This document shows positions 1-64,000 of a stretch of 64,000 bases of DNA, one piece after another. The stretch is from Candidatus Poribacteria bacterium (GTDB lineage Bacteria; Poribacteria; WGA-4E; PCPOR2b). A model generated the notes under the pieces. The model was given only the letters and a program-made list of their open reading frames with translations. It was not told the DNA's origin and made no database searches. The position numbers and the translations under genes were made by a program. The stretch is taken from positions 4,230 to 68,229 of the forward strand of contig CBDBMC010000001.1 of the NCBI GenBank assembly GCA_965207095.1, read 5' to 3'. How positions within the stretch are numbered: the stretch's first letter is position 1; each line of letters opens with the position of its first letter.

Positions 1-444
1 GGGAAACCGCACCTACCGGATCTGGGGGAAATATAGAATTACCCGTTTTATTTCTTAAAACTCATCTGGAGCGAAGAAAAACTCACCGTTGTTCTACACA
101 TATCGTCCCGCTGGGGCTAAAATAAACTTATGAACCCAAACAATTCTTTATCCGTTACGCATCATCATAGCACGCATATATTGGCACGTCAACCGCTTTT
201 GAGGTAGTGGTTAGGGCTATTTAATCGTCGGCTGTTTAACCATTTCTTTGAAAAGTTGCAACTTGGGGTGAGGTGTCGGGATTGGGAAATCCCTCCTACA
301 TTATTGCTTGAATCACGGATAAACACGGAAGAGAACATACCCATGACAAATCGGATAACAACGCGCAATGAATTGCGCTACTACAAACTGCGGGGCAAGA
401 TGCCCCACCTACTGGGTGGCGAAAGTATCTAACAGTTTTTCGGC

Positions 445-474
445 TTGACGGGAGAAACTCACATACACTATACT
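445..474 (+). promoter_or_regulatory. Candidate sigma70-type promoter for mazG (TTGACG - 18 nt - TATACT)
   Basis: TTGACG at 445-450 and TATACT at 469-474, about 24 nt upstream of the mazG start. A GGAGG-like RBS lies at about 484. Confidence 0.35.
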
Positions 475-497
475 TATCGGCTCGGAGGCTACTAGTT

Positions 498-1283
498 ATG
501 CACAAAGAACTATTCGATCAACTTGTTCAAGTGGTCGCCACACTGCGCGGCGAGAACGGGTGCCCATGGGACAAAGCGCAGACCCATGAAACCCTGAAGG
601 CAGATCTCATCGAAGAAACCTACGAAGTGATTGAAGCAATCGACGCGAAATCATCGGATAAGCTACAGGAAGAACTTGGCGATCTCCTTATGAATGTTAT
701 GCTCCATGCACAGATTGCAAAAGATCAGAGCGATTTCAGCATCAACGACGTGGTGCGTTCCATAACAGATAAACTCATCCGGCGGCATCCGCACGTCTTT
801 GGAGATGTCGATGCCAACGATACTGAGACAGTGCTTCAGAATTGGGAAGCGATCAAGCGGAGTGAGGCGGGTTATGAGGACCGAAAATCGGTTCTTGATG
901 GGGTGCCCGACTCCTTACCGAGTCTGCTGCGGGCACAGAAGATTCAGAACAGAGCGGCTCGCGTCGGGTTCGATTGGGACAGCGTCGCCGACGTCGTACC
1001 GAAGTTAGAAGAAGAGATCGAAGAGGTCAAGGCGAGCATAGAGGCAGGGAATACGGCAGAGATCGAGATGGAGATTGGCGATCTCCTGTTTTCAGTGGTG
1101 AACCTATGCCGTTTTTTAGACCTACAGGCAGAGGAAGCGTTACGCCAAGCGGTCCGCAAGTTTACCGAACGCTTCCAGAAAATGGAGGAGACACTGGAGG
1201 GACGCGGTAAAACTTTTAACGACTACGATCTGGCAGGATTAGATCTAATCTGGGAAGAGGCAAAAAAGAAGGAGAAATCATAA
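498..1283 (+). CDS. mazG: Nucleoside triphosphate pyrophosphohydrolase MazG (two MazG repeats)
   Basis: 261-aa ORF. LRGENGCPWDKAQTHETLKADLIEETYEVIEAID plus EELGDLL and a second EIGDLLFSVVNLCRF motif form the classical MazG signature. Confidence 0.9.
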   Translation: MHKELFDQLVQVVATLRGENGCPWDKAQTHETLKADLIEETYEVIEAIDAKSSDKLQEELGDLLMNVMLHAQIAKDQSDFSINDVVRSITDKLIRRHPHVFGDVDANDTETVLQNWEAIKRSEAGYEDRKSVLDGVPDSLPSLLRAQKIQNRAARVGFDWDSVADVVPKLEEEIEEVKASIEAGNTAEIEMEIGDLLFSVVNLCRFLDLQAEEALRQAVRKFTERFQKMEETLEGRGKTFNDYDLAGLDLIWEEAKKKEKS

Positions 1284-1284
1284 T

Positions 1285-1992
1285 ATGGCACGTAAACGGG
1301 TTTTAATTACCGGCGCAGCGGGATTCATCGGCAGCTATATTCGTCAAAATTACGGCGATCGCTATGTCATGCGACTCGCAGACATCGCAGACATTGAAAA
1401 TCCAAATGGGCATGAGGTCATGAAGGCAGACATCGCCGACCTCGACCAGATGCAGCGCGCCTGTGAGGGGATGGATACCGTCGTCCACCTCGCCGCAGAT
1501 CGCAGTCCAGCCGCGGACTTCTACGAAACCCTGTTGTCGCTGAATATCATCGGCACATATAACGTCTTCCAAGCGGCAAAGGATCAGGGCTGTGAGCGCG
1601 TCGTCTTTGCCAGCAGCATTAACGCAATGTTAGCTTATCCGCCGGACCTTTCCGTCACTTGGGATATGCCGGTGAACCCACCAAACGTCTACGGTGTGAC
1701 CAAATGCTTCGGCGAAGCGTTGGGGCAGTGTTTCGCACACGACGGGCTGTCCTCAATCGCGATCCGAATTGGCGGGATTAAGCGAGAGGGGGAACCGGCT
1801 CGAAATCAAGGCGACATGGGCCAGGGCTGGATCAGCCAACGCGATCTGGCACAGCTGATCGGTTGCTGCATTGATGTTGAAGGGGTTGACTTCGCAATCG
1901 TGCATGGGCAGAGCCGTCATAAAACCCCACGCCTCGACATCTCACACACCTGTGAAATCCTCGGCTACAACCCACAAGACGGCACGATATAA
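1285..1992 (+). CDS. NAD(P)-dependent epimerase/dehydratase-family short-chain oxidoreductase
   Basis: Rossmann motif VLITGAAGFIGSYI and catalytic YGVTK (YxxxK). The start lies 1 nt after the mazG stop, suggesting co-transcription. Confidence 0.8.
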   Translation: MARKRVLITGAAGFIGSYIRQNYGDRYVMRLADIADIENPNGHEVMKADIADLDQMQRACEGMDTVVHLAADRSPAADFYETLLSLNIIGTYNVFQAAKDQGCERVVFASSINAMLAYPPDLSVTWDMPVNPPNVYGVTKCFGEALGQCFAHDGLSSIAIRIGGIKREGEPARNQGDMGQGWISQRDLAQLIGCCIDVEGVDFAIVHGQSRHKTPRLDISHTCEILGYNPQDGTI

Positions 1993-1998
1993 GATGGG

Positions 1999-2022
1999 TA
2001 ATACGTAATGCGTAATACGTAA
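1999..2022 (+). repeat. Tandem heptamer (GTAATRC)x3-GTAAG giving TAA in all three + frames
   Basis: TAA at 1999, 2006, 2013 and 2020 (period 7), directly after the SDR stop codon at 1990-1992. The reverse strand carries no stops. Confidence 0.6.
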
Positions 2023-2074
2023 GGAAGCGAACCCCCAACACAATACACGATCAAGGGTTAGTGCGCTCGTCAGT

Positions 2075-3265
2075 CTAGTCTGCATACTCGGCAGTCGGCT
2101 TTTTGTGCAGACGGATGCTGCCACCAACGGTACGCAGTTTAAGCTGCGGTCCCCCACCGTTAATTGTACCCTGCAACGTGTTTCCGCGCACCTTGCCCTG
2201 CACAACCATTGTAACGGGCACATCGCTAGACACACGACCGCCGGTGGTCTTAGCATCCACATCCATGGCGATGTCCTCAACAACATAAGCGGTCACGTTT
2301 CCACCTGTGGTCTCCAGCGAGCAAGCCCCTTCAGGCTGCCGAGAAATATACGCTTTGATAGAACCACCGGTGGTCTTTGCGTTGATGGTGCCCATCACTT
2401 CTTCAACCGTAATGCCACCTCCGGATGTTTTGGCGTTGACGCTCCCTGCCCTATCAATGCGAATGGATCCGCCGGAGATTATGGCTTCGACCGCACCGTC
2501 TACGCTCCCGATCGTAATCCCGCCGCCGGAGGTCTTTGCGTTGATGCTGCCCATCACTTCTTCAGCTGTAATGCCGCCGCCGGAGGTTGTAGCATTGACA
2601 CGACCCGTCACCCCATCAATGCGAATCGATCCGCCGGAGGTTGTGGACTCCACTGCTCCCTCCACACTTCGAATCGTAATTCCGCCGCCGGAGGTCTTGA
2701 CATCGGCATCGCCATGCGTTCCCTCTAATTTAATGCTGCCGCCCGAAGTTCGCCCCCAAATGGGTCCCTTAATATTTCCGAAGCGGAGACTCCCGCCCGA
2801 TGTTTGACTGCGAAGCTCACCTTCCAGATCCTCAACGAAAACGCCGCCGCCTGAAGTTTTCAGATCAACGTTATACCGTTGCGGCACGGTAATCAAGAAT
2901 TTAACTTTCAATCGATTTCTTTCTCGACTCCATCGCCGAAGATTCAACTGATCATACTTCGCCCTGATGGTCACCCCAGCGTCACTATGGTCAAAGGTAA
3001 TTGGGAAATCCTCAAGGACCTCTTCAACGCTCCATTTGCCGTCTTTTTTGACTTTTCTTTCAATCTTTACACTAACATGATCGTGGTCCGCCGTTCGGAC
3101 CTCAATTGAGCCTCTGTCCGCATCGATCGTCAAACGTCCATCGGAAGCGGCCTGAAACGATCTCTCGATGTGATTCTCAACATCAGCGTCAGCAATAACC
3201 GTTGCGACCAATAGCAGGGATTGCAGAATCAACACGATTTGAAACTTACCAAATCCTATCCGCAT
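2075..3265 (-). CDS. Secreted DUF4097-type beta-helical repeat protein (putative adhesin fold)
   Basis: 396 aa with an N-terminal signal peptide (MRIGFGKFQIVLILQSLLLVATVIA). More than 10 repeats of KTSGG(S/G)I(T/R/K) with a period of about 17-20 aa, typical of DUF4097. Confidence 0.75.
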   Translation of the reverse strand: MRIGFGKFQIVLILQSLLLVATVIADADVENHIERSFQAASDGRLTIDADRGSIEVRTADHDHVSVKIERKVKKDGKWSVEEVLEDFPITFDHSDAGVTIRAKYDQLNLRRWSRERNRLKVKFLITVPQRYNVDLKTSGGGVFVEDLEGELRSQTSGGSLRFGNIKGPIWGRTSGGSIKLEGTHGDADVKTSGGGITIRSVEGAVESTTSGGSIRIDGVTGRVNATTSGGGITAEEVMGSINAKTSGGGITIGSVDGAVEAIISGGSIRIDRAGSVNAKTSGGGITVEEVMGTINAKTTGGSIKAYISRQPEGACSLETTGGNVTAYVVEDIAMDVDAKTTGGRVSSDVPVTMVVQGKVRGNTLQGTINGGGPQLKLRTVGGSIRLHKKPTAEYAD

Positions 3266-3286
3266 GATAACCTCCTTAAATTATCG

Positions 3287-3381
3287 GGACTTACGCAACT
3301 TTAGCACACGAGGGGTAGATTTATGATTTTTAACCCCCTAAATCCCCCTTATGGGGACTTATGAACGCGCTGCATAAGTCC
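3287..3381. mobile_element. MITE-like element, family D (TIR GGACTTACGCA / TGCATAAGTCC; core CCCCCTAAATCCCCCTTAT..GGGGAC)
   Basis: 11-bp inverted termini at 3287-3297 and 3371-3381. A longer copy lies at 55524-55708. Core-only copies lie at 57873-57900, about 60290, 61395-61414 plus 61661-61672 (split) and about 63252-63280. Confidence 0.6.
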
Positions 3382-3531
3382 TAATTATCTTCAATCCATT
3401 GAACCTATACACCTAAAGTCGTTAAGGCATAGAGCCAGTGGTGTAGGTTCGGTTGAACGGGAAGCGCGAAACTCAACGCTTGACTATGCACAAATCGTTT
3501 CCTCGTTATCCCGTCTTCCGGTTTTCATGCT

Positions 3532-4647
3532 TCAAGGTTCTTGCCGTTTCAAACGGATCGACCCATTCCTTGTCCGCAGCTTGATAACTGCATCACTACC
3601 TTCGCCAATTTCGCCTTTGAGCTGATTCTTGAACTTTCCGACAACAGGTACAGGAAAATCGGAATGCACGCGTCCGCGTCTGGCTTCGGCGTCGATAAGT
3701 CCCGCGAAATCTGCGGGAAGCGTTAAAGTGGTGGTGCCGTTGGTGGTCGACGCAGCCACAGATCCATAGCAACGGTGTACTTCCACACCTATCGTGCCGT
3801 TGGTCGTCGAAAACTCCGCATCCTCCGTGAGGGTATTGACTTCGGCTTTAATCGTCCCGTTGACTGCACACGCACGAATCGGTCCCGTATCACCCTCCAA
3901 TGCTATTCGCCCATTAACAGTAGTCGCATCAATCGATCCACGGGTCCCATTCACTTCAATCTTACTGTTGACGGTGCGGAGATTCACATCCACCTCCCGC
4001 GGCGTCTCAATTGCGTAGCGTACCGCGAGACTGACGCCCCAGGGAGGTGTCGGGTGCTCGGCAAAGATTCGAAGTTCATCGCCAATCTGCTCCGCATAAA
4101 TTTCGACTTTCTCAGCAAATTCCGCTGCAGCACCTCTTCTCCCGCGCACGTCCTTCCATGCACGGACACTCACCTCATCTCGGTCTGACCCTTCAAGCGT
4201 GATTTGCCCGTTGGCGGCTTGCGCATCAATTCTGGCGATGCCAGTACCATTAAACACGTCCAGTTGCTGCTTAACCTTCCGTTTTTCTCCACCTTCTTCG
4301 GCGGTGTCAGTGATATCGGAGCCGGAATCAGCAGCACCGGCGACCGCCCCATCAACAGATGACTTTACCTGATCGATCACGTCATCGACAACTTTCTTCA
4401 CATTTGGCAACTGCACCGAATTAATTGCATTGCTGACCTCAACTTCAATCTCTCGCCCAACCTCCTGAAAGGCTTCCGTCATTTCATGCAAGAAATCCTT
4501 CTCCTGTTTGGGTTGTTCATATTCAGTATCAGCTTTCTCATCTGGTGGCGCAGCTTCATCAAGGGCGCGTAACAGCATCTCTGCTTCCTCCGCAGTGATC
4601 TTCCCCTCGGCAAGCATTTTAAGTACTTCAAGTCTATCTTGTCTCAT
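3532..4647 (-). CDS. SHOCT-like N-terminal helix + DUF4097 beta-helical repeat protein
   Basis: 371 aa. The N-terminus RLEVLKMLAEGKITAEEAEMLLRALD matches the module shared with the two upstream genes. The C-terminal half has (T/A)(V/T)NG(R/T)I repeats of DUF4097 type. No signal peptide is evident. Confidence 0.7.
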   Translation of the reverse strand: MRQDRLEVLKMLAEGKITAEEAEMLLRALDEAAPPDEKADTEYEQPKQEKDFLHEMTEAFQEVGREIEVEVSNAINSVQLPNVKKVVDDVIDQVKSSVDGAVAGAADSGSDITDTAEEGGEKRKVKQQLDVFNGTGIARIDAQAANGQITLEGSDRDEVSVRAWKDVRGRRGAAAEFAEKVEIYAEQIGDELRIFAEHPTPPWGVSLAVRYAIETPREVDVNLRTVNSKIEVNGTRGSIDATTVNGRIALEGDTGPIRACAVNGTIKAEVNTLTEDAEFSTTNGTIGVEVHRCYGSVAASTTNGTTTLTLPADFAGLIDAEARRGRVHSDFPVPVVGKFKNQLKGEIGEGSDAVIKLRTRNGSIRLKRQEP

Positions 4648-4681
4648 TGTTATACCGCCCTTTCACTATCTGACCGCTGAT

Positions 4682-4986
4682 TATAGTGAATTCTAAAAAT
4701 CGCTCATGTTAAGATTTAATGCAAAGAAACCGAGTTTTCACCTCCCTCTAATCCCCCCGCATGCAGGGTGAGGGTCAGTTTCTCTGTGTGCTTTGCACTT
4801 TCTTTTTACATGAGCCCTAAAAACAGGTAGACGCTTTTTCCAGTGGCGATTGTAGGATTAACCTTCTCAGCCGGTATAATCGGGGCAAGTCCCGGCTTCG
4901 CCGAGGATCCTCCCCGATACATCGGGGCAGGCTGAATCGGGAGATGCCCCTCCTACAGTGTCCAAACAGTTATGAAATCTACTATA
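4682..4986. mobile_element. MITE family 1b (TATAGTGAATTCTAAAAA ... GAAATCTACTATA), carrying a nested family-G MITE
   Basis: Same element as 22425-22584, whose sequence ...GAATTCTAAAAACAGGTAGAC... is uninterrupted. Here that site is split by the 4701-4816 insertion. Confidence 0.65.
4701..4816. mobile_element. MITE family G copy 1 (TIR GCTCATGT..TGCAA), nested, flanked by CTAAAAA duplication
   Basis: CTAAAAA at 4693-4699 and 4817-4823. The termini are CGCTCATGTTAAGATTTAATGCAAAG / CTTTGCAC..ACATGAGCC. A second copy in inverted orientation lies at 41535-41646. Confidence 0.7.
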
Positions 4987-4992
4987 AATTGA

Positions 4993-6372
4993 TTACTCAA
5001 TGGACTTATCAACTTCGTTGGCATCTTCCGCAACCACAGCCTTGCGCCGACGGAGGTCAATCCGTCCGTGATGGTTGTCAATGTGCAGGTTCGCCCCATC
5101 TGTGTTAGGGGTTGCCGTAAACTGTTGATCCCGTTTCTTCTTGGTCAGATCTCCCTCAAATTCTGAAAAGATACGTCCATGGCGGGTTGACACTTGAATC
5201 GACGCAAAGGCATCTGCGGGTGCGATGAGATCTACCTTTGCATGATGCCCCTTGATGACGCAATCCCCGCTTAAAGGTGCCACCACATCAAGATAGGGGT
5301 TTGCGTGATGCGCGTCGATGTGGAATGTATCCCGTACTCCCCGGAGCTCAATTTGCCCGTGGCCCTTATGGATCTCAATGGTTCCACCAACCGAGTGTAA
5401 GACGGCATTTCCATGACGATGGGCCAGTGTAAGATCGCCTCCGACCTCATCGAGTTCAAGGGTTCCGTGCCGACAGTCACCTTCAAAGCGACCACCGACT
5501 TTACCAAACTGGGCATTGCCGTGACCACCGTTAAAGCACACATTCCCTTGAATCGAATTCGCTTCGACGTTTCCATGCTGCGCGTCCAAGCTCAGATCAC
5601 TCTCAATTGCACCGAGCGAGACATCCCCGTGTCGGTTGCTGATCGTAGTTGCCCCTCGCAAGCCATCTACAGACACATTACCGTGCCGATTACCAAGTTC
5701 CAAATTCGTCTGCTGCGGGACGATTAACCAATAATCAACCCGTGCACGCGGACCACCGTTCCGCCACAATCCCCATTCGTCAGGATAGTTTGTCGTAATC
5801 GAAGCCCGCGTTGTCCGGTCTGAGACATCCTTTTCAGGCTCAATGCGGATTTCAATCCCTGAAGCGATCTCTTTAGCGGTTTCCTCATCCTCTGCCTGCA
5901 CAGTGATCTGATAGTCGATTTGGAGACTGTTTTTCGCCCATGACTTCACCTCAATATCGCCGTGCCGGTTATTGATTCCCAAATCAAATTTTTCACCTGT
6001 TTCAAACTCTATCTGGGCTCTTGGTTCTTCGTGACTGGCTCTGTGGCTCCCGCCGCGATACCGACGCGCTTCACGTTTTATGTCTCTCCCCGAATTTCTC
6101 AATACCCGCCGAGATTTACGCGAAAATCTACCTTGATCTTCTACCAATTCGGCACTAGCCTTTAATGAGTCAACAACCCCCTCTTGCTTGCCTGCGACCA
6201 ATGCCTGTAGATCAGCAAGGCTCTCTTGTTCGTCTTTGGACGGTGATTGTTCTACGGAATCCTGCTTCGACTCATCAAGCACGTCAAGAGTTTGTAAGAG
6301 TGATTCCCCTTCCTCTATGGTGATTTTGCCCTCGGCCACCATCTTGAGTATGACCATTCTTTCCTCGTTCAT
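4993..6372 (-). CDS. SHOCT-like N-terminal helix + DUF4097-like repeat protein (His/Gly-rich NRHGxV repeats)
   Basis: 459 aa. The N-terminus is MVILKMVAEGKITIEEGESLLQTLD. There are more than 10 repeats of the type NRHGDV / HRHGNA / GHGNAQ / HHAKVD with beta-strand spacing. The start lies 2 nt after the DUF2089 gene stop. Confidence 0.65.
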   Translation of the reverse strand: MNEERMVILKMVAEGKITIEEGESLLQTLDVLDESKQDSVEQSPSKDEQESLADLQALVAGKQEGVVDSLKASAELVEDQGRFSRKSRRVLRNSGRDIKREARRYRGGSHRASHEEPRAQIEFETGEKFDLGINNRHGDIEVKSWAKNSLQIDYQITVQAEDEETAKEIASGIEIRIEPEKDVSDRTTRASITTNYPDEWGLWRNGGPRARVDYWLIVPQQTNLELGNRHGNVSVDGLRGATTISNRHGDVSLGAIESDLSLDAQHGNVEANSIQGNVCFNGGHGNAQFGKVGGRFEGDCRHGTLELDEVGGDLTLAHRHGNAVLHSVGGTIEIHKGHGQIELRGVRDTFHIDAHHANPYLDVVAPLSGDCVIKGHHAKVDLIAPADAFASIQVSTRHGRIFSEFEGDLTKKKRDQQFTATPNTDGANLHIDNHHGRIDLRRRKAVVAEDANEVDKSIE

Positions 6373-6374
6373 CG

Positions 6375-6764
6375 TTATTTCTCCCTTAATTGATTGATCA
6401 AGTTCGTCGCCTCCGATGCGGAGATTTCTCCTTCATTGAGTCGCTTGAGGATGGTGCGGCGTTCCTCCGCCATATCATCCGAAGCAGCTGGTTCTGCTTC
6501 AACCTCATAGCCAAGCTCCTTGATAACAGCGTTCAACCGGCTACGAACGGTCGGGTAAGAGATCTCTAGCTCGCGTTCCATTTCTCTGATATTGCCTCGA
6601 TTCTTGACAAAGACCTCAATGAAATCAAGGCTCTCCTGCGGCAACCGACAGAAGCGGCAGGTCGAATATTCGCTCTCAATCCGCGTGTGACAAGAACGGC
6701 AGTGTAAGCCTGTTATCGTCAGTTCACCACCACATGTTGGACACCCCTCTAGTACCTTTCGCAA
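6375..6764 (-). CDS. DUF2089-family protein (double zinc ribbon + HTH) with C-terminal SHOCT-like helix
   Basis: CPTCGG..CRSCH..CRFCRL zinc-ribbon cysteines, then an HTH-like NIREMERELEISYPTVRSRLNAVIKEL segment, then ILKRLNEGEISASEATNLINQL. TTG start with an AAGGAG RBS 10 nt upstream. Confidence 0.75.
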   Translation of the reverse strand: MRKVLEGCPTCGGELTITGLHCRSCHTRIESEYSTCRFCRLPQESLDFIEVFVKNRGNIREMERELEISYPTVRSRLNAVIKELGYEVEAEPAASDDMAEERRTILKRLNEGEISASEATNLINQLREK

Positions 6765-6787
6765 AATTAGCTTACTCCTTCACAGTT

Positions 6788-7013
6788 TATAGTGAATTCT
6801 AAAAATAAAGAGACACTTTCGTTCCCCGGTAGGTGCGGTTGGAAACCGCACCGCATACACACCGTTGGTTGGGTTGAAACGGCTTGTCCCGATTCTCCCC
6901 GATTGCATCGGGACAGGCGGGATCCCGGTAATTAGTTTACCCCGATTTATCGGGGGGATTGGAAACAGCGCCTACCAATTTGGAGTGTTTCATTAATTCT
7001 AAGATCTACTATA
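6788..7013. mobile_element. MITE family 1 (TATAGTGAATTCTAAAAATAAAGAGACAC ... GTGTTTCATTAATTCTAAGATCTACTATA)
   Basis: About 29-bp imperfect inverted termini. The interior contains the family-A hairpin (6826-6852) and CCCGAT..ATCGGG palindromes. It sits 7 nt upstream of the RBS of the DUF2089 operon. Confidence 0.65.
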
Positions 7014-7034
7014 ATTTCCCACAACGACTATTAA

Positions 7035-7063
7035 AATATAACAGTTTAACATCAATATGTCAA
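7035..7063 (-). promoter_or_regulatory. Near-consensus sigma70 promoter (TTGACA - 17 nt - TATATT) in an AT-rich island, pointing at the DUF2089 operon
   Basis: On the minus strand, TTGACA is 7063-7058 and TATATT is 7040-7035. The island (7014-7211) is the only unique sequence between two family-1 MITE ends. Confidence 0.45.
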
Positions 7064-7575
7064 TATATTTTTGAAAAACATGACAAAAATAACCATTTTA
7101 TATTGATAAATAGAAAGCATTTGATAAAATATGTAATACTAAAAGGGAGGGTTTCCACAATTTCTGATACAGTTGCGCGTGGAAAATGGGGAAGTTCACC
7201 CGAGTCGTAATTATAGTGGATCTCAGAATTAATGAGACACGCCAAACCGGTGCGGTTGGAAACCGCACCTACCGGGGGCGTAGGAGTTTTAGGCACTTCA
7301 GTTCGTAGTCGCGCAATTCATTGCGAGTCCGAACGGGCGATAAATCGCTTATGAACCTACTACAAACCTGAAACCTTATTGTAGTGGCACAATGAATGGA
7401 GCGTATCGGGGCAGGTCCCGATTTATCGGGATCCTCGCTTTCGCGGGAGATGCCCCTCCCACATCTATCAAGGATAAATCACCGAACTACAAGGGGTTGA
7501 ACGTTCAACTGCGTAAGCCCAAAGGAGAGGAAAAACAGTTGGAGAGGAGAGAAAGGCGGGACGGTTGAAACCCGA

Positions 7576-9504
7576 TCAAATCCAGCTATACACTGCTGAA
7601 CGCAGCACAAGACTCATGATGGGCCAGAAACACCCGATCAACGCTTCACCGAGTACCAACCCAACAAAGAACGGCATCCCACGGCGATACGCCTTGATGC
7701 CCCCATGCTTGAGTAGCACCCATTTTGCAGCCATCCCGATCAGCAGAGGGAACCAGACAAGGTTCATTGTGCCGGGGGCAACGCCGACGACATAGCCGGC
7801 AGGGTGGAGCGGACACCAAACAAATCGGGCGCGTAGAAACATGATACCAAGGTTCATGAGAAAGCCTAATCCGAGAACTATCATCGCGAGCAAATCCGTA
7901 GGCTTGGGATTAATCAGCCAAGAGGAGAGGAAATTGTACGCCTCTGCGCCGCCTGAATGGATTTGTTCTGAACCGGCGGCAACACCTTCTTTGTAGATTG
8001 TGTAGGGATAAAGGATGAGGGCAGATTCAATTCCCACGAAGCTAGCGATGACCAATACGATGAGCATTGTTCGATTTCTGATGCCGGTACGCTCCGCCAG
8101 TTTGAAAGCCTCCATCTGATCGGGCATCGGGTGCGTCCGAAATGATGCGTAACTCGCCCCGCTCAACCAATTCAAGAGAGAGAGCATCGTCAGATTCCCC
8201 GCTCGGAGCCTGCGCGTGCCGAATATGGAGATTGTCATGTATTGGGGTGTAACATAGCCGACCGCCTGAATGGGGGGTCCCAACTCTGCTCGCATCCGCG
8301 TCAGTCCGACAATAATTATCAGATAGATGGAGATGAAAATAATACATCCCCAGACCGACATACCGCATTTTATGCAGAAAGCCATCAATACCAAGAGGCA
8401 GATCGCCAATATGATGACTGTTGCACGGTAAGAGAGCGCCTCCCCTTCTTCATCCTCGCGGTCCGGGTGAAACACGCGAGAGATAACCTGTGAGAAATGT
8501 CTTCTACCGCTCCAGCATGTGATAAGCAGCAGGGCAAAAAGTGCGCCGGTGCCCTGCTCACCAAAGAAGGGATAACCCGGCAGGTGCATGACACCCATCA
8601 TGCTCCCGTATAGTAGTTGCATCTTTCCGAATAGATAGAAAAACGCACAGGAAAAGGAGAGGTCCAAGGGAAGGATAAAACCGAGCCCAATCATATACGG
8701 GTGAAGCCGCAACGGCATACTCCCCAACGCATTCCACGGCTTTTGCGTAAAGTAGATATTGAGATCGTATTGCTTAACAGGAATTGAGGGCAATGCAGGG
8801 AAGAAATATTGCAGCCCGTTGAGCAGATTGATTCCGGCGGCAATCCCAAAACCGAGCCAGAGCAGACGGTTCTTGAAAATTGCCCCGTTGTCCGCCGTGA
8901 TTTCAAGCGGAATTTGGATTACGGGATACGCCAATTTTTCGTGTTCCACCCACTGCCGCCTGATGAGGGAGGTCAAGCAGAGAAAAATCAGCATCAACGA
9001 GAAGATAACGACCGACCACGATAGGATGGGCGTGATCCAATATCGATAGTAACCATCTCTGAAGAAATCGACCTCTCCCTCGAAGAAGTCGGTGACCGCT
9101 CTTAGATCTGAGACAACTAGCCACGGCGGCAGGTGACGGAATAGCAGCGCTTCCCAATCGTTTTCAGGGGTCGCGAAACGGAAGGCATAGGGGATGAGTC
9201 CCATCAAGCGGGGCATGCAGTCATGCCCGGCAAAGGCACTTCCCACCGCGAGCATCCCATAGATGACTAGCAGATCTTGCCGGCTGAGCGCCGCACGCGG
9301 AGCAATCTGACGGACAATGACGTTCAACCCCGTGATCAGCAGGAGCGCACCCATCACGTTGACCGACAGCGTAACGATCGTCAGATGCGCGGTATGCCAC
9401 AACATCTCGATGTAGGCAATCCAATAGCTGTTGGCGATAATCAACACCACACCAATCAGCACCGCACGTTTACTAATTGTGGTAGAAGATTCTTTTCTGA
9501 GCAT
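7576..9504 (-). CDS. Polytopic integral membrane protein, family not recognised
   Basis: 642 aa that is hydrophobic throughout (roughly 14 spans). The start lies 1 nt after the stop of the upstream protease gene, suggesting co-transcription. Confidence 0.7.
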   Translation of the reverse strand: MLRKESSTTISKRAVLIGVVLIIANSYWIAYIEMLWHTAHLTIVTLSVNVMGALLLITGLNVIVRQIAPRAALSRQDLLVIYGMLAVGSAFAGHDCMPRLMGLIPYAFRFATPENDWEALLFRHLPPWLVVSDLRAVTDFFEGEVDFFRDGYYRYWITPILSWSVVIFSLMLIFLCLTSLIRRQWVEHEKLAYPVIQIPLEITADNGAIFKNRLLWLGFGIAAGINLLNGLQYFFPALPSIPVKQYDLNIYFTQKPWNALGSMPLRLHPYMIGLGFILPLDLSFSCAFFYLFGKMQLLYGSMMGVMHLPGYPFFGEQGTGALFALLLITCWSGRRHFSQVISRVFHPDREDEEGEALSYRATVIILAICLLVLMAFCIKCGMSVWGCIIFISIYLIIIVGLTRMRAELGPPIQAVGYVTPQYMTISIFGTRRLRAGNLTMLSLLNWLSGASYASFRTHPMPDQMEAFKLAERTGIRNRTMLIVLVIASFVGIESALILYPYTIYKEGVAAGSEQIHSGGAEAYNFLSSWLINPKPTDLLAMIVLGLGFLMNLGIMFLRARFVWCPLHPAGYVVGVAPGTMNLVWFPLLIGMAAKWVLLKHGGIKAYRRGMPFFVGLVLGEALIGCFWPIMSLVLRSAVYSWI

Positions 9505-9505
9505 C

Positions 9506-12500
9506 TTATTTCAGGATAAGCATTCTGCGGGTCGCAGAAAACGCACCCGCCCGGATCTGATAGAAATATAAGCCGCTCGCAACCTGCTCGCCATACATGT
9601 CTTCTCCGTCCCAATAAGCCGCCCTGTCGCGAGTGACGTATGTCCCCACATGCTGATAACCGAGGTCTAATTGACGGACACGCTCACCTTGCGTATCATA
9701 AATTGAGATGATCACTTCTGAATCGGTAGAGAGCTGATACGGAATCCACGTTTCTGGATTAAATGGGTTTGGGTAGTTTTGAAGTAACATCGGTTTCTCA
9801 GGGAATAGTTCCCTCATTGACACCCGCTCACCGACCACCTCCACCGGAATCGCCCTTGTTAGCGCATCCGCCAGTTGCAGGTCAACAAACTGGATGGGAG
9901 GCTGTGCCGATGGGAGTCCCGTCTTTTTAACGTGAAAAACAAGCGTAGCCAGTGTCCCCTCTGCCTCCACACCTTCCAGCGTACCTTGACGAGTCTGCGT
10001 CAATTCCAGTTGCCTCCCCTGCTGAGAAACCTGCCAATAGCTTTGGGGCAGCGCGGCGGCTAAAACCGAACTTGGCGATGCCGTAAGGAGCTCTAATACC
10101 GCTGGATCGTACTGGATTGAAAAATGGTAGCCATAAAGATCGGCAATTGCGGTGGTGTGAATTGAGACGGTCAACTGGCGTGTATCCGTCGCGCTTGGAG
10201 TCATCAGGAGGCGTATCTGCCCTTCGGACGACACTGAGCGGCGTCGCCCAAAATCGGCGGTTGGCGTGGTGTTAATGTATTTTTCGCCGAAATGTTGGCC
10301 GACAAGCACGAGATCAAAAATGTCTACCACCCCATCTTGGTTGACATCATAAGGGGGAAATTGACTCTCACCGCGCCCTTCTTCGATTGTTAAAGTTAGC
10401 GTATAGGTAAGATTCGCTCCACCTCCTCCGGCAAGATCTCTAATCTCGGCGTAGTATGTTCCGTCCGCAGGAATTTCAAATCCTTCTAGGATTGACTCAG
10501 GGCCTTCTATAAAAAGCGGCACTTCCATCAAAATCTGTAAATCGCTATTATACAGAGTCAAACCGAAACGAAAGAACGGACCGGTGGGTCGCCCATTAAT
10601 CGCTAACGTAATGAACTCTCCCGCTGTAGCAGTAAACTGAAAGGCATCGGTATCCCCGGCAAAACTGATGGCTCCCTCGACAGGAACATCTGCCGTTAAG
10701 GGAGTTGGATTCCCGCTTAAGTCTTCGTGGTCATCTTCGGGAAGTTCGCCCTCAGATAACGTCAGCGTGTAGGTATAAGTGGAACCGATCGCGCCACCTA
10801 TAAAACCGGCAATATCGACACAATATTCACCGTCGGCAGGGATGAGAAATCCATCAATCCGTACCTCCAAGCTGTTGGGATTGCCTCGAGTAGATACCAA
10901 CCTTTCCCCAGACGCATCCAAAAGACTCAGTTGGGTCACCCAAAATATTACCTCGCGTGCAGGTGGTTCTATCTCAACGTGTAGGGCAATGACAGCGCCT
11001 GCCGACGCTTCAAAGCGGAAACCATCCGAATCATGCGGATCACGAGACGCAGGATCGCCCCTGAGGGTAATGACCCCTGTTATAGGCTCATCGAAGGTCA
11101 ACGGGGTTTCCTCGCCACTACCGCAGGCTGCATGGTCATCGATCTTTCCACCGATCGTCAGCGTATAAGAGTAGTTCAGACCACCAAAGGGGGCATTCAG
11201 GTTGGGAAGTGCAATGTTGCTGACAGCAAGCAGGTACGTTCCATCGCTTGGCAATTCTTCGCTCACACGGGAATCAATGCCACGCGGATTTAATTCAGGA
11301 ATTGGCTCAGGACCGGTGGTCGGTAAGACATCGTCACTTTTAGCAAAGAGCTCACCATCTGGACCATAGATAACGAGCAGAGAGTCAAGGTTGGAGTTCT
11401 TCGTCGTAACAGTAACCTCAACACGTTGCCCCTTCTCACCTTCAAATGCGAAGAGATCTGTATCGCCGCTGAAGTCGATGAAACTCTCTATCGTATCGCC
11501 GACCGCCACAGGTGTCGCTGTATCAGATGTATCACCGTGGTTGTCAATGATGAGAATTAGTTTATAATCGTTGGTTGCCCCATTGATGCCAGAAACTGCA
11601 ACGAGATAATCGCCCGGAACCAATTCAAGCGATGTGACAGCCTGCGTCTCAAAGGTAACAAGCTCAGTACCGTTAGGTCCCCTTAATATTAGCATCAAAT
11701 CCCCGTAAATCGGTTGAAACTCAATGCCCAATCCAACCTGCATCGTTTCATCCAGATGGAATTTATAGTAATCATCATTGTCTGCCGTGTGGATTGACAA
11801 TTCTTCGTTGATAAATGGGAGTTCAATCGTGGATGCAGTCTCCGCTGTATCGTTCTCCTCAAGGGCATCCGATGCCAATCTGGGCGGCGTAAAGAATCCA
11901 CGGTTCTCCATAATCCCCAAGATGAAGTCAAAATTTACGCCGCCATTCAGTTCTTGGTCCGCCATAAGAATTGCGGATGCCGCATCGACAAATTCCGCAG
12001 CGGGCGAGAGGAAGAAATGGCTCTCAACGACCAGACGGATCGAGGCATCGCGTCCTATCACTTCAAAAATCTCCCATAGTGCCGCAGACCAGATTTGCCC
12101 ATCGGCGTGGGGTTCACCCCTAATGTCTTGGGGATAACGCTTGTTACTATTCACAGGACGCGTGGCAACCTCAGGGTCATCTGAACCCGCCCATTCAAAA
12201 ACAATCGAGTCGCCAAAACCGTCGCTTACGGCACTAAAAAAACTGGCTGCGAGAAAATCACTAAATCCTTCATGTATCGCGCCACCCTCACCTCTGTTGA
12301 TTTTCGGGACCTGTCGATCAAGGATTGCATGGCCATATTCGTGGATGATCACTTCAGCATCTTCGGCAACATCAACACCAGCATCTCCGAAATTAATCGA
12401 GCCGTCACTATCGTCGTAAAAAGCAGCTCTCGTCATACCGAAATGCACATTCGCAGGAATCTGCCAATTATCCACAAAATCAAAGCCGAGCCCTTTCAGA

Positions 12501-13516
12501 TAACGCCCAACGGCATCAACGTGATAATAGACCATCACCTCCTCAAACCGGGGGTTATCTCGGAAATAATTGAACTCTAGTGTCGGCTCGTTGGCACGAT
12601 TTTCGGTCAGTTTCGTACTCACGTAAGGACCATCAAGAAAACCACTCGCGTCCAACTCAGGCAGAATCACGTCCGTGTACGCCGCTTCCGGTATAGCGTC
12701 AGCAGCATCGCCTTGATCCATGAGCGTCAAATCTTTTAGGGCAACAACGGGATTTGGGTTAAAGACACGCCCCCGTCCGTCAGCATACCTGAGTAGGTCC
12801 CGTCGATTCAACGGCTCACCGGTGTTGGCGTCGATGATGTACTCCCAACTTGCCAGAGGTTGACGGGAATGTAAAATTACGCGATAGGCGAGACGATATG
12901 CATCGGCATAGTCACCGATCCGTCCCGCACCACGATTCGGGAAAACCACCAAGTTGGCGCCCGGCGGCTTGCGCGAATCATATACACCCGATTCGGCAGT
13001 AGCGATGCTGATGGCCTGTTCGGGGGAGAGCGATGCCATTGTACTGATATTGATTTGTGGGAAGTAGTTACTGTGTATGACCCGTATCTCCCCCGCATGG
13101 TTGGTATGGACGGAGATTGCCGCACGGTAAACTTCAATACCGTTGTAGTATTGATGGAATCGAGCATGTCTACCCGTTAAGCTGCTTTGGATATTTGTGA
13201 GACGCAGCTCAATGTGCGGATCGGTCATCGCAAAGAGGTCACAATAGTTGCTGAGACATTGACGTGCGGAGCTTTCTAGCGTTCCTATTGGAGCGGGCAA
13301 TGTCAAATTGTACAAACTGCCGACCGTCCCTCGGTCCTGATGCCATTTTGTACGGACAAGGGTATCTGAATCGGACTTAATCCGCTGCAATGCGGCTCCT
13401 GCTTTCAACTGAATTTCCTGTCTTATCCCTTTTTTGGCGTATACGGAAAGTGGAACACATATTAGGATTGTATAGAATACCAGCACAAGAGGTATCGAAG
13501 TTATTTGCTTATTCAT
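9506..13516 (-). CDS. Secreted multidomain zinc metalloprotease, M36 (fungalysin)-like, with PPC repeats, dockerin loop, cohesin-like module and Por/T9SS-type C-terminal domain
   Basis: HEXXH is IIHEYGHAILD, followed by HEGFSDFLA (M36-like EGxSDF). There is an FTP/PepSY-like propeptide (RFHQYYNGIEVYRAAISVH), at least 4 pre-peptidase-C-like repeats, DVNQDGVVDIFDLVLVGQHFG and a tail NYPNPFNPETWIPYQL..YFYQI..MLILK. I prefer the start ATG at 13516 (MNKQITS, signal peptide). The longest ORF runs to 13573. Confidence 0.8.
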   Translation of the reverse strand: MNKQITSIPLVLVFYTILICVPLSVYAKKGIRQEIQLKAGAALQRIKSDSDTLVRTKWHQDRGTVGSLYNLTLPAPIGTLESSARQCLSNYCDLFAMTDPHIELRLTNIQSSLTGRHARFHQYYNGIEVYRAAISVHTNHAGEIRVIHSNYFPQINISTMASLSPEQAISIATAESGVYDSRKPPGANLVVFPNRGAGRIGDYADAYRLAYRVILHSRQPLASWEYIIDANTGEPLNRRDLLRYADGRGRVFNPNPVVALKDLTLMDQGDAADAIPEAAYTDVILPELDASGFLDGPYVSTKLTENRANEPTLEFNYFRDNPRFEEVMVYYHVDAVGRYLKGLGFDFVDNWQIPANVHFGMTRAAFYDDSDGSINFGDAGVDVAEDAEVIIHEYGHAILDRQVPKINRGEGGAIHEGFSDFLAASFFSAVSDGFGDSIVFEWAGSDDPEVATRPVNSNKRYPQDIRGEPHADGQIWSAALWEIFEVIGRDASIRLVVESHFFLSPAAEFVDAASAILMADQELNGGVNFDFILGIMENRGFFTPPRLASDALEENDTAETASTIELPFINEELSIHTADNDDYYKFHLDETMQVGLGIEFQPIYGDLMLILRGPNGTELVTFETQAVTSLELVPGDYLVAVSGINGATNDYKLILIIDNHGDTSDTATPVAVGDTIESFIDFSGDTDLFAFEGEKGQRVEVTVTTKNSNLDSLLVIYGPDGELFAKSDDVLPTTGPEPIPELNPRGIDSRVSEELPSDGTYLLAVSNIALPNLNAPFGGLNYSYTLTIGGKIDDHAACGSGEETPLTFDEPITGVITLRGDPASRDPHDSDGFRFEASAGAVIALHVEIEPPAREVIFWVTQLSLLDASGERLVSTRGNPNSLEVRIDGFLIPADGEYCVDIAGFIGGAIGSTYTYTLTLSEGELPEDDHEDLSGNPTPLTADVPVEGAISFAGDTDAFQFTATAGEFITLAINGRPTGPFFRFGLTLYNSDLQILMEVPLFIEGPESILEGFEIPADGTYYAEIRDLAGGGGANLTYTLTLTIEEGRGESQFPPYDVNQDGVVDIFDLVLVGQHFGEKYINTTPTADFGRRRSVSSEGQIRLLMTPSATDTRQLTVSIHTTAIADLYGYHFSIQYDPAVLELLTASPSSVLAAALPQSYWQVSQQGRQLELTQTRQGTLEGVEAEGTLATLVFHVKKTGLPSAQPPIQFVDLQLADALTRAIPVEVVGERVSMRELFPEKPMLLQNYPNPFNPETWIPYQLSTDSEVIISIYDTQGERVRQLDLGYQHVGTYVTRDRAAYWDGEDMYGEQVASGLYFYQIRAGAFSATRRMLILK

Positions 13517-13688
13517 AGTGTCCCTCGTTCGATTTGAAAACCGCCTTTTACATAAAAATGGGAGCATGGGCATAAAATCCTATCTGATCGCCCGATGCTC
13601 CCATGGTTGGACAGGAATTAGTTTTATGGCGCGCAAGCCGTGTTGGGTTTTACGAACCGCGTCTTGCACGCCAGATGAATTAGATGAC

Positions 13689-16448
13689 TTACTTCAAGAT
13701 CAGCATTTTTCGTGTTGCTGAAAAATCAGCCGCCTGCAAACTGTAGAAGTAGACCCCTGAAGCAATCAACTCTCCCATGTTGTTACGACCGTCCCAATAC
13801 GCCGCTGTCGAACGGGTCATATAGAAGCCACGCGGCTTGAAACCGAGGTCAATCGTACGGACTACACTGCCCGACATGTCGTATATCTGAAGCGCAACAT
13901 CTGACGATTTCTCAAGTTGGTACGGTATCCACGTCTCCGGGTTGAACGGATTTGGGAAGTTCTGACCCAATATCGTCGCTGACGGGTGTACATCCCCAAC
14001 TGTCAACGGTAAACTCAGGTACGCCTTCCGAAGGTCTTCAATACCAACCCTATGCGTGAACGGACCTGAAACGATATTGTCCCACTGATCTATCAGCGTA
14101 ACCTCTAATGTATCACCTGCTTCAATGACACTCTCACGGGAGAGGTCTGCCCAGACCGTGTTAAACTCCCTGTGGTCGCTGGAAACCCCCCGTGTGGCAA
14201 TTTCACCGGTGCGGTGATTCGTCGCAACAACTGTGTAGGATACACCCGTTTCCGCCTCTAACAGGTCGCCACTGATGACAAACGCCCACCCTGTACTTGG
14301 CAGTTGGATACCCGGTGCAGCGGCTGCGTCTTCTTCTGCGGTGTTACTCCACACCGTTCCGGTAAAGGTGACCATCCCACCACCGGGGACGTTGACGATG
14401 TAGCCCTGACCACCTTCAATGGCAAATCCATCGCCTTCTTGGTCTGCGGTGAAGCCGACGAACTCCTGTTTCGCTGCATCAAGCCGAATCACAACGGTCG
14501 CACCAACCATTTCAGCAAACGAACTCGCTGTATAAGGTTCTGCGGGCATCAGTGGTAAGGAGATCAGGTTCAAACCGGATGCCAACCCCATCTCGAACAT
14601 ATACGTTGGTTTTGGAGGCGGTTCCGGTTCTACTGGAGGTTCCACGGGTGGCAGCCCGACCGGAGTAACGGTTACGCGTGCGGTAGGCTCTGTCCAACCA
14701 AAGGCAGCTCCCACGTCAGCAGTACCGGCGATACCGGGGTGCGGCGTAATGACGCCTCCTTCAGTTGGTGCACGTTGACCGCCGCCAAATGGCGGTCCCG
14801 GAACATGCGTTGCCAACTCGTTATTGTCTTCTGTACCTGCGTCATACGCTATTAGATCCATTTCAATCGTGAGCGGATTACCATCTTCGTCGAAGAGTGG
14901 CAAACTGTTACCCAAAACGATACCGTCGTTGGTTTGCACAAGCATCGTCGCCAACGAGAGATAACCGGCATCAGAACTGGTGCTGACCGTCGTTGTGACG
15001 GTTCCGTCGGGAATCACGACCCCATCAGGAGGAGCGGGAAACGCAACGACACCGCTGACTGCGTCTGAACGCATAGCCAATGCAGCGAGTGGCGCATGGT
15101 TGCCAGTTTCCGCCAACGTGGTGAGTTCTGGGCTCGCTGCTTCACCTGAGGCACCGATTGAAAACCCATGACCGTGTGTTACAAAAATTGGGGGTGAGAA
15201 GATCTGACCGCCTTGGGCAGGAGTACCCATAGTTAGGTTTGTCAACATCACTTCAAAATCAACAGGCTCTGCGGGCATCTCAACTATAGCTTCCACAGTC
15301 ACGGTCGCGGTAGGCTCTGTCCAACCGAACGCCGTTCCCACATCAGCGGTACCAGCGATACCGGGGTGCGCCATAATGGGGTCTGCAGTTGGTGCGCGTT
15401 CACCGCCTTCAAACGGGGGTCCCGGAACATGCGTTGCCAACTCGTTGTTATCTTCCGTACCTGCGTCATACGCTATTAGATCCATTGTGAACGAGCGCGG
15501 CTTACCGTCTTCGTCGAAGAGCGGCAAACTGTTACCCAAAACGATACCGTCATTGGTTTGCACAAGCATCGTCGCCAATGAGAGATAACCAGCATCAGAA
15601 CTAGCGCTGACTGTCGTCATGACGGACCCACCACTGGGGAACACCAACCCGTCAGGGGCACCCATCGCAACGACACTGCCGACTGCGTCTGAACCCATAG
15701 CCAATTCAGCGAGCGGACCATTGTTACCGGTTTCTGCCAATATGCCAAGTTGCATGCTGGCTAACTCACCCGATGCACCAATTGAAAACCCATGACCGTG
15801 CGTTACAAAAATTGGGGGTGAGAAGATCTGACCGCCTTGGGTCGGAGCACCCATAGTGAGGTTTGTTAAGGTCACCTTAAATTCAACAGCCTCTGCCATC
15901 TCCGGCATTTCCGGTGTCTCGGGAGGCATCGGTGTTTCTGGCATCTCCGGCGCAGGTCCGGTAACCATACCGCCCTGGATTGTTACGTCTATTGCGGTCG
16001 CTGTCGCATCAGAAATCAAGACATCAGTCAACCCGATTGTCGAATCTTTGGCTTCAACGACTGTAAAGGTGACTGTCGCAAGGGTGCCGTCCCCATCTGC
16101 CGTGGGAACACCAGTGGCTGTGGGCAAACCCGCTGCACCGAGTGTTACACTCGTATCGGTGGCAATTGGTGTCGTAGCGAACGCACCGGTAGGCAGGAAA
16201 TCCCCATTTGCAATGCTGACATACGACAGCGCTGTTGCATCGAATGTCACAGTCACTTGATAACCGGCAACATTCATTCCGTCTGTGATGTTGATATTAA
16301 CGGTCAACTGCTCTCCAGCGGCTGGGGATTCAATTGAAGCCGGATATATTGAGACGGTTTGACCATAGGTGAGACCTTGAGCTGCAAGTAAAATAAATAC
16401 AGCACAAATGGCTAAGAACGCGTTGGGGTTGGCAATCCGACGTTTCAT
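13689..16448 (-). CDS. Secreted cohesin + 2x spondin_N-like + Por/T9SS-type C-terminal domain protein
   Basis: 919 aa with a signal peptide. The cohesin-like N-domain contains LTVNINITDGMNVAGYQVTVTFDATALSYVSI. Two roughly 210-aa repeats contain LTNLTMG.P.QGGQIFSPPIFVTHGHGF..LAETGN (spondin_N pattern). The tail is NFPNPFNPETWIPYQL..YFYSL..MLILK. Confidence 0.75.
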   Translation of the reverse strand: MKRRIANPNAFLAICAVFILLAAQGLTYGQTVSIYPASIESPAAGEQLTVNINITDGMNVAGYQVTVTFDATALSYVSIANGDFLPTGAFATTPIATDTSVTLGAAGLPTATGVPTADGDGTLATVTFTVVEAKDSTIGLTDVLISDATATAIDVTIQGGMVTGPAPEMPETPMPPETPEMPEMAEAVEFKVTLTNLTMGAPTQGGQIFSPPIFVTHGHGFSIGASGELASMQLGILAETGNNGPLAELAMGSDAVGSVVAMGAPDGLVFPSGGSVMTTVSASSDAGYLSLATMLVQTNDGIVLGNSLPLFDEDGKPRSFTMDLIAYDAGTEDNNELATHVPGPPFEGGERAPTADPIMAHPGIAGTADVGTAFGWTEPTATVTVEAIVEMPAEPVDFEVMLTNLTMGTPAQGGQIFSPPIFVTHGHGFSIGASGEAASPELTTLAETGNHAPLAALAMRSDAVSGVVAFPAPPDGVVIPDGTVTTTVSTSSDAGYLSLATMLVQTNDGIVLGNSLPLFDEDGNPLTIEMDLIAYDAGTEDNNELATHVPGPPFGGGQRAPTEGGVITPHPGIAGTADVGAAFGWTEPTARVTVTPVGLPPVEPPVEPEPPPKPTYMFEMGLASGLNLISLPLMPAEPYTASSFAEMVGATVVIRLDAAKQEFVGFTADQEGDGFAIEGGQGYIVNVPGGGMVTFTGTVWSNTAEEDAAAAPGIQLPSTGWAFVISGDLLEAETGVSYTVVATNHRTGEIATRGVSSDHREFNTVWADLSRESVIEAGDTLEVTLIDQWDNIVSGPFTHRVGIEDLRKAYLSLPLTVGDVHPSATILGQNFPNPFNPETWIPYQLEKSSDVALQIYDMSGSVVRTIDLGFKPRGFYMTRSTAAYWDGRNNMGELIASGVYFYSLQAADFSATRKMLILK
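14560..15880 (-). repeat. Intragenic tandem duplication (two spondin_N-like units, register 624 nt)
   Basis: For example, 15157-15235 is nearly identical to 15781-15860, and about 14797-14960 is nearly identical to about 15421-15585. Confidence 0.8.
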
Positions 16449-16636
16449 CAGACAACTCCTTTCATCCCTGTAAATCCCTAATTGTGTTATAGATTGCGAA
16501 ATATAGCAATACTATAGTCTATCATAATACATTATTATATCTGTCCAGAGAACGGGTAAATTATAAGGAATTTTCTATATTTCGGCAAGGTTTTTTCCGA
16601 AAAAAGGGAGCTATCAGACGGCAATTTCACCAAAAT

Positions 16637-16761
16637 TATAGTGGATATTAGAATTAATGAAACACTCCAAATCCCGATGCCGATGAATCGGCACCGGTGC
16701 GGTTAGAAACCGCATCTACCAGGGGTGTGCAAGTGTCTCTTTATTTTTAGATTTCACTATA
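16637..16761. mobile_element. MITE family 1, compact 125-bp copy
   Basis: TATAGTGGATATTAGAATTAATGAAACAC ... GTGTCTCTTTATTTTTAGATTTCACTATA with a family-A hairpin (16694-16725) inside. It lies 8 bp beyond the stop codon of the 3-hydroxyacyl-CoA dehydrogenase gene (16770-16772), about 190 bp upstream of the spondin gene start at 16448. Confidence 0.7.
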
Positions 16762-16769
16762 ATTTCTTT

Positions 16770-17726
16770 TTATTCGGTTTTACTTGCCACGTCCTCCTTC
16801 ATTCGACGAATCAACGTCCGGTTCATCCCATCGCGGATTTTCTCGATTCTTTCCGGTGTCCATTCGTAGAACCCCTCTCCTGACTTAACACCGAGTTTGT
16901 CGTCTTCAACCATTTCACGGAGGAGTGGGTTAATCTCAGACGCGCTGTTGAGGTCCTTGTAGAGTTCCTCAAACGCTGCGAGGACTAGATCCCACCCGGC
17001 TAACTCAAACACCTGGAATGGTCCCGCGACGCTCAAACGCCGGCCAAAACTGTTACGGACCACTAGATCGACATCTTCTGCGGTCGCAATACCACGTTCA
17101 ACGATTGAGAACGCTTCGCGGATTACAGCGGCTTGTAGACGAGGGCCTACAAAGCCGGGCACTTCCTTCTGGATAATTGCCGGCGTTTTCCCGATCTTTA
17201 CCATAAGATCGTACGCTACCTGCAAGGCTTCATCCGCTGTTTTGGGACTGCGAATCAGTTCAACGAGCGGGATGAGATAGGGAGGATTAAAATAGTGGGT
17301 GTTCAAAATCTTATCTTGACGCTGAGTAAAAGCACCAATCTGCGAGGGCATCTGTGCCGTCGTGTTGCTTGCCAGAATCGTGTGCGGTGGGCAGATCTGA
17401 TCGAGTTGGCGGAAAATCTGCTGCTTGAGAGGCAGATTTTCGATTACCGCTTCGACGACAAAATCCGCGTCTTTCCCAACAATTTCAAGTTGGTCTGATC
17501 CGTGGATCCGTCCGAGCGTTTCATCAATCTGATCCGGTTTAGCAAGATCATTTTCCACAAAGAGGTGAAGGTTATCTCGGATTCGCTCTATTCCGGCGCC
17601 CACCTGCGCTTGGGTCACATCGTGCAGATGAACCTGATAGCCGGCAAATGCAAATTCTTGGGCGATTCCATGCCCCATCAAACCCGCCCCGATGACAGCA
17701 ATCTGTTGAATATCATCAAGTGTCAT
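16770..17726 (-). CDS. 3-hydroxyacyl-CoA (3-hydroxybutyryl-CoA) dehydrogenase
   Basis: IAVIGAGLMGHGIAQEFA Rossmann motif and the characteristic NTHYFNPPYLIPLVELI segment. I chose the start at ATG 17726 (AGGAA RBS). The upstream 39 codons of the longest ORF lie in repeat DNA. Confidence 0.85.
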   Translation of the reverse strand: MTLDDIQQIAVIGAGLMGHGIAQEFAFAGYQVHLHDVTQAQVGAGIERIRDNLHLFVENDLAKPDQIDETLGRIHGSDQLEIVGKDADFVVEAVIENLPLKQQIFRQLDQICPPHTILASNTTAQMPSQIGAFTQRQDKILNTHYFNPPYLIPLVELIRSPKTADEALQVAYDLMVKIGKTPAIIQKEVPGFVGPRLQAAVIREAFSIVERGIATAEDVDLVVRNSFGRRLSVAGPFQVFELAGWDLVLAAFEELYKDLNSASEINPLLREMVEDDKLGVKSGEGFYEWTPERIEKIRDGMNRTLIRRMKEDVASKTE

Positions 17727-17894
17727 ACCATTCCTTTCTAAGTACATTAGTTCATTGGTGCATTGGTGGATTAGTTCATTAAACCCAACCCCATACATTA
17801 GCGCAAGCACACATATCGCCCCGCTGGGGATAGGTTGGTTCATGGGTGCATTCGTATCGAATGAAGGTGATCACCCTCAAGTTTCCTAAGAACC

Positions 17895-17918
17895 AAAAAA
17901 GCCCCGCGGCAACGGGGC
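17895..17918 (-). terminator. Rho-independent terminator after the sulfatase/PhyH operon
   Basis: Minus strand GCCCCG-TTGCCG-CGGGGC stem-loop (17918-17901) followed by TTTTTT (17900-17895), 33 nt downstream of the PhyH stop. Confidence 0.7.
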
Positions 17919-17950
17919 TTTATCGATTGTATTACAACCCTAACCCGGTA

Positions 17951-18838
17951 TCAGACTCCCCACTGTTTCCGCATCTCCTCCATCGGGACCGTTTTGCCTT
18001 GTGTCCATGCGTAATGCGCGATCGGGTTCTCTCCAATCCATCGTTCATCGATTGGCTCATCGGCGCGTTGATAGCGTGTGTCGGTACTGAGGCGGAAGCG
18101 GTCAGTTGTGTTGTCGAGAGATCCGTGCATGGTGAACATACCGAAGATTAGCACATCACCCACTTCAAACGAACTGGTCCCCCACCGCCCGCCGTAGCGG
18201 TCTGCCAACTCGATCGGGTCATACGAGAACGAGCCGGTCACATGATCACGATCGACGTCCATCTTTCCGTAAGTTTCTTTGAGGGCATCAAAACGGTGGG
18301 ATCCAACGAGAATCACCAACGGTCCCATCTCAAGCGGCACATCGCCGAGCGGTGTCCAGCAGGTGACGAGTTTCTGTGTGCCGCGTCCCATGTAGACGAT
18401 GTCGTAGTGTGCGCCGGTGAAACCGCCCGGTCCGACCACACGCAGCCACTTATAATCGTAAGTGACGACGGGTGCGTCGTAAAACCCCTCACAGAAGTCC
18501 ATGATCTCCGGCGATTCGACCAGATTCAGGAAATCGGGTTCATGGGTAACGGCTTTGTTCCCACCCATAAACATGCCGCGTTTCCCTTCCGCCGGCACCC
18601 CATCCAAAAGCGGATACGACCTATCGATCTGTTCATTTTCGTCCAACTTTTCGAGGAGAAATCGACGGGTCGCTTTGACCTTCTCCGGATCGTGCAAGCC
18701 GCGGATTAGCAGATAGCCATCCTCCTCCAACCGCGCGTGAAGCGCCTCGCGGTCACCGAGTAGGTTGTTCGCTTCACGCAGCCAGCCGAGGTATTTCCCG
18801 CCCAACTCCATCTCTATTTGGTTCATCGTGAGAATCAT
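17951..18838 (-). CDS. Phytanoyl-CoA dioxygenase (PhyH) family Fe(II)/2-oxoglutarate oxygenase
   Basis: 295 aa with LEEDGYLLIRGL near the N-terminus and a HYD..(H) facial-triad context (GAHYDIVYMGRG ... FTMHGS). It starts 1 nt after the sulfatase stop. Confidence 0.7.
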   Translation of the reverse strand: MILTMNQIEMELGGKYLGWLREANNLLGDREALHARLEEDGYLLIRGLHDPEKVKATRRFLLEKLDENEQIDRSYPLLDGVPAEGKRGMFMGGNKAVTHEPDFLNLVESPEIMDFCEGFYDAPVVTYDYKWLRVVGPGGFTGAHYDIVYMGRGTQKLVTCWTPLGDVPLEMGPLVILVGSHRFDALKETYGKMDVDRDHVTGSFSYDPIELADRYGGRWGTSSFEVGDVLIFGMFTMHGSLDNTTDRFRLSTDTRYQRADEPIDERWIGENPIAHYAWTQGKTVPMEEMRKQWGV

Positions 18839-18839
18839 C

Positions 18840-20471
18840 TTAAGCCTCCGTTTTTCTCCCCTCTAAAATGTCGCTCCAAGGTTCAACAAAACAACGATCC
18901 GCCCACTCCTGATAGAGGTTGCTCAGTTCCTCAACCTTCTCTGGATATTGCTCAGAAAGGTCGATGCGCTCGGTGCGATCCGTCTCCATATCGTATAGCT
19001 CCCAACCGCCCGGATACTTACAAACTAATTTCCATTTCCCTTTTCGGACGGCTGCATTGCCCTCATGCTCCCATATGAGTGCCTCTTTGTCGTTATCTTG
19101 TCCATCAAAGATAGGTGTGAGACTAGCCCCCTCCAAGGGATAGATCGGAACATCGTTGTGTTCATCGGGGTAGGATGCCCCAGAGATCTCAAGGCAGGTT
19201 GCCATGATATCGGGCAGTTGACCCGGTTGATGACGCAGGGCGCCCCCCGCTTGAATTCGTTGGGGCCAATGCGCGATGAGTGGTGTGGCGATGCCGCCCT
19301 CATGTACCCAATGTTTGTATTCACGGAAAGGGGTGTTGGAAAGGTTCGCCCAAGGGACACCGTAGCTTTGATAGGTGGTTTCAGGTCCCGGCATCATATT
19401 CGGGTCGTTTCCCCGATACACCGGTTGACCGTCGTGGGTGGTTTCGGTCTCGATTAACCCGTCCTTCCCAACGCGATTCGCAGGTCCTTGCAATTCCTCC
19501 GCACAGCCACCATTATCGGCTAAGAAAAGGATTAGCGTGTTATCCAATTGCCCCGTCTCCTCCAACGCCGTCACGATCCGACCGATCCCCTGGTCCATGC
19601 GATCGATTTGGGCGGCATAGACCTCCATGCGTCGCTGATTCCACTCCTTGTGCTCCGCTTCCTCCCACGGCGGCTGCGTCGGGTCTCGATCGGTCAACGC
19701 CCAACCTTCATCAAGGATACCGATCTCTCGCATCCGCCGCAGCCGTTCCTCACGGAGTTGATCCCACCCCGCGGCAAAACGTCCCGCGTAGCGTTCGGTG
19801 TCTTCGTCATGTGCGTGGAGGGGCCAGTGGGGAGAGGTGTAGGCAACATAGGTAAAGAACGGCTGATCGGAAGAGTTCTCTGCGTGATCTCGGATAAACG
19901 TAGACGCTTCATCGCTGATTGCGTCCGTCAGGAAAAAGCCCTCGGGGAGTTCGTCGTGCGGGATATGCTCGTTGTCGCGGGTCAATGTGTTCGGTTTCCA
20001 GTAGTTAGCAGCTCCTGTGATAATACCAAAATAGCGATCAAAACCGCGCTGCAGGGGCCAGCTGTGTTTCGGTCCGTCCGGATCGGTATGACGAGATATG
20101 TGCCACTTGCCGCTCATGTAGGTTCGATATCCCGTAGGTTTGAGGGCTTCGGCGATGGTAACACAGCGGTCATTCAGATCCCCACGATACCCTTCCAAAC
20201 CGTCGTCCGTCATCATGTGTCCGACCCCCGTCTGATGCGGGTGGAGCCCGGTCAGCATCGACGCCCGCGAAGGACAACAACGGGCGGTGTTATAGAACTG
20301 TGTGAACCGCAATCCGCCGCCAGCCAGCCGGTCCAGATTCGGACTGTGGATCTCCCCGCCGTAACAACCGAGATCGGAATAGCCCATGTCATCGTTTAAG
20401 ATTAGAAGTATATTCGGTTTTTTGTTTTCGCTCATATTTTTCCCCATATGATCCCATGAATAATTTGGCAT
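18840..20471 (-). CDS. Arylsulfatase (formylglycine-dependent, type I sulfatase)
   Basis: PNILLILNDDMGYSDLGCYGGE and the CxPxR maturation motif (ARCCPSRASMLTG). No obvious signal peptide. Alternative starts are M9 and M13. Confidence 0.9.
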   Translation of the reverse strand: MPNYSWDHMGKNMSENKKPNILLILNDDMGYSDLGCYGGEIHSPNLDRLAGGGLRFTQFYNTARCCPSRASMLTGLHPHQTGVGHMMTDDGLEGYRGDLNDRCVTIAEALKPTGYRTYMSGKWHISRHTDPDGPKHSWPLQRGFDRYFGIITGAANYWKPNTLTRDNEHIPHDELPEGFFLTDAISDEASTFIRDHAENSSDQPFFTYVAYTSPHWPLHAHDEDTERYAGRFAAGWDQLREERLRRMREIGILDEGWALTDRDPTQPPWEEAEHKEWNQRRMEVYAAQIDRMDQGIGRIVTALEETGQLDNTLILFLADNGGCAEELQGPANRVGKDGLIETETTHDGQPVYRGNDPNMMPGPETTYQSYGVPWANLSNTPFREYKHWVHEGGIATPLIAHWPQRIQAGGALRHQPGQLPDIMATCLEISGASYPDEHNDVPIYPLEGASLTPIFDGQDNDKEALIWEHEGNAAVRKGKWKLVCKYPGGWELYDMETDRTERIDLSEQYPEKVEELSNLYQEWADRCFVEPWSDILEGRKTEA

Positions 20472-20477
20472 GACGTC

Positions 20478-20494
20478 TTACGCTTCACGCTTCA
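20478..20494 (-). repeat. Tandem heptamer TGAAGCG-TGAAGCG-TAA (stops in all three frames) 6 nt upstream of the sulfatase ATG
   Basis: Minus-strand reading 5'-TGAAGCGTGAAGCGTAAGACGTCATG. The stops are at 20494-92, 20487-85 and 20480-78 (period 7). Confidence 0.6.
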
Positions 20495-20567
20495 TGATTA
20501 GTGTATCAGAGATTTACAAGCGGATCAAGCGAATTATTAGAAGTTCTTAATCGAGCCTGGGGGCATT

Positions 20568-20675
20568 TATGGTCGATGTTAGAATTACTTGGACATTGCA
20601 AAACGGCGCAGTTGGAAACAGCGCCTACCAAACAGGGGGCGCGAAAGTGTCTATCTATTTTTATCATTCACCATA
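20568..20675. mobile_element. MITE family 1, degenerate copy
   Basis: TATGGTCGATGTTAGAATTACTTGGACAT ... GTGTCTATCTATTTTTATCATTCACCATA with an internal variant A hairpin (GGCGCAGTTGGAAACAGCGCCTACC). Confidence 0.5.
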
Positions 20676-21111
20676 GTTATCCCGTATTATTGTCTGAATC
20701 ACGGATTAACACGGATTGACAGATTACACGGATAGAAGACGCCTTCGACAGGTAGCATGACAAGGCACCATTAAGTCTGACGCCAACCAGCGGGGCAAGA
20801 TGCCCTGGCTACTGGATAGGGAAAGACCGCGCTACTACAAACAACGGGGCATGAGCCAGAATGGACAACTGAATAGCCTTATGATCGGGAGCAAAGGGCT
20901 TGAAGTTAATTTAATCCTGTGATAAACTCGACATCGGAATCACATCACCATCACCAATTTGTCCAAACCTGTGCGGTTGGAAACCGCACCTACCGGGATC
21001 ATAGCTCTAATGGTAGGCACTGTTGAAAACCACACCTACCGGGGCGAAAGTGCCTACCTATTTTAGTATTCACCATAAAAAACCAATACGCCATAAGCTA
21101 TAAAAAATCCG

Positions 21112-22344
21112 ATGCTCACACTCGACCTGCTCCGCTATCGAACTAAAGAAGACGAGGTTTGCCCCCGCTATGTGAACCCAAAGAGCACAAAGTACCGCGC
21201 CATCGCAAGAGACCTAATCGAGATCTACACCGCACACCTCAACAATACCAAAGGATCTCTCGCTTCGGCGTTGGCGGATTATGAGGCGGCTGACACCAGT
21301 TATCAGGTCACGCGGGGATTTGCCAAACTGCTCGAAGATCGCTCGGAATTTACGATCCAATCCCCGATTGAGCCGGAGGTGCTTCGCGAAAAGATCTTCG
21401 CCTACGGGAGCAACGGCCACCCGGTCGTTACAAAAAGAGACCGGCTGCATCGGACGACGCGCCCGAAGGTATTGGCAAACATCGCCAGCGAATTTAACGT
21501 TTCGGCAGATACAGTGATGGAGGGGATGTATGCGGATTTAGAGGAGAACCGTCGCCTGACGGGGTTCGAGCCACCGACCATCGAGTGGCTGTTGGATCGG
21601 TATAACGTCGCACTCGCACAAGCGATGCTCTACCGCGCCAGCGAGATGACGATCCGGATCTATCGCAATATCCCAACCAAATACAGGTTGGTGTTCCAGT
21701 TCATCAAGTTTTTTAAGCTGATGCACGTCGTCGAGGGGAACAGTGCCGACGGCTATCAGCTCGTTCTCGACGGTCCCGCATCGATGTTCCGGCTGTCGCA
21801 GAAATATGGGATTCAGATGGCACTGTTTCTACCCGCTCTGCTGCACTGCGATCGATGGTGGCTGGACGCAACAATCGTCATGAACCGAAACGACCGGCTC
21901 CGATTTGAACTCACGGACGAATCTGGGTTACAATCCCACTACCGCGCCCCCGACGAGTTCGACAGCGAGCTGGAACGGCATTTCGCCACACAGTTCGATA
22001 AAGTCGATACGGAATGGACGCTTGAGCGTGAGACGGATATCATTGACCTCAAAGACACCGTGATGATCCCTGACTTCGCCTTCTCGCACCCGGACGGACG
22101 GCGAGCGTTGATGGAAATTGTCGGGTTCTGGACGCCGGATTACCTCCAGAAAAAGCTGTGGAAGCTGAAACGCGTTGCTATGCCCAACATGATCATCGCT
22201 GTGTCGGATCGGCTAAACTGTTCGACCGAAGATTTCCGAGACATCCCCGGTGAAGTGCTCTCTTTCAAAACACGGATCAAGCCGAAAGATGTGTTAGAGA
22301 AGGTCGAGGCGTGTGCGCTTGTGGAGAAGGAACGTGATGCGTGA
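21112..22344 (+). CDS. DUF790-family protein (Bax1-like PD-(D/E)XK nuclease, usual partner of XPB-type helicases)
   Basis: 410 aa with the N-terminus MLTLDLLRYRTKEDEVCPRYV. The C-terminal nuclease-like block is MIPDFAFSHPDGRRALMEIVGFWTPDYLQKKLWKL. The family is assigned from memory of its pattern. Confidence 0.6.
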   Translation: MLTLDLLRYRTKEDEVCPRYVNPKSTKYRAIARDLIEIYTAHLNNTKGSLASALADYEAADTSYQVTRGFAKLLEDRSEFTIQSPIEPEVLREKIFAYGSNGHPVVTKRDRLHRTTRPKVLANIASEFNVSADTVMEGMYADLEENRRLTGFEPPTIEWLLDRYNVALAQAMLYRASEMTIRIYRNIPTKYRLVFQFIKFFKLMHVVEGNSADGYQLVLDGPASMFRLSQKYGIQMALFLPALLHCDRWWLDATIVMNRNDRLRFELTDESGLQSHYRAPDEFDSELERHFATQFDKVDTEWTLERETDIIDLKDTVMIPDFAFSHPDGRRALMEIVGFWTPDYLQKKLWKLKRVAMPNMIIAVSDRLNCSTEDFRDIPGEVLSFKTRIKPKDVLEKVEACALVEKERDA

Positions 22345-22351
22345 TGCGTAA
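22335..22351 (+). repeat. Tandem heptamer TGATGCG-TGATGCG-TAA; the middle TGA is the DUF790 stop codon
   Basis: TGA at 22335, TGA at 22342 (the stop actually used) and TAA at 22349. Period 7 puts one stop in each frame. Confidence 0.6.
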
Positions 22352-22424
22352 GAGGAAAAGGACCGCAGATCTCGGTTTCCTGCGAATTACGGGCAAGATG
22401 CTGGCTATTAGCAACTTGAATTAG

Positions 22425-22584
22425 TAGTGAATTCTAAAAACAGGTAGACACTTTTTCCAGTAGCTGTTGTGGGATAAACCTGCTCAGCCGGTATAATCGG
22501 GGCAAGTCCCGGCTTCGCCGAGGATCCTCGATGGAATCGGGAGATGCCCCTCCCACAGTGTCCAAACAGTTATGAAATCTACTA
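22425..22584. mobile_element. MITE family 1b, copy without the nested G element
   Basis: TAGTGAATTCTAAAAACAGGTAGACAC...CAGTTATGAAATCTACTA. It is collinear with 4682-4986 minus the 4701-4816 insertion. Confidence 0.6.
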
Positions 22585-22588
22585 AGAA

Positions 22589-22839
22589 CTAAGTTGCTAG
22601 TTAGCTTGTAGCGTGCCTTTCCGCACTCGCCACGAATTAGACCCACTGAAGTAACGATACACATGTCGCCCCGCTGGGGCTTGGGGTGTAGGGATTCACC
22701 GTTCCTATAAACATGTCGCCCCGCCGGGGCTAAAAAACGTGGCAAGTCCTCGAGCGGTCCACATAGCACTCCTCTGAAGCGACAGGTTGGACAAATCAAC
22801 TATAACAACCAATAGATTTTCAACGACTAGCAACTTGCG
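22589..22839 (+). mobile_element. MITE family K (TIR CTAAGTTGCTAG / CTAGCAACTTGCG), flanked by TAAGAA
   Basis: TAAGAA at 22583-22588 and 22840-22845. The interior carries two family-B hairpin units (about 22663 and about 22712). Confidence 0.65.
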
Positions 22840-22914
22840 TAAGAATAGGAACCAAGAGGAAATCTGAAAAATGGCTTTTACTGTATAAGACGATCGTGAT
22901 GAGGAGATAAATCT

Positions 22915-25007
22915 ATGCCCAAACAGTCCTGGTGTTTCTTTTTATTGCTGTCAATCTGCTTCTCAATCCCATTGACAGCAACCGCACAAATAGTAGATAT
23001 TCCCGACCCCAACCTCCGTGCTGCGATTGAGCGAAGTCTCGATAAAGCATCGGCGGATGTCATCACTGCAGCGGATATAGCGACTTTGACCTTCCTTTCC
23101 GCCACGGAGTCCAACATTAGCGATTTAACCGGTCTAGAACATGCAACCAACCTGACAACTCTGTGGCTTAACAACAACTCCATAACCGATATCTCACCGC
23201 TGGCAGGATTAAACAATCTGACAGGGCTGTTACTTGACGACAACTCTGTAACCGATATCTCACCTCTATCGGAATTAAATCAACTGACAACTCTGTGGCT
23301 TGGCCGCAACTCCATAACTGATATCTCACCGCTGGCAGGATTAAACCACCTGACAAGCTGAACCTTTGGGTCAACTCAATATCTGTCCTCCCACCTCTGG
23401 CAGGATTAAACAAACTAGCAACGCTGAATCTTGGCCGCAACTCCATAACCGATATCTCACCGCTGGCGGGATTAAATCAACTGACAGATCTGTGGCTTAA
23501 CGACAACTCCATAACTGACATCTCACCGCTGGCAGGACCAAATCAACTGACAGGACTGGATCTTCGATACAATTTTATATCAGACATCTCACCTTTGGCA
23601 GGATTAAACCACCTGACATGGCTGGATCTTGATAACAACTCAATATCTGACATCTTACCTCTGGCAGGACTAAATCAACTGACATGGCTGAATCTTGACA
23701 ACAACTCCATAACCGATATCTCACCCTTGGCAGGATTAAACCACCTGACACAGCTGAACCTTTGGGGCAACTCAATATCAGACATCTCACCTTTGGCAGG
23801 ATTAAACCACCTGACAGAACTGTTACTTAACAGGAATTCCATAACCGATATCTCACCGCTGGCAGGATTAAATCAACTGACAACGTTGTGGCTTGGCGGC
23901 AACTCAATATCTGACATCTCACCGCTGGTAGAACTAAATCAACTGACATGGCTGAATCTTGACAACAACTCCACAACCGATATCTCACTGCTAGCGGGAT
24001 TAAATCAACTGACAGATCTGTGGCTTAACAACAACTCCATAACCGATATTTCACCGCTGGCAGGATTAAATCAACTGACATGGCTAGATCTTGACAACAA
24101 CTTCATAACCGATATTTCACCGCTAACAGGATTAAACAATCTGACAACGCTGTTTCTTGATAACAACTCAATATCTGACATCTCCGCCGTGGCAGGATTA
24201 TATCAACTGACAGAACTGGATCTTCGGCACAATTCCATATCAGACATCTCACCCTTAGTCGAAAATACAGGACTGGGGAGTGAGGACGACGTGAAGCTGA
24301 GGGGAAATCCACTCAGCACCCTATCCATCAACACGCACATTCCTACCCTCCAAAGCAGAGGGGTCGCGGTTGGGTTTGACGACATCGTAGCGCAACCGGC
24401 GGATGTCAACGGTGATGGTGTCGTGAATATCTTCGATTTGGTCTCGGTTGCATCCCAATTTGGAAAAGAAGGAGAAAATCTGACGGCAGATGTTAATCGC
24501 GATGGGATTGTCAATATTCTGGATTTGGTCTTCGTTGCAGGCATGTTTGGAGATGCAGCAGCCGCACCTTCATCGCAACCACAAGCACCTGAGACGCTTA
24601 CAGCAGCAGCAGTTCGGGGTTGGCTGATCGACGCAAAGGCGCTTGAGATTCGGGATCCAATCATGAAACGAGGGATTAGGAGGCTTGAACAACTCTTGGT
24701 ATCCCTCACCCCAACAGAGACGAAACTATTAGCAAACTACCCAAACCCGTTCAACCCTGAAACATGGATTCCATATCGGTTGGCGGAGGACGCTTTCGTG
24801 AGCCTGACCATCTATGACGGAGCAGGTCAGGTTGTTCGTACACTTGAGGTTGGGCATCGGATTGCCGCGGTCTACGAGAGTCGGTCGAAGGCGATCTATT
24901 GGGATGGACGGAACGGGTCGGGTGAAACGGTGGCGAGCGGTGTGTACTTCTACCATCTGTCCGCGGGCAATTATTCCGCCACACGCAAAATGTTGATTCT
25001 CAAGTAG
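22915..25007 (+). pseudogene. Internalin-type LRR + dockerin + Por/T9SS-type CTD protein, interrupted by a 1-nt frameshift
   Basis: The signal peptide and LRRs read in frame 1 until TGA at 23359-23361. The LRRs then continue without any stop in another frame from about 23322/23358 to 25007. The shifted repeat reads CACCTGACA-AGCTGAACCTTTGGG versus the sibling repeat CACCTGACACAGCTGAACCTTTGGG (23745). It could be an assembly error. Confidence 0.7.
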
Positions 25008-25102
25008 CGTTGTATGTGTTATACTGCTATCAACCTTCTGGTGCTAAATGAACAGATGAACTATAATAGATTTGAGAATTAATTGGACACTATGGCATAT
25101 AA

Positions 25103-25349
25103 GAGCCTGTTTGAAAAGTGAAATGGTCATCTTTAGAAAGTTGTTCACATGTCGCCCCGCTGGGGCTTAGGTTGTTTGTTTGTGCTGTATTCTATAAACA
25201 TGTCGCCCCGCTGGGGCTTTGGCTCTGTTTTAAGAGTAGGTCAAACGGTCATCTTTTGCCATTCTAGGGGCAAAATCAACTGATTCTGAGAGTATTTGCC
25301 CGTAAAATGATAACTTTCAGAGATTAATTTGGATTGTTCAAACAGGTTC
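25103..25349 (+). mobile_element. MITE family 2 (TIR GAGCCTGTTTGAA / TTCAAACAGGTTC), copy 1
   Basis: Flanked by TAA (25100-02) and TTA (25350-52). It is collinear with 61415-61660 and contains two family-B hairpin units. Confidence 0.65.
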
Positions 25350-25500
25350 TTAGAAACTTGTTGGCAGGATTACGGCACACGGTACCCGCCTACGATGTAA
25401 AGGGCAATCTGCCATAAGTAGCCCGAACTGGTAGTTTGCGGCTTGGGATCACAATCTAAATGAAGATTAAAATATTAATTCGGTAATTTCCGAGCAATGT

Positions 25501-25530
25501 CCGGTGCGGTTGGAAACCGCACCTACCGGG
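25501..25530 (+). repeat. Family-A hairpin repeat CCGGTGCGGTTGGAAACCGCACCTACCGGG (representative copy)
   Basis: Stem GGTGCGGTT/AACCGCACC with a GGAA loop. Other copies: 1-20 (partial), 6826-6852 (inverted), 7247-7276, 16694-16725, about 20611-20640, 20969-20996, about 21010-21045, about 43626-43690 (two copies) and 61849-61877. It is often embedded in an approximately 95-bp unit with AATTCGGTAAT / ATTACCGATT ends. Confidence 0.75.
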
Positions 25531-25738
25531 CCTGGGAGAAAATATAGAATTAACGATGATATTTGTAGTTCAATGCTTCAGAATCAATGCGGGGCAAGAT
25601 GCCCGTCTACGATAGGTGTGGAGTCTGAGCATGCCGCTTGATATCCGATAAATCGGACAACTACAGTCTGAAGTGCGTAATTCTTAACCGTTTCGCGTTA
25701 CTCGCATATTGACTGTACGGAAAGAAAGGAAAAACAGA

Positions 25739-28471
25739 ATGAACTCAACCCTCCCCGAACAGACCGCAACAATAATGCTCGACGGAGAGGAGGTCGCCTT
25801 CACCGAAGGAGAAACCATTTACGAAGTCGCGGAACGGCATCGGAAACAGGTCCCGACCCTCTGCTACGATCCTCGCCTCGAAGCCTTCGGCGGTTGTCGC
25901 CTTTGCGTGGTTGAACTGGAAGGAGCCCGAACCCCGGTCGCGTCCTGCACAACGAAGGCAACGCCCGGCATGGTCGTCCGAACAGCGACCGACGAGATCG
26001 AGAAATACCGGAAGACCCTGCTGGAGATGGTGGCGTCCGAAAACCGTGAACTCGATGTTGATTCGCTGCGCGGCTATGCATCGCAGGAACTGACAACGCT
26101 CGTAAACCGTTACGAGGCGCGCACCGGACGATTCATCGGGGCACAGTCCGGAACGAGTAATACAGATGACAAGAATCCCTTTATCCTGCGCGACTATGAT
26201 CTCTGCATATCCTGCTACCGGTGCGTCCGCGTCTGTGCCGAGCAGGAGGGTGACTACGCGATCAGCATCATGAACCGTGGTTTCCACACGCAGATTACCA
26301 CCGAGTTCAATGGCGAGTTGCGAGATTCGGCGTGCACCTTCTGCGGTCAGTGTGTGCAGACCTGTCCGACCGGTGCCCTCGCCGACAAGAAAGCGATGCG
26401 TGCAGTTGATAGACCGGGCGAAATCGAGAAAACTCGCACGATTTGTCCCTACTGCGGCGTCGGCTGCTCAATCGATCTCCTGACCAAAGAGGACAGGATA
26501 GTCGGCATCCACCCGGCGATGGACGGTCCCGCAAACGAGGGCGCTCTCTGCGTCAAGGGGCAATTCGCCTTCGATTTTGTGCACCACCCCGACCGCCTAA
26601 CAACCCCACTCGTCCGCCGCGAGGACGGCGAACTCCATGAAGCCAGTTGGGAGGAGGCACTGGATCGTGCAGCCGAAGGATTCCAGCAGGCAGACGACAG
26701 ATACGGTAGGCATAGTATCTACGGCGTCGCTTCCGGTCGCGCACCGAGCGAGGCGGCGTATCTCATGCAGAAATTTATCCGTGTCGGCTTCGGCACAAAT
26801 TACATCGACAACTGTAGCCGTGCCTGACACGCTCCGACGGTTGCCGGTCTGGCAGCCACAATCGGACGCGGTGCGATGTCGAATCCACTGGTTGACATGG
26901 AGAAGCCGGATGTAATTTTTTGTATCGGAACAAATATGACAGAATGCCATCCCGTCGCTGCGACACGCCTTAAAAAGGCGATCGCAGGGGGAGCGAAGTT
27001 AATTGTCGCCGATCCGCGACGCATCGGTCTCGCAGAGATGTCGGATCTCTACTTACCGCTTCGGGTGGGTTCGGATGTGGCACTCCTGCTCGGCATGGCG
27101 CACGTCATCGCCCGTGAAGGACTTATCGACCAAGATTTCATCGAAAATCGGACGACAGAGAGCGATGCCTTCCTCGAACACCTCGTCGAATTTACACCGA
27201 GGTGGGCAGAAGAGATCTCAGGCGTGCCTGCGAAGGATATCGAGACAGCTGCCAAGTGGTACGGCGAATCAGGGAAAGCGGCAATTTACTACACACTTGG
27301 TATCACCGAGCATATCTGCGGTGTCGATAATGTGCAGAGCCTCTGCAACCTCGCCCTGATGACCGGCAACATCGGTCGTGAAGGCACCGGTATCAACCCG
27401 ATGCGCGGTCAAAATAATATTCAGGGTGCAGGGGATAGCGGTGCGCTCCCAAACAATTATCCGGGCTTTCAGTCCGTTATGGATCCCGCGAATCAAGCGA
27501 AGTTCAAGGAGCTCTACGACAGAGAGATAGACATCGACAAGGGGATTACGAAGGTCACCGCGCTTGATCTCTGCGGGAACGAAATCCGAGCCATGCTGAT
27601 TGACGGCGAAAACACATTACTCTCCGATCCGGATCGCGCCCATTGCGAACACGCCCTGAAGAGTCTTGACCACCTCGTCGTTATCGATATCTTCCTAACC
27701 GATACCGCTGAGCTTGCCGATGTCGTTCTACCTGCGACCGCCTTCGGCGAAACGGACGGGGTATGCACGAACACAGAGCGTCGCGTGCAGCGTCTGCGCG
27801 CAGCGGTGCCGCCGCCGGGAGAAGCCCAACCGGACTGGTGGATCATCTGTCAACTCGCGGGACGACTCGGCTTGAGGGGATTCGATTTCAGCGAACCGAA
27901 GGAGATCTTTAACGAACTGTGCGATGTCTCACCGATCTACGCAGGTCTCGATTGGGATCGCATTGAAAATAGCGAGTATCAGTGGCCCGTCCCGGACAAA
28001 GATCATCCCGGCACACCCCGATTGCATGAGGAGGAGTTTGTGAACGGGCGCGGTATTTTCTCAATCGTGCGTTATCGAGATCCAGCGGAGACCATAAGCG
28101 CCGACTTTCCCGTCTGGCTGACGACTGGACGCCGTCTCCAGTCTTACCACACACGCACACAGACCGGTCGGGCACAGGGAATCGACTACTTACTCTCCGA
28201 AGAAGCGCTTGAGGTGAATCCAGCTGACATCGAAGGATGGGGACTCAGGGATGGTGGCTGGTGCGAGTTGTCGAGTGTCCGTGGCAGTGTGAAGGTCAAG
28301 GTGAAATCGACGAACCGCTCTCCGCGCGGAACGGTCTTCGCTAGTTTCAGCTTCAGCGACGTGCCTGTGAATATCCTTACCGGTTCCGGCTACGATCCAA
28401 TAACGGAGACCGCGGAACTCAAGGTATGTCCGGTCCGCGTCGAACCGATCGATGATTCACGACTAGGATAA
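25739..28471 (+). CDS. fdhA: Selenocysteine-containing formate dehydrogenase alpha subunit (2Fe-2S + 4Fe-4S N-terminal domains, Mo/W-bis-MGD catalytic domain)
   Basis: ORFs 25709-26827 and 26876-28471 share one frame and are joined by TGA at 26825-26827 inside the conserved FDH active-site block IDNCSRA-U-HAPTVAGLAATIGRGAMSN. The Fe-S motifs are CRLC, CISCYRCVRVC, CTFCGQCVQTCP and CPYCGVGC. The ATG at 25739 has an AGGAAA RBS. Confidence 0.9.
26825..26865 (+). promoter_or_regulatory. UGA(Sec) recoding site with bacterial SECIS stem-loop
   Basis: The sequence is UGA CAC GCU CCG ACG GUU GCC GGU CUG GCA GCC ACA AUC GG. The upper stem GGUUGCC/GGCAGCC (26839-45 / 26851-57) closes the loop GGUCU. 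The lower stem is CCGA/UCGG. Sequence and spacing closely parallel my recollection of E. coli fdhF (UGACACGGCCCAUCGGUUGCAGGUCUGCACCAAUCGG). Confidence 0.8.
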
Positions 28472-28482
28472 AAGCCTAAGAC

Positions 28483-28503
28483 GGGCAACCGCGAGGGTTG
28501 CCC
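28483..28503 (+). other. GC-rich stem-loop GGGCAACC-GCGA-GGTTGCCC 12 nt after the fdhA stop
   Basis: 8-bp stem with a GNRA-type loop (GCGA). No U-tract follows. It is related to the recurring GGGGCA-AGA-TGCCCC hairpins (about 390, about 20795, about 25590 and about 63655). Confidence 0.4.
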
Positions 28504-28727
28504 CTACAGGTCACGTAGGTTGGGTTGAACGGTCAAAAAGAAGCTATCTCAACGACGATAGCAGTGTCGCCTTTTGATAACCGGGTATTATAGATAGGTA
28601 CAGCGTAACCCAACACCCAATCCAACCGAACCGGAAAACAGTAGATAGTTGTGGGATACGGCGTACGCCTGCTGCTAGCAATTTGTGTTATTTACTTTAG
28701 ATTCGCGAGGCTGCACGGACAAAAAAG

Positions 28728-28943
28728 ATGACACGAACAAGACTATACTGCCTATTGACATTTTTCCTTGTGGCGACTGTCCCTTGGCTCTTCACAAAGT
28801 CCCATGCAGCCCAGATTTTCGGCTTTCCGCCTTGGGCATTCTATAGCTTTTGTATGACAATCCTGTACGCCGTTATAGTTGCAATCTGCCTACGCCGTTA
28901 CTGGTCAGTGTCCGCCAAAGATGACGATGACCGCGAATCATAA
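28728..28943 (+). CDS. DUF3311-type small membrane protein (accessory subunit of SSS transporters)
   Basis: 71 aa with two hydrophobic helices and the FGFPPWAFYSF motif. It sits directly upstream of a sodium:solute symporter, the usual DUF3311 context. Confidence 0.65.
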   Translation: MTRTRLYCLLTFFLVATVPWLFTKSHAAQIFGFPPWAFYSFCMTILYAVIVAICLRRYWSVSAKDDDDRES

Positions 28944-29029
28944 AGCTCCCACGCAGCTTTACAAATGATTTTGCAGAAATTTGCGTGGATTCTCGGATAC
29001 CAATGAACCAATGAACAGATGGTTATAAG

Positions 29030-30505
29030 ATGAACACAACAGCGCTGCTTGGTCCCGGTGGCATCGTCTTTATGGGGATCTATTTGACATCTCTGATTCT
29101 GGTCGGTCTCGCTGGACGATTTGCACGGCGCGAGAATTCGATGGCAGACTTTTACCTCGGCAACCGCGGACTCGGTCTGTTTGTCCTGTTCCTCACCCTC
29201 TATGCGACGCAATACAGCGGTCTCACCCTGATTGGATTTGTGGGCAACGTATATCGAACCGGGTATTTCTTTTTGGTGAGCGTAACCTTCTCGATGTCGA
29301 TCCTCGCCGCGTATCTGGTATACGCTCCCAAGTTCCATCGACTCTCCCGCCAACATGGATACATTACAATCGGTGACTACATTCAGCAGCGGTTCGGATC
29401 TACCACATTAACCGCGCTTTCAACAGTTATCTTCATTATCGCACTCGGCAACTATATTCTAAGCAACCTAAAAGCCATCGGTTACATCGTTGAGGCATCG
29501 ACGGGCGGATATGTAACATTTGTCCAGGGTGTGATTGTTTTGTCGATAATCATGTTGATCTACGAGACGCTCGGCGGATTACGAAGCGTCGCATGGACTG
29601 ACGCTATCCAAGGGGTGCTACTGTTGGCGGGGTGTATCTTTATCTTTGGCGTAATCAGCTACTCGTACGGTGGATTATCCGCTACCGCCGAGAAACTGAT
29701 GGCAACGCAACCCGCTTTTTGGCAGCCACCGACGTGGAAACTAAAACTCACTTGGTTGAGCACATTGACGATCGTATTTTTCGGACCGTCGATCTACCCA
29801 CACGCCGCCCAGCGCATCTACGCAGCGAAGAACGAACTGACGCTCCGGCGCTCGTTCCAGATTATGGTTTTCATGCCGATTTTCACCACCTTCTTCATGT
29901 TCGTCGTAGGTCTCGTTGGCGCGGCACAATTCCCGGGGCTGGATCGGCTTGGAAGCGAACAGGTTGCGCTATTTCTGCTGAACGACATGGCAGAACGGCT
30001 CCCCGGCATCCGAATTTTACTGATCCTCTTTCTTTCTGCCGCCGTCGCTGCGATTATGTCGACTATTGACTCCGCGCTACTTGCGGCCTCCTCTGTCTTT
30101 ACGCAGGATCTGTATAAACGGATGCGTCCTGATGTATCTCAGCATCACCTGACGGTTACGGGGAAAGTTTTCTCGTGGGGCCTTATGGCGGTGTTGGTTT
30201 TTCTGGCAATCCAACTTCCACAGACGCTCTGGCGACTGACCGAGATTAAACTGGAACTGCTATGCCAAGTCGCACCTGCTATCTTCCTCGGCGTACACAT
30301 GAAATCCCTCCGCACCAATGCTGTTCTGTCAGGGCTTGTCGTCGGCACCTGCGTGGCGCTAGGAATCATGTTTGCCAATCTTGCTGGGATAGGCATCGCA
30401 ACGAAACCGTTGGGCATTCACGCTGGAGTCTGGGGATTAGCCGCGAATTTCCTAACAGTTGGCCTCGTTTCAGCTTCCAAAAAAGAGGAATGGCAGCAAC
30501 AGTAG
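29030..30505 (+). CDS. Sodium:solute symporter (SSF/SSS) family transporter
   Basis: 491 aa with about 13 TM segments. The characteristic segments are GNRGLGLFVLFLTLYATQYSG and GGLRSVAWTDAIQG. Confidence 0.85.
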   Translation: MNTTALLGPGGIVFMGIYLTSLILVGLAGRFARRENSMADFYLGNRGLGLFVLFLTLYATQYSGLTLIGFVGNVYRTGYFFLVSVTFSMSILAAYLVYAPKFHRLSRQHGYITIGDYIQQRFGSTTLTALSTVIFIIALGNYILSNLKAIGYIVEASTGGYVTFVQGVIVLSIIMLIYETLGGLRSVAWTDAIQGVLLLAGCIFIFGVISYSYGGLSATAEKLMATQPAFWQPPTWKLKLTWLSTLTIVFFGPSIYPHAAQRIYAAKNELTLRRSFQIMVFMPIFTTFFMFVVGLVGAAQFPGLDRLGSEQVALFLLNDMAERLPGIRILLILFLSAAVAAIMSTIDSALLAASSVFTQDLYKRMRPDVSQHHLTVTGKVFSWGLMAVLVFLAIQLPQTLWRLTEIKLELLCQVAPAIFLGVHMKSLRTNAVLSGLVVGTCVALGIMFANLAGIGIATKPLGIHAGVWGLAANFLTVGLVSASKKEEWQQQ

Positions 30506-30858
30506 TAGGTATACGTCCTATCTGGCAACCTCAGTTTCTCCGCCGAGGCGGGTATGCCCCGTCGGTCAAGGTCCCTACCTCTCGACTCCGCGGAGCGATA
30601 TGTCTGGAGCAGGGCAATGTGTGTAATCTCCGCGATCCGGAGGCGCGCTATCCGCATAGGGTTCAAATAAACCGCTAAACTAATGAACCGATGAAACAGA
30701 ATAGCTCTGAAGGGTTGATAAATCAAGGGGCAAAAACCGAGTTTTTTATATGACAGGAACACAATTTCAGCAAAATCCAGCCGATTTTCTCACAATTAGG
30801 CGATATATACGCGAAAAACTCGGTTTTTCTATACTACTGGTAACTTGCGTAATATTAA

Positions 30859-31104
30859 CCTAAGTTGCTAGTTAGCCTGTATGCCGCCTTTCCGCATTCG
30901 CCACTAATTGAAGTAACGATACACATGTCGCCCCGCTGGGGCTAAAAAACGGGGAAAGTCCTCAAACTATAGACATTGCGCTCCGCTGGAGCGCAGGCAT
31001 TGACCGCATCGCCGTTCTATAGACATATCGCTCCTCCGGAGCAAAAGATAGAATCCCTCAATTTTAACGATACACCGATAGATGCTCAACACTAGCAACT
31101 TGCG
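30859..31104 (+). mobile_element. MITE family K, flanked by TAATATTA
   Basis: CCTAAGTTGCTAG ... CTAGCAACTTGCG, with TAATATTA at 30850-30857 and 31105-31112. The right end lies 6 nt upstream of the AGGAG RBS (31111-31115) of the first LRR gene. It contains three B-type hairpin units. Confidence 0.7.
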
Positions 31105-31125
31105 TAATATTAGGAGATGCTCTTT

Positions 31126-33759
31126 ATGTCCAAACATCATTTCTTCGCCACTTTGATTGGGGTTCATCAGCAATTTCATCTCGTCAGAATTATCTGCCTA
31201 TCGGCCGCGATCATCGGTGCTCAAATAGCCTTCGACCAACTACAGATTACCCAAGACGCCCATGCCAGTTCTCAACAGCAGGCTGCGGTTGTTCAGATTC
31301 GTGACTCCAATCTACGCGCCGCAATAGCGGAAGCACTTGGTAAAAGCCCGAATGTGCCAATTACTACGGAAGAGATGGCTACATTAAGAGAACTCGAACT
31401 TCCGAACAGAGGTGTCCAAGATTTGACAGGCCTTCAGTTTGCAACCAATCTGAGACGGTTGAGGCTTGGAGATTGGGGCACGGGGAATCAGGTATCCGAC
31501 ATCTCGCCGCTATCGGGATTAATTAATCTACGTGAGCTCTGGCTTAGTCATAACCCCGTATCCGATCTATCCCCTCTGAGGGGCTTAAACAATCTTACTA
31601 GGCTGGAAATTCATAATACTCAGGTATCCGACCTGTCGCTGATCGCTGGACTAATCAGGCTGCAGCGGTTAGGTATTTCTCATGCCAACGTATCCGACCT
31701 GTCACCGATTGCTGGACTCATTAATCTAGAGAGATTCGATTTTCACGATGACAGCATATCGGACATATCGCCGTTGGCGCAATTAATCAACCTGAAAGAA
31801 TTTAACACGTGGGGCAATCCCATAACCGATATATCACCTATAGCGCAACTATCAAAGCTGGAGGTGGTAAATATTTGCGACGGAGATCTGACAGATCTCA
31901 CACCCTTAGTAGGATTAACAGGTTTGAAGGAACTGTATCTTGCCAACGACAGAATATCCGATATATCACCGCTTGCGAGATTAACCGGGTTAGAGCGTTT
32001 GAACCTTCAACGCAACCAATTTTCGGATATATCGCCGCTTGCAAGGTTAACTAACCTAGAATGGCTAGATCTTAGCGCGAACGAAATATCGAACATATCC
32101 CCGCTTGTGGGGTCAACCAACCTGACATGGTTAGATGTTTCAAACAACCAGATCTCCAATTTTTCGCCTCTGGACGGGATACGCGAGAATATAACGCTCA
32201 TTTGGCACGGCAATCCGGCGTTCCCACGAGGGGGACCTAAGATAGAGGGACCGTGGCTATGGGTATTGTTACTGAACACAGAACTGAGTAACACTATAGA
32301 TTTATTATCAGAAGCGAGTGGAGGTACAGTGACGGAGAGGGAGGTTGCCACCCATGGAGCAACAGAGGGGAAACCGGTTGGCGATGATGTGTGGACCGCC
32401 CACAGACTCCCGCCTGCGGGACATAAAAACATTGAAGATATGCTTCAACGTTCCATCCGTGGCGCCGTTCTTTACGGTTCCGTGTCCTTGCATTCACCAC
32501 GGGGGCAGGACACAACAATGTATGTCGGCGGTGAAGACGGTGTAAAGGTTTGGCTCAATGGAACTCTGATTTACGACCGTATCAGTAGTTGGAGTGGCAC
32601 CGATTATCAAGATTTTTTCCCAGTCACACTGAAACAGGGGAGAAATGTGTTGTTGGTCGCAGTTCCCACGCTAGGTACCGGCTTCTTTGGATTTGAACCC
32701 GGCACCGAATATACAGCCGCAAACTCCGGTATCAGTTACACCTTCTCCCAGACGCCAATTCACACGGGTGATACGTTTACCGTCGACATCGGTGCAAAAG
32801 ATTTCTTTGACCTGGCGGGCTGGCAATTTGATATCGCTTTCGACCCTGCAATCCTTGAAGCCATCAACGTGACTGAAGGCGATCTCCTTAAAATGGGTGG
32901 TGCAACCACCTTCTTTCAGGCTGGAACTATTAATAACAGAAGCGGAAGAATCACAAAACTCTTTGCCACACGACAGTCCACCGGTGGGGTCAGTGGAACG
33001 GACACCTTACTTCAGGTGACCTTCAGGGCAAAATCTGCCGGCAAAACAGCGTTGACACTGCGGAACGTGGAGTTCGGCCATCCCACCGGAGCACTTATCT
33101 CCGCAGGTCCGCATGAAGTTGGGATTACTGTAGGAGGACAACTTGCCACTGGTGACGTAAATCGAGATGGTATTGTCACCATTTTGGATTTGATTCTCAT
33201 CGCACGGCAGTTGGGGCAAAGGGTCTCCGCCAACTCACCGGCAGATCTCAATGGTGATGGTTCCGTCAGTATCCTCGATCTTATTCTTGCGGCACGAAGC
33301 CTTGGCAGCACCACGACACCTGCTGCACCTGCGATTGGGGTAGAAAGCATAGATGCTGCGACAGTAGCAGCATGGATAGCACAAGCACGGTTAGAAGATG
33401 ATGGGTCGCTTGCTTTCAAAGAAGGTATCGAAATACTTGAAACAATGTTAGCCTCGCTAATTCCTGAAGAGACCGCCCTGTTGGCAAACTATCCGAATCC
33501 GTTTAACCCGGAAACGTGGATATCTTATCAGTTGGCAGAGGCAGCGGAGGTTACACTAACCATCTATGATATGAACGGAAAGATGGTTCGATGTTTGGAA
33601 GTGGGTCATCAGGCAGCAGGTATGTATCGGACTCGAAGCCGGGCAGTGTATTGGGATGGGTGCAACCAACTTGGTGAGGCTGTTGCTAGTGGAGTCTACT
33701 TCTACGCACTAAGGGCAGATAATTTCACAGCTACGCGACGGATGCTTATATTAAAATAA
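31126..33759 (+). CDS. LRR1: internalin-type LRR + beta-sandwich + cohesin + dockerin + Por/T9SS-type CTD secreted protein
   Basis: The signal-anchor region is MSKHHFFATLIGVHQQFHLVRIICLSAAIIGAQIA..AHA. About 12 22-residue LRRs (L..L.L..N.ISDISPLAGLTNL) follow, then a GPWLW..VWLNG..VTLKQGRNVLLV jelly-roll-like domain. The cohesin contains DTFTVDIGAKDFFDLAGWQFDIAFDPAILEAINV. The dockerin (from nt 33151) is GDVNRDGIVTILDLILIARQLG..DLNGDGSVSILDLILAARSLG. The tail is NYPNPFNPETW..YFY..RRMLILK. The ORF track start is 31117; ATG 31126 fits the RBS better. Confidence 0.85.
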   Translation: MSKHHFFATLIGVHQQFHLVRIICLSAAIIGAQIAFDQLQITQDAHASSQQQAAVVQIRDSNLRAAIAEALGKSPNVPITTEEMATLRELELPNRGVQDLTGLQFATNLRRLRLGDWGTGNQVSDISPLSGLINLRELWLSHNPVSDLSPLRGLNNLTRLEIHNTQVSDLSLIAGLIRLQRLGISHANVSDLSPIAGLINLERFDFHDDSISDISPLAQLINLKEFNTWGNPITDISPIAQLSKLEVVNICDGDLTDLTPLVGLTGLKELYLANDRISDISPLARLTGLERLNLQRNQFSDISPLARLTNLEWLDLSANEISNISPLVGSTNLTWLDVSNNQISNFSPLDGIRENITLIWHGNPAFPRGGPKIEGPWLWVLLLNTELSNTIDLLSEASGGTVTEREVATHGATEGKPVGDDVWTAHRLPPAGHKNIEDMLQRSIRGAVLYGSVSLHSPRGQDTTMYVGGEDGVKVWLNGTLIYDRISSWSGTDYQDFFPVTLKQGRNVLLVAVPTLGTGFFGFEPGTEYTAANSGISYTFSQTPIHTGDTFTVDIGAKDFFDLAGWQFDIAFDPAILEAINVTEGDLLKMGGATTFFQAGTINNRSGRITKLFATRQSTGGVSGTDTLLQVTFRAKSAGKTALTLRNVEFGHPTGALISAGPHEVGITVGGQLATGDVNRDGIVTILDLILIARQLGQRVSANSPADLNGDGSVSILDLILAARSLGSTTTPAAPAIGVESIDAATVAAWIAQARLEDDGSLAFKEGIEILETMLASLIPEETALLANYPNPFNPETWISYQLAEAAEVTLTIYDMNGKMVRCLEVGHQAAGMYRTRSRAVYWDGCNQLGEAVASGVYFYALRADNFTATRRMLILK

Positions 33760-34052
33760 CCTAAGTTGCTAGCCTGTATGCCGCCTTTCCGCACTCGCCA
33801 CTAATTGAAGTAACGATACACATGTCGCCCCGCTGGGGCTTGGGGATGTAGGAAGTCACTGCGGCTATAAACATGTCGCCCTGCTGGGGCTAAAAAACGG
33901 GGAAAGTCCTCAAACTATACACATTGCGCTCCGCTGGAGCGCAGGCATTGACCGCATCGCCGTTCTATAGACATACCGCTCCTCCGGAGCGAAAGATAGA
34001 ATCCCTCAATTTTAACGACAAACCGATGGAGGCTCAACACTAGCAACTTGTG
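33760..34052 (+). mobile_element. MITE family K inserted at the LRR1 stop codon (first of two tandem copies)
   Basis: Bracketed by TTAAAATAA at 33751-33759 (which includes the LRR1 stop) and 34053-34061. The TIRs are CCTAAGTTGCTAG / CTAGCAACTTGTG. Confidence 0.8.
33816..33991 (+). repeat. Array of four family-B REP-like hairpin units (period about 50 bp) inside the K element
   Basis: The units are ACATGTCGCCCCGCTGGGGC, ACATGTCGCCCTGCTGGGGC, ACATTGCGCTCCGCTGGAGCGC and ACATACCGCTCCTCCGGAGCG. Stem changes are compensatory (GCCCC/GGGGC versus GCTCC/GGAGC). Other units lie at about 100, 17805, 22663, 22712, 25149, 25198, 30924, 30970, 31020, 34180, 34235, 55818, 55868, 61458, 61508, 63345, 63420, 63770 and 63820. 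Confidence 0.75.
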
Positions 34053-34061
34053 TTAAAATAA

Positions 34062-34466
34062 CCTAAGTTGCCAGTTGTGTTATAACGCTACACACATGTC
34101 GCGCTGCCTCACTCGGATCGGAAAATCAAAACAACTGGGACTGTGTTGGTGGCTCATTGGACTGCTGAACTCTATATACAGATTGCGCTTCGCTGGAGCG
34201 CAGGAACTGGACGCATTGGCATACTATAGACATATCGCTCCTCTGGAGCGAAAGGACATCTACTCTGGAGCGAAAGGACATCTACCTACTGAATTGTAGG
34301 GAACAACGATCGTTGTTCCCTACAATCATTGTATTGTCCCTCTAGCTGGGGGTCGGGCAAGTCGCTTTGGATCCCCCCGATAAATCGGGGTAAACTAATT
34401 ATCGGGGATGCCCAACCTACGGATATACGGGTCGATTATCGTACCGTACATAACTAGCAACTTGCG
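34062..34466 (+). mobile_element. MITE family K, second tandem copy (longer, composite)
   Basis: CCTAAGTTGCCAG ... CTAGCAACTTGCG, bracketed by TTAAAATAA at 34053-34061 and 34467-34475. Confidence 0.75.
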
Positions 34467-34562
34467 TTAAAATAAAGAAGTAGGCATACTTTTTTCGACG
34501 CATCGGAATTCAAGGCAATATACCGTAATCCCTGCAAACTATAATATTAGGAGGTGTTCTTT

Positions 34563-37500
34563 ATGTCCCAACATCATTTCTTCTCCACTTTGATTGGCGT
34601 TGATAAGCAATTTCGTCTCATTAGTATTATCTGCCTATTGATAGTCATCCTCGGTTTCCAGAATACATCCGCCCAACAACAGATAGCCGTAGATGCCTAC
34701 GCTATCTTTGAACAGAGCTGCCTTATCTGCCACGGTCCCCAAGGTGCCTATAAAGAAACACTCCTCATTGAACACAACGCACTCATCGAAAACGGAACCG
34801 TTGTACCGGGCAACCCCAACGCCTCCGAACTGTATAAACGACTCATAACCACTGAAATAGCCAAACGGATGCCGCTCCAACAACCCCCTCTATCCACTCA
34901 AGCAATTAATACCATCCGTAACTGGATTTTGGCAGGTGCACCCGATTGGGCAGCAACCACCACACCGACTGGCGACTTTATCTCGCACAACGAGATACTT
35001 AATGACATTGAGACGCACCTGATGTCGCTTTCACCGTTTGACCGTGCCTTTGCCCGTTACTTCACGATGACCCATCTCTATAACGCGGGGGTGGCGGCAC
35101 AGATACTTCAAGAATACCGAAAAGCACTCTATAAACTGGTCAATAGCCTCTCATGGGGGGTTGACGTCATCAACCCAGAATCCATCGACTCACAAGGCAC
35201 TATCTTCTACATCGACCTCAGACAATATGAGTGGGACGTCAATGATGGCTGGGGACAGATAGAAGCGGTATATCCTTACCACATCTCATTTGATGCACCC
35301 GCACAGGCAACACTGCAGCAACAACTCGGACGGTTACAGACAGAAACCAATAGTAGCGTCCCATCGGTACATGTCGACTGGTTCATAGCAACCGCATCTC
35401 TACCCCCACTCTACCACAATCTGCTCTCTCTACCATTGACAGATAGGGCGTTAGAGGCACGATTGGAGGTCGATGTGAATCGCAACATCAGCAATGCACC
35501 GGGCGTGCGTGTCTGGCGCGCAGGCACTGACGAGTCGGGCGTCTCCCAGAGCAACCGGGTGTTGGAACGGCATAACTCTCGATATGGCGCATATTGGAAA
35601 AGCTACGACTTTGCTGGAAGTGCTGGGACACAGAATATCTTCACCCACCCACTCAATTTCACCCAAGATGGTGGGGAGGTTATCTTCAATCTACCCAACG
35701 GGTTGCAAGGGTACTATATAGTAGACGCTACCGGTTCACGATTGGACGCAGCACCGATAAGCATTGTCTCCGATCCCGCAGCCAGTGACCCCACCGTCCG
35801 GACTGGGTTGTCCTGTTTCGGTTGTCATATAGAGGGGATGAACACCTTTGAGGACCAGGTGCGGGCTGTGATAGAGAGTAATACCAACCCAACTTACGAC
35901 AAAGCACAAGCGTTGCGGTTGTATGTAGAGAAGGCAGATATGGATGTACGGGTTCAAGAAGATATAGAAACGTATAGAGCCGCACTGGAAGAGACGGGGG
36001 GTGCGTTTGACGATATTGAACCGATCTCTCGGTTCCATGAGGCGTTTGAGGGCCCAGTCGATGTGGCACACGCTGCGGCTGTTGTGGGATTAGAGACTGA
36101 AGATTTGTTGGAAAAGATACGTGAGAACACAGGATTACAGAATGCAGGGTTGTTGGTGTTAGAGAGTAATGGGAGTATGAAAAGGGATACCTGGACATCA
36201 AGTTTCCAAGATGTGCTTTTTGCGCTGAATTTTCCGACACGGGTCGTGACACCTCCCATTGTGACACCTCCCATTGTGACGCCGCCGGTACGACCACCGG
36301 GTAGGGTTGTTCAGATTCCGGACGTAAACCTGCATGCAGCAATTGCAGAGGTACTTGGCAAAGGTTCCAATACCCCAATTACTGTAAGGGAGATGGAAGG
36401 ATTGCAAAGACTTTATATCAATAACAGAGGCATCCGTGATTTGACAGGACTTCAGTTTGCAATCAATCTGAGAGAGCTAAATCTCGATGATAATGAAATC
36501 TCCGATCTCTCACCGCTGGCAGGCTTAATCAACCTGCGAGACCTTCGGCTTCACCATAACCCCTTATCTGATATATCTCCCGTGCGCGGGCTAACAAATC
36601 TTACTCGCTTAGAGTTTGATGAATCTTCAGTTTCCGATATATCTCCCGTGAGGAACTTAACAAATCTCACCTATCTGGAGTTTGATCGCACTTTGGTCTC
36701 TGATATATCTCCCGTAAGGAATTTAACAAATCTCACTTACTTGGAGTTTCACGGTACTTTGGTATCAGACTTTTCGCCGATCATAGAATTAACCAATTTG
36801 GAGCACTTACATTTTGATGGTATCAATGTGTCCAACCTATCAATAGTTACAAGATTAGTCAGTCTTAAACGCCTTCTCTTGGGCAACTTAGGGGGTTCAT
36901 CAATCAATTTGTCGTTTCTGGCGCGATTAACAAACCTGGAGGAGATTAGTATGCACAATGGAGATATATCCAACCTTTCACCTTTGGCAGGTTTAACACG
37001 TTTGAGAGAACTACATATTACCAACTCCGGAATATCAGATATATCTGCCCTCGCCGGGCTAACCGAGTTAGTCCGTGTAGATCTTGCGGCCAACGAAATC
37101 TCAGATATATCTCCCCTTGCAGGCTTAACCAACTTAAGATGGGTGATCCTCCGCGAAAACCAGATTACTAACCTTTCCCTTGTGAATAGGTTACGTGCGA
37201 ATATACCGACGTTCGTCTGGCACGACAACCCAGGCTTCCCAGAGGTGGGTCCCACAATAGAGGGACCGTGGCTATGGGTTGTGTTACCAAACACAAGACC
37301 TAGTACCACAGATTTACTGTCAGAAGCGAGTGGAGGGACAGTGACAGAGACAGAGATTGCTACCTATGGGGCAATAGAGGGACAACCCGTCGGCGATGAT
37401 GTCTGGACATTCCGCAGCCTCCCGCCCACGGGGTGGAACAACGTTGACAAGATGCTTGGGGACCGCATCGATGGTGCCACCCTCTACGGTACGGTGTCCC

Positions 37501-38771
37501 TCTATTCTCCACGGCAACAGGTGAAAACCCTATACGTCGGCAGCCATAACGAGTTTAGGGTCTGGCTCAACGGCGAGTTGATTCACGACTCGCTCCGTTA
37601 CCACGCCAGCTTTGGTTACACAGATTCGCTCCCGGTCACACTCAAGCAGGGCAGAAATGTCCTGTTAGTCTCGGTTAGAGCCCAATATAACGCTTTCTTT
37701 GGATTTGAGCCGGGGACCGTATACGAAGTGGCAAACCCCGGCGTCAGTTACACCTTTTCTAAGTCTCCAATTCACCGTGAAGACACCTTTACTCTCGATA
37801 TTGGTGCAAAGGAGGTCATAGACATGGTAGCCTGGCAGTTTGATATCGCCTTCGACCCTGCTCACCTTGAAGCTATCAGTGTGACTGAAGGCAATTTCCT
37901 AAAGATGGGTAGCAGCACCCTCTTTCGGAGCGGAACCATTAACAACGCAACAGGTAGAATTGAGGGAATCAGCGCCTTACGGTTTGCTACTACCCACGGG
38001 GTCCGTGGAACCGGCACCATTGTTCAGGTGACGTTTAAGGCGAAAGCCTCTGGGGAAACACGGGTGACACTGGAAAAGTTCCAATTTGGCGCTCTCAGCG
38101 CGGACGAGATTCCCGCAGGACCCCACCAAATCCGTTTCACTGTGGAGGGACGGCTTGCGACCGGGGATGTCAATCGGGACGGAAGGGTTAGTGTTCTGGA
38201 CTTGATTCTCATTGCACAGCAGTTGGGGCAGAGGGTGCCCGCTGGCTCGCCGGTAGACCTCAACGGTGATGGTGTCGTCAGCATCCTCGACCTCATCCTC
38301 ACGGCACGGGCACTTGGAAATACTACAACTCCCGCCGCACCGGCTGGTGAAATGGAAGGGATAGATCCTGTGATGATAGAGGCCTGGATTGCACAAGCTC
38401 GGTTGGAAAATGACGGCTCGCTTGCCTTCAAGCAGGGTATCGAAATGCTTGAAAACCTACTCGCCGCGTTGGTTCCTGAAGAAACTGCGTTGTTGGCAAA
38501 CTATCCCAATCCGTTTAACCCAGAGACATGGATACCTTATCAGTTAGCAACTCCCGCAGACGTCACACTGACCATTTATGATATGAATGGACAGATGGTT
38601 CGACATATAGCGGTAGGGCATCAGACAGCAGGTATGTATCGGACTCGAAGCCGTGCCGTCTATTGGGACGGACGCAACCAACTCGGTGAGGCTGTTGCCA
38701 GTGGAGTCTACTTCTACACACTAACGGCAGATAATTTCACAGCTACACGACGGATGCTGATTCTAAAATAA
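34563..38771 (+). CDS. Long paralog A: PSCyt-like haem-binding head (2x CXXCH) + PT linker + LRR + beta-sandwich + cohesin + dockerin + CTD
   Basis: CLICH at 34719-34733 sits within a planctomycete-cytochrome-c-like segment (..GNPNASELYKRL..MP..PPLS..INTIRNWILAGAP). CFGCH is at 35814-35828. The linker is VVTPPIVTPPIVTPPVRPP. The remaining architecture matches LRR1. The ORF track starts at GTG 34554; ATG 34563 is homologous to the paralog starts. Confidence 0.85.
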   Translation: MSQHHFFSTLIGVDKQFRLISIICLLIVILGFQNTSAQQQIAVDAYAIFEQSCLICHGPQGAYKETLLIEHNALIENGTVVPGNPNASELYKRLITTEIAKRMPLQQPPLSTQAINTIRNWILAGAPDWAATTTPTGDFISHNEILNDIETHLMSLSPFDRAFARYFTMTHLYNAGVAAQILQEYRKALYKLVNSLSWGVDVINPESIDSQGTIFYIDLRQYEWDVNDGWGQIEAVYPYHISFDAPAQATLQQQLGRLQTETNSSVPSVHVDWFIATASLPPLYHNLLSLPLTDRALEARLEVDVNRNISNAPGVRVWRAGTDESGVSQSNRVLERHNSRYGAYWKSYDFAGSAGTQNIFTHPLNFTQDGGEVIFNLPNGLQGYYIVDATGSRLDAAPISIVSDPAASDPTVRTGLSCFGCHIEGMNTFEDQVRAVIESNTNPTYDKAQALRLYVEKADMDVRVQEDIETYRAALEETGGAFDDIEPISRFHEAFEGPVDVAHAAAVVGLETEDLLEKIRENTGLQNAGLLVLESNGSMKRDTWTSSFQDVLFALNFPTRVVTPPIVTPPIVTPPVRPPGRVVQIPDVNLHAAIAEVLGKGSNTPITVREMEGLQRLYINNRGIRDLTGLQFAINLRELNLDDNEISDLSPLAGLINLRDLRLHHNPLSDISPVRGLTNLTRLEFDESSVSDISPVRNLTNLTYLEFDRTLVSDISPVRNLTNLTYLEFHGTLVSDFSPIIELTNLEHLHFDGINVSNLSIVTRLVSLKRLLLGNLGGSSINLSFLARLTNLEEISMHNGDISNLSPLAGLTRLRELHITNSGISDISALAGLTELVRVDLAANEISDISPLAGLTNLRWVILRENQITNLSLVNRLRANIPTFVWHDNPGFPEVGPTIEGPWLWVVLPNTRPSTTDLLSEASGGTVTETEIATYGAIEGQPVGDDVWTFRSLPPTGWNNVDKMLGDRIDGATLYGTVSLYSPRQQVKTLYVGSHNEFRVWLNGELIHDSLRYHASFGYTDSLPVTLKQGRNVLLVSVRAQYNAFFGFEPGTVYEVANPGVSYTFSKSPIHREDTFTLDIGAKEVIDMVAWQFDIAFDPAHLEAISVTEGNFLKMGSSTLFRSGTINNATGRIEGISALRFATTHGVRGTGTIVQVTFKAKASGETRVTLEKFQFGALSADEIPAGPHQIRFTVEGRLATGDVNRDGRVSVLDLILIAQQLGQRVPAGSPVDLNGDGVVSILDLILTARALGNTTTPAAPAGEMEGIDPVMIEAWIAQARLENDGSLAFKQGIEMLENLLAALVPEETALLANYPNPFNPETWIPYQLATPADVTLTIYDMNGQMVRHIAVGHQTAGMYRTRSRAVYWDGRNQLGEAVASGVYFYTLTADNFTATRRMLILK
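34672..36334 (+). repeat. 1.66-kb segment about 99.8% identical to 43887-45549 (head domain of long paralogs A and B)
   Basis: Constant offset of 9215 nt with no indels. I found only 4 differences (A positions 35000, 35039, 36026 and 36176), all synonymous third-position transitions. Confidence 0.9.
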
Positions 38772-38859
38772 AGTAGCAGGCATACGCCGGTCCCACGAGT
38801 CGGAACTCAAGGTAAGATGCTGTAGTCCCTGCAAACTATATTATTGGGAGATACTCTCT

Positions 38860-41499
38860 ATGTCCAAACATTATTTCTTCGCCACTCTGATTGGGGTTCA
38901 TAAGCAATTTCATCTCGTCAGAATTATCTGTCTATCGGCGGCGATCATCGGCACTCAAATAGGATTCGACCAACTACAGATTGCCCAAGACGCTCATGCC
39001 AGTTCTCAACAGCAGGCCGTGGTTGCTCGTATCCCTGACCCAAACCTACGCGCCGCAATCGCAGAGGAACTTGGCAAAAAGCCTAATGATCCGATTACTG
39101 TACAAGAGATGGAAAGGTTGGGAAGGCTCGACGCGCGCAATAGGGGCATCCAAGATTTGACAGGGCTCCAGTTCGCAATAAATCTGAGGAGTCGGTTGGA
39201 TCTCAGGGACAATCAGATTTCTGACATCTCACCGATTGCCGGCTTAACCGAACTACGCGAACTCGAAATTAATAGGAACACAATATCGGATATATCCCCT
39301 GTCAGGAATTTGACAAATCTTACTCTCTTGGTTCTCAAGGGCAATCAGATTTCCGACCTCTCACCGATTGCCGGCTTAATTAACTTGCGGGGACTCTATC
39401 TTGACGATAATCTCTTCTCCGATCTTTCTGTCCTGAAAGGTTTAACTAATCTAGAGGTGTTACACTTTAGCCAAAATAGAGGTGTATCCGATATATCCCC
39501 ACTTGCAGGATTAGTCAACCTGAAAACGATTGGTTCTTGGGGTCACTCCATATCTGATTTATCGCCACTTGCGAGATTAACAGAATTGGAGATAATAAAT
39601 TTTTGTGGTGGTAATATCTCCAATCTTACCCCCTTGGCGGGCTTAACAGGTTTGAAAGAACTGTATATTGCAGGAGAAAAAGTGTCGGATATATCCCCGG
39701 TTGCGCGACTAACCGGGTTAACTCGGTTGGGACTTGAGGGCAACGACATATCGGATATATCGCCCCTTGCGGGATTAACGAATTTGAAATGGCTGCGGAT
39801 TAATAACAACGACATATCGGACGTATCGCCGATTGCGAAATTAACCAACTTAACATGGCTATCCGTCAAGAGCAACAACATTTCCGATCTTTCACCTCTG
39901 GATGGGATACGCGAGAATCTAACGACGCTCCTTTGGCACGACAATCCGGCCTTCCCGAAAGGGGGACCAAAGATAGAGGGACCATGGTTATGGGCCTTGG
40001 TACCGGACAGGGAAATAGATAGTAGTACGGATTTACTATCAGAGGCAAGTGATGGTGCGGTAACGGAGATGGAGGTCTCCACCCACGGGGCAACGGAGGG
40101 AAAATCGGTTGGGAATAGCGTGTGGACCTCCCATAGACTCCCGCCTTCAGGACATGATAACATTGGAAGGATGCTGAAAGAATCCATCCGTGACGGCGTC
40201 CTCTATGGCACTGTGGCTCTCCATTCACCCCGGCAACAGGAAACAACAATATACGTCGGTAGTGAGGATGAGTCAAAGGTCTGGCTCAACGGGATTTTGA
40301 TTTACGAGAACTTCCGTAGACGTGATGGTGATAATTACACAGATTTTTTCTCGGTCACGCTGAAGCAGGGGATAAATGTCTTGTTAGTTGCAGTTGAAAT
40401 CATTGGTAACAATGGTGATGTTTTTTTAGGCTTTGAACCCGGCACAGAATATATAGCCACAAACCCGGGTATCAGTTACACTTTCTCCAAAACACCAATT
40501 CATACGGGTGATACGTTTACCGTCGACATCGGTGCAAAAGGTTTCTTTGACTTGGCAGGCTGGCAATTTGATATCACCTTCGACCCTGCAATCCTTGAAG
40601 CCATCAACGTGATTGAAGGCGATCTCCTTAAAATGGACGGGGCAACTACTTTCTTTCAGAGCGGGACGATTGATAACGCAAGCGGTAGAATCACAAAAAT
40701 CAATGCCGCACGGACATCCACCGGTGGGGTCAATGGGACCGGTACCTTACTTCAGGTCACCTTCAGGGCAAAATCTGCCAGCAAAACAGCGTTGACACTG
40801 CGGAACGTCGAGTTCGGTGATCCCACCGCGACACTTATCTCCGCAGGTCCGCATGAAGTTCGGATTACTGTAGGAGGACAACTCGCCACAGGAGATGTGA
40901 ATCGAGATGGTACTGTCACCATTTTGGATCTGATTCTTATCGCACGACAGTTGGGGCAAAGGGTAGCCGCCAACTCACCGGCGGATCTCAACGGTGATGG
41001 TTCCGTCAGCATCCTCGACCTGATTCTTGCAGCACGAAGTCTTGGCAGCACCACAGCGCCTGCTGCGCCATCTGTTGGCACAGAAAGTGTCGATGCCGCT
41101 ACAATAGAAGCATGGATAGCACAGGCTCGATTGGAAGATGACGGGTCGCACCCCTTCAAACAGGGCATCGAACTTCTTGAAAAACTGCTCGCCTCGCTAA
41201 TTCCTGAAGAGACTGCATTGCTTCGTAACTATCCGAACCCGTTTAATCCGGAGACGTGGATACCGTATCAACTCGCCCAAGCCACCGATGTGACGCTTAC
41301 CATTTATGACGCCAAAGGGGTGTTGGTACGTCAATTGGATTTAGGATATCAGCAGGCGGGGCACTATACAGATAGGGCGCGAGCGGTATATTGGGACGGA
41401 TGCAACCACTTAGGCGAGTCAGTCGGAAGTGGGATCTACTTCTATCAACTACGCGCAGGAGATTACTCCACGGTCCGAAAGATGTCAATTCTGAAATAG
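38860..41499 (+). CDS. LRR2: internalin-type LRR + beta-sandwich + cohesin + dockerin + CTD secreted protein
   Basis: 879 aa. The N-terminus MSKHYFFATLIGVHKQFHLVRIICLSAAIIG is about 90% identical to LRR1 and the module order is the same. The tail is NYPNPFNPETWIPYQL..YFYQL..RKMSILK. Confidence 0.85.
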   Translation: MSKHYFFATLIGVHKQFHLVRIICLSAAIIGTQIGFDQLQIAQDAHASSQQQAVVARIPDPNLRAAIAEELGKKPNDPITVQEMERLGRLDARNRGIQDLTGLQFAINLRSRLDLRDNQISDISPIAGLTELRELEINRNTISDISPVRNLTNLTLLVLKGNQISDLSPIAGLINLRGLYLDDNLFSDLSVLKGLTNLEVLHFSQNRGVSDISPLAGLVNLKTIGSWGHSISDLSPLARLTELEIINFCGGNISNLTPLAGLTGLKELYIAGEKVSDISPVARLTGLTRLGLEGNDISDISPLAGLTNLKWLRINNNDISDVSPIAKLTNLTWLSVKSNNISDLSPLDGIRENLTTLLWHDNPAFPKGGPKIEGPWLWALVPDREIDSSTDLLSEASDGAVTEMEVSTHGATEGKSVGNSVWTSHRLPPSGHDNIGRMLKESIRDGVLYGTVALHSPRQQETTIYVGSEDESKVWLNGILIYENFRRRDGDNYTDFFSVTLKQGINVLLVAVEIIGNNGDVFLGFEPGTEYIATNPGISYTFSKTPIHTGDTFTVDIGAKGFFDLAGWQFDITFDPAILEAINVIEGDLLKMDGATTFFQSGTIDNASGRITKINAARTSTGGVNGTGTLLQVTFRAKSASKTALTLRNVEFGDPTATLISAGPHEVRITVGGQLATGDVNRDGTVTILDLILIARQLGQRVAANSPADLNGDGSVSILDLILAARSLGSTTAPAAPSVGTESVDAATIEAWIAQARLEDDGSHPFKQGIELLEKLLASLIPEETALLRNYPNPFNPETWIPYQLAQATDVTLTIYDAKGVLVRQLDLGYQQAGHYTDRARAVYWDGCNHLGESVGSGIYFYQLRAGDYSTVRKMSILK

Positions 41500-41534
41500 T
41501 GAGGAATCTATCATCTACTTTGATAACCTACAAT

Positions 41535-41646
41535 GGCTCATATAAAAAGAGAGTGCAAAACGTAAAGGGAAACCCAGTTTTTTCTTAAAAACTCGGTTTC
41601 TTTCTTCTGCCTCGGGTCTCTGTTGCACCAAATCTTAACATGAGCC
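41535..41646. mobile_element. MITE family G copy 2 with 9-bp target-site duplication ACCTACAAT
   Basis: ACCTACAAT at 41526-41534 and 41647-41655. The ends are GGCTCATATAAAAAGAGAGTGCAA / TTGCACCAAATCTTAACATGAGCC. It is inverted relative to copy 1. Confidence 0.8.
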
Positions 41647-41697
41647 ACCTACAATAAACTGTGTTACTATTTACCTTAACCGTAAGGGAGAAAATCG

Positions 41698-43284
41698 ATG
41701 AACAAACAGCTCTTTCGCTTCACTTTATTCTTATTGGTGAGTCTGTCACTTCCATCAATAGCAGCAGGACAGGTAGAAATCTCTGCCGTATCCAGTGCCG
41801 CTAATCCCGCGATGGGCGATACTATTGAGATTTCTATTAATATCACTGGTGCCTCCACTGTTAGCGGCTATAGTTTTACACTCACCTTTGACCCAACCAG
41901 ACTTAAATTTATAAGTATTGAAAATGCGGATTACCTTCCAACAGACGCGATTCCACTCCCTCAACCAGCTGAGAGCGGTTCAGTGAAGTTTACTGCCGTG
42001 TCCATAACATGGACGGAGGAAGCAAATGGAACCCTCGCCGTAGCAACATTTAGGGTCTTAGCAACAGCAGAAACAACGATAGGATTGGAAGAGGTTGATA
42101 TTACGGATTCAATACCACAATCGATTGCAGTCGCATCAATTATGGGAGCAACCATTAACGGAGCCACTTCTGGCACCCCAACTACGCCTACTACTCCAAC
42201 CACCCCCACTACTCCAATTACTCCGACTATGCCAACCACCCCAGACACCTCAACCACCACTTCCGAAAACGTGTTGGTTACAGGTGTAAGCATCTCCGCC
42301 GTATCCAGTGCCGCTAATCCCGCGGTGGACGATACTATTGAGGTTTCCATTAATATTGCTGGTGCGTTTGACGTCGCCGGTTATGATTTTACACTCGCCT
42401 TTGACCCAACCAAACTTGAATTTGTAAGTATTGAAAATGCGGATTATCTCCCGGCAGACGCGTTTGTAACAGAACCGATGGTTGAGAGCGGTTCAGTGCA
42501 ATTGGCTGCGTTCCTTCTGATGGGGTCAGTTGACGGTGACGGGACCCTCGCCGTAGCAACATTTAGGGTCTTAGTCGATACAGAAACAACGGTACGATTT
42601 GAGAGGGTTGTCATCGCGGATTCAATACCACAAACGATTGCAATCGAGTCGATTACGGGAGCAACCATTAATCGAGGTGCCCTGACAGAAGGCGCAGATA
42701 TAGAATATCTTCTGTCGATACCGGCGGGCATTAATCTAATTCATATCCCCCTGAAGGTGAACGCAGTTGACGGCGTGCCATGGACTATCACAACTATCTC
42801 CGACCTCTACGATATACTCGGTGGACAAAGCACCGTCGTCTACCTGTTCACCCGTGACTCCCAAACTCAGGAATGGATTGGCTATCTCAAACCCTCGGAC
42901 AGAGGCACCCCCGCTGACAGAGAGTTGACTGATGATATGGGAATTGTCACCAATTTGATAACCCCGGTGCCGCTTCGGCTGCGCGGTAGCAGCTTGGGGA
43001 CAGATGGAAACAGCATCATCACCTTAAACCCCGGTATCAACCTTGTGGGAGTGCCGTTGAGTGATTCAAGGATAACCCATGTGAGTGATCTGTTTGGGCT
43101 TGAAGGGATTGCGGACAACGTCTTTCTGATTATGGCACCAGATAACAACGGGAATGTCAAACCAATTAACCCCACAAGCGGTGCTACAGATATAGCAATT
43201 ACTGGGGGACAATCGTTCATCATGACCTCTCTACGAGCGGAAACGGTGATTATCTACGGTGATGGGTGGACTAATATCAGATAA
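41698..43284 (+). CDS. Secreted scaffoldin-like protein: cohesin - PT linker - cohesin - 2x unknown approximately 90-aa module; no dockerin, no CTD
   Basis: Signal peptide MNKQLFRFTLFLLVSLSLPSIAAGQ. Two cohesin-like domains contain IEISINITGASTVSGYSFTLTFDPTRLKFISI and IEVSINIAGAFDVAGYDFTLAFDPTKLEFVSI. The linker is TPTTPTTPTTPTTPITPTMPTTP. Confidence 0.8.
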   Translation: MNKQLFRFTLFLLVSLSLPSIAAGQVEISAVSSAANPAMGDTIEISINITGASTVSGYSFTLTFDPTRLKFISIENADYLPTDAIPLPQPAESGSVKFTAVSITWTEEANGTLAVATFRVLATAETTIGLEEVDITDSIPQSIAVASIMGATINGATSGTPTTPTTPTTPTTPITPTMPTTPDTSTTTSENVLVTGVSISAVSSAANPAVDDTIEVSINIAGAFDVAGYDFTLAFDPTKLEFVSIENADYLPADAFVTEPMVESGSVQLAAFLLMGSVDGDGTLAVATFRVLVDTETTVRFERVVIADSIPQTIAIESITGATINRGALTEGADIEYLLSIPAGINLIHIPLKVNAVDGVPWTITTISDLYDILGGQSTVVYLFTRDSQTQEWIGYLKPSDRGTPADRELTDDMGIVTNLITPVPLRLRGSSLGTDGNSIITLNPGINLVGVPLSDSRITHVSDLFGLEGIADNVFLIMAPDNNGNVKPINPTSGATDIAITGGQSFIMTSLRAETVIIYGDGWTNIR

Positions 43285-43584
43285 CCCAACTTCTATACGT
43301 TGAAAATTCCTCACTTTTCCGTAGGGGCGGAGGCTTCCCACCAATTAAGTACGGTACTCCTCGCTCCAGTTTTGAATCTCCCAATAACTCGGGATTTTTC
43401 CGATTGGGTCGCGGTCCTCACAACGGGATCGGAATGGAACTGGTCCATCCGGGCGGAGCGATAAGTCCGTAGGGTTCAAATGAACCGATAAATTAGCATA
43501 GACCCAATGGAACGACATGTGTAAAATAATAGATATAAGAATCCCATTTTCATCGGGACTCCCCATGCCGTAACCTTTGCAAAC

Positions 43585-43754
43585 TATAGTGAATACAAGA
43601 AATAAATAAACACTTTCGTCCACCGGTAGGTGCGGTTTTCAATCGCACCGAATAGGCGCAGTTAGAAACAGCGCCTACCAAACGGTAGAACGGTAGTTTC
43701 GTTTTCCTAACCGCCCCGGTTTGGCATGTCTCATTAATTCTAAGATCCACTATA
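43585..43754. mobile_element. MITE family 1 inserted in the conserved leader of long paralog B
   Basis: The sequence is GCAAACTATA[GTGAATACAAG...CTAAGATCCACTATA]ATATACCAGGAGG. Deleting the bracketed part restores the paralog-A leader GCAAACTATAATATTAGGAGG. Boundaries are ambiguous by 4-6 nt. Confidence 0.7.
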
Positions 43755-43777
43755 ATATACCAGGAGGCACTCTTTGA

Positions 43778-46700
43778 ATGCGTAAATGCGATTTCGTTCC
43801 CAATTTGATTAGAACCTGTCAGAAACAACATCTTGCCTCACTCATCACGCTATTGATATTCACCGTCAGTTCTCAAGATATATCTGCGCAACAACAGATA
43901 GCCGTAGATGCCTACGCTATCTTTGAACAGAGCTGCCTTATCTGCCACGGTCCCCAAGGTGCCTATAAAGAAACACTCCTCATTGAACACAACGCACTCA
44001 TCGAAAACGGAACCGTTGTACCGGGCAACCCCAACGCCTCCGAACTGTATAAACGACTCATAACCACTGAAATAGCCAAACGGATGCCGCTCCAACAACC
44101 CCCTCTATCCACTCAAGCAATTAATACCATCCGTAACTGGATTTTGGCAGGTGCACCCGATTGGGCAGCAACCACCACACCGACTGGCGACTTTATCTCG
44201 CACAACGAGATACTCAATGACATTGAGACGCACCTGATGTCGCTTTCACCGTTCGACCGTGCCTTTGCCCGTTACTTCACGATGACCCATCTCTATAACG
44301 CGGGGGTGGCGGCACAGATACTTCAAGAATACCGAAAAGCACTCTATAAACTGGTCAATAGCCTCTCATGGGGGGTTGACGTCATCAACCCAGAATCCAT
44401 CGACTCACAAGGCACTATCTTCTACATCGACCTCAGACAATATGAGTGGGACGTCAATGATGGCTGGGGACAGATAGAAGCGGTATATCCTTACCACATC
44501 TCATTTGATGCACCCGCACAGGCAACACTGCAGCAACAACTCGGACGGTTACAGACAGAAACCAATAGTAGCGTCCCATCGGTACATGTCGACTGGTTCA
44601 TAGCAACCGCATCTCTACCCCCACTCTACCACAATCTGCTCTCTCTACCATTGACAGATAGGGCGTTAGAGGCACGATTGGAGGTCGATGTGAATCGCAA
44701 CATCAGCAATGCACCGGGCGTGCGTGTCTGGCGCGCAGGCACTGACGAGTCGGGCGTCTCCCAGAGCAACCGGGTGTTGGAACGGCATAACTCTCGATAT
44801 GGCGCATATTGGAAAAGCTACGACTTTGCTGGAAGTGCTGGGACACAGAATATCTTCACCCACCCACTCAATTTCACCCAAGATGGTGGGGAGGTTATCT
44901 TCAATCTACCCAACGGGTTGCAAGGGTACTATATAGTAGACGCTACCGGTTCACGATTGGACGCAGCACCGATAAGCATTGTCTCCGATCCCGCAGCCAG
45001 TGACCCCACCGTCCGGACTGGGTTGTCCTGTTTCGGTTGTCATATAGAGGGGATGAACACCTTTGAGGACCAGGTGCGGGCTGTGATAGAGAGTAATACC
45101 AACCCAACTTACGACAAAGCACAAGCGTTGCGGTTGTATGTAGAGAAGGCAGATATGGATGTACGGGTTCAAGAAGATATAGAAACGTATAGAGCCGCAC
45201 TGGAAGAGACGGGGGGTGCGTTTGACGATATTGAACCGATTTCTCGGTTCCATGAGGCGTTTGAGGGCCCAGTCGATGTGGCACACGCTGCGGCTGTTGT
45301 GGGATTAGAGACTGAAGATTTGTTGGAAAAGATACGTGAGAACACAGGATTACAGAATGCAGGGTTGTTGGTGTTAGAGAGTAATGGGAGCATGAAAAGG
45401 GATACCTGGACATCAAGTTTCCAAGATGTGCTTTTTGCGCTGAATTTTCCGACACGGGTCGTGACACCTCCCATTGTGACACCTCCCATTGTGACGCCGC
45501 CGGTACGACCACCGGGTAGGGTTGTTCAGATTCCGGACGTAAACCTGCGTGCCGGAATAGCAGGGGCACTTGGTAAAAGCGCCAATGCCTCCATTACTGT
45601 AGGGGAGATGGAAGGATTGGAAGAACTTTATGTCAGAAATAGAGGCATCCGTGATTTGACAGGACTTCAGTTTGCAATCAATCTGAGAAGGCTAAATCTC
45701 GATAATAATGAATTCTCCGATCTCTCACCGCTGGCAGGCTTAATCAACCTAGAGGAACTCTGGCTTAACGAGAGTTTCGTGTCTGATTTATCTCCCTTGA
45801 GAGGATTGATAAATCTTTTTAGACTGTGGCCTCGACGCTCTCTGATTTCTGACCTCTCACCTATAGCAGGTTTAATCAACCTACGAAGCATCTCCCTTCG
45901 GGGCAATCCTCTATCCGATATATCCCCCTTGAGAGGGTTGATAAATCTCACTGAACTGTGGGTTGATGATGATACTCAGGTATCCGACCTCTCACCGATT
46001 GCAGGATTACCCAATCTGGAGCGTTTAGCTTTTGACGGTGACAAGGTATCCAACCTGTCGCCGCTTGCAAGATTGGTTAATTTGAAACGCATTCGCATAG
46101 ACGACTTAGAAGGTTCATCAATCAATTTATCCGCCCTTGCGGCATTAACAGACCTGGAGGAGATTAGTATTCACGACGGAGATAGATTGGACCTTTCACC
46201 TTTGGCAGGTTTAACAGGTTTGAGAGAACTACATATTACTAACTCTGGAATCTCAGATATACGTCCCCTTGCACGGTTAACCGGATTGGTCCGTATGAAT
46301 CTTTCAGAGAACGAAATCTCTGATATATCTCCGCTTCTAGGGTTAACCAATTTGAAATGGGTAATCCTCATCCGCAACCAGATTACTAATCTTTCCCTTG
46401 TGAATAGGTTACGTGCGAATATACCAACCTTCGTTTGGCACGACAATCCGGGCTTCCCAAAGGTGGGTCCAACAATAGAGGGACCGTGGCTATGGATTGT
46501 GTTACGGAACACAGACCGGCATAGAAGTGCGGACTTGCTGTCAGAAGCGAGTGGCGGGGCGGTGACAGAGACAGAGATTGCTACCTATGGGGTAACAGAG
46601 GGACAACCCCTCGGCGATGATGTCTGGACATTCCGCACACTCCCACCTACGGGCTGGAACAACGTTGACAAGATGCTTGGGGACCGCATCGATGGTGCCA

Positions 46701-48031
46701 CCCTTTACGGTACGGTGTCCCTCTATTCTCCACGGCAACAGGTGAAAACCCTATACGTCGGCAGCCATAACGAGTTTAGGGTCTGGCTCAACGGCGAGTT
46801 GATTCACGACTCGCTCCGTTACCACGCCAGCTTTGGTTACACAGATTCGCTCCCGGTCACACTCAAGCAGGGCAGAAATGTCCTGTTAGTCTCGGTTAGA
46901 GCCCAATATAACGCTTTCTTTGGATTTGAGCCGGGGACCGTATACGAAGTGGCAAACCCCGGCGTCAGTTACACCTTTTCTAAGTCTCCAATTCACCGTG
47001 AAGACACCTTTACTCTCGACATTGGTGCAAAGGAGGTCATAGACATGGTAGCCTGGCAGTTTGATATCGCCTTCGACCCTGCTGACCTTGAAGCTATCAG
47101 TGTGACTGAAGGCAATTTCTTAAAGATGGGTAGCAGCACCCTCTTTCAGAGCGGTACTATCAACAACAGAGCAGGTCGGATTGAGGGACTCAGCGCCTTG
47201 CGGTTTGCTACTACCCACGGGGTCCGCGGGACCGGCACCATTGTTCAGGTGACGTTTAAGGCGAAAGCCTCTGGGGAAACACGGGTGACACTGGAAAAGT
47301 TCCTATTCGGCGCTCTCAGCGCGGACGAGATTCCCGCAGGACCCCACCAAATCCGTTTCACTGTGGAGGGACGGCTTGCGACCGGGGATGTGAATCGAGA
47401 TGGAAGGGTCAGTGTTCTGGACTTGATTCTCATTGCACAGCAGTTGGGGCAGAGGGTATCCGCTGGCTCACCGGTGGATCTCAACGGTGATGGTATTGTC
47501 AGCATCCTCGACCTCATCCTCACAGCACGGGCACTTGGCAATACTACAACTCCCGCTGCACCGGCTGGTGAAATGGAAGGGATGGATCCTGCGATGATAG
47601 AAGTGTGGATAGCGCAGGCACGGTTGGAAGATGATGGCTCACTTGCCTTCAAAGAGGGCATCGAGATGCTTGAAAGACTATTAGCTTCCCTAATACCTAA
47701 AGAGACCGCGTTGTTAGCAAACTATCCCAATCCGTTTAACCCGGAAACGTGGATACCGTATCAGTTGGCAGAGGCAGCGGAGGTCACGCTAACCATCTAT
47801 GATATGAACGGCGGGATAGTTCGACAGCTGGCATTGGGACATCAAGGAGCGGGTATATATCGGACGAGAAGCCGTGCCGTCTATTGGGACGGACGCAACC
47901 GACTCGGTGAGGTTGTTGTCAGTGGGCTCTATTTCTACACACTCACAGTTCGTTCTCCCAATTCCATCGGGACAAGCGAGACCGGGACCGATGAATTTAC
48001 AGCGACACGGAAGATGCTAATATTAAAATGA
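43778..48031 (+). CDS. Long paralog B: PSCyt-like 2x CXXCH head + PT linker + LRR + beta-sandwich + cohesin + dockerin + CTD (CTD carries a 13-aa insertion)
   Basis: 1417 aa. CXXCH motifs are at 43934-43948 and 45029-45043. The head is identical in protein sequence to paralog A, the LRR block is divergent, and the middle and C-terminal modules are again nearly identical. Confidence 0.85.
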   Translation: MRKCDFVPNLIRTCQKQHLASLITLLIFTVSSQDISAQQQIAVDAYAIFEQSCLICHGPQGAYKETLLIEHNALIENGTVVPGNPNASELYKRLITTEIAKRMPLQQPPLSTQAINTIRNWILAGAPDWAATTTPTGDFISHNEILNDIETHLMSLSPFDRAFARYFTMTHLYNAGVAAQILQEYRKALYKLVNSLSWGVDVINPESIDSQGTIFYIDLRQYEWDVNDGWGQIEAVYPYHISFDAPAQATLQQQLGRLQTETNSSVPSVHVDWFIATASLPPLYHNLLSLPLTDRALEARLEVDVNRNISNAPGVRVWRAGTDESGVSQSNRVLERHNSRYGAYWKSYDFAGSAGTQNIFTHPLNFTQDGGEVIFNLPNGLQGYYIVDATGSRLDAAPISIVSDPAASDPTVRTGLSCFGCHIEGMNTFEDQVRAVIESNTNPTYDKAQALRLYVEKADMDVRVQEDIETYRAALEETGGAFDDIEPISRFHEAFEGPVDVAHAAAVVGLETEDLLEKIRENTGLQNAGLLVLESNGSMKRDTWTSSFQDVLFALNFPTRVVTPPIVTPPIVTPPVRPPGRVVQIPDVNLRAGIAGALGKSANASITVGEMEGLEELYVRNRGIRDLTGLQFAINLRRLNLDNNEFSDLSPLAGLINLEELWLNESFVSDLSPLRGLINLFRLWPRRSLISDLSPIAGLINLRSISLRGNPLSDISPLRGLINLTELWVDDDTQVSDLSPIAGLPNLERLAFDGDKVSNLSPLARLVNLKRIRIDDLEGSSINLSALAALTDLEEISIHDGDRLDLSPLAGLTGLRELHITNSGISDIRPLARLTGLVRMNLSENEISDISPLLGLTNLKWVILIRNQITNLSLVNRLRANIPTFVWHDNPGFPKVGPTIEGPWLWIVLRNTDRHRSADLLSEASGGAVTETEIATYGVTEGQPLGDDVWTFRTLPPTGWNNVDKMLGDRIDGATLYGTVSLYSPRQQVKTLYVGSHNEFRVWLNGELIHDSLRYHASFGYTDSLPVTLKQGRNVLLVSVRAQYNAFFGFEPGTVYEVANPGVSYTFSKSPIHREDTFTLDIGAKEVIDMVAWQFDIAFDPADLEAISVTEGNFLKMGSSTLFQSGTINNRAGRIEGLSALRFATTHGVRGTGTIVQVTFKAKASGETRVTLEKFLFGALSADEIPAGPHQIRFTVEGRLATGDVNRDGRVSVLDLILIAQQLGQRVSAGSPVDLNGDGIVSILDLILTARALGNTTTPAAPAGEMEGMDPAMIEVWIAQARLEDDGSLAFKEGIEMLERLLASLIPKETALLANYPNPFNPETWIPYQLAEAAEVTLTIYDMNGGIVRQLALGHQGAGIYRTRSRAVYWDGRNRLGEVVVSGLYFYTLTVRSPNSIGTSETGTDEFTATRKMLILK
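43887..45549 (+). repeat. Partner of the 34672-36334 near-identical segment
   Basis: See 34672-36334. A second near-identical block is about 37441-37860 versus about 46662-47085 (offset 9221, about 3 differences). Confidence 0.9.
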
Positions 48032-48094
48032 AGTAGTAGGCATACTTCCTATGCCGTAACCTTCACAAACTCACATACTTAGGAGACACTCTTT

Positions 48095-50899
48095 ATGATT
48101 AAACGTCATTTAGTCCCGGGTTTGATTAGGGTTCGTAAGCAACCGCATTTCATCAAAATCATCTGTCTATTGGCAGTCATTCTCGGCATTCAAACAGTAG
48201 CCGTCCAACTACAGATTATCGAAGATGCCTATGCTAGCTCTCAACAGGTTGTTCGTATCCCGGACCCAAACCTACGTGCGTTGATTGCAGAGACGCTTGG
48301 CAAAAGCCCCAATGCCCCAATTACTGTCGAAGATATGGAAAGGCTGAGAGAAATTGATGCGAGAGAAGACAAGGGGATCAAAGATTTGACAGGACTTCAA
48401 TATGCGACCAATCTGGTCGAGTTATATCTTGGTTGGTACTCTGGGGAGGGCAATCAGGTCAAGGATCTCTCGCCGGTAGCAGGCTTAACCAACCTCCGTG
48501 TGCTTTTTCTTCACCATAACCCTATATCCGATCTATCTCCCGTGAGAGGCTTAACAAATCTGACCGATCTGATGCTTCACGATACTTTGGTATCGGATAT
48601 ATCCCCCGTCAGGGGCTTAACCAACCTTACTAAATTACACTTTCACGGGACTGAGGTAACTGACCTATCACCAATCCGCGGACTCATTAACCTGAAAAAC
48701 TTAGCCTTTTCTGATCCAGATCTATCTGATATATCGCCGCTTGCAGGCTTAATTAATCTAGACACGATTTTCTCGTGGAACCACTCTATATCCGATTTAT
48801 CCGCTTTGTCCGGCTTGACAAAATTGAGGAGTATAGATTTGTGCGGTGGAAACATATCGGATTTAACGCCTTTGGGGAGCTTGACCGGTTTGAAAGAGCT
48901 GTATTTAGTCGGTAACGATATATCGGATATATCACCGCTTGCTAGATTAACCGGGTTAACCCGTGTGTCGCTTAGGGTTAATAACATATCGAATCTATCG
49001 CCCATTAGGAGCCTGACCCAATTGGATTGGTTAGAACTTGGCGATAACGATATATCGGATATATTACCCCTCGCGGGATTAACCGGATTGACCCATTTGG
49101 ATCTTCAGCTCAACGCCATCTCAAATCTATTCTCGCTTGCAGGATTAACCAACTTAACATGGCTTAACCTTCAAAACAACAACATCTCGGACGTGGTCCC
49201 GCTTGCGGGTTTGACCAACTTAACTTGGCTAAATGTTGTAGAAAACGAGATCTCCGATCTTTCGCCTTTGGACGGGTTCCGCGAGAATCTAAAACTCATC
49301 TATCACGGCAATCCAGCGTTCCCGAAAGGGGGACCGCAAATAGAAGGGCCATGGTTATGGACAATCGTCCCGACAGGCGGGAGGGCTGGTAGTGATGCTG
49401 CTGCTTCTGGCATAGATTTTCTAGCACAAACAAGTGGCGGTGAAGTAACGGAGTTGGCGGTTGCAGCAGTCGGTGCAAATGAAGGATCCCCTGTCGGAGA
49501 CAGCCTGTGGGTAGCCGAGAGAATTTCGACAGCGGACGATAACATCAACACAATGGCGAACGCGACCGGACTAGGAACAGGCAATATAAACCACCATGTT
49601 GCTTACGGTTCAATTACCTTGAATACACCGCGAGAGCAAGACACAATGATGTTTGTAGGGAGTAATGATGCTGTCAAGATTTGGCTCAATGGACAGTTAG
49701 TTCACAACAATCCTATCGATCGGAAGGTTAGCGGCTATGCGGATATTTTTCCTGTTACGTTAAAGATGGGAATAAATATCTTATTAGTTGCTGTTTACGA
49801 GGGAGGCGGTACTTGGAGCGGCTTTTTTGGGTTTGAACCCGACACCGAATATACAACGGCAAACCCCGGTGTCAGTTACACCTTCTCCAAGACGCCAATT
49901 CACCGTGACGACACCTTTACCCTCGACATCGGGGCAAGAGATTTCCTTGACTTGGCAGGTTGGCAGTTTGATATCATCTTCGACCCTGCAATCCTTGAAG
50001 TTATCAACGTGATTGAAGGCAATTTCCTTAAAATGGGCGGTGCAAACACCTTCTTTCAGACTGGAACAATCAATAACGCAACCGGCAGAATCACAGGATT
50101 CACCGCTGCACGCACTTCCCCCGGTGGGATCAGTGGGACGGGCATACTCCTTCAGGTGACGTTCACGGCGAAAGCCGCAGGAGAAACAGACTTGACACTG
50201 CGGAACGTCGAGTTCGGCCATCCCACCGGGGCACTCATCCCAGCAGGTCCCCATCAAATACACATCACCGTGGGAGGACGAATTGCCACCGGGGACGTGA
50301 ATCGAGATGGTATTGTCACCATTTTGGATCTGATTCTCATCGCACGGCAGTTGGGGCAAAGGGTCTCCGCCAACGCACCGGCTGATCTCAACGGTGATGG
50401 TTCGGTCAGTATCCTTGACCTGATTCTTGCAGCACGAAATCTTGGCAGCACCACAGCGCCTGCTGCGCCTCCGATTGGGGTAGAAAACATAGATGCTGCT
50501 ACAATAGCCGCATGGATTGCAGAAGCACGGTTGGAAGATGATGGTTCACCTGTTTTCAAAGACGGTATCGAAATGCTTGAAAAAACGTTAGCCTCGCTGA
50601 TTCCTCAAGAGACTGCATTGCTTCATAACTATCCGAATCCGTTTAACCCGGAGACTTGGATACCGTATCAGTTGGCAGAGTCGGCAGACGTGACACTAGC
50701 AATTTATGATATGAACGGTCAATTGGTTCGACGTTTGGCATTGGGACATCAAGCAGCAGGTATGTATCGGACTCGAAGCCGCGCGGTGTATTGGGACGGA
50801 CGCAACCAACTTGGTGAGCCCCTCGCCAGTGGAGTCTACTTCTATACACTGACAGCGGATAATTTCACGGATACACGACGGCTGCTGATTCTAAAATAA
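48095..50899 (+). CDS. LRR3: internalin-type LRR (about 15 repeats) + beta-sandwich + cohesin + dockerin + CTD secreted protein
   Basis: 934 aa with the same module order as LRR1 and LRR2. The dockerin is GDVNRDGIVTILDLILIARQLG..DLNGDGSVSILDLILAARNLG. The tail is NYPNPFNPETWIPYQL..YFYTL..RRLLILK. Confidence 0.85.
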   Translation: MIKRHLVPGLIRVRKQPHFIKIICLLAVILGIQTVAVQLQIIEDAYASSQQVVRIPDPNLRALIAETLGKSPNAPITVEDMERLREIDAREDKGIKDLTGLQYATNLVELYLGWYSGEGNQVKDLSPVAGLTNLRVLFLHHNPISDLSPVRGLTNLTDLMLHDTLVSDISPVRGLTNLTKLHFHGTEVTDLSPIRGLINLKNLAFSDPDLSDISPLAGLINLDTIFSWNHSISDLSALSGLTKLRSIDLCGGNISDLTPLGSLTGLKELYLVGNDISDISPLARLTGLTRVSLRVNNISNLSPIRSLTQLDWLELGDNDISDILPLAGLTGLTHLDLQLNAISNLFSLAGLTNLTWLNLQNNNISDVVPLAGLTNLTWLNVVENEISDLSPLDGFRENLKLIYHGNPAFPKGGPQIEGPWLWTIVPTGGRAGSDAAASGIDFLAQTSGGEVTELAVAAVGANEGSPVGDSLWVAERISTADDNINTMANATGLGTGNINHHVAYGSITLNTPREQDTMMFVGSNDAVKIWLNGQLVHNNPIDRKVSGYADIFPVTLKMGINILLVAVYEGGGTWSGFFGFEPDTEYTTANPGVSYTFSKTPIHRDDTFTLDIGARDFLDLAGWQFDIIFDPAILEVINVIEGNFLKMGGANTFFQTGTINNATGRITGFTAARTSPGGISGTGILLQVTFTAKAAGETDLTLRNVEFGHPTGALIPAGPHQIHITVGGRIATGDVNRDGIVTILDLILIARQLGQRVSANAPADLNGDGSVSILDLILAARNLGSTTAPAAPPIGVENIDAATIAAWIAEARLEDDGSPVFKDGIEMLEKTLASLIPQETALLHNYPNPFNPETWIPYQLAESADVTLAIYDMNGQLVRRLALGHQAAGMYRTRSRAVYWDGRNQLGEPLASGVYFYTLTADNFTDTRRLLILK

Positions 50900-51075
50900 G
50901 GTAGCAGGCATGACCGGTATGGCGTCATCGCCGTTATATTAACCTAGGGGCAGGGTGTCCCCGTCCATCAAGGTCGTTACCTCTCGTTCCAGCGGAGAGA
51001 TATGTATAAAACCGAATCATTCGTGAGATTTTATGGAGATTTGCGGATGCGTTACTTGGGGAGAAAATAGATACA

Positions 51076-52143
51076 ATGGAACCAATCAAACTGGGTTATG
51101 TGGGCTGCGGCTTCATGGCGCAGAAGGTGCATATCCCGAACTTCACCAGCCTCCCGAACTGCGAGCTTATCGGGTTGGCGGAGGTCCGACCGGAACTCGG
51201 CGGTAAAGTGCAGCAGCGATGGGGGATCCCACGCCTCTATGCCGACCACGCCGAGCTGGCAGCCGACCCTGAAATTGAAGCCGTCGCTGTCTCCGCGGAT
51301 TTTGCCTTGCAGGGAGAGATCGCGAAAGATCTCCTCAGTACAGGGAAACAGGTCTTTATGGAAAAACCGATGGCGGTTTCAGTCCAACAGGCGGAGTCGA
51401 TTGTCGCCGCGGGGAAAACCGCAGGCACGAAACTGATGGTCGGCTACATGAAACGGTACGACGCCGGCAACGAACTGGTCAGGGCTAAGGTGGACGAATT
51501 TCGAGAAACCGGCGAATTGGGAGGGCTGACCTACGTGCGGAATCACGGTTTCTGCGGGGAGTGGATCTGCAACCTCGACACGCCGATGGTGACAAGCGAC
51601 GTCCCGAAACCGGACGCGCCCGCACAAACGCCCGAATGGCTGCCCTCAGAATGGGTGCGCCCTTATTTGAGTTACCTGCAGCAGTACACTCACAACATCA
51701 ACCTACTGCGTTGGTTCTTGGACGCTGGAGATCAGGTGCAGGTCAAACATGTCGACCTCGACGATAACGGTTACAGCGGGATCGTCATCTTCGACATGGC
51801 GGGTGTGCGCGTCACCCTCGAAACGGGCAGAGTTTCGCACTATCGGTGGGATGAGCATACGCAAATCTACTTTGAGGACGGCTGGGTGCATACATGGGCA
51901 CCGCCGCTTCTGTTGAAGAACACCCCCGCCGAAGTAGAGATTTATCGGGCTGGAGAGACGCAGGAGATCTCACGCCCAATCCCGAAACCGAACTGGACGT
52001 GGGCATATCGCCGGGAGGCGGAATATTTCATCGAAAATATTCGGAACGACACACCGTTCAGGTCGTCTGGCGAGGACACCTTGACCGATGTACGACTGTT
52101 TGAAGATATTTTTCAGATGTTCATAGACCAACGTCGGAAGTGA
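51076..52143 (+). CDS. Gfo/Idh/MocA family oxidoreductase
   Basis: N-terminal IKLGYVGCGFMAQKVHIPNF Rossmann motif and an EKPMA catalytic-region motif (VFMEKPMAVS). Confidence 0.85.
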   Translation: MEPIKLGYVGCGFMAQKVHIPNFTSLPNCELIGLAEVRPELGGKVQQRWGIPRLYADHAELAADPEIEAVAVSADFALQGEIAKDLLSTGKQVFMEKPMAVSVQQAESIVAAGKTAGTKLMVGYMKRYDAGNELVRAKVDEFRETGELGGLTYVRNHGFCGEWICNLDTPMVTSDVPKPDAPAQTPEWLPSEWVRPYLSYLQQYTHNINLLRWFLDAGDQVQVKHVDLDDNGYSGIVIFDMAGVRVTLETGRVSHYRWDEHTQIYFEDGWVHTWAPPLLLKNTPAEVEIYRAGETQEISRPIPKPNWTWAYRREAEYFIENIRNDTPFRSSGEDTLTDVRLFEDIFQMFIDQRRK

Positions 52144-52171
52144 CTGAGAATTGAGGAGAAAGGAGCGCGTT

Positions 52172-52480
52172 ATGGCGTCTTATGAGACGGTTGCAAAAAC
52201 ATCGGATATTCGGCAGGGAAGGGGCAAGGCGTTCACCGTGAACGGAAAACGGATTGCGGTCTTCAATGTTGACAACGAGAATTTCTACGCCTTAGACAAT
52301 GCGTGTGCCCACGCTTTGGGTCCTCTTGGCAGAGGACGGGTCAGGAACGGGGCGGTCATCTGTCCGGTTCATAGCTACGCATACGATGTCACAAACGGGC
52401 GCTGCTATACGGACGAGCGACTTCGCGTTAGATCTTACGAAGTGATTGTTGAGGACGATGAGATTAAGGTCAAGTGTTGA
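52172..52480 (+). CDS. Small Rieske [2Fe-2S] protein (NirD-like)
   Basis: CAH..(16 aa)..CPVH Rieske ligands. About 102 aa from ATG 52172 (AAGGAG RBS). The ORF track start is TTG 52151. Confidence 0.75.
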   Translation: MASYETVAKTSDIRQGRGKAFTVNGKRIAVFNVDNENFYALDNACAHALGPLGRGRVRNGAVICPVHSYAYDVTNGRCYTDERLRVRSYEVIVEDDEIKVKC

Positions 52481-53375
52481 GTTCGTCCTCCTCGGAACGA
52501 TCCGGGGGCGCGGTGTCTGACCGGTCTTCCAGTTGGCGGTTGAGCCGGGTAATGTAACGCAGCGTGGTGGAGAAGATCATGTCCAGCGTGGCGATGTCTC
52601 GCTCTTCCAACCGTGTCCGCGAAAACACACGCCGCAACGACTTCAAAAAGGTTTCCCAATCGTGATTGTAGGGTGTGACGCCGATCCGTTGGAGCAGCGT
52701 TGTGATGCGGCCATAAAATGCCTCGATCTCGTTGACGTCGGCATATTCCAACTCCGGCGGTGGGATGTCGTCTGCGCTCGCGAGAAATACTTCGTAGGCA
52801 AAGACCTGCACCGCCTGGGCTAGATTTAGAGAGGGGTTTTTCGCTGCCATAGGAACACTCGCTATCAACTGGCAGCGGCTAATTTGGGAGGTAGACAATC
52901 CAAAATCCTCGCGCCCAAACAGCAGCGCGACCTCCTGACCCTGCGAGATAGAGGCAATCTCCTGCGCAGCCTCCCTTGCTGAAACAGAAGGCGGCAGCCT
53001 TGGGTCCCTTCGGCGATGAGTAGTGCCGACGAGAAACTGAATTCCCTCAAGGGCATCGTCCAGCGTTTCGACGACACAGCAGTTCTCAATGACGTCCGTT
53101 GCACCGTGCGCCATATACCACGTCGGTTTCGCCTCAAGAAATGGGACGGGATTGACAAGGTATAGTTGGGAGAGCCCCATCCCCTTCAACGCACGCGCGG
53201 CAGACCCGATGTTACCCGGCTCACGTGGTTCGAGCAGGATAACGCGAATGTTATCCAGATTCGTCGGCACATCAACCCGTATCGCTCGCTGCCGTCCAAT
53301 AGGTTCAGGGCTGGGATTTGTTTCGTCTATATTGTCCTGCTGTTTTGTCATCGTTGACCTGTTCTTTGAGTTCAA
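52470..53375 (-). CDS. trmJ: SpoU/TrmH-class RNA 2'-O-methyltransferase, TrmJ-like
   Basis: IRVILLEPREPGNIGSAARALKGMGL and a SLNLAQAV knot motif. The start is uncertain (TTG 53375 or ATG 53351). It overlaps the convergent Rieske gene by 11 nt. Confidence 0.75.
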   Translation of the reverse strand: MNSKNRSTMTKQQDNIDETNPSPEPIGRQRAIRVDVPTNLDNIRVILLEPREPGNIGSAARALKGMGLSQLYLVNPVPFLEAKPTWYMAHGATDVIENCCVVETLDDALEGIQFLVGTTHRRRDPRLPPSVSAREAAQEIASISQGQEVALLFGREDFGLSTSQISRCQLIASVPMAAKNPSLNLAQAVQVFAYEVFLASADDIPPPELEYADVNEIEAFYGRITTLLQRIGVTPYNHDWETFLKSLRRVFSRTRLEERDIATLDMIFSTTLRYITRLNRQLEDRSDTAPPDRSEEDELNT

Positions 53376-53422
53376 GAGTTTATTGGTTCATTAGCTCATT
53401 GCGGCTTTCTTGCCTTCACGTT

Positions 53423-54652
53423 TCATTCGTCGGTACGGATGCCGTAGTAGTTTGCGTAGAACTGTTCGCTTTCACGACGCAGCCAATCTTTGTCAGCGGC
53501 TTGAGCACCGAACCGTTGGTGCGAAAACATATTCAGATCTTCGCCCGGATCTCCGTCAATTATCCAGTTCGCCAACCATCGACCCACCGCGGCGGAACCG
53601 GCGATTCCCAGCGCAGCGCAACCGGTGGCTAAGTAGAGTCGATCGACCCCCGGTACGGGACCAATCAGATACGCGCCGTCGGGCGCAAATGTGGTCACGC
53701 CGCGTCGATACTCGGCGATTTCAAGGTCTTTCAGAATTGGAAAAGTTGGGACAAGCCGTCTCTGTGCCTCTGCCATGACAGCCACAGGCGGTTCAATATC
53801 CCCTGTCCTGAAGTTGGGGGGCATCGCTTCCAGATCAATACTGACCGGTGTCGGTTCAAAGAAGCCGTAGAGGTAGCCCCCCTTGTCAGGTCTCAGATAG
53901 CAGCTGACATCGGTAACACGCACCGCTGGATGATGTTCGGAGATGCCGGGGGTTGGAACTGTGCGAGCGCGTTGATGCCGAATCGGTTGTGCTGCCGTGG
54001 TCGCGCCAACCTTCTTGGCGAGCGCAGCGCCCCACGGTCCCGCGGTGATTACCACGTTATTTGATGGGATGAAACCGTCTTCCGTCTCAACTCCGAGGAT
54101 TTCCTTATCCCCCTGACGGAAGCCTGTCACGGGTGTGTTCAATTGGATTTGAACGCCCAGATCCCTTGCGGCGGCGGCATAAGCGAAGGCGCACTGCTGG
54201 GGATCGACATATCCGTCGTTGGGTACGAAATATCCGCCCTCAACTTTGGTGACATCTAACGCGGGCGCAAGACGCTCCATCTCCGCATGGGAGACAAAGT
54301 CTGCCTCGATTCCATTTCGGTGCGACCGTTCAATTTGACGTGCGTAGGCTTCCATCCGTTCTGGCGTGAGCGCGACCATCAGGCTGCCGGTTTGGCGCAG
54401 ACCGGTATCATGTCCGGTCTCCTTTGGAAACTGAGAGAACAGTTCAAGCGCGTATCGAATCGCATTTAACATGGTAGCCGAGGACCGAATTTGACCGACG
54501 AGCCCCGCAGCTTGGGGTGTCGTCTCTACAGCGATTCCGTCGTTGCGCTCAAGAACACGCACATTTTTCTGTCCTGCTTTGGCTAAATGATAAGCGGTGC
54601 TCAGCCCCCAAATACCGCCGCCGACGATTAAAACTTCTGTTTGTTGTGCCAT
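53423..54652 (-). CDS. FAD-dependent oxidoreductase (DAO family; sarcosine/D-amino-acid-oxidase-like)
   Basis: N-terminal VLIVGGGIWGLSTAYHLAKAG dinucleotide-binding motif; 409 aa. Confidence 0.8.
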   Translation of the reverse strand: MAQQTEVLIVGGGIWGLSTAYHLAKAGQKNVRVLERNDGIAVETTPQAAGLVGQIRSSATMLNAIRYALELFSQFPKETGHDTGLRQTGSLMVALTPERMEAYARQIERSHRNGIEADFVSHAEMERLAPALDVTKVEGGYFVPNDGYVDPQQCAFAYAAAARDLGVQIQLNTPVTGFRQGDKEILGVETEDGFIPSNNVVITAGPWGAALAKKVGATTAAQPIRHQRARTVPTPGISEHHPAVRVTDVSCYLRPDKGGYLYGFFEPTPVSIDLEAMPPNFRTGDIEPPVAVMAEAQRRLVPTFPILKDLEIAEYRRGVTTFAPDGAYLIGPVPGVDRLYLATGCAALGIAGSAAVGRWLANWIIDGDPGEDLNMFSHQRFGAQAADKDWLRRESEQFYANYYGIRTDE

Positions 54653-54684
54653 TTTATTTCCTCAAAATATGTCAGGAGATCCCT

Positions 54685-55449
54685 ATGGAACTTTTCGACG
54701 CCATAGCTCAACGCCGAACCCATCGCGGAGATTTTCGCACCCACGCGATTTCTCAAGAACACCTTGACCAACTCATCCAAGCAGCGCAGTGGGCGCCCTC
54801 TCCATTCAACACACAGCCTTGGGAGTTTCTTATTATCCGTGAAGATGCCGGGAAAAATACCCTTGCGGGATTGACCGCGAAGAGTGTTGCTGATCAATTT
54901 AAAGACAGCACTTTTCTGGATGACAATAGTCGTTGGATGCGCTTGACAGAAGCGGAATGGGAAGAACGCAGCGATGGTGTATTGCTGACCGATCACGTTG
55001 ATCTCCCGCCGCTATTTCGCAAAGATCCAAGTAGACTCAAGCCGCTACTAAAACATGCGAAACATCTTAGCATCCTGGGACATCTGGGCGCAGGTAAGCT
55101 GCCTGCCAAAGAAATTTCAGAACTTGTTCGTACCTCGCCGCTGCTTATCCTAATCCTGATGGATACCACCCGACGCCCGCCCGGCGAAGGCGGGGAGCGA
55201 TGGATGTGGCTGGGTATGGGAGCAGCCGTCCAGAATCTGCTCCTGACCGCAGCGGAACTGAGCATCGGCACACAGTTTGTCAGTGCGCCGTTGGAAAGTC
55301 AGGAAGATCGAAAAAAAATTCAGAAAGTCTTCAATATCCCCGATTCCCACGAGATAATCACGCTATTGCGGCTCGGCTATGTGGACTCGACACGCGGTAA
55401 ATCTGTCCGTCTGCCCTCCTCAACGGTTGTGCGACATGAAAGCTACTAG
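54685..55449 (+). CDS. Nitroreductase-family protein
   Basis: MELFDAIAQRRTHRGDF..AAQWAPSPFNTQPWEFLII is the nitroreductase N-terminal signature. ATG 54685 has an AGGAG RBS. The longer ORF from 54517 overlaps the divergent FAD gene. Confidence 0.8.
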   Translation: MELFDAIAQRRTHRGDFRTHAISQEHLDQLIQAAQWAPSPFNTQPWEFLIIREDAGKNTLAGLTAKSVADQFKDSTFLDDNSRWMRLTEAEWEERSDGVLLTDHVDLPPLFRKDPSRLKPLLKHAKHLSILGHLGAGKLPAKEISELVRTSPLLILILMDTTRRPPGEGGERWMWLGMGAAVQNLLLTAAELSIGTQFVSAPLESQEDRKKIQKVFNIPDSHEIITLLRLGYVDSTRGKSVRLPSSTVVRHESY

Positions 55450-55523
55450 CCCAACTATTTTGGGCAGGCGCGATACCCCGATTTCATCGAGGGCAGGCTT
55501 TGCCCCTACATTTAACAATGTCA

Positions 55524-55708
55524 GGACTTACGCAAATGCAGCACGCAGCGCGAGATTTTTTTATTTTTAACCCCCTAAATCCCCGCCCCCTCTGATAAGA
55601 GGGGAAAGACAAAGGAGAAGATCCCCTAACCCCCTTAGTCCCCCTTATCAGGGGGAAACTCTTGTCAAGGGAGTTGCAGGGGGACTTATGAACCAGCTGC
55701 GTAAGTCC
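55524..55708. mobile_element. MITE family D, long copy
   Basis: GGACTTACGCA at 55524-55534 and TGCGTAAGTCC at 55698-55708. The interior has CCCCTAAATCCCC.., CCCTTATCAGGGGGAAACTCTTGTCAAGGGAGTTGCAGGGGGACTTATGAAC. The latter block recurs at about 60375-60425 and about 61925-61965. Confidence 0.6.
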
Positions 55709-56175
55709 TAAATATTTCAAAATCGACATGCTGCGTCGAGATATGAATCTCGCCCTACGGACCTACTCATTTCGAGAGTTAGTGAATAACTTACAAACTC
55801 ACTACTCTGGATGAGACTCACATGTCGCCCCTCTGGGGTTTAGGTGTTGGGTGGTTCGCTGTTTCTATAAACATGCCGCCCCGCTGGGGCTGTAGACAGA
55901 CATGATCCCTTACAACCATTATACTCCCATCCCCGATAAATCGGCCTGCAAAGCAACTCGAGTAGAGAGATTGGACGTTTTGCCTTCTATAGATCCGCTG
56001 TATGCCGTAATCGTTGAACAGATCGGGTTCATCGGTTCATTAGTTCGACGGTTCATAAATCACACTGAGGAACAAATGCATCAGTGAACCAGACGGCGAT
56101 GCGCCGATCTCTCACGCGCCAGAGGGGCACAATGCCCAGTCCTCCAATTCAATGAATTAATGGCGCAATACATTG

Positions 56176-57825
56176 TTATAGCCGTCGAGCGATTGCGCCC
56201 AACAACTGATCCAACTCCCGAATCCGCATCAACTTTGCCCCCGCCACCAAGACTGCTACGCCCAAGCCAATCGGAATAAACACACCGATTAAGCGAGCGA
56301 CAATGCTTTCGACACCGAGCCAACCCTCGATCTGTGTGTAGCTCCACCAGCAGGCACCGCCCATAACGGCAGAAGCGAGCACGAGTTTAATTAGCAGCAG
56401 CCAGATCCCACTTAATCCCAATCCGCCAACCCTTCCCCGCAAAAGAAACAGGAGCGCGAGAAAATTCAACGTAATCGTGCAGGAGGTAGACAGCGCAAGG
56501 GATCGGTGGTCGAAACCGAGTCGATAGATAAAGAGATAGTTCAGCAGGATATTAAGCCCAACGGTACACAGACTGACCACAGCGGGTGTGCGTGTATCGT
56601 TGAAGGTATAGAACCCATCCGTCGCGATCTTGACCGCTGAAAAGCCACATAGACCAAAGGCATAATAGAATAGGGCACCCGCCGTCTGTTGTGTGTCCAG
56701 AGGGTTCGCCTGTCCGCCCTCAAAAATCAGTCGACAGATCGGTTCAGCGAGAACTATCAACCCAATCGACGCAGGCACCGTTAGCAGAAAGGTCAGACGG
56801 AGTGCGTGCGAAAAAGAACGGCGATACGCCTCCATGTCTCCCTCTGTGACCAATTTCGCAAGGTTCGGCAGGGCAACCGTCGAGATCGCAACACCGAAGA
56901 CACCGATCGGCAGGTGCATCAATCGAAACGCACGGTTAATCCAAGTCAACCAGCCCTCACCCTCCGATGCGAAGATTGAGTTGACCAATACGTTGATCTG
57001 TAACGCAGCAACCCCAAGGATCGCGGGACCAATTAGCCGTACCACCTGTCGTATTCGTTCATCATGAAAGCTGAGCAGGGGCTGATAACGGAATCCCACA
57101 CGCCGCATGGAGGGCACCTGAATCAGGAACTGTAACGCGCCCCCAGTGACTACGCCAACCGCCATGCCCGTTGTCCGGTGCAGGTCAAAACTTGGCGCGA
57201 CATAGTAACCCCACACCCCGACGATCAGCGATCCAATATTAAAAAAAGAGGAGGCCGAGGCGGGCAACCCGAACTTTCCCTTGCTGTTGAGGAGCCCCAT
57301 CGTCACCGCAGCCAGCGAAACCAGTATCAGGTACGGAAACATAATCCGCGTGAGATAGACGGTCAGGTCACGTTTGGAATCGAAGCCGAAATGTTCTGAC
57401 GGATCGATCGATACATCCTGAAACCCCTTGCCGGTAAATATCAGATCGACGATAGCAGGCGCAGCGAGAATTCCGATAAGTGTTATCAGCGTAAGCAAAA
57501 GGAAAGTCGCGTTAAAAACTCGGCTCGCCAGACGCCACGCAGCCTCTTCGCCGTCCTCCAACTCGGTCGCCGTAAAGGTTGTAACGAACGCCTTGCTCAA
57601 CGCACCCTCGCCAAACAGATCTCGCATCAAGTTTGGGATCCGAAACGCGGCATAGAACGCATCACCGCCGACGCCGGCGGCAAAGTAGTAGGCAATTACC
57701 TTCTCACGGACCAGTCCAAGCAGGCGCGATGCCATCACCGCGATACTCACGATTCCCGCAGATCGGGTAACCTGCTGTTGGTCTTCAGAGGTTGAGGTTG
57801 TGGCGTTATCTATCCCATTTTCCAT
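56176..57825 (-). CDS. murJ: Lipid II flippase MurJ (MviN)
   Basis: 549 aa and polytopic. ASRLLGLVREKVIAYYFAAG..DAFYAAFRIPNLMRDLFGEGALSKAFV is the MurJ N-terminal signature. Confidence 0.9.
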   Translation of the reverse strand: MENGIDNATTSTSEDQQQVTRSAGIVSIAVMASRLLGLVREKVIAYYFAAGVGGDAFYAAFRIPNLMRDLFGEGALSKAFVTTFTATELEDGEEAAWRLASRVFNATFLLLTLITLIGILAAPAIVDLIFTGKGFQDVSIDPSEHFGFDSKRDLTVYLTRIMFPYLILVSLAAVTMGLLNSKGKFGLPASASSFFNIGSLIVGVWGYYVAPSFDLHRTTGMAVGVVTGGALQFLIQVPSMRRVGFRYQPLLSFHDERIRQVVRLIGPAILGVAALQINVLVNSIFASEGEGWLTWINRAFRLMHLPIGVFGVAISTVALPNLAKLVTEGDMEAYRRSFSHALRLTFLLTVPASIGLIVLAEPICRLIFEGGQANPLDTQQTAGALFYYAFGLCGFSAVKIATDGFYTFNDTRTPAVVSLCTVGLNILLNYLFIYRLGFDHRSLALSTSCTITLNFLALLFLLRGRVGGLGLSGIWLLLIKLVLASAVMGGACWWSYTQIEGWLGVESIVARLIGVFIPIGLGVAVLVAGAKLMRIRELDQLLGAIARRL

Positions 57826-57826
57826 T

Positions 57827-57963
57827 TATAGTAGATTTTAGAATTACTTAGACACACCGAATACACAGCCAACCCCCTAAATCCCCCTTATCAGGGGGAC
57901 TTTGGAAACTTCCAAGAGGTTGGAGTTATTAGTAGATGTCTACTTATTTTTTTAATTCATCAT
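57827..57963. mobile_element. MITE family 1 abutting the murJ start codon
   Basis: TATAGTAGATTTTAGAATTACTTAGACAC starts 1 nt from the murJ ATG (57823-57825). The interior holds the intact family-D core at 57873-57900. The right end is degenerate (GATGTCTACTTATTTTTTTAATTCATCAT). Confidence 0.65.
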
Positions 57964-57983
57964 TTAGCCAAGGCTTTTTCGCT

Positions 57984-58964
57984 TTACTCGGTGGTCCCGT
58001 CCTCTTCAGGGACATAATCGCTGGCATCAAGCTCCTTAAACCGCGGCGAGAAAACCTTGTGAAAGGTTTCAAGCTGTTCACATAGCCACTGGTGCTGTCT
58101 GTCCCAGTCTTGGCGGTCTTCGAGATTGATTTCGTCCAGAGAGTGGCTTATGTCACTCTCGCTTCCGAATTGTCCTTTTCACCCCACTCCAATTCGGTGC
58201 CAATCTCTTCTTCGATATCCACCTTGTCCCCTTCCAAGAGATGGAAGTGAGGTTTTGCGTCTGGACCTCTAAGCGTAAGGCTCACGCAGATCCATTTGTC
58301 TCTCACGCTAGCGGAAACGTCGAGCCGGAATTTTGAACGACCAATACCAAAACCTAGCCAGTTCCCGGGTCGAAGGTTTTCCTGGGTCTAATCACACCGT
58401 GCGTTGTTCCAAAAGATCTCGTAGTCCCGTCCAGTATTCGAGATACAACTGATTTGTGGCGGTCAATTCTCCGTGATATTCTCGAAACGGTTTTCGTCCA
58501 GTCGTTCGGGTGCGAAACCATATTAAACTTCGGTGCCATCGGTGAATCGCCAATCCGCCACAATTCAATTTCCAGCCCGAAGAAGCTGAACCTCTCAGCC
58601 GTAATTTCGTTGAGCCAATCCAGTGCGGCACGATGTTCATCCGTAAAACGTTCAGCAACCCAGACCACCGTTACAGCGTCCAACCCAGCGGCGTAGGTCA
58701 ACAACTGACCGAGATGGGTGTGTCTGTCCGCTCAAGCTGATTTTCAATCAGCACCCAACTGTCTGTTACTGTATCCTTACACAAAATATCGGCTCGAAAC
58801 GGCCCAACATTTCTCTCCTGTGCCTCGACTTCAAGTTCAACCCCAATCGTTTCGCCAAGCAGACCTATATTTTCTTCATCAGCCAACCACGGGGTAAAGT
58901 CACTTGCTTCACCTTCCCAAAACTCCCGGAGCGGTACTTTGATTAAACGTCCAAGTTCTTTCAT
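57984..58964 (-). pseudogene. Decayed PD-(D/E)XK nuclease + DUF4268-type gene (at least 4 frameshifts or stops)
   Basis: Fragments lie in three frames. They read EFWEGEASDFTPWLADEENIGLL..FRADILCKD..VLIENQLERTD | LTYAAGLDAVTVVWVAERFTDEHRAALDWLNE..FFGLEIELWRIGDS | ELTATNQLYLEYWTGLRDLLEQR | FGIGRSKFRLDV..LTLRGPDAKPHFHLLEGDKVDIEEEIGTELEW | INLEDRQDWDRQHQWLCEQLETFHKVFSPRFKEL. The breaks are near 58705, 58490, 58390 and 58145. Confidence 0.7.
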
Positions 58965-58983
58965 TATCCCTATCTCCCCTCGG

Positions 58984-60216
58984 TCAATTCCAATCCACCG
59001 GCGACTTCATCTGTCCCAACAGCGTCCGGCGGATCCAATCCAACGCTTGGACAACCAACCACCGACGGATATGATCGGTATCCTGATAGTTACGGCTCCG
59101 TTCAAAGAGACGTGCTTCTCCCGGACCGTTCAGGGCAACGAAAGTGGACGAATCTTCATAGGGACCAATCATTGCAAGTCCTATGCCGCCGGGCGGCGTT
59201 ACACCCTCTGCGAGGGAAACAGCCAAGGAACGTGCCTCTTCAACATCCGTAGGGTCGGTGATAGCGGCGCCCAATTCTTGCGACGCCTCCGCTAAGTTAG
59301 TCGGGGATAGGTCAGTCGTAACCAGGTCGGAATAACCGGATTCAACGAGATCTCGTGCGAGTTGACCGCCGGTGAGCGTGTCAACGACACCTAACCTGAG
59401 CGATTTATCCTGCATCAGCTCGCCGACAACCTCTCCGACCGTTACTTTCCCTTCACCATAAACGGCGATCCCTAACCGTTCGCGGAGTTTTTCCTCCATC
59501 CCGGCGACGAGCGTATCGGCTTCCTCGTCCGTATCCGCCTTTGCGGTGATTCGCACGTCAGTCTGACCGATATGTGCTGCCAATCCAACGGTAGGATTCC
59601 CCTCCGTCATCAGATCACCGATGCCCCGATCGATATTACTCTCTCCCACGGCACATGTGCGTAGCACGCGGACCCGCGTCACCTTGATTCCCCCCATCCG
59701 TTCAATCAGTAGCGGGATAACGGTGTTCTCCATCATGTGATCGAGCTCCCTCGGAACACCCGGCAGCGAAATGATACACCCCCGTCCATTCACATCCTCG
59801 CTCAGATAGCACGGTGCCGTCCCCACCGGATTTGTTAGCGGCGTTGCCCCTTCGGGGATGTAGGCTTGGCGCTTGTTGTTGTCCGCCATCGGACGACCAA
59901 AACGGCTGAAACGCGCTGCAATTTCCGCCTCCAGTTCCGTGCTGTATACCAGTTTACGGCCTGTTGCATCCGCAACCGCTTGGCGTGTAACATCGTCCAC
60001 CGTCGGACCGATGCCCCCGGAGGTGATGATGACATCTGACCGCTCCAAAGCCAAGTCGAGAACTTCAGTGATACGAGCGAGATTATCGCCGACGGTCGTT
60101 TTGTAGTACAGGTCTAGCCCAATATCCCTGAGCGCGAGCGCCAATCTGTTGGCGTTTGTATCAACAATCTCTCCGAGCAGTAGCTCAGTTCCAATCATAA
60201 CAATTTCTGCGTGCAT
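58984..60216 (-). CDS. cinA: CinA-family protein (MoCF-binding domain + nicotinamide-nucleotide amidase domain)
   Basis: MHAEIVMIGTELLLGEIVDTNANRLALALRDIGL..ITSGGIGPTVDDVT is the CinA N-terminal signature; 410 aa. Confidence 0.85.
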   Translation of the reverse strand: MHAEIVMIGTELLLGEIVDTNANRLALALRDIGLDLYYKTTVGDNLARITEVLDLALERSDVIITSGGIGPTVDDVTRQAVADATGRKLVYSTELEAEIAARFSRFGRPMADNNKRQAYIPEGATPLTNPVGTAPCYLSEDVNGRGCIISLPGVPRELDHMMENTVIPLLIERMGGIKVTRVRVLRTCAVGESNIDRGIGDLMTEGNPTVGLAAHIGQTDVRITAKADTDEEADTLVAGMEEKLRERLGIAVYGEGKVTVGEVVGELMQDKSLRLGVVDTLTGGQLARDLVESGYSDLVTTDLSPTNLAEASQELGAAITDPTDVEEARSLAVSLAEGVTPPGGIGLAMIGPYEDSSTFVALNGPGEARLFERSRNYQDTDHIRRWLVVQALDWIRRTLLGQMKSPVDWN

Positions 60217-60245
60217 GAAATACCTTTCCTAATAAATCAGCGAAC

Positions 60246-60456
60246 TATGGTAGATTTTAGAATTACTTAGACATGCCCAATGCGCAGCTAACCCCCTATA
60301 TCCCGCTCCGATTTTATCCCTGATACATCGGGACTCCGACAAGCCGAGAGCAGGCAGGCGGGAGGGACCACTTATCAGAGGGAAACTCTTGTCAGGGGAG
60401 TTGCAGAGGGACTTTGGTAGGTGTCTACTAATCGCTCTAGTTCATCCTAAACAGAA
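60246..60456. mobile_element. MITE family 1 between cinA start and the 3' end of the next gene
   Basis: TATGGTAGATTTTAGAATTACTTAGACAT ... GTGTCTACTAATCGCTCTAGTTCATC. The left end lies about 29 nt upstream of the cinA ATG. The right end overlaps the stop of ORF 60447-61304. Confidence 0.6.
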
Positions 60457-61304
60457 TTTTCTGCTCGTAACACAATATTGGTCCCTTCAAACTCCCATAC
60501 CTCATTATAAACGGTTGGACGCGGTCGAGGGGGCGGGTAGTCGGGCGGCGGATTATTTGGATCTCGCAGTTCCAGGCGATCGCGTCCACGCGGTTTGTCT
60601 AGCCATTCCCGATCCGCTGCCGACGCATCGATCTCCCGTTGCAGGATGAATTCGACCCAATCGAATGCGGAGATAGCGACTTGCGCCTGAAACACCCGTT
60701 TCACGTCCTGACCGTTCCACGTGGCGAGGTCCGGCAGGATAATGGGCCCCGTACAGACTTGGAACTCCTTATCCTCTACATTGAGATTCATGACGTCCAC
60801 GGGATATTCGACTGAAATCGTGAGGTTACGTTCGTTATCGCGATAGGTCGATTTTGCATTCAGCAGATCACCGTTCAGGGTTGCATCACAGATTGCACCG
60901 ACATCGGTTAACTCAGAAAAGTTAGAATGGGACCGCACATCAACCTTATAGCTCTGATAAATCTCACTTAGCTTTCTTGTTGAGGCTTCTTCGGATTCGT
61001 CGCTTGGTCTTTTTGCAATGTTCAACTGGGATTCATCGCTGAAAGCCATGCGCCACTCACCGCTGGGGATCTGGAACATGTTTCGGGACGCGATCGTGTA
61101 CTCGCTACGACATGGTGCACCCAGAAACATATTTGTAACCCGCCCACTTGCCTGGTCCCGTATTTTGCAGCTGGCTTCGAGACCGAATCTCACATGATAC
61201 GCTTGGCCAGGCTCTCCCACAAAACCGCCTGTCCAGCGGTAGTAGGGATCGGGCTTCCACGGAAGCGAATGCCAAGTAAACGTCGAGCGTGAAAAATCAA
61301 TCAC
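60447..61304 (-). CDS. Hypothetical protein, no family recognised
   Basis: 285-aa ORF with ordinary composition and a proline-rich tail (NNPPPDYPPPRPRPT). No motif I can name. Confidence 0.5.
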   Translation of the reverse strand: MIDFSRSTFTWHSLPWKPDPYYRWTGGFVGEPGQAYHVRFGLEASCKIRDQASGRVTNMFLGAPCRSEYTIASRNMFQIPSGEWRMAFSDESQLNIAKRPSDESEEASTRKLSEIYQSYKVDVRSHSNFSELTDVGAICDATLNGDLLNAKSTYRDNERNLTISVEYPVDVMNLNVEDKEFQVCTGPIILPDLATWNGQDVKRVFQAQVAISAFDWVEFILQREIDASAADREWLDKPRGRDRLELRDPNNPPPDYPPPRPRPTVYNEVWEFEGTNIVLRAENSV

Positions 61305-61414
61305 AGTGTATCTCCTTTGAAAGGTTTGCTAACCCAATGGACTAGTGAACTACAGAACTCACGCAAATTTAGTGCGCGGCGTGAGATTTCTTTTTACCCC
61401 CTAAATCCTCCTTA

Positions 61415-61660
61415 GAGCCTGTTTTAAAAGTGAAACAGTCATCTTTAGGAAGTTGTTCACATGTCGCCCCTCTGGGGCTTAAGTTGTTTGTTTGTCCTGT
61501 ATTCTATAAACATGTCGCCCCGCTGGGGCTAAGAATCTGTTTTAAGCGTACGTGAAACGGTCATCTTTTGCCATTCTAGGGGCACAATCAACCAATTTTG
61601 AGAGTATTTACCCGTAAAATGACAACTTTCAGAGATTATTTGGATTTTTCAAACAGATTC
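61415..61660 (+). mobile_element. MITE family 2, copy 2, inserted into a family-D core with TTA duplication
   Basis: The sequence is CCCCCTAAATCCTCC-TTA-[GAGCCTG...CAGATTC]-TTA-TCAGGGGGAC. The intact target reads CCCCCTAAATCCCCC-TTA-TCAGGGGGAC at 57873-57900. Confidence 0.8.
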
Positions 61661-61974
61661 TTATCAGGGGGACCAGCTGCTCCCTAAATCTTCAGCCTCT
61701 CTGAACCCTCCTTAATCCTCCCTTATCAGGGAGGTTGAGGGAAAAGACAAGGGCCGATAAATCGAGACCAGGGGAGAAGATTCCCGAACCCCCTTAGTCC
61801 CCTTATCTGAAGATTAAAAAAATAATTCGGTAATTTGCTATCGACACCAGCGCGGTTGGAAACCGCGCCTACCGTGAGTTTCAAGGAAAATCGGGATTAC
61901 CGATTTAAATACTTAAACTTCATTCAGGGGGAAACTCTTGTCAGGGGAGTTGCAGGGGGACTTATGAACCGACG

Positions 61975-62925
61975 CTATCGATCCTTTAGGTAGACATAGG
62001 GTCTTCCCCGCCAGCGCATCCGGCGTCCCCGTCCGATGATCGTCAGTTCATACCAATCGTCACGAGCGAGTGTGATGTCCGCAGCCTTCGCTCCCTCCGC
62101 AATGTGGTCGGGGTTGCCCGTGCCCACAAGTGGGATAACGCCGCCGGGGAGTGCCATGAGCCACGCCAGCGAGATTTGTCCCGGCGTTACGCCGTATCGC
62201 TCAGCAACTATCTTCACCTGTGCTACGACGCCCTGCTCCCGCTGTTCCTGCCAATCACCAAACCCCTGATCGAAGGTGTGTGGCAGCGGTTTATTTCCGG
62301 TGAGAAGGCCCCCAGCAAGCGGACTGTAGCAGAGCATGTTCATCTTTTTTTCCAGACAAACAGCGGCTAGACCGACCTCCAGTGGTTCTTGAATTAGTAG
62401 GTGGAAGAGCGTCTGCAACGCTTCAACACGGGTATACGCGGAGATGGCGCGGATTTCATCGGGCGAATAGTTGCTCACCCCAACATGTCGAATCTTCCCT
62501 TCTGCCTTCAGGTCTTCCAACGCACGGGCGGTTTCCTCCGGGTGCGTGAGATAGTCAATGCGGTGGGGTTGATAGAGATCTATATAGTCCATACCGAGAC
62601 GTTTCAGCGACCCCTCACAGCACTCCTTGATATAGGCGGCGGACAGATTCCATGTATACACGTTTTCGTATCGCAGGGCGGCACACTTGGAGGCGATAAT
62701 CACCTTTTCGCGGGGGATCTTGCCCTCCCGGATGGCTTCTCCGAGTAGCTTTTCAGAGTCACCGTCGCCGTAGATGTCAGCGGTATCATATAGGGTAATC
62801 CCAAGCTCATAGGCACGATGGACGGTTGCGATGCTGCGTTCTTTCGCGCTGGGGGTCAGGCTCAAACACCCTAACGCGACAAGTGAAACCTGCTCTCCGG
62901 TTGTGCCAAGCTCCACATATTTCAT
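61975..62925 (-). CDS. Aldo/keto reductase
   Basis: MKYVELGTTGEQVSLVALGC..DTADIYGDGDSEKLLGEAI and the ..GVSNY.. motif. ATG 62925 is preceded by an AGGAGG RBS. The longest ORF starts at 62940. Confidence 0.85.
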   Translation of the reverse strand: MKYVELGTTGEQVSLVALGCLSLTPSAKERSIATVHRAYELGITLYDTADIYGDGDSEKLLGEAIREGKIPREKVIIASKCAALRYENVYTWNLSAAYIKECCEGSLKRLGMDYIDLYQPHRIDYLTHPEETARALEDLKAEGKIRHVGVSNYSPDEIRAISAYTRVEALQTLFHLLIQEPLEVGLAAVCLEKKMNMLCYSPLAGGLLTGNKPLPHTFDQGFGDWQEQREQGVVAQVKIVAERYGVTPGQISLAWLMALPGGVIPLVGTGNPDHIAEGAKAADITLARDDWYELTIIGRGRRMRWRGRPYVYLKDR

Positions 62926-63738
62926 GATTTCCTCCTGCATCGGTCAGAAGTATCGGGTTCATTTGCAAAATTGGGTGGGCATAAGAATAGTGCATGACTG
63001 GAAATTTTCATTTATCCGCATAGGCGCAGGCAGCGAGGGGATTGTAGCATAATCCGTTAAATCCAGCGTGTTAAGGATTTTCAAGTTGAGTAGAATTATA
63101 ACTTTCAGGCGATAGAATTGCAAGTGCTAGTTTTGGGGGGCAAGTCGGTATTTTCGCCACTCCTTCTTTGGTTTTAGCGGAGTAAGATGTAGACCGCAGT
63201 GAACCGATGAACCAATTGGTAAATTTGACAATTGCCTTGATACTCGCCATGCACAGCCAATCCCCTAAATCCCCCTTATCAGGGGGACTTCACCTACTTG
63301 AGGGGTGTGCATGTGTAGCAATCTTGTTGGATTAACCCTATTGCTGTGCATACACATTGCGCTCCGCCCCGATAAATCGGGATTCAAAACTGGAGCGCAG
63401 GCATTGACTTTACCGCCGTTCTATAGACATATCGCTCCGCTGGAGCGAAGGTTTCTGTCGAATCATAAGGACTTTCGTGTATTGGGGTTGCTTAAAGAAT
63501 GTGAGTCCGGTAGCAGTTCTGTTTGCTCATCGATATTTCCTGCGTAATCAGGTGCCTCCGCGATTCAAACAATAATGATGCACACCCCTCATTTATTTTT
63601 AGAATCCACCATAATTCTCTCGTAGCTTGATCTCCCGGTCGAGACTACCGCGGGGCAAGGATGCCCCTCCTACTAGCTCTGGTTGAACCAAAATCAATCA
63701 AAAAACGGAAAACTGAATAGCCCTAACGAACTGATAAA

Positions 63739-63915
63739 CCCAAGTTGCTAGTTGCGTGATGATACCACATACATGTCGCCCCGCTGGGGCTTTAAGGCTG
63801 GTTTTATCCTATTTTCTATACACATGTCGCGCCGCTGGGGCTATAAGTCGGGCAAGATGCCCAACCTACGGATATACGGGTCGATTATCGTACCGCACAT
63901 CACCAGTAACTTGCG
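63739..63915 (+). mobile_element. MITE family K, short copy
   Basis: CCCAAGTTGCTAG ... CCAGTAACTTGCG with two B hairpin units inside (about 63770 and about 63820). No clean duplication is recognised. Confidence 0.5.
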
Positions 63916-63928
63916 TTAATAAAGATAA

Positions 63929-63957
63929 TTGACAGAACAAGCGGCATTTATTATAAT
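63929..63957 (+). promoter_or_regulatory. Perfect-consensus sigma70 promoter TTGACA - 17 nt - TATAAT
   Basis: TTGACA at 63929-63934 and TATAAT at 63952-63957. A GAGGAGG RBS at 63964-63970 and ATG at 63978 follow. Confidence 0.6.
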
Positions 63958-63977
63958 CGCACTGAGGAGGACGATTT

Positions 63978-64000
63978 ATGTTGAGAGCAGGAATCATCGG
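63978..64000 (+). CDS. 5' end of an ORF (MLRAGIIG..., Rossmann-type start; truncated by window end)
   Basis: ATG 8 nt after GAGGAGG. Only 7 codons are visible. Confidence 0.4.

What the first reader, a model, noticed from the sequence alone, without database searches (positions are those of the whole stretch)
31126..50899. Enzyme-free cohesin-dockerin system: five LRR proteins that each carry both a cohesin and a dockerin, plus a free two-cohesin scaffoldin
Six co-oriented genes lie in 20 kb. LRR1, long paralog A, LRR2, long paralog B and LRR3 all end with the same cassette: beta-sandwich, cohesin, about 12-aa spacer, dockerin, helical linker and Por/T9SS-type C-terminal domain. In the dockerin both Ca loops are intact (DVNRDGxVxxLD and DLNGDGxVSILD).

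Between them sits a secreted protein (41698-43284) with two cohesins and no dockerin or CTD. Counting the neighbouring protease, the spondin protein and the frameshifted LRR gene, I see 9 cohesin-like and 7 dockerin-like modules in the window, and not a single glycoside hydrolase.

In classical cellulosomes the cohesins sit on scaffoldins and the dockerins on enzymes. Here the payload is an internalin-type (22-residue) LRR binding module. A cohesin and a dockerin adjacent in one chain predict head-to-tail daisy-chaining, or an intramolecular clasp, on the cell surface. That would make a modular adhesion or host-interaction lattice rather than a degradative machine.
Basis: partly seen in the sequence, partly recalled or inferred. 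Interest (0 to 1): 0.85.

Follow-up and report, generated by a model that had tools for sequence, protein, structure and literature searches.

The report
Poribacterial cohesin-dockerin LRR surface proteins
A gene cluster from a Poribacteria bacterium (a phylum known from sponge symbionts) encodes secreted proteins that join leucine-rich-repeat binding modules to the cohesin and dockerin "socket and plug" modules known from cellulose-degrading complexes; this points to a self-assembling surface adhesion system, but no binding has been tested.

Summary
All five large genes between 31117 and 50899 encode 22-residue LRR arrays, a PA14-like beta-sandwich, a cohesin, a two-loop dockerin, a conserved two-helix module and a TIGR04183 C-terminal sorting domain (CTD). 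Each module passes its curated cut-off. The sixth gene encodes a signal peptide, two cohesins and a conserved unknown C-terminal domain.

- The organism is Candidatus Poribacteria, and the cassette is a very large family there (at least 4990 protein clusters; all 77 named loci of the best 80 are Poribacteria).
- The conserved core is the long form. Its N-terminus is a ~530-aa domain with two invariant CxxCH haem motifs.
- Other Poribacteria split the roles as cellulosomes do. They have dockerin-only LRR proteins next to cohesin+dockerin long proteins, three-cohesin+dockerin+CTD scaffoldin-like proteins, and cohesin+CTD proteins.

"Enzyme-free" is only partly right. An M36 peptidase in the window carries a cohesin and half a dockerin, and the long forms carry a putative haem domain. 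Daisy-chaining is plausible and has a precedent (Ruminococcus bromii Amy4) but is untested. An AlphaFold model (pTM 0.70) hints at a compact cohesin-dockerin unit.

I rate this a new variant of non-cellulosomal cohesin-dockerin systems. I found no description of it for Poribacteria in the papers searched.

The parts
31117..33759 (+). LRR1 (880 aa). Modules: signal-like N-terminus; LRR cap and array 31297-32217; PA14-like 32242-32721; cohesin 32722-33135; dockerin 33151-33315; two-helix module 33316-33483; CTD 33484-33756.
   Evidence: Pfam, NCBIfam TIGR04183, module coordinates, AlphaFold and Foldseek, PA14 match to 6qe7 at E 1.2e-5.
34554..38771 (+). Long paralogue A (1405 aa). Modules: N-terminal domain 34671-36263 with CxxCH motifs at 34719-34733 and 35814-35828; LRR 36315-37232; PA14-like 37257-37733; cohesin 37734-38147; dockerin 38163-38327; helices 38328-38495; CTD 38496-38768.
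38860..41499 (+). LRR2 (879 aa). Modules: LRR 39031-39948; PA14-like 39973-40461; cohesin 40462-40875; dockerin 40891-41055; helices 41056-41223; CTD 41224-41496.
41698..43284 (+). Secreted two-cohesin protein (528 aa). Signal peptide MNKQLFRFTLFLLVSLSLPSIAA; cohesin 1 about 41770-42147; Thr/Pro linker; cohesin 2 about 42310-42693; conserved unknown C-terminal domain 42700-43281. No dockerin and no CTD.
   Evidence: Pfam Cohesin x2 at 81 bits; no NCBIfam hit; 273 homologues, some with a CTD; same position next to long genes in L001 and L081.
43778..48031 (+). Long paralogue B (1417 aa). N-terminal domain 100% identical to A, with CxxCH motifs at 43934-43948 and 45029-45043; LRR 45530-46450; PA14-like 46475-46954; cohesin 46955-47368; dockerin 47384-47548; helices 47549-47716; CTD 47717-48028.
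48095..50899 (+). LRR3 (934 aa). Modules: LRR 48257-49315; PA14-like 49340-49861; cohesin 49862-50275; dockerin 50291-50455; helices 50456-50623; CTD 50624-50896.
22915..25007 (+). Broken LRR-dockerin-helices-CTD gene with no PA14-like domain and no cohesin. 22915-23361 encodes the signal, cap and LRRs; 23595-25007 continues in another frame. Dockerin loops at 24402-24437 and 24489-24524.
9506..13573 (-). M36 metallopeptidase with FTP/PepSY propeptide, PPC domain, a single dockerin F-hand (10313-10348), a cohesin and the CTD.
13689..16448 (-). Protein with an N-terminal cohesin, a spondin domain and the CTD. Its cohesin is 40-42% identical to those of the two-cohesin protein.

Best explanation
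What it is (shown): the region is one instance of a Poribacteria-wide, non-cellulosomal cohesin-dockerin system built from exported modular proteins. Each cassette protein has a signal-like N-terminus and a binding head made of an internalin-type 22-residue LRR array plus a PA14-like lectin-type sandwich. The long form adds a conserved two-CxxCH domain. Each ends in a fixed unit: cohesin, 6-8 residues, a two-F-hand dockerin, a two-helix module and a TIGR04183-type C-terminal sorting domain.

How it most likely works (inferred): the proteins are exported by Sec. They are then taken to or across the outer membrane by whatever system reads the CTD. The dockerins fold on binding Ca2+ and plug into cohesins of neighbouring proteins. 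The cohesin partners would be the cassette cohesins, the free two-cohesin protein, and the cohesin+CTD and three-cohesin scaffoldin-like proteins seen in relatives. The result is a non-covalently cross-linked surface assembly that presents many fast-diverging LRR heads to sponge-host or particle ligands.

Status of each step: module identities and family distribution are shown. Secretion route, Ca2+ dependence, who binds whom and the ligand are inferred.
For: - Module calls exceed curated cut-offs. The cohesin fold is confirmed. The dockerin aligns over both repeats with the solved dockerin 2y3n_B at E 1.4e-6. Ca-ligand residues are invariant in 69 sequences.
- The two dockerin repeats are identical at 15 of 21 positions, read directly from the sequence. 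Such symmetry is seen in dual-binding-mode dockerins.
- The family is large: at least 4990 protein clusters, and at least 552 genomic stretches in species-representative genomes. The best 80 loci are all from Poribacteria or unnamed MAGs.
- Neighbourhood logic: 19 dockerin-only LRR genes in 18 loci lie next to cohesin+dockerin long genes. Three-cohesin+dockerin+CTD genes abut long genes in L031 and L040. Cohesin+CTD and two-cohesin genes flank long genes in L001, L081 and the window.
- Within the window, cohesin and dockerin sort into the same two classes, short genes versus long genes. The LRR arrays are the most divergent module at 42-68% identity.
- Poribacteria are already known to be rich in LRR proteins and in TIGR04183 tails (PMC3909097).
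- A cohesin and dockerin in one chain causing self-association is documented for R. bromii Amy4 (PMC4611034).
Against: - No binding was predicted or measured here, because only monomer AlphaFold was available.
- A pTM of 0.70 and the fixed short linker are also compatible with a closed cis clasp that would block networking.
- Por/T9SS structural genes were reported as not found in poribacterial single-cell genomes (PMC3909097). The export and anchoring step is therefore unverified.
- The window's two-cohesin protein has no CTD, so its location is unknown.
- The dockerin is more conserved than the adjacent cohesin. Its main partner could therefore be something other than that cohesin.
- The role of the haem-motif domain in an adhesion model is unexplained.
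Confidence: 0.55

Rival explanations
1. Intramolecular clasp. In each chain the dockerin folds back on its own cohesin, possibly together with the two-helix module. This would make a rigid Ca2+-stabilised stalk between the binding head and the CTD, with no network between proteins.
For: - pTM is 0.70 for a 261-residue construct in which the cohesin is only about half the residues. My estimate, not a tool output, is that an unplaced dockerin would give about 0.5.
- The cohesin-to-dockerin distance is fixed at 6-8 residues in most of 51 family members.
- Cohesin and dockerin classes co-vary within the window.
Against: - Many relatives have a dockerin with no cohesin in the same chain, or one dockerin with two or three cohesins. 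Separate cohesin-only proteins also exist. A purely cis function would make these pointless.
- Model coordinates and predicted aligned error were not available, so the predicted contact surface is unknown.
Confidence: 0.2
2. Part of a wider enzyme-bearing complex. The LRR proteins would be targeting or adhesion subunits of a cellulosome-like degradative assembly. Its dockerin- or cohesin-tagged enzymes (peptidases, sulfatases, glycosidases) are mostly encoded elsewhere in the genome.
For: - The M36 peptidase in the window carries a cohesin, a single F-hand and the CTD.
- Many doc-hel-CTD and doc-CTD proteins of 700-1300 aa in the fetched loci have N-terminal parts that I did not identify.
- LRR-dockerin proteins coexist with enzymes in the R. 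flavefaciens cellulosome (PMC2930009).
- Cloacimonadota are reported with dockerin-bearing enzymes plus a scaffoldin-like protein carrying a CTD (PMC8542988).
Against: - No glycoside hydrolase or other dockerin-tagged enzyme was seen in the window apart from M36.
- The dominant and best conserved cassette carriers are LRR proteins.
Confidence: 0.25
3. Structural modules only. The cohesin acts as an Ig-like spacer and the dockerin as a Ca2+-dependent folding or stability element next to the sorting domain, with no specific cohesin-dockerin recognition.
For: - Non-cellulosomal cohesin-like and dockerin-like modules are widespread, and most have no demonstrated binding (stated in PMC9012536, which cites Peer et al. 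2009).
- The doc-hel-CTD unit occurs without any cohesin in the same protein in many family members.
Against: - Recurrent multi-cohesin and cohesin-only partner proteins sit in the same neighbourhoods.
- Helix residues after both Ca loops are strongly conserved.
- The archaeal non-cellulosomal pairs that have been tested do bind (stated in PMC9012536).
Confidence: 0.12
4. Redox or sensing function of the long forms. The conserved two-CxxCH N-terminal domain would be the real payload, as an extracytoplasmic haem enzyme or sensor. The LRR and cassette would only position it.
For: - Both CxxCH motifs and Met106 are invariant in 55 sequences.
- PSCyt1 matches 54 of 55 members, and a weak match to the haem enzyme family CTI appears in 39 of 55 (best E 3e-6).
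- The long N-terminal domain is more conserved than the cohesin, dockerin or helical modules: 66% mean identity against 53-60%.
- The domain family is large (5366 representatives). Elsewhere it is fused to kinases, WD40, FGE-sulfatase and TPR domains.
Against: - The three short genes lack this domain yet keep the rest of the architecture.
- AlphaFold failed on it (pLDDT 36), so there is no fold evidence.
- Haem attachment is only inferred from the motifs.
Confidence: 0.15

Closest known systems
Ruminococcus bromii amylosome protein Amy4 (cohesin and dockerin in one polypeptide)
   Same: One chain carries both modules. Its dockerin recognises its own cohesin, so the protein can self-aggregate and also recruit other dockerin proteins (PMC4611034).
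   Different: Amy4 is a GH13 amylase of a Gram-positive gut bacterium. Here the payload is LRR, PA14-like and a haem-motif domain, the host has an outer membrane, and the chain ends in a T9SS-type CTD. Binding is not demonstrated here.
Non-cellulosomal cohesin/dockerin proteins of Archaeoglobus fulgidus, ANME archaea and Clostridium perfringens
   Same: Cohesin and dockerin modules occur outside plant cell-wall degradation. The cassette cohesin model is closest in fold to the C. perfringens cohesin-like module 2jh2 (TM 0.76-0.81) and is also close to the A. fulgidus cohesin 2xdh. ANME archaea have proteins with one dockerin plus up to five cohesins, proposed to organise extracellular structures (PMC9012536).
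   Different: The payloads differ: ABC-transporter binding proteins in ANME, and glycosidase toxins in C. perfringens. None of them has the LRR-PA14 head, the conserved two-helix module or the CTD. Sequence identity to those cohesins is only 10-18%.
Classical cellulosomes (for example R. flavefaciens, including its SIGN-LRR-Doc proteins)
   Same: There is a hierarchy of dockerin-only cargo, multi-cohesin+dockerin adaptor proteins and cohesin+anchor proteins. R. flavefaciens FD-1 has 28 LRR modules among its dockerin proteins (PMC2930009).
   Different: No dockerin-tagged glycoside hydrolases were seen here. The anchor is a CTD instead of an SLH domain or sortase signal. The main cargo proteins in this window also carry a cohesin.
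Cellulosome-like system proposed for Cloacimonadota (Ca. Stygibacter)
   Same: A bacterium with an outer membrane in which cohesin-bearing scaffoldin-like proteins end in a T9SS-type CTD (PMC8542988).
   Different: There the dockerins sit on chitinase, amylase and peptidase homologues, and the scaffoldin carries CBMs. Here the dockerins sit on LRR proteins.
T9SS type A cargo proteins of Bacteroidota
   Same: An N-terminal signal plus a C-terminal TIGR04183 domain that scores above the curated cut-off.
   Different: Poribacteria are not Bacteroidota, and Por secretion structural genes were reported as not found in their single-cell genomes (PMC3909097). The conserved dockerin and two-helix unit directly upstream of the CTD is not a described feature of T9SS cargo, as far as I know.

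Membership tests
Cohesin (PF00963) | Sequence match above Pfam's gathering score | tested here: met
   32-42 bits against a cut-off of 24.1 in all five cassette proteins, and 81 bits over two stretches in the two-cohesin protein. The M36 cohesin scores 26.1 bits and the spondin protein's 42.6 bits.
Cohesin (PF00963) | Nine-stranded beta-sandwich cohesin fold | tested here: met
   In the AlphaFold2 model the cohesin part has pLDDT 90-98. The best 50 Foldseek matches in the PDB are all cohesins, at probability 1.00 and target-normalised TM up to 0.81.
Cohesin (PF00963) | Binds a cognate dockerin | not testable with these tools
   Only monomer prediction was available. There are no coordinates, no predicted aligned error and no multimer model.
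Dockerin type I (PF00404) | Sequence match above the gathering score, covering both repeats | tested here: met
   32-38 bits against a cut-off of 22.9. The segment aligns over both repeats with the solved dockerin 2y3n_B at E 1.4e-6.
Dockerin type I (PF00404) | Two F-hand segments, each a 12-residue Ca2+ loop (D/N at positions 1, 3, 5 and D at 12) followed by a helix | tested here: met
   Twelve loops in six genes match D-x-[NDS]-x-[DN]-G-x-[VIL]-x-x-x-D. D151, N153, D155, D162, D181, D185 and D192 are invariant in 69 sequences. Helices follow both loops in the model. The M36 peptidase has only one such segment.
T9SS type A cargo | C-terminal TIGR04183 sorting domain above NCBIfam's cut-off | tested here: met
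   28.5-38.2 bits against a cut-off of 23 in the six CTD-bearing proteins scanned; LRR2 and long B were not scanned. Pfam's Por_Secre_tail model falls just below its own cut-off, at 21-27 bits against 27.
T9SS type A cargo | The organism encodes the T9SS machinery (PorK/L/M/N, Sov/SprA, PorU, PorV) | not tested
   None of the window ORFs of 200 aa or more that I scanned matched a T9SS component. PMC3909097 reports that Por structural genes were not found in (incomplete) poribacterial single-cell genomes.
Internalin-type LRR proteins | 22-residue LRR period with an N-terminal cap | tested here: met
   Spacing of 22 residues dominates in all six LRR proteins. The cap region matches internalin K and B caps in the PDB.
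Internalin-type LRR proteins | Membership of a named internalin family (NCBIfam InlA, InlH and others) | tested here: not met
   Scores of 156-210 bits against cut-offs of 1050-1600. The repeats are internalin-like, but these are not internalin orthologues.
PA14 domain | Sequence or fold match to PA14 | tested here: inconclusive
   phmmer against the PDB finds the RsgI3 PA14 domain 6qe7 at E 1.2e-5 and 6qdi at E 4e-4, but only over 40-60 residues. Pfam gives no PA14 hit, only a weak BetaGal_ABD2 match at E 0.036. This domain was not modelled.
Cellulosome | Dockerin-bearing carbohydrate-active enzymes assembled on multi-cohesin scaffoldins | tested here: not met
   Multi-cohesin proteins exist. 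No glycoside hydrolase, and no dockerin-tagged enzyme other than the M36 peptidase, was found in the window.
c-type cytochrome domain (PSCyt1) | CxxCH haem-attachment motif and a match to the family model | tested here: met
   PSCyt1 scores 24.0-24.5 bits against a cut-off of 22 when the domain is scanned alone, and 21.7 bits on the whole protein. It matches 54 of 55 family members. C56, C59 and H60, and also C421, C424 and H425, are invariant. Haem binding itself cannot be tested here.
Fatty acid cis/trans isomerase (CTI, PF06934) | Match above the gathering score over the enzyme's length | tested here: not met
   15.8-16.1 bits against a cut-off of 25, over about 95 of 692 profile positions for the window protein. 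39 of 55 relatives give weak hits, best E 3.3e-6. This is a lead to distant relatedness, not membership.

The most novel reading that the evidence does not exclude
Poribacteria would possess a phylum-wide "adhesosome". This would be a hierarchical cohesin-dockerin scaffold with cohesin+CTD anchors, multi-cohesin+dockerin adaptors, and LRR/PA14/dihaem cargo that is itself both plug and socket. It would self-assemble into a surface lattice presenting rapidly diversifying LRR heads to the sponge host. The lineage has no recognised type IX secretion machinery, so the conserved dockerin, two-helix module and CTD unit would define a new export or anchoring route.
Probability: 0.25. Interest if true: 0.8.

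Novelty: new variant of a known kind. Interest (0 to 1): 0.6.

Why it matters
- Sponge symbionts are known to be rich in eukaryote-like repeat proteins, including LRRs. How these proteins are displayed, and whether they act singly or as assemblies, is unknown.
- This locus and its relatives suggest that in Poribacteria the LRR proteins are wired together by cohesin-dockerin pairs. That gives a concrete, testable model for the symbiont surface.
- It extends the cohesin-dockerin principle to a host-associated phylum with an outer membrane.
- It offers a set of presumably orthogonal cohesin-dockerin pairs. At least three cohesin classes occur in this one window.
- It sharpens a question left open in 2014 (PMC3909097): what reads the TIGR04183-type tails in a phylum where Por secretion genes were not found?
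- The conserved two-CxxCH domain is a large, uncharacterised family in its own right (5366 representatives).

Tried and rejected
- AlphaFold2 on the long N-terminal domain (alignment A3, 55 sequences, 73-80% identical) failed with pLDDT 36.5 and pTM 0.20. No fold search was run on it.
- Sequence searches of the PDB found little. For that domain they gave only generic cytochrome c matches (FoxE, a cbb3 oxidase subunit) and LRR caps. For the C-terminal domain of the two-cohesin protein they gave nothing credible.
- Pfam at E up to 10 gave nothing for the two-helix module or for the C-terminal domain of the two-cohesin protein.
- An exact-sequence look-up of the window's two-cohesin protein found no record, so the source sample is unknown.
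- Peer et al. 2009 (PMC3035643) and Kamke et al. 2013 (PMC3834845) are not held. What I say about A. fulgidus AF2375 beyond the cited papers rests on my own knowledge.
- The promoter and terminator scan of the locus was not clearly above shuffled expectation and says nothing about operon structure.
- Literature searches for Poribacteria with cohesin, dockerin or type IX secretion returned nothing relevant.
- I considered a covariation (DCA) test of cohesin-dockerin contacts. I dropped it because only about 190 sequences were in hand.
- I at first suspected that the protein database held only half-length long proteins. L081 shows that full-length (1366 aa) and frameshift-split copies coexist.


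Full report
**Observation**

The region holds six co-oriented ORFs on the + strand: 31117-33759, 34554-38771, 38860-41499, 41698-43284, 43778-48031 and 48095-50899.

Pfam calls the following in all five large proteins:
- LRR_4, with E from 6e-26 to 1e-43.
- Cohesin, at 32-42 bits against a gathering score of 24.1.
- Dockerin_1, at 32-38 bits against 22.9.
- A C-terminal FlgD_ig/Por_Secre_tail domain.

NCBIfam TIGR04183, the T9SS type A sorting domain, passes its cut-off in all six CTD-bearing proteins I scanned, at 28-38 bits against 23. These were three of the five cassette proteins plus the LRR-dockerin gene, the M36 peptidase and the spondin protein.

It also finds a sixth full dockerin at 24402-24524 and a single F-hand in the M36 peptidase at 10313-10348 on the minus strand.

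The fourth gene has two cohesins (81 bits) and neither a dockerin nor a CTD. With the cohesins of the M36 peptidase and the spondin protein, the window holds nine cohesins and six and a half dockerins. No glycoside hydrolase occurs among ORFs of 200 aa or more. The LRR period is 22 residues.

**Structure check**

I modelled LRR1 residues 530-790 with AlphaFold2, using 68 homologues as the alignment. The model has mean pLDDT 84 and pTM 0.70. It contains a beta-sandwich, two short helices that each follow a Ca loop, and a two-helix hairpin.

The best 50 Foldseek matches in the PDB are all cohesins. The closest are the non-cellulosomal cohesin-like module of C. perfringens (2jh2, TM 0.76-0.81), type II cohesins and the A. 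fulgidus cohesin 2xdh. The dockerin segment aligns over both repeats with the solved dockerin 2y3n_B at E 1.4e-6.

The "beta-sandwich" upstream of the cohesin matches the PA14 domains of RsgI3 (6qe7, E 1.2e-5) and 6qdi. It is therefore probably a lectin-type module.

1. The organism is Candidatus Poribacteria.
 - The cassette has at least 4990 homologous protein clusters. Those that carry a name are called [quoted passage not shown].
 - A scan of species-representative genomes found at least 552 coding stretches. Of the best 80 loci, 77 are from Poribacteria MAGs and 3 are from unnamed MAGs.

2. The conserved core is the long form.
 - The most frequent architecture in those loci is the long N-terminal domain followed by LRR, PA14-like, cohesin, dockerin, helices and CTD, about 1400 aa in more than 50 ORFs.
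 - The N-terminal domain of about 530 aa has two CxxCH motifs (C56/C59/H60 and C421/C424/H425 of long A). Both are invariant in 55 sequences.
 - It matches PSCyt1 in 54 of 55 members. It matches the haem enzyme family CTI weakly in 39 of 55.
 - It belongs to a large uncharacterised family of 5366 representatives at E up to 1e-3. In other organisms it is fused to protein kinases, WD40 propellers, FGE-sulfatase and TPR domains.
 - AlphaFold failed on it.

3. Other Poribacteria divide the roles as cellulosomes do.
 - 19 short genes in 18 loci are LRR, PA14-like, dockerin, helices and CTD with no cohesin. Only 8-12 residues separate the PA14-like domain from the dockerin. Each lies next to a long cohesin+dockerin gene.
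 - Three-cohesin+dockerin+CTD proteins abut long genes in L031 and L040.
 - Cohesin+CTD and two-cohesin proteins flank long genes in L001 and L081, as in the window.
 - The two-cohesin protein has 273 homologues. They share a conserved C-terminal domain of unknown function, and some add a CTD.

**Within the window**

- The cohesins fall into at least three classes: cassette, free plus spondin, and M36. Identity between classes is 23-39%.
- Cassette cohesins and dockerins split into the same two subtypes, short genes versus long genes.
- The paralogues are mosaics. Long A and long B compare as follows: N-terminal domain 100%, LRR 68%, PA14-like 92%, cohesin 96%, CTD 71%.
- The LRR array is the most divergent module everywhere, at 42-68% identity. 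This fits diversifying binding heads on a conserved assembly and anchoring unit.
- The cohesin-dockerin linker is fixed at 6-8 residues in most of 51 family members.
- The two-helix module and the CTD are at least as conserved as the dockerin.

**Mechanism**

The best-supported reading is a non-cellulosomal cohesin-dockerin assembly of exported LRR proteins. The steps would be Sec export, CTD-dependent delivery to the surface, Ca2+-dependent folding of the dockerin, and binding in trans to cohesins of neighbouring cassette proteins, scaffoldin-like proteins or anchor-like cohesin+CTD proteins.

The evidence is indirect. It consists of the conserved neighbourhoods and the complementary architectures. 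The dockerin's internal symmetry (15 of 21 positions identical between its two repeats) is compatible with a dual binding mode.

A cis clasp is not excluded. The pTM of 0.70 is higher than I would expect if the dockerin were unplaced relative to the cohesin. I had no coordinates or predicted aligned error, so I cannot say which surface is used.

The secretion step is the weakest link. Kamke et al. 2014 already noted TIGR04183 tails on poribacterial repeat proteins but found no Por secretion structural genes (PMC3909097). I could not scan whole genomes for them.

**Comparison with what is known**

- Cohesin plus dockerin in one chain with self-recognition is documented for R. bromii Amy4 (PMC4611034).
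- Non-cellulosomal cohesin/dockerin systems are described in archaea and other bacteria, including one-dockerin/multi-cohesin proteins in ANME archaea (PMC9012536).
- LRR-dockerin proteins are numerous in R. flavefaciens (PMC2930009).
- Scaffoldin-like proteins carrying a CTD are proposed in Cloacimonadota (PMC8542988).

No single element is new. What is new is the combination:
- an LRR/PA14 head, with or without the dihaem domain;
- cohesin and dockerin side by side;
- a conserved helical module and a CTD;
- a large, phylum-wide expansion in a lineage best known as sponge symbionts.

Searches of the held literature found no paper that links Poribacteria with cohesin or dockerin.

**Verdict**

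The adhesion-lattice idea is reasonable and testable. "Enzyme-free" is overstated because of the M36 peptidase and the haem-motif domain. The daisy chain is unproven.
- Novelty: a new variant of a known kind.
- Interest: 0.6.

Noticed in passing
window 25709-28471 (+), in-frame TGA at 26825-26827: A molybdopterin oxidoreductase with 2Fe-2S, 4Fe-4S and Fe4S4 domains is split into two ORFs in the same frame by one TGA. The TGA sits in the motif CSRA-*-HAPTVAGL. This looks like a selenocysteine codon of a formate-dehydrogenase-type alpha subunit rather than a broken gene.
   Followed up: partly
window 22915-25007; L081 8001-10568 and 10582-12234; L026, L043, L048, L052: Genes of this family are often split by a frameshift, most often inside the 66-nt-periodic LRR array. 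Many database proteins are such halves; for example P0294 ends out of frame and P0032 resumes the array. The cause could be assembly error in repeats, strain heterogeneity or real slippage. It is not resolved.
   Followed up: partly
window 34671-36263 and 43886-45478: The N-terminal domain of the long paralogues is PSCyt1 plus about 450 aa with a second invariant CxxCH. It belongs to a large uncharacterised family (5366 representatives). Elsewhere it is fused to Ser/Thr kinases, WD40, FGE-sulfatase and TPR domains. It resembles CTI weakly. AlphaFold could not fold it.
   Followed up: partly
window 34293-34326: A perfect 34-nt palindrome with a 15-bp stem (ATTGTAGGGAACAACGATCGTTGTTCCCTACAAT) lies in the 795-nt gap between LRR1 and long A. 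It could be a terminator or a repeat element.
   Followed up: no
window 7576-9504 (-): A DUF6785+DUF6784 protein (642 aa) starts two bases after the stop of the M36-cohesin-CTD gene, which itself follows the spondin-cohesin-CTD gene. This may be an operon of surface proteins with an unknown protein.
   Followed up: no
window 33316-33483 and the equivalent segment in every cassette: The two-helix module between the dockerin and the CTD (consensus WIAQARLEDDGSLAFKQGIE..LL.SLIPEETALL) has many invariant residues. It travels with the dockerin even in proteins without a cohesin. It has no Pfam match.
   Followed up: partly
window 31117-50899, paralogue comparison: The paralogues show module-wise mosaicism. 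Long A and long B are 100% identical over about 535 aa at the N-terminus but only 68% in the LRR array and 71% in the CTD. The CTD of long A is closer to those of LRR1 and LRR3 (86-87%). This suggests recombination or gene conversion among cassette genes.
   Followed up: partly
L081 2852-3748: A DDE transposase gene (DUF4096/DDE_Tnp_1) lies between the cohesin+CTD gene and the first long gene of a related cluster.
   Followed up: no
window 17951-20471 (-): PhyH-family dioxygenase and sulfatase genes lie near the cluster. A PhyH-domain expansion in Poribacteria is tabulated in PMC3909097. This fits the taxonomic assignment.
   Followed up: no

Follow-up and report, generated by a model that had tools for sequence, protein, structure and literature searches.

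What does a putative haem-binding domain do at the N-terminus of a predicted leucine-rich repeat (LRR) surface protein, and does it bind haem at all? The question is raised by two paralogous genes, A and B, in the window, by which we mean the whole stretch of 64,000 nucleotides from Candidatus Poribacteria bacterium that was analysed here. In the products of both genes, the signal peptide is followed by a head of about 520 residues. A sequence-only reading of the window had noted two CXXCH motifs in this head, namely CLICH and, about 365 residues downstream, CFGCH, as well as a PSCyt-like string (VVPGNPNASELYKRL..MP..PPLS..NWILAGAP) and a Pro/Thr-rich linker to the LRRs, and had assigned the head to the long paralogues A and B and to none of the three shorter ones, LRR1-3. 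Each of these elements was found in gene A where that reading had put it, CFGCH exactly 365 residues after CLICH (Table 1), and the junction sequences of the paralogues agree with the proposed distribution of the head. It should be kept in mind throughout that we infer haem attachment, axial ligands, cellular location and activity alike from sequence.

Gene A starts with an ATG at 34563, with the Shine-Dalgarno sequence AGGAGG 7 nt upstream, and the region from 34563 to 36334 corresponds to residues 1-590 of its ORF. The parts follow each other in the order signal peptide, putative dihaem head, Pro/Thr linker, LRRs and an unassigned domain, then cohesin, dockerin and a FlgD_ig/T9SS-like C-terminal domain. 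The signal peptide, as read by eye, has the hydrophobic core LISIICLLIVILGF and a likely cleavage site after TSA, and the linker VVTPPIVTPPIVTPP begins at residue 561 (nucleotide 36243). In the Pfam scan, the LRRs scored 99.3 bits with LRR_4, in four stretches, and 38.6 bits with LRR_8, which is enough for a tandem LRR assignment, while Cohesin (37.4 bits, cutoff 24.1) and Dockerin_1 (33.0 bits, cutoff 22.9) both scored above their Pfam cutoffs. The domain between the LRRs and the cohesin, residues 886-1062, had no Pfam match, and a tblastn search found it at most of 79 poribacterial loci. At the C-terminus, FlgD_ig reached 39 bits (cutoff 27) and Por_Secre_tail, which stands for the T9SS C-terminal sorting domain (PF18962 / TIGR04183), 23.2 bits, below its cutoff of 27. 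A single-cell study of Poribacteria found no Por/T9SS structural genes (PMC3909097), a point that weighs against the reading proposed below. An Rfam scan of the window returned no RNA family.

Table 1. Features of gene A, gene B and the short paralogues. Positions refer to the window and residue numbers to gene A.
Feature	Position	Strand	Description	Basis or conservation
Gene A	34563..38771	+	1402-aa multidomain exported protein (predicted)	ORF and Pfam domains
Signal peptide, gene A	34563..34670	+	aa 1-36	Leader read by eye from sequence
Class-I / PSCyt1-type cytochrome c domain, gene A	34680..34946	+	aa ~40-128	
Haem-attachment motif 1, CLICH, gene A (predicted)	34719..34733	+	aa 53-57; C53, C56, H57	100% in 127 representatives
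Met103-Pro104, gene A	34869..34874	+	Met103 predicted axial ligand of haem 1	M103 100%, P104 99% conserved
Un-named ~420-aa domain, gene A	34968..36242	+	aa 136-560	AF2 model
Haem-attachment motif 2, CFGCH, gene A (predicted)	35814..35828	+	aa 418-422; C418, C421, H422	100% in 127 representatives
Pro/Thr-rich linker VVTPPIVTPPIVTPPVRPPGRVVQ, gene A	36243..36314	+	aa 561-584	pLDDT <50 in model
LRR region, gene A	36315..37217	+	aa 585-885	LRR_4 and LRR_8 (Pfam)
Unassigned domain, gene A	37218..37748	+	aa 886-1062	Conserved in paralogues and poribacterial homologues
Cohesin, then type-I dockerin, gene A	37749..38330	+	aa ~1063-1196, then ~1197-1256	
FlgD_ig / T9SS-type sorting-domain-like C-terminal module, gene A	38484..38771	+	aa 1308-1402	
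Gene B	43778..48031	+	1417-aa paralogue, architecture same as gene A	
Head, gene B	43778-45547	+	Protein sequence identical to gene A head, aa 37 to 590	
CLICH, gene B	43934-43948	+		
CFGCH, gene B	45029-45043	+		
LRR1	31117..33759	+	Short paralogue without head; leader, LRRs, cohesin, dockerin and C-terminal domain as gene A	
LRR2	38860..41499	+	Short paralogue without head	
LRR3	48095..50899	+	Short paralogue without head	

Comparison of the two long paralogues gave a dS of 0.014 and a dN of 0 for the head, and this dN indicates that the head is under strong selection. The LRR region is the part that diverges most between them, with 68% amino acid identity and a dS of 0.54. LRR1-3 have the same type of signal peptide as A and B, joined straight to the LRRs at ..SSQQQ..VV(Q/R)IPD.NL, and from this junction it follows that the short paralogues are without exactly the head.

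The two CXXCH motifs of gene A compare with 0.0004 expected from its own composition, and the mature protein has no cysteines other than the four in CLICH and CFGCH. Conservation was analysed in 127 family representatives, which share 37-69% identity with the query. In these, C53, C56, H57, M103, C418, C421 and H422 are conserved in every case and about 100 further head positions are conserved at 90% or more; at least two CXXCH motifs are kept in 353 of 359 full modules. A chance motif or a pseudogene is ruled out by this conservation and by the dN of 0. Judged by its motifs, the head probably carries two covalently bound haems.

The first motif is located, according to its profile matches, in a genuine class-I cytochrome c domain of the PSCyt1 type. 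The PSCyt1 model (PF07635) passed its cutoff of 22 bits when the head was scanned by itself (24.1 bits) and fell just short of it with the full-length protein (21.7 bits); it matched 44 of the 50 family members scanned, with a best E-value of 9e-10 and up to 63 bits in relatives. When the family profile was compared with PDB sequences, solved cytochromes c were matched as well: FoxE (5mab, E 2.5e-11), Kuenenia c-552 (7o38, 1.6e-7), CcoP (C-terminal domain, 6e-6) and cytochrome c6 (7e-4). Both single-sequence and profile searches of PDB sequences returned class-I cytochromes only, and only over residues 40-125. The proposal of a PSCyt-like head thus stands for residues ~40-125 and falls for the remaining ~420 residues, for which neither Pfam nor the PDB offered a relative. 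Met103-Pro104 aligns with the 'MP' of FoxE, c-552 and CcoP, and Met103 is predicted to take the sixth (axial) position at haem 1. With PSCyt1 and class-I cytochromes c, residues ~40-125 share the CXXCH, the downstream Met-Pro and the W..AGAP helix, and as in many PSCyt1 proteins, a long multidomain protein, here predicted to be exported, begins with this domain. The known partners of PSCyt1, however, are absent here, that is, PSCyt2, PSD1 and a neighbouring DUF1501 gene: PSCyt2 and PSD1 (PF07583 and PF07587) had no Pfam match in genes A or B, nor were they among the 25 families most often matched in the 50 members (E≤0.1). Unlike in PSCyt1 proteins, PSCyt1 in the head family is always followed by the ~420-aa domain with its own invariant CXXCH.

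This ~420-aa domain was modelled with high confidence (AF2, pLDDT 90.6 and pTM 0.90; pLDDT was 86.4 in the other head model) as an alpha/beta part, residues ~140-415, followed by a helical part, residues ~416-555. No Pfam family was found for it among the 50 members scanned, and an NCBIfam scan gave only sub-threshold fragments. Foldseek comparison with the PDB yielded no neighbour for the domain (best E 0.53, TM at most 0.13) or for the whole head, with nothing below an E-value of 0.3 for either model. With a confident model and a PDB that holds no neighbour, the predicted fold of the domain is novel. Around the second motif the family consensus reads NG-L-S-C-M-x-C-H-x-x-G. The family alignment contains no strictly invariant distal ligand for haem 2, and the candidates are H337 (96% conserved), K191 (95%), H171 (87%) and H285 (86%).

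The head is by no means confined to this locus. Clustered at 50% identity, 5,799 representatives match it at E<1e-3 and 1,552 at E<1e-30, corresponding to a family of at least 5,800 clusters, and every match is a single stretch over residues ~40-555. On these alignments the head is one evolutionary unit, and its two CXXCH motifs never vary among the 127 diverse members compared. Poribacterial genomes carry several paralogues each, in which LRRs, cohesin, dockerin and a sorting domain usually come after the head; all five downstream parts occur in the head's own ORF at 62 of 79 poribacterial loci, and at others the head is encoded by one gene and the LRR-cohesin-dockerin part by the gene next to it. 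The architecture had been put forward as an unfamiliar one. That the head is fused to LRRs was borne out, but the arrangement is the standard poribacterial form and not a peculiarity of these genes. The literature yielded no description of the head module or of its poribacterial architecture, and Kamke et al. 2014, writing on Poribacteria, describe only LRRs and Por-type C-terminal domains (PMC3909097). Across the family its partners include LRR, TPR, WD40, FGE-sulfatase, beta-helix, EGF, TonB_C and Big_5. At least in Planctomycetota, Armatimonadota and Acidobacteriota, two arrangements occur: the module comes after a Ser/Thr kinase or FHA domain and a transmembrane helix, or it stands ahead of TPR, WD40, FGE-sulfatase or beta-helix domains. 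From these combinations the head appears to act as a constant cassette with variable partners, one that is not unique to the window. The leader of A and B and the transmembrane helix of the kinase- and FHA-fused relatives suggest that the module is extracytoplasmic. In the neighbourhoods of one poribacterial and three stand-alone relatives, no conserved partner gene pointing to a pathway was found. Pairs of PSCyt2/PSD1 and DUF1501 genes lie near two of these relatives, which we judged to be coincidental.

Taken as a whole, genes A and B probably encode exported, surface-directed proteins with an extracytoplasmic dihaem redox module that is either catalytic or sensing. The products would be exported via Sec, after which the cytochrome c maturation system would join haem 1 to C53 and C56. 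With H57 and M103 as axial ligands, haem 1 would be a low-spin class-I haem fit for electron relay. The same system would join haem 2, housed in the new ~420-aa domain, to C418 and C421, with H422 as the proximal ligand. A reactive or ligand-binding site may be formed by the invariant R165, N194, D272, R332, E335, D349, E372, N379 and R541, of which the near-invariant H337 and K191 would also be part. The remainder of the protein would serve to place the redox head: the LRRs would bind a target, cohesin and dockerin would dock the protein into a multiprotein surface assembly, and the C-terminal domain would steer outer-membrane sorting.

For the chemistry of the module we tentatively favour redox catalysis that follows a two-haem logic, in which one haem relays electrons and the other reacts, although our confidence in this is less than even. 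Its substrate would then be either a small oxidant or a molecule that the variable binding domain has captured. In dihaem cytochrome c peroxidases and MauG, as predicted for the head, a single exported polypeptide carries a pair of c-type haems: one is a high-potential relay haem with His/Met ligation, the other the candidate reactive haem. The likeness concerns the way of working only; the putative second haem domain of the head is no duplicate of a cytochrome c fold. Membership of the head in that family is unsupported: neither the Pfam scans of genes A and B and of 50 members nor the PDB profile and Foldseek searches gave a match to a dihaem cytochrome c peroxidase or MauG. A second analogy, of architecture only, is offered by animal peroxidasin, a secreted protein of LRR, Ig and haem peroxidase domains in which haem b is non-covalent or ester-linked. 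There, as proposed for A and B, one secreted protein unites a haem redox domain with LRRs that serve for targeting, but the haem domains are unrelated (haem c is predicted in the head), and the domain order and the organisms differ.

Instead of being an enzyme, the module may chiefly use haem to sense the redox state or a small ligand (O2, NO, H2O2, sulfide). In A and B such a sensor would tune LRR or cohesin-dockerin binding or assembly, and in other phyla it would drive a Ser/Thr kinase. Sensing of this kind is the most plausible role of the module where it forms a Ser/Thr kinase ectodomain; for the head in general we regard it as possible but rather unlikely. A sensing role had already been suggested in the sequence-only reading, and it gains indirect support from Ser/Thr kinases and FHA proteins that have the module on their extracytoplasmic side: of 20 representatives extended at the N-terminus, eight are Pkinase and four FHA fusions, and in all ten kinase or FHA fusions examined, a transmembrane segment separates the cytoplasmic domain from the module, as in a receptor kinase. 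A haem 2 that has no invariant sixth ligand would also fit an exchangeable or open coordination site. In some chemoreceptors and kinases, covalent-haem modules are found ahead of a transmembrane helix and a cytoplasmic signalling domain, examples being the PAS-like domains of Geobacter GSU0582 and GSU0935 and DcrA, and the putative haem module of the kinase- and FHA-fused members here has a layout of this kind. Those, however, are small (~130 aa) single-haem c-type periplasmic sensors, whereas the head has ~520 residues, two predicted haems and an unrelated fold. Against sensing, 114 of the 131 full-module representatives show nothing but binding or repeat domains, placed C-terminally, 111 of the 131 have no N-terminal extension of more than 150 residues able to hold a cytoplasmic output domain, and in genes A and B the Pfam scan revealed neither a transmembrane nor a signalling part. 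In addition, about 40 invariant polar or aromatic positions at ~40% overall identity look more like an active site than a sensor. Catalysis and sensing cannot be separated by sequence alone.

A further alternative, which we consider improbable, is that only the N-terminal CXXCH binds haem and that the second CXXCH, in a domain free of haem, forms a structural disulfide or binds a metal. The ~420-aa domain has no homology to any haem protein, as would be expected in that case, and the want of an invariant distal ligand would fit equally well; residues 411-431 also match the redox-disulfide model TIGR03980, a faint and non-significant similarity (E 0.03). A CXXC disulfide, however, would not need the His that follows the second Cys pair, which is conserved at 100%. 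In the AF2 model, moreover, CFGCH closes a short helix (residues 416-421), as the CXXCH does in c-type cytochromes, and the absence of other cysteines from the mature protein is typical of exported cytochromes c. The bacterial Ccm and Ccs maturation systems recognise little beyond an exported CXXCH.

A His/Met haem domain on a protein with surface-sorting and scaffold domains could also be thought of as a tethered conduit for extracellular electron transfer at the cell surface, much as the sequence-only reading had suggested, but we find this very improbable. Two haems are few for such a role, and no multihaem or porin-cytochrome gene adjoins the head in the window or at the related loci examined. 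The module is fused mostly to protein- or glycan-binding repeats and kinases and not to respiratory components, and the heavy conservation of polar residues other than the haem ligands would be superfluous for a simple wire.

Least probable of all, and deserving hardly any credence, is that the head is a lipid-acting, divergent relative of the fatty-acid cis/trans isomerase Cti (PF06934), a periplasmic enzyme in which a His/Met haem c domain at the N-terminus, as predicted for the head too, precedes a large domain devoid of cofactor (PMC11727003): weak CTI matches occur in 12 of 50 members (residues 94-196 of the query against profile positions 79-174, E 0.005) and hhalign aligned MP..LS..W..AGAP..R-x-(F/L)-x-L-x-HL(Y/F) with Pa-Cti (E 4.7e-4), but the match, over ~100 residues, is below threshold (15.9 bits, cutoff 25), covers 14% of the profile (positions 79-174 of 692), drops to 7.5 bits in hmmsearch and has a profile-profile probability of 22-32%, and Cti has one CXXCH and a single haem (PMC11727003) against two invariant motifs in the head family. 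The comparison drew on the Pa-Cti sequence from the supplement of PMC11727003 and on hhalign, hmmsearch, a CTI homologue search and profile-profile alignment. Homology of the large domain to Cti was rejected as unproven, the weak collinear similarity being limited to the end of the cytochrome domain and the one helix that follows.

A more far-reaching scenario can also be drawn, which we offer as speculation and think unlikely to hold in full. The ~420-aa domain would be a new haem-c fold and the head a large, unrecognised extracytoplasmic redox family. Receptor Ser/Thr kinases of several phyla would have it as their input domain. Its form in sponge-symbiotic Poribacteria would be a surface haem enzyme with a peroxidasin-like logic, present in multiple copies, targeted by LRRs and assembled through cohesin/dockerin; it would act on host-derived oxidants or matrix components and so be part of the symbiosis.

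If both haems are real, the head represents a very large exported dihaem family, of at least 5,800 clusters at 50% identity, whose main domain, the one of ~420 residues, is un-named, lacks a solved structure and has no chemistry assigned to it. As Ser/Thr kinases and FHA proteins use the module as their ectodomain, knowing what it binds or which reaction it carries out would show what input many uncharacterised signalling systems receive, in Planctomycetota at least and probably in further phyla. Poribacteria are dominant uncultured sponge symbionts, and in them the head is the constant part of a multi-copy set of LRR and cohesin-dockerin surface proteins. Eukaryote-like repeat proteins of this kind are prime candidates for host interaction, and a redox-active head would give a biochemical activity to proteins that have so far been taken as pure binding scaffolds.

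In the sequence of gene A, both CXXCH motifs, the linker and the PSCyt-like string (VVPGNPNASELYKRL...MP...PPLS...NWILAGAP) lie exactly where the sequence-only reading had placed them, with AGGAGG upstream of the ATG at a spacing of 7 nt (coordinates are collected in the table; residue numbers refer to the gene A protein). From the composition of this protein 0.0004 CXXCH motifs would be expected, as against the two found, and all four cysteines of the mature protein fall within them. In the C-terminal domain FlgD_ig passes its cutoff, while Por_Secre_tail scores just under its own. The head, i.e. the N-terminal module comprising a cytochrome c domain (aa ~40-125) and a domain of ~420 aa (~136-560), is identical in protein sequence between genes A and B over aa 37-590. 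The absence of a head from the short paralogues LRR1-3, also claimed by the earlier reading, is borne out, as a leader peptide of the same kind as that of gene A (MSKHxFFATLIGVHKQF.L..IICL...) there joins directly to the LRR region at ...SSQQQ..VV(Q/R)IPD.NL. Indeed, the IPD.NL.AAIAE junction is the same one that comes after the Pro/Thr linker in gene A, and the common leader and junction thus mark head and linker as a precisely bounded insertion or deletion, that is, a cassette.

Genes carrying the head, their headless paralogues and neighbouring genes in the window
Feature	Position (nt)	Residues	Strand	Remarks
Gene A	34563-38771		+	1402 codons; 34563-36334 = first 590 codons
Motif 1, CLICH	34719-34733	53-57	+	read in gene A
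Motif 2, CFGCH	35814-35828	418-422	+	365 residues after motif 1
Linker VVTPPIVTPPIVTPP		from 561	+	gene A
Gene B	43778-48031		+	same architecture as gene A
LRR1, LRR2, LRR3	31117-33759, 38860-41499, 48095-50899		+	~880-930 aa, no head
M36 peptidase, PPC, CTD protein	9506-13573		-	
Cohesin, Spond_N, CTD protein	13689-16448		-	
LRR, dockerin, CTD protein	23595-25007		+	TTG start, LRRs from residue 6
Double-cohesin protein	41698-43284		+	
DUF6785/DUF6784 protein and three DUF4097 'toastrack'/SHOCT-like proteins	7576-9504 and 2075-6372		-	upstream of cluster

Genes A and B have diverged as a mosaic. The head shows a dS of 0.014 (dN 0), and the middle domain and cohesin one of about 0.13; for the LRRs (68% aa identity, dN/dS 0.44) the value is 0.54, for the C-terminal domain 0.78 and for the signal peptide 0.89. 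Such a pattern points to recent gene conversion, by which the heads were homogenised as the LRRs diverged. The middle region between LRRs and cohesin (gene A aa 886-1062, 37218-37748, ~175 aa) has no Pfam match; its conservation between the two genes is 93%, and most poribacterial homologues have it too. The five LRR genes and their cohesin, dockerin and FlgD_ig-CTD neighbours resemble a kit for a cellulosome-style surface assembly that lacks glycoside hydrolases, in which the protein at 23595-25007 may be truncated. Elsewhere in the window, at 25709-28471 (+), two adjacent ORFs are separated by an in-frame TGA (26825-26827). The first, which also carries Fer2_4, Fer4 and Molybdop_Fe4S4, contains the N-terminal portion of a molybdopterin domain whose C-terminal portion lies in the second, along with Molydop_binding. 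The context of the TGA, NCSRA-TGA-HAPTVAGL, is typical of the selenocysteine site in alpha subunits of formate dehydrogenase, and a hairpin (GGUUGCC-GGUCU-GGCAGCC) lies 14 nt downstream (dG -23.5 kcal/mol, z -1.65); the two ORFs are probably a single FdhA-type gene that contains Sec and spans ~920 aa.

The PSCyt1 model (cutoff 22 bits) gives 24.1 bits for the head by itself and 21.7 for the whole protein; 44 of 50 relatives match it, and distant relatives reach 63 bits. A family profile made from 50 members matched solved cytochromes c, namely FoxE (5mab, E 2.5e-11), Kuenenia c-552 (7o38, 1.6e-7), CcoP (6e-6) and cytochrome c6 (7e-4), and the family Met-Pro pairs with the methionine-bearing 'MP' of these proteins. 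Residues ~40-125 are thus a genuine PSCyt1-type cytochrome c domain of class I. The PSCyt homology proposed earlier holds for this part only, the larger share of the head being a new domain, and the PSCyt2/PSD1 architecture is absent from genes A and B. Residues ~136-560 had no match in the PDB sequence set, Pfam or NCBIfam. In confident AlphaFold2 models (whole head: pLDDT 86.4, pTM 0.75; aa 136-560 alone: 90.6 and 0.90), an alpha/beta part spanning ~140-415 gives way to a helical one (~416-555), with motif 2 terminating a short helix. A Foldseek search of 350,542 PDB chains gave no neighbour for the head or for aa 136-560 (best E 0.37 and 0.53, TM <=0.13), and the modelled fold has, as far as this comparison can see, no representative among solved structures.

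Among 127 representatives spanning the whole module (37-69% identical to the query), C53, C56, H57, M103, C418, C421 and H422 never vary (100%); at ~100 other positions conservation reaches 90% or more, many of these being polar (R165, N194, D272, R332, E335, D349, E372, N379 and R541 among them). At least two CXXCH motifs occur in 353 of 359 full modules. Because an invariant His follows the second Cys pair and there are no other cysteines, motif 2 would hold a haem rather than a disulfide or metal site. We are highly confident of a haem at motif 1 and consider one at motif 2 likely; bioinformatically, the haem-binding head is well supported. The candidate sixth ligands of haem 2 (H337 96%, K191 95%, H171 87%, H285 86%) include no invariant residue, so this haem may be His/His-coordinated, or else its site may be open and reactive.

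Among known families, the head is classified as a multidomain c-type cytochrome with a putative second haem domain of an undescribed kind. Membership of the dihaem peroxidases/MauG found no sequence or fold support. The fatty-acid cis/trans isomerase family (Cti) stayed below every threshold, the likeness being a weak collinear MP..LS..W..AGAP followed by R-x-x-x-L-x-HL(Y/F); Cti has one haem (PMC11727003). Neither the module nor the poribacterial architecture was described in any paper that our literature search turned up. Poribacterial LRR proteins and Por-type C-terminal domains were noted, and no Por structural genes reported, by Kamke et al. 2014 (PMC3909097).

Scanned exhaustively with HMMER, 1.84 billion cluster representatives gave 5,799 matches at E<1e-3, of which 1,552 reached E<1e-30, as single stretches over query residues ~40-555, and the cytochrome domain and the large domain thus travel together. 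The nearest relatives are all Candidatus Poribacteria (58-78% identity), with at least 4-5 copies in single genomes among the best 78 loci. The head ORF runs on, exactly as in gene A, through LRR, middle domain, cohesin, dockerin and C-terminal domain in 62 of 79 loci; for most of the remaining loci these parts are in the following ORF or run past the contig end. The fusion, which had been taken for an unfamiliar architecture, is therefore the canonical poribacterial form rather than a one-off, and its head a widespread cassette. In some poribacterial genomes head and LRR-cohesin-dockerin-CTD are separate adjacent ORFs, for example at locus L001 (8001-12340, gap 24 nt); among other split loci (L048, L067, L077, L041, L044, L079) some ORFs break inside the LRR or middle region, and the cause may be natural splitting, a frameshift or a mistake in assembly. 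No conserved neighbour gene was found around one poribacterial and three stand-alone relatives.

At ~40% identity the module occurs, by source names, in Chthonomonadales (Armatimonadota), Gemmataceae (Planctomycetota) and Blastocatellia (Acidobacteriota), annotated as 'hypothetical' or 'mono/diheme cytochrome c family protein'. The C-terminal partners of distant members include TPR, WD40, FGE-sulfatase, beta-helix/pectinesterase-like, TonB_C, Big_5, NPCBM-associated, cyclophilin, EGF, HEAT or LRR domains. C-terminal extensions of >100 aa were counted in 114 of 131 full-module representatives and N-terminal ones of >150 aa in 20, eight being Ser/Thr protein kinases and four FHA proteins. As all 10 kinase- or FHA-fused members examined have a strongly hydrophobic 19-residue segment between cytoplasmic and cytochrome domains, this topology indicates that the module is extracytoplasmic, in the position of a receptor-kinase ectodomain.

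For the function of the head, we tentatively favour redox catalysis, in which a relay and a reactive haem would act as a pair on a small oxidant or on the variable domain's ligand. The kinase and FHA fusions keep a sensing module a serious, if rather unlikely, rival; however, most family members have no N-terminal extension able to hold a cytoplasmic output domain, and this, together with ~40 invariant polar and aromatic positions, tips the balance towards catalysis for genes A and B. A simple electron conduit is very improbable. With c-haem PAS-like sensors and with peroxidasin there is an analogy of function, not membership. The gene A and B proteins would be exported by Sec and haem attached at both motifs by a maturation system; H57 and M103 would ligate the relay haem and H422 the second, whose distal side would come from conserved residues of the alpha/beta part. 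Across the family, a constant module is joined to variable binding domains and repeatedly fused to signalling domains, and in genes A and B the head would be positioned by the LRRs, by cohesin and dockerin, and by the FlgD_ig/T9SS-like C-terminal domain.
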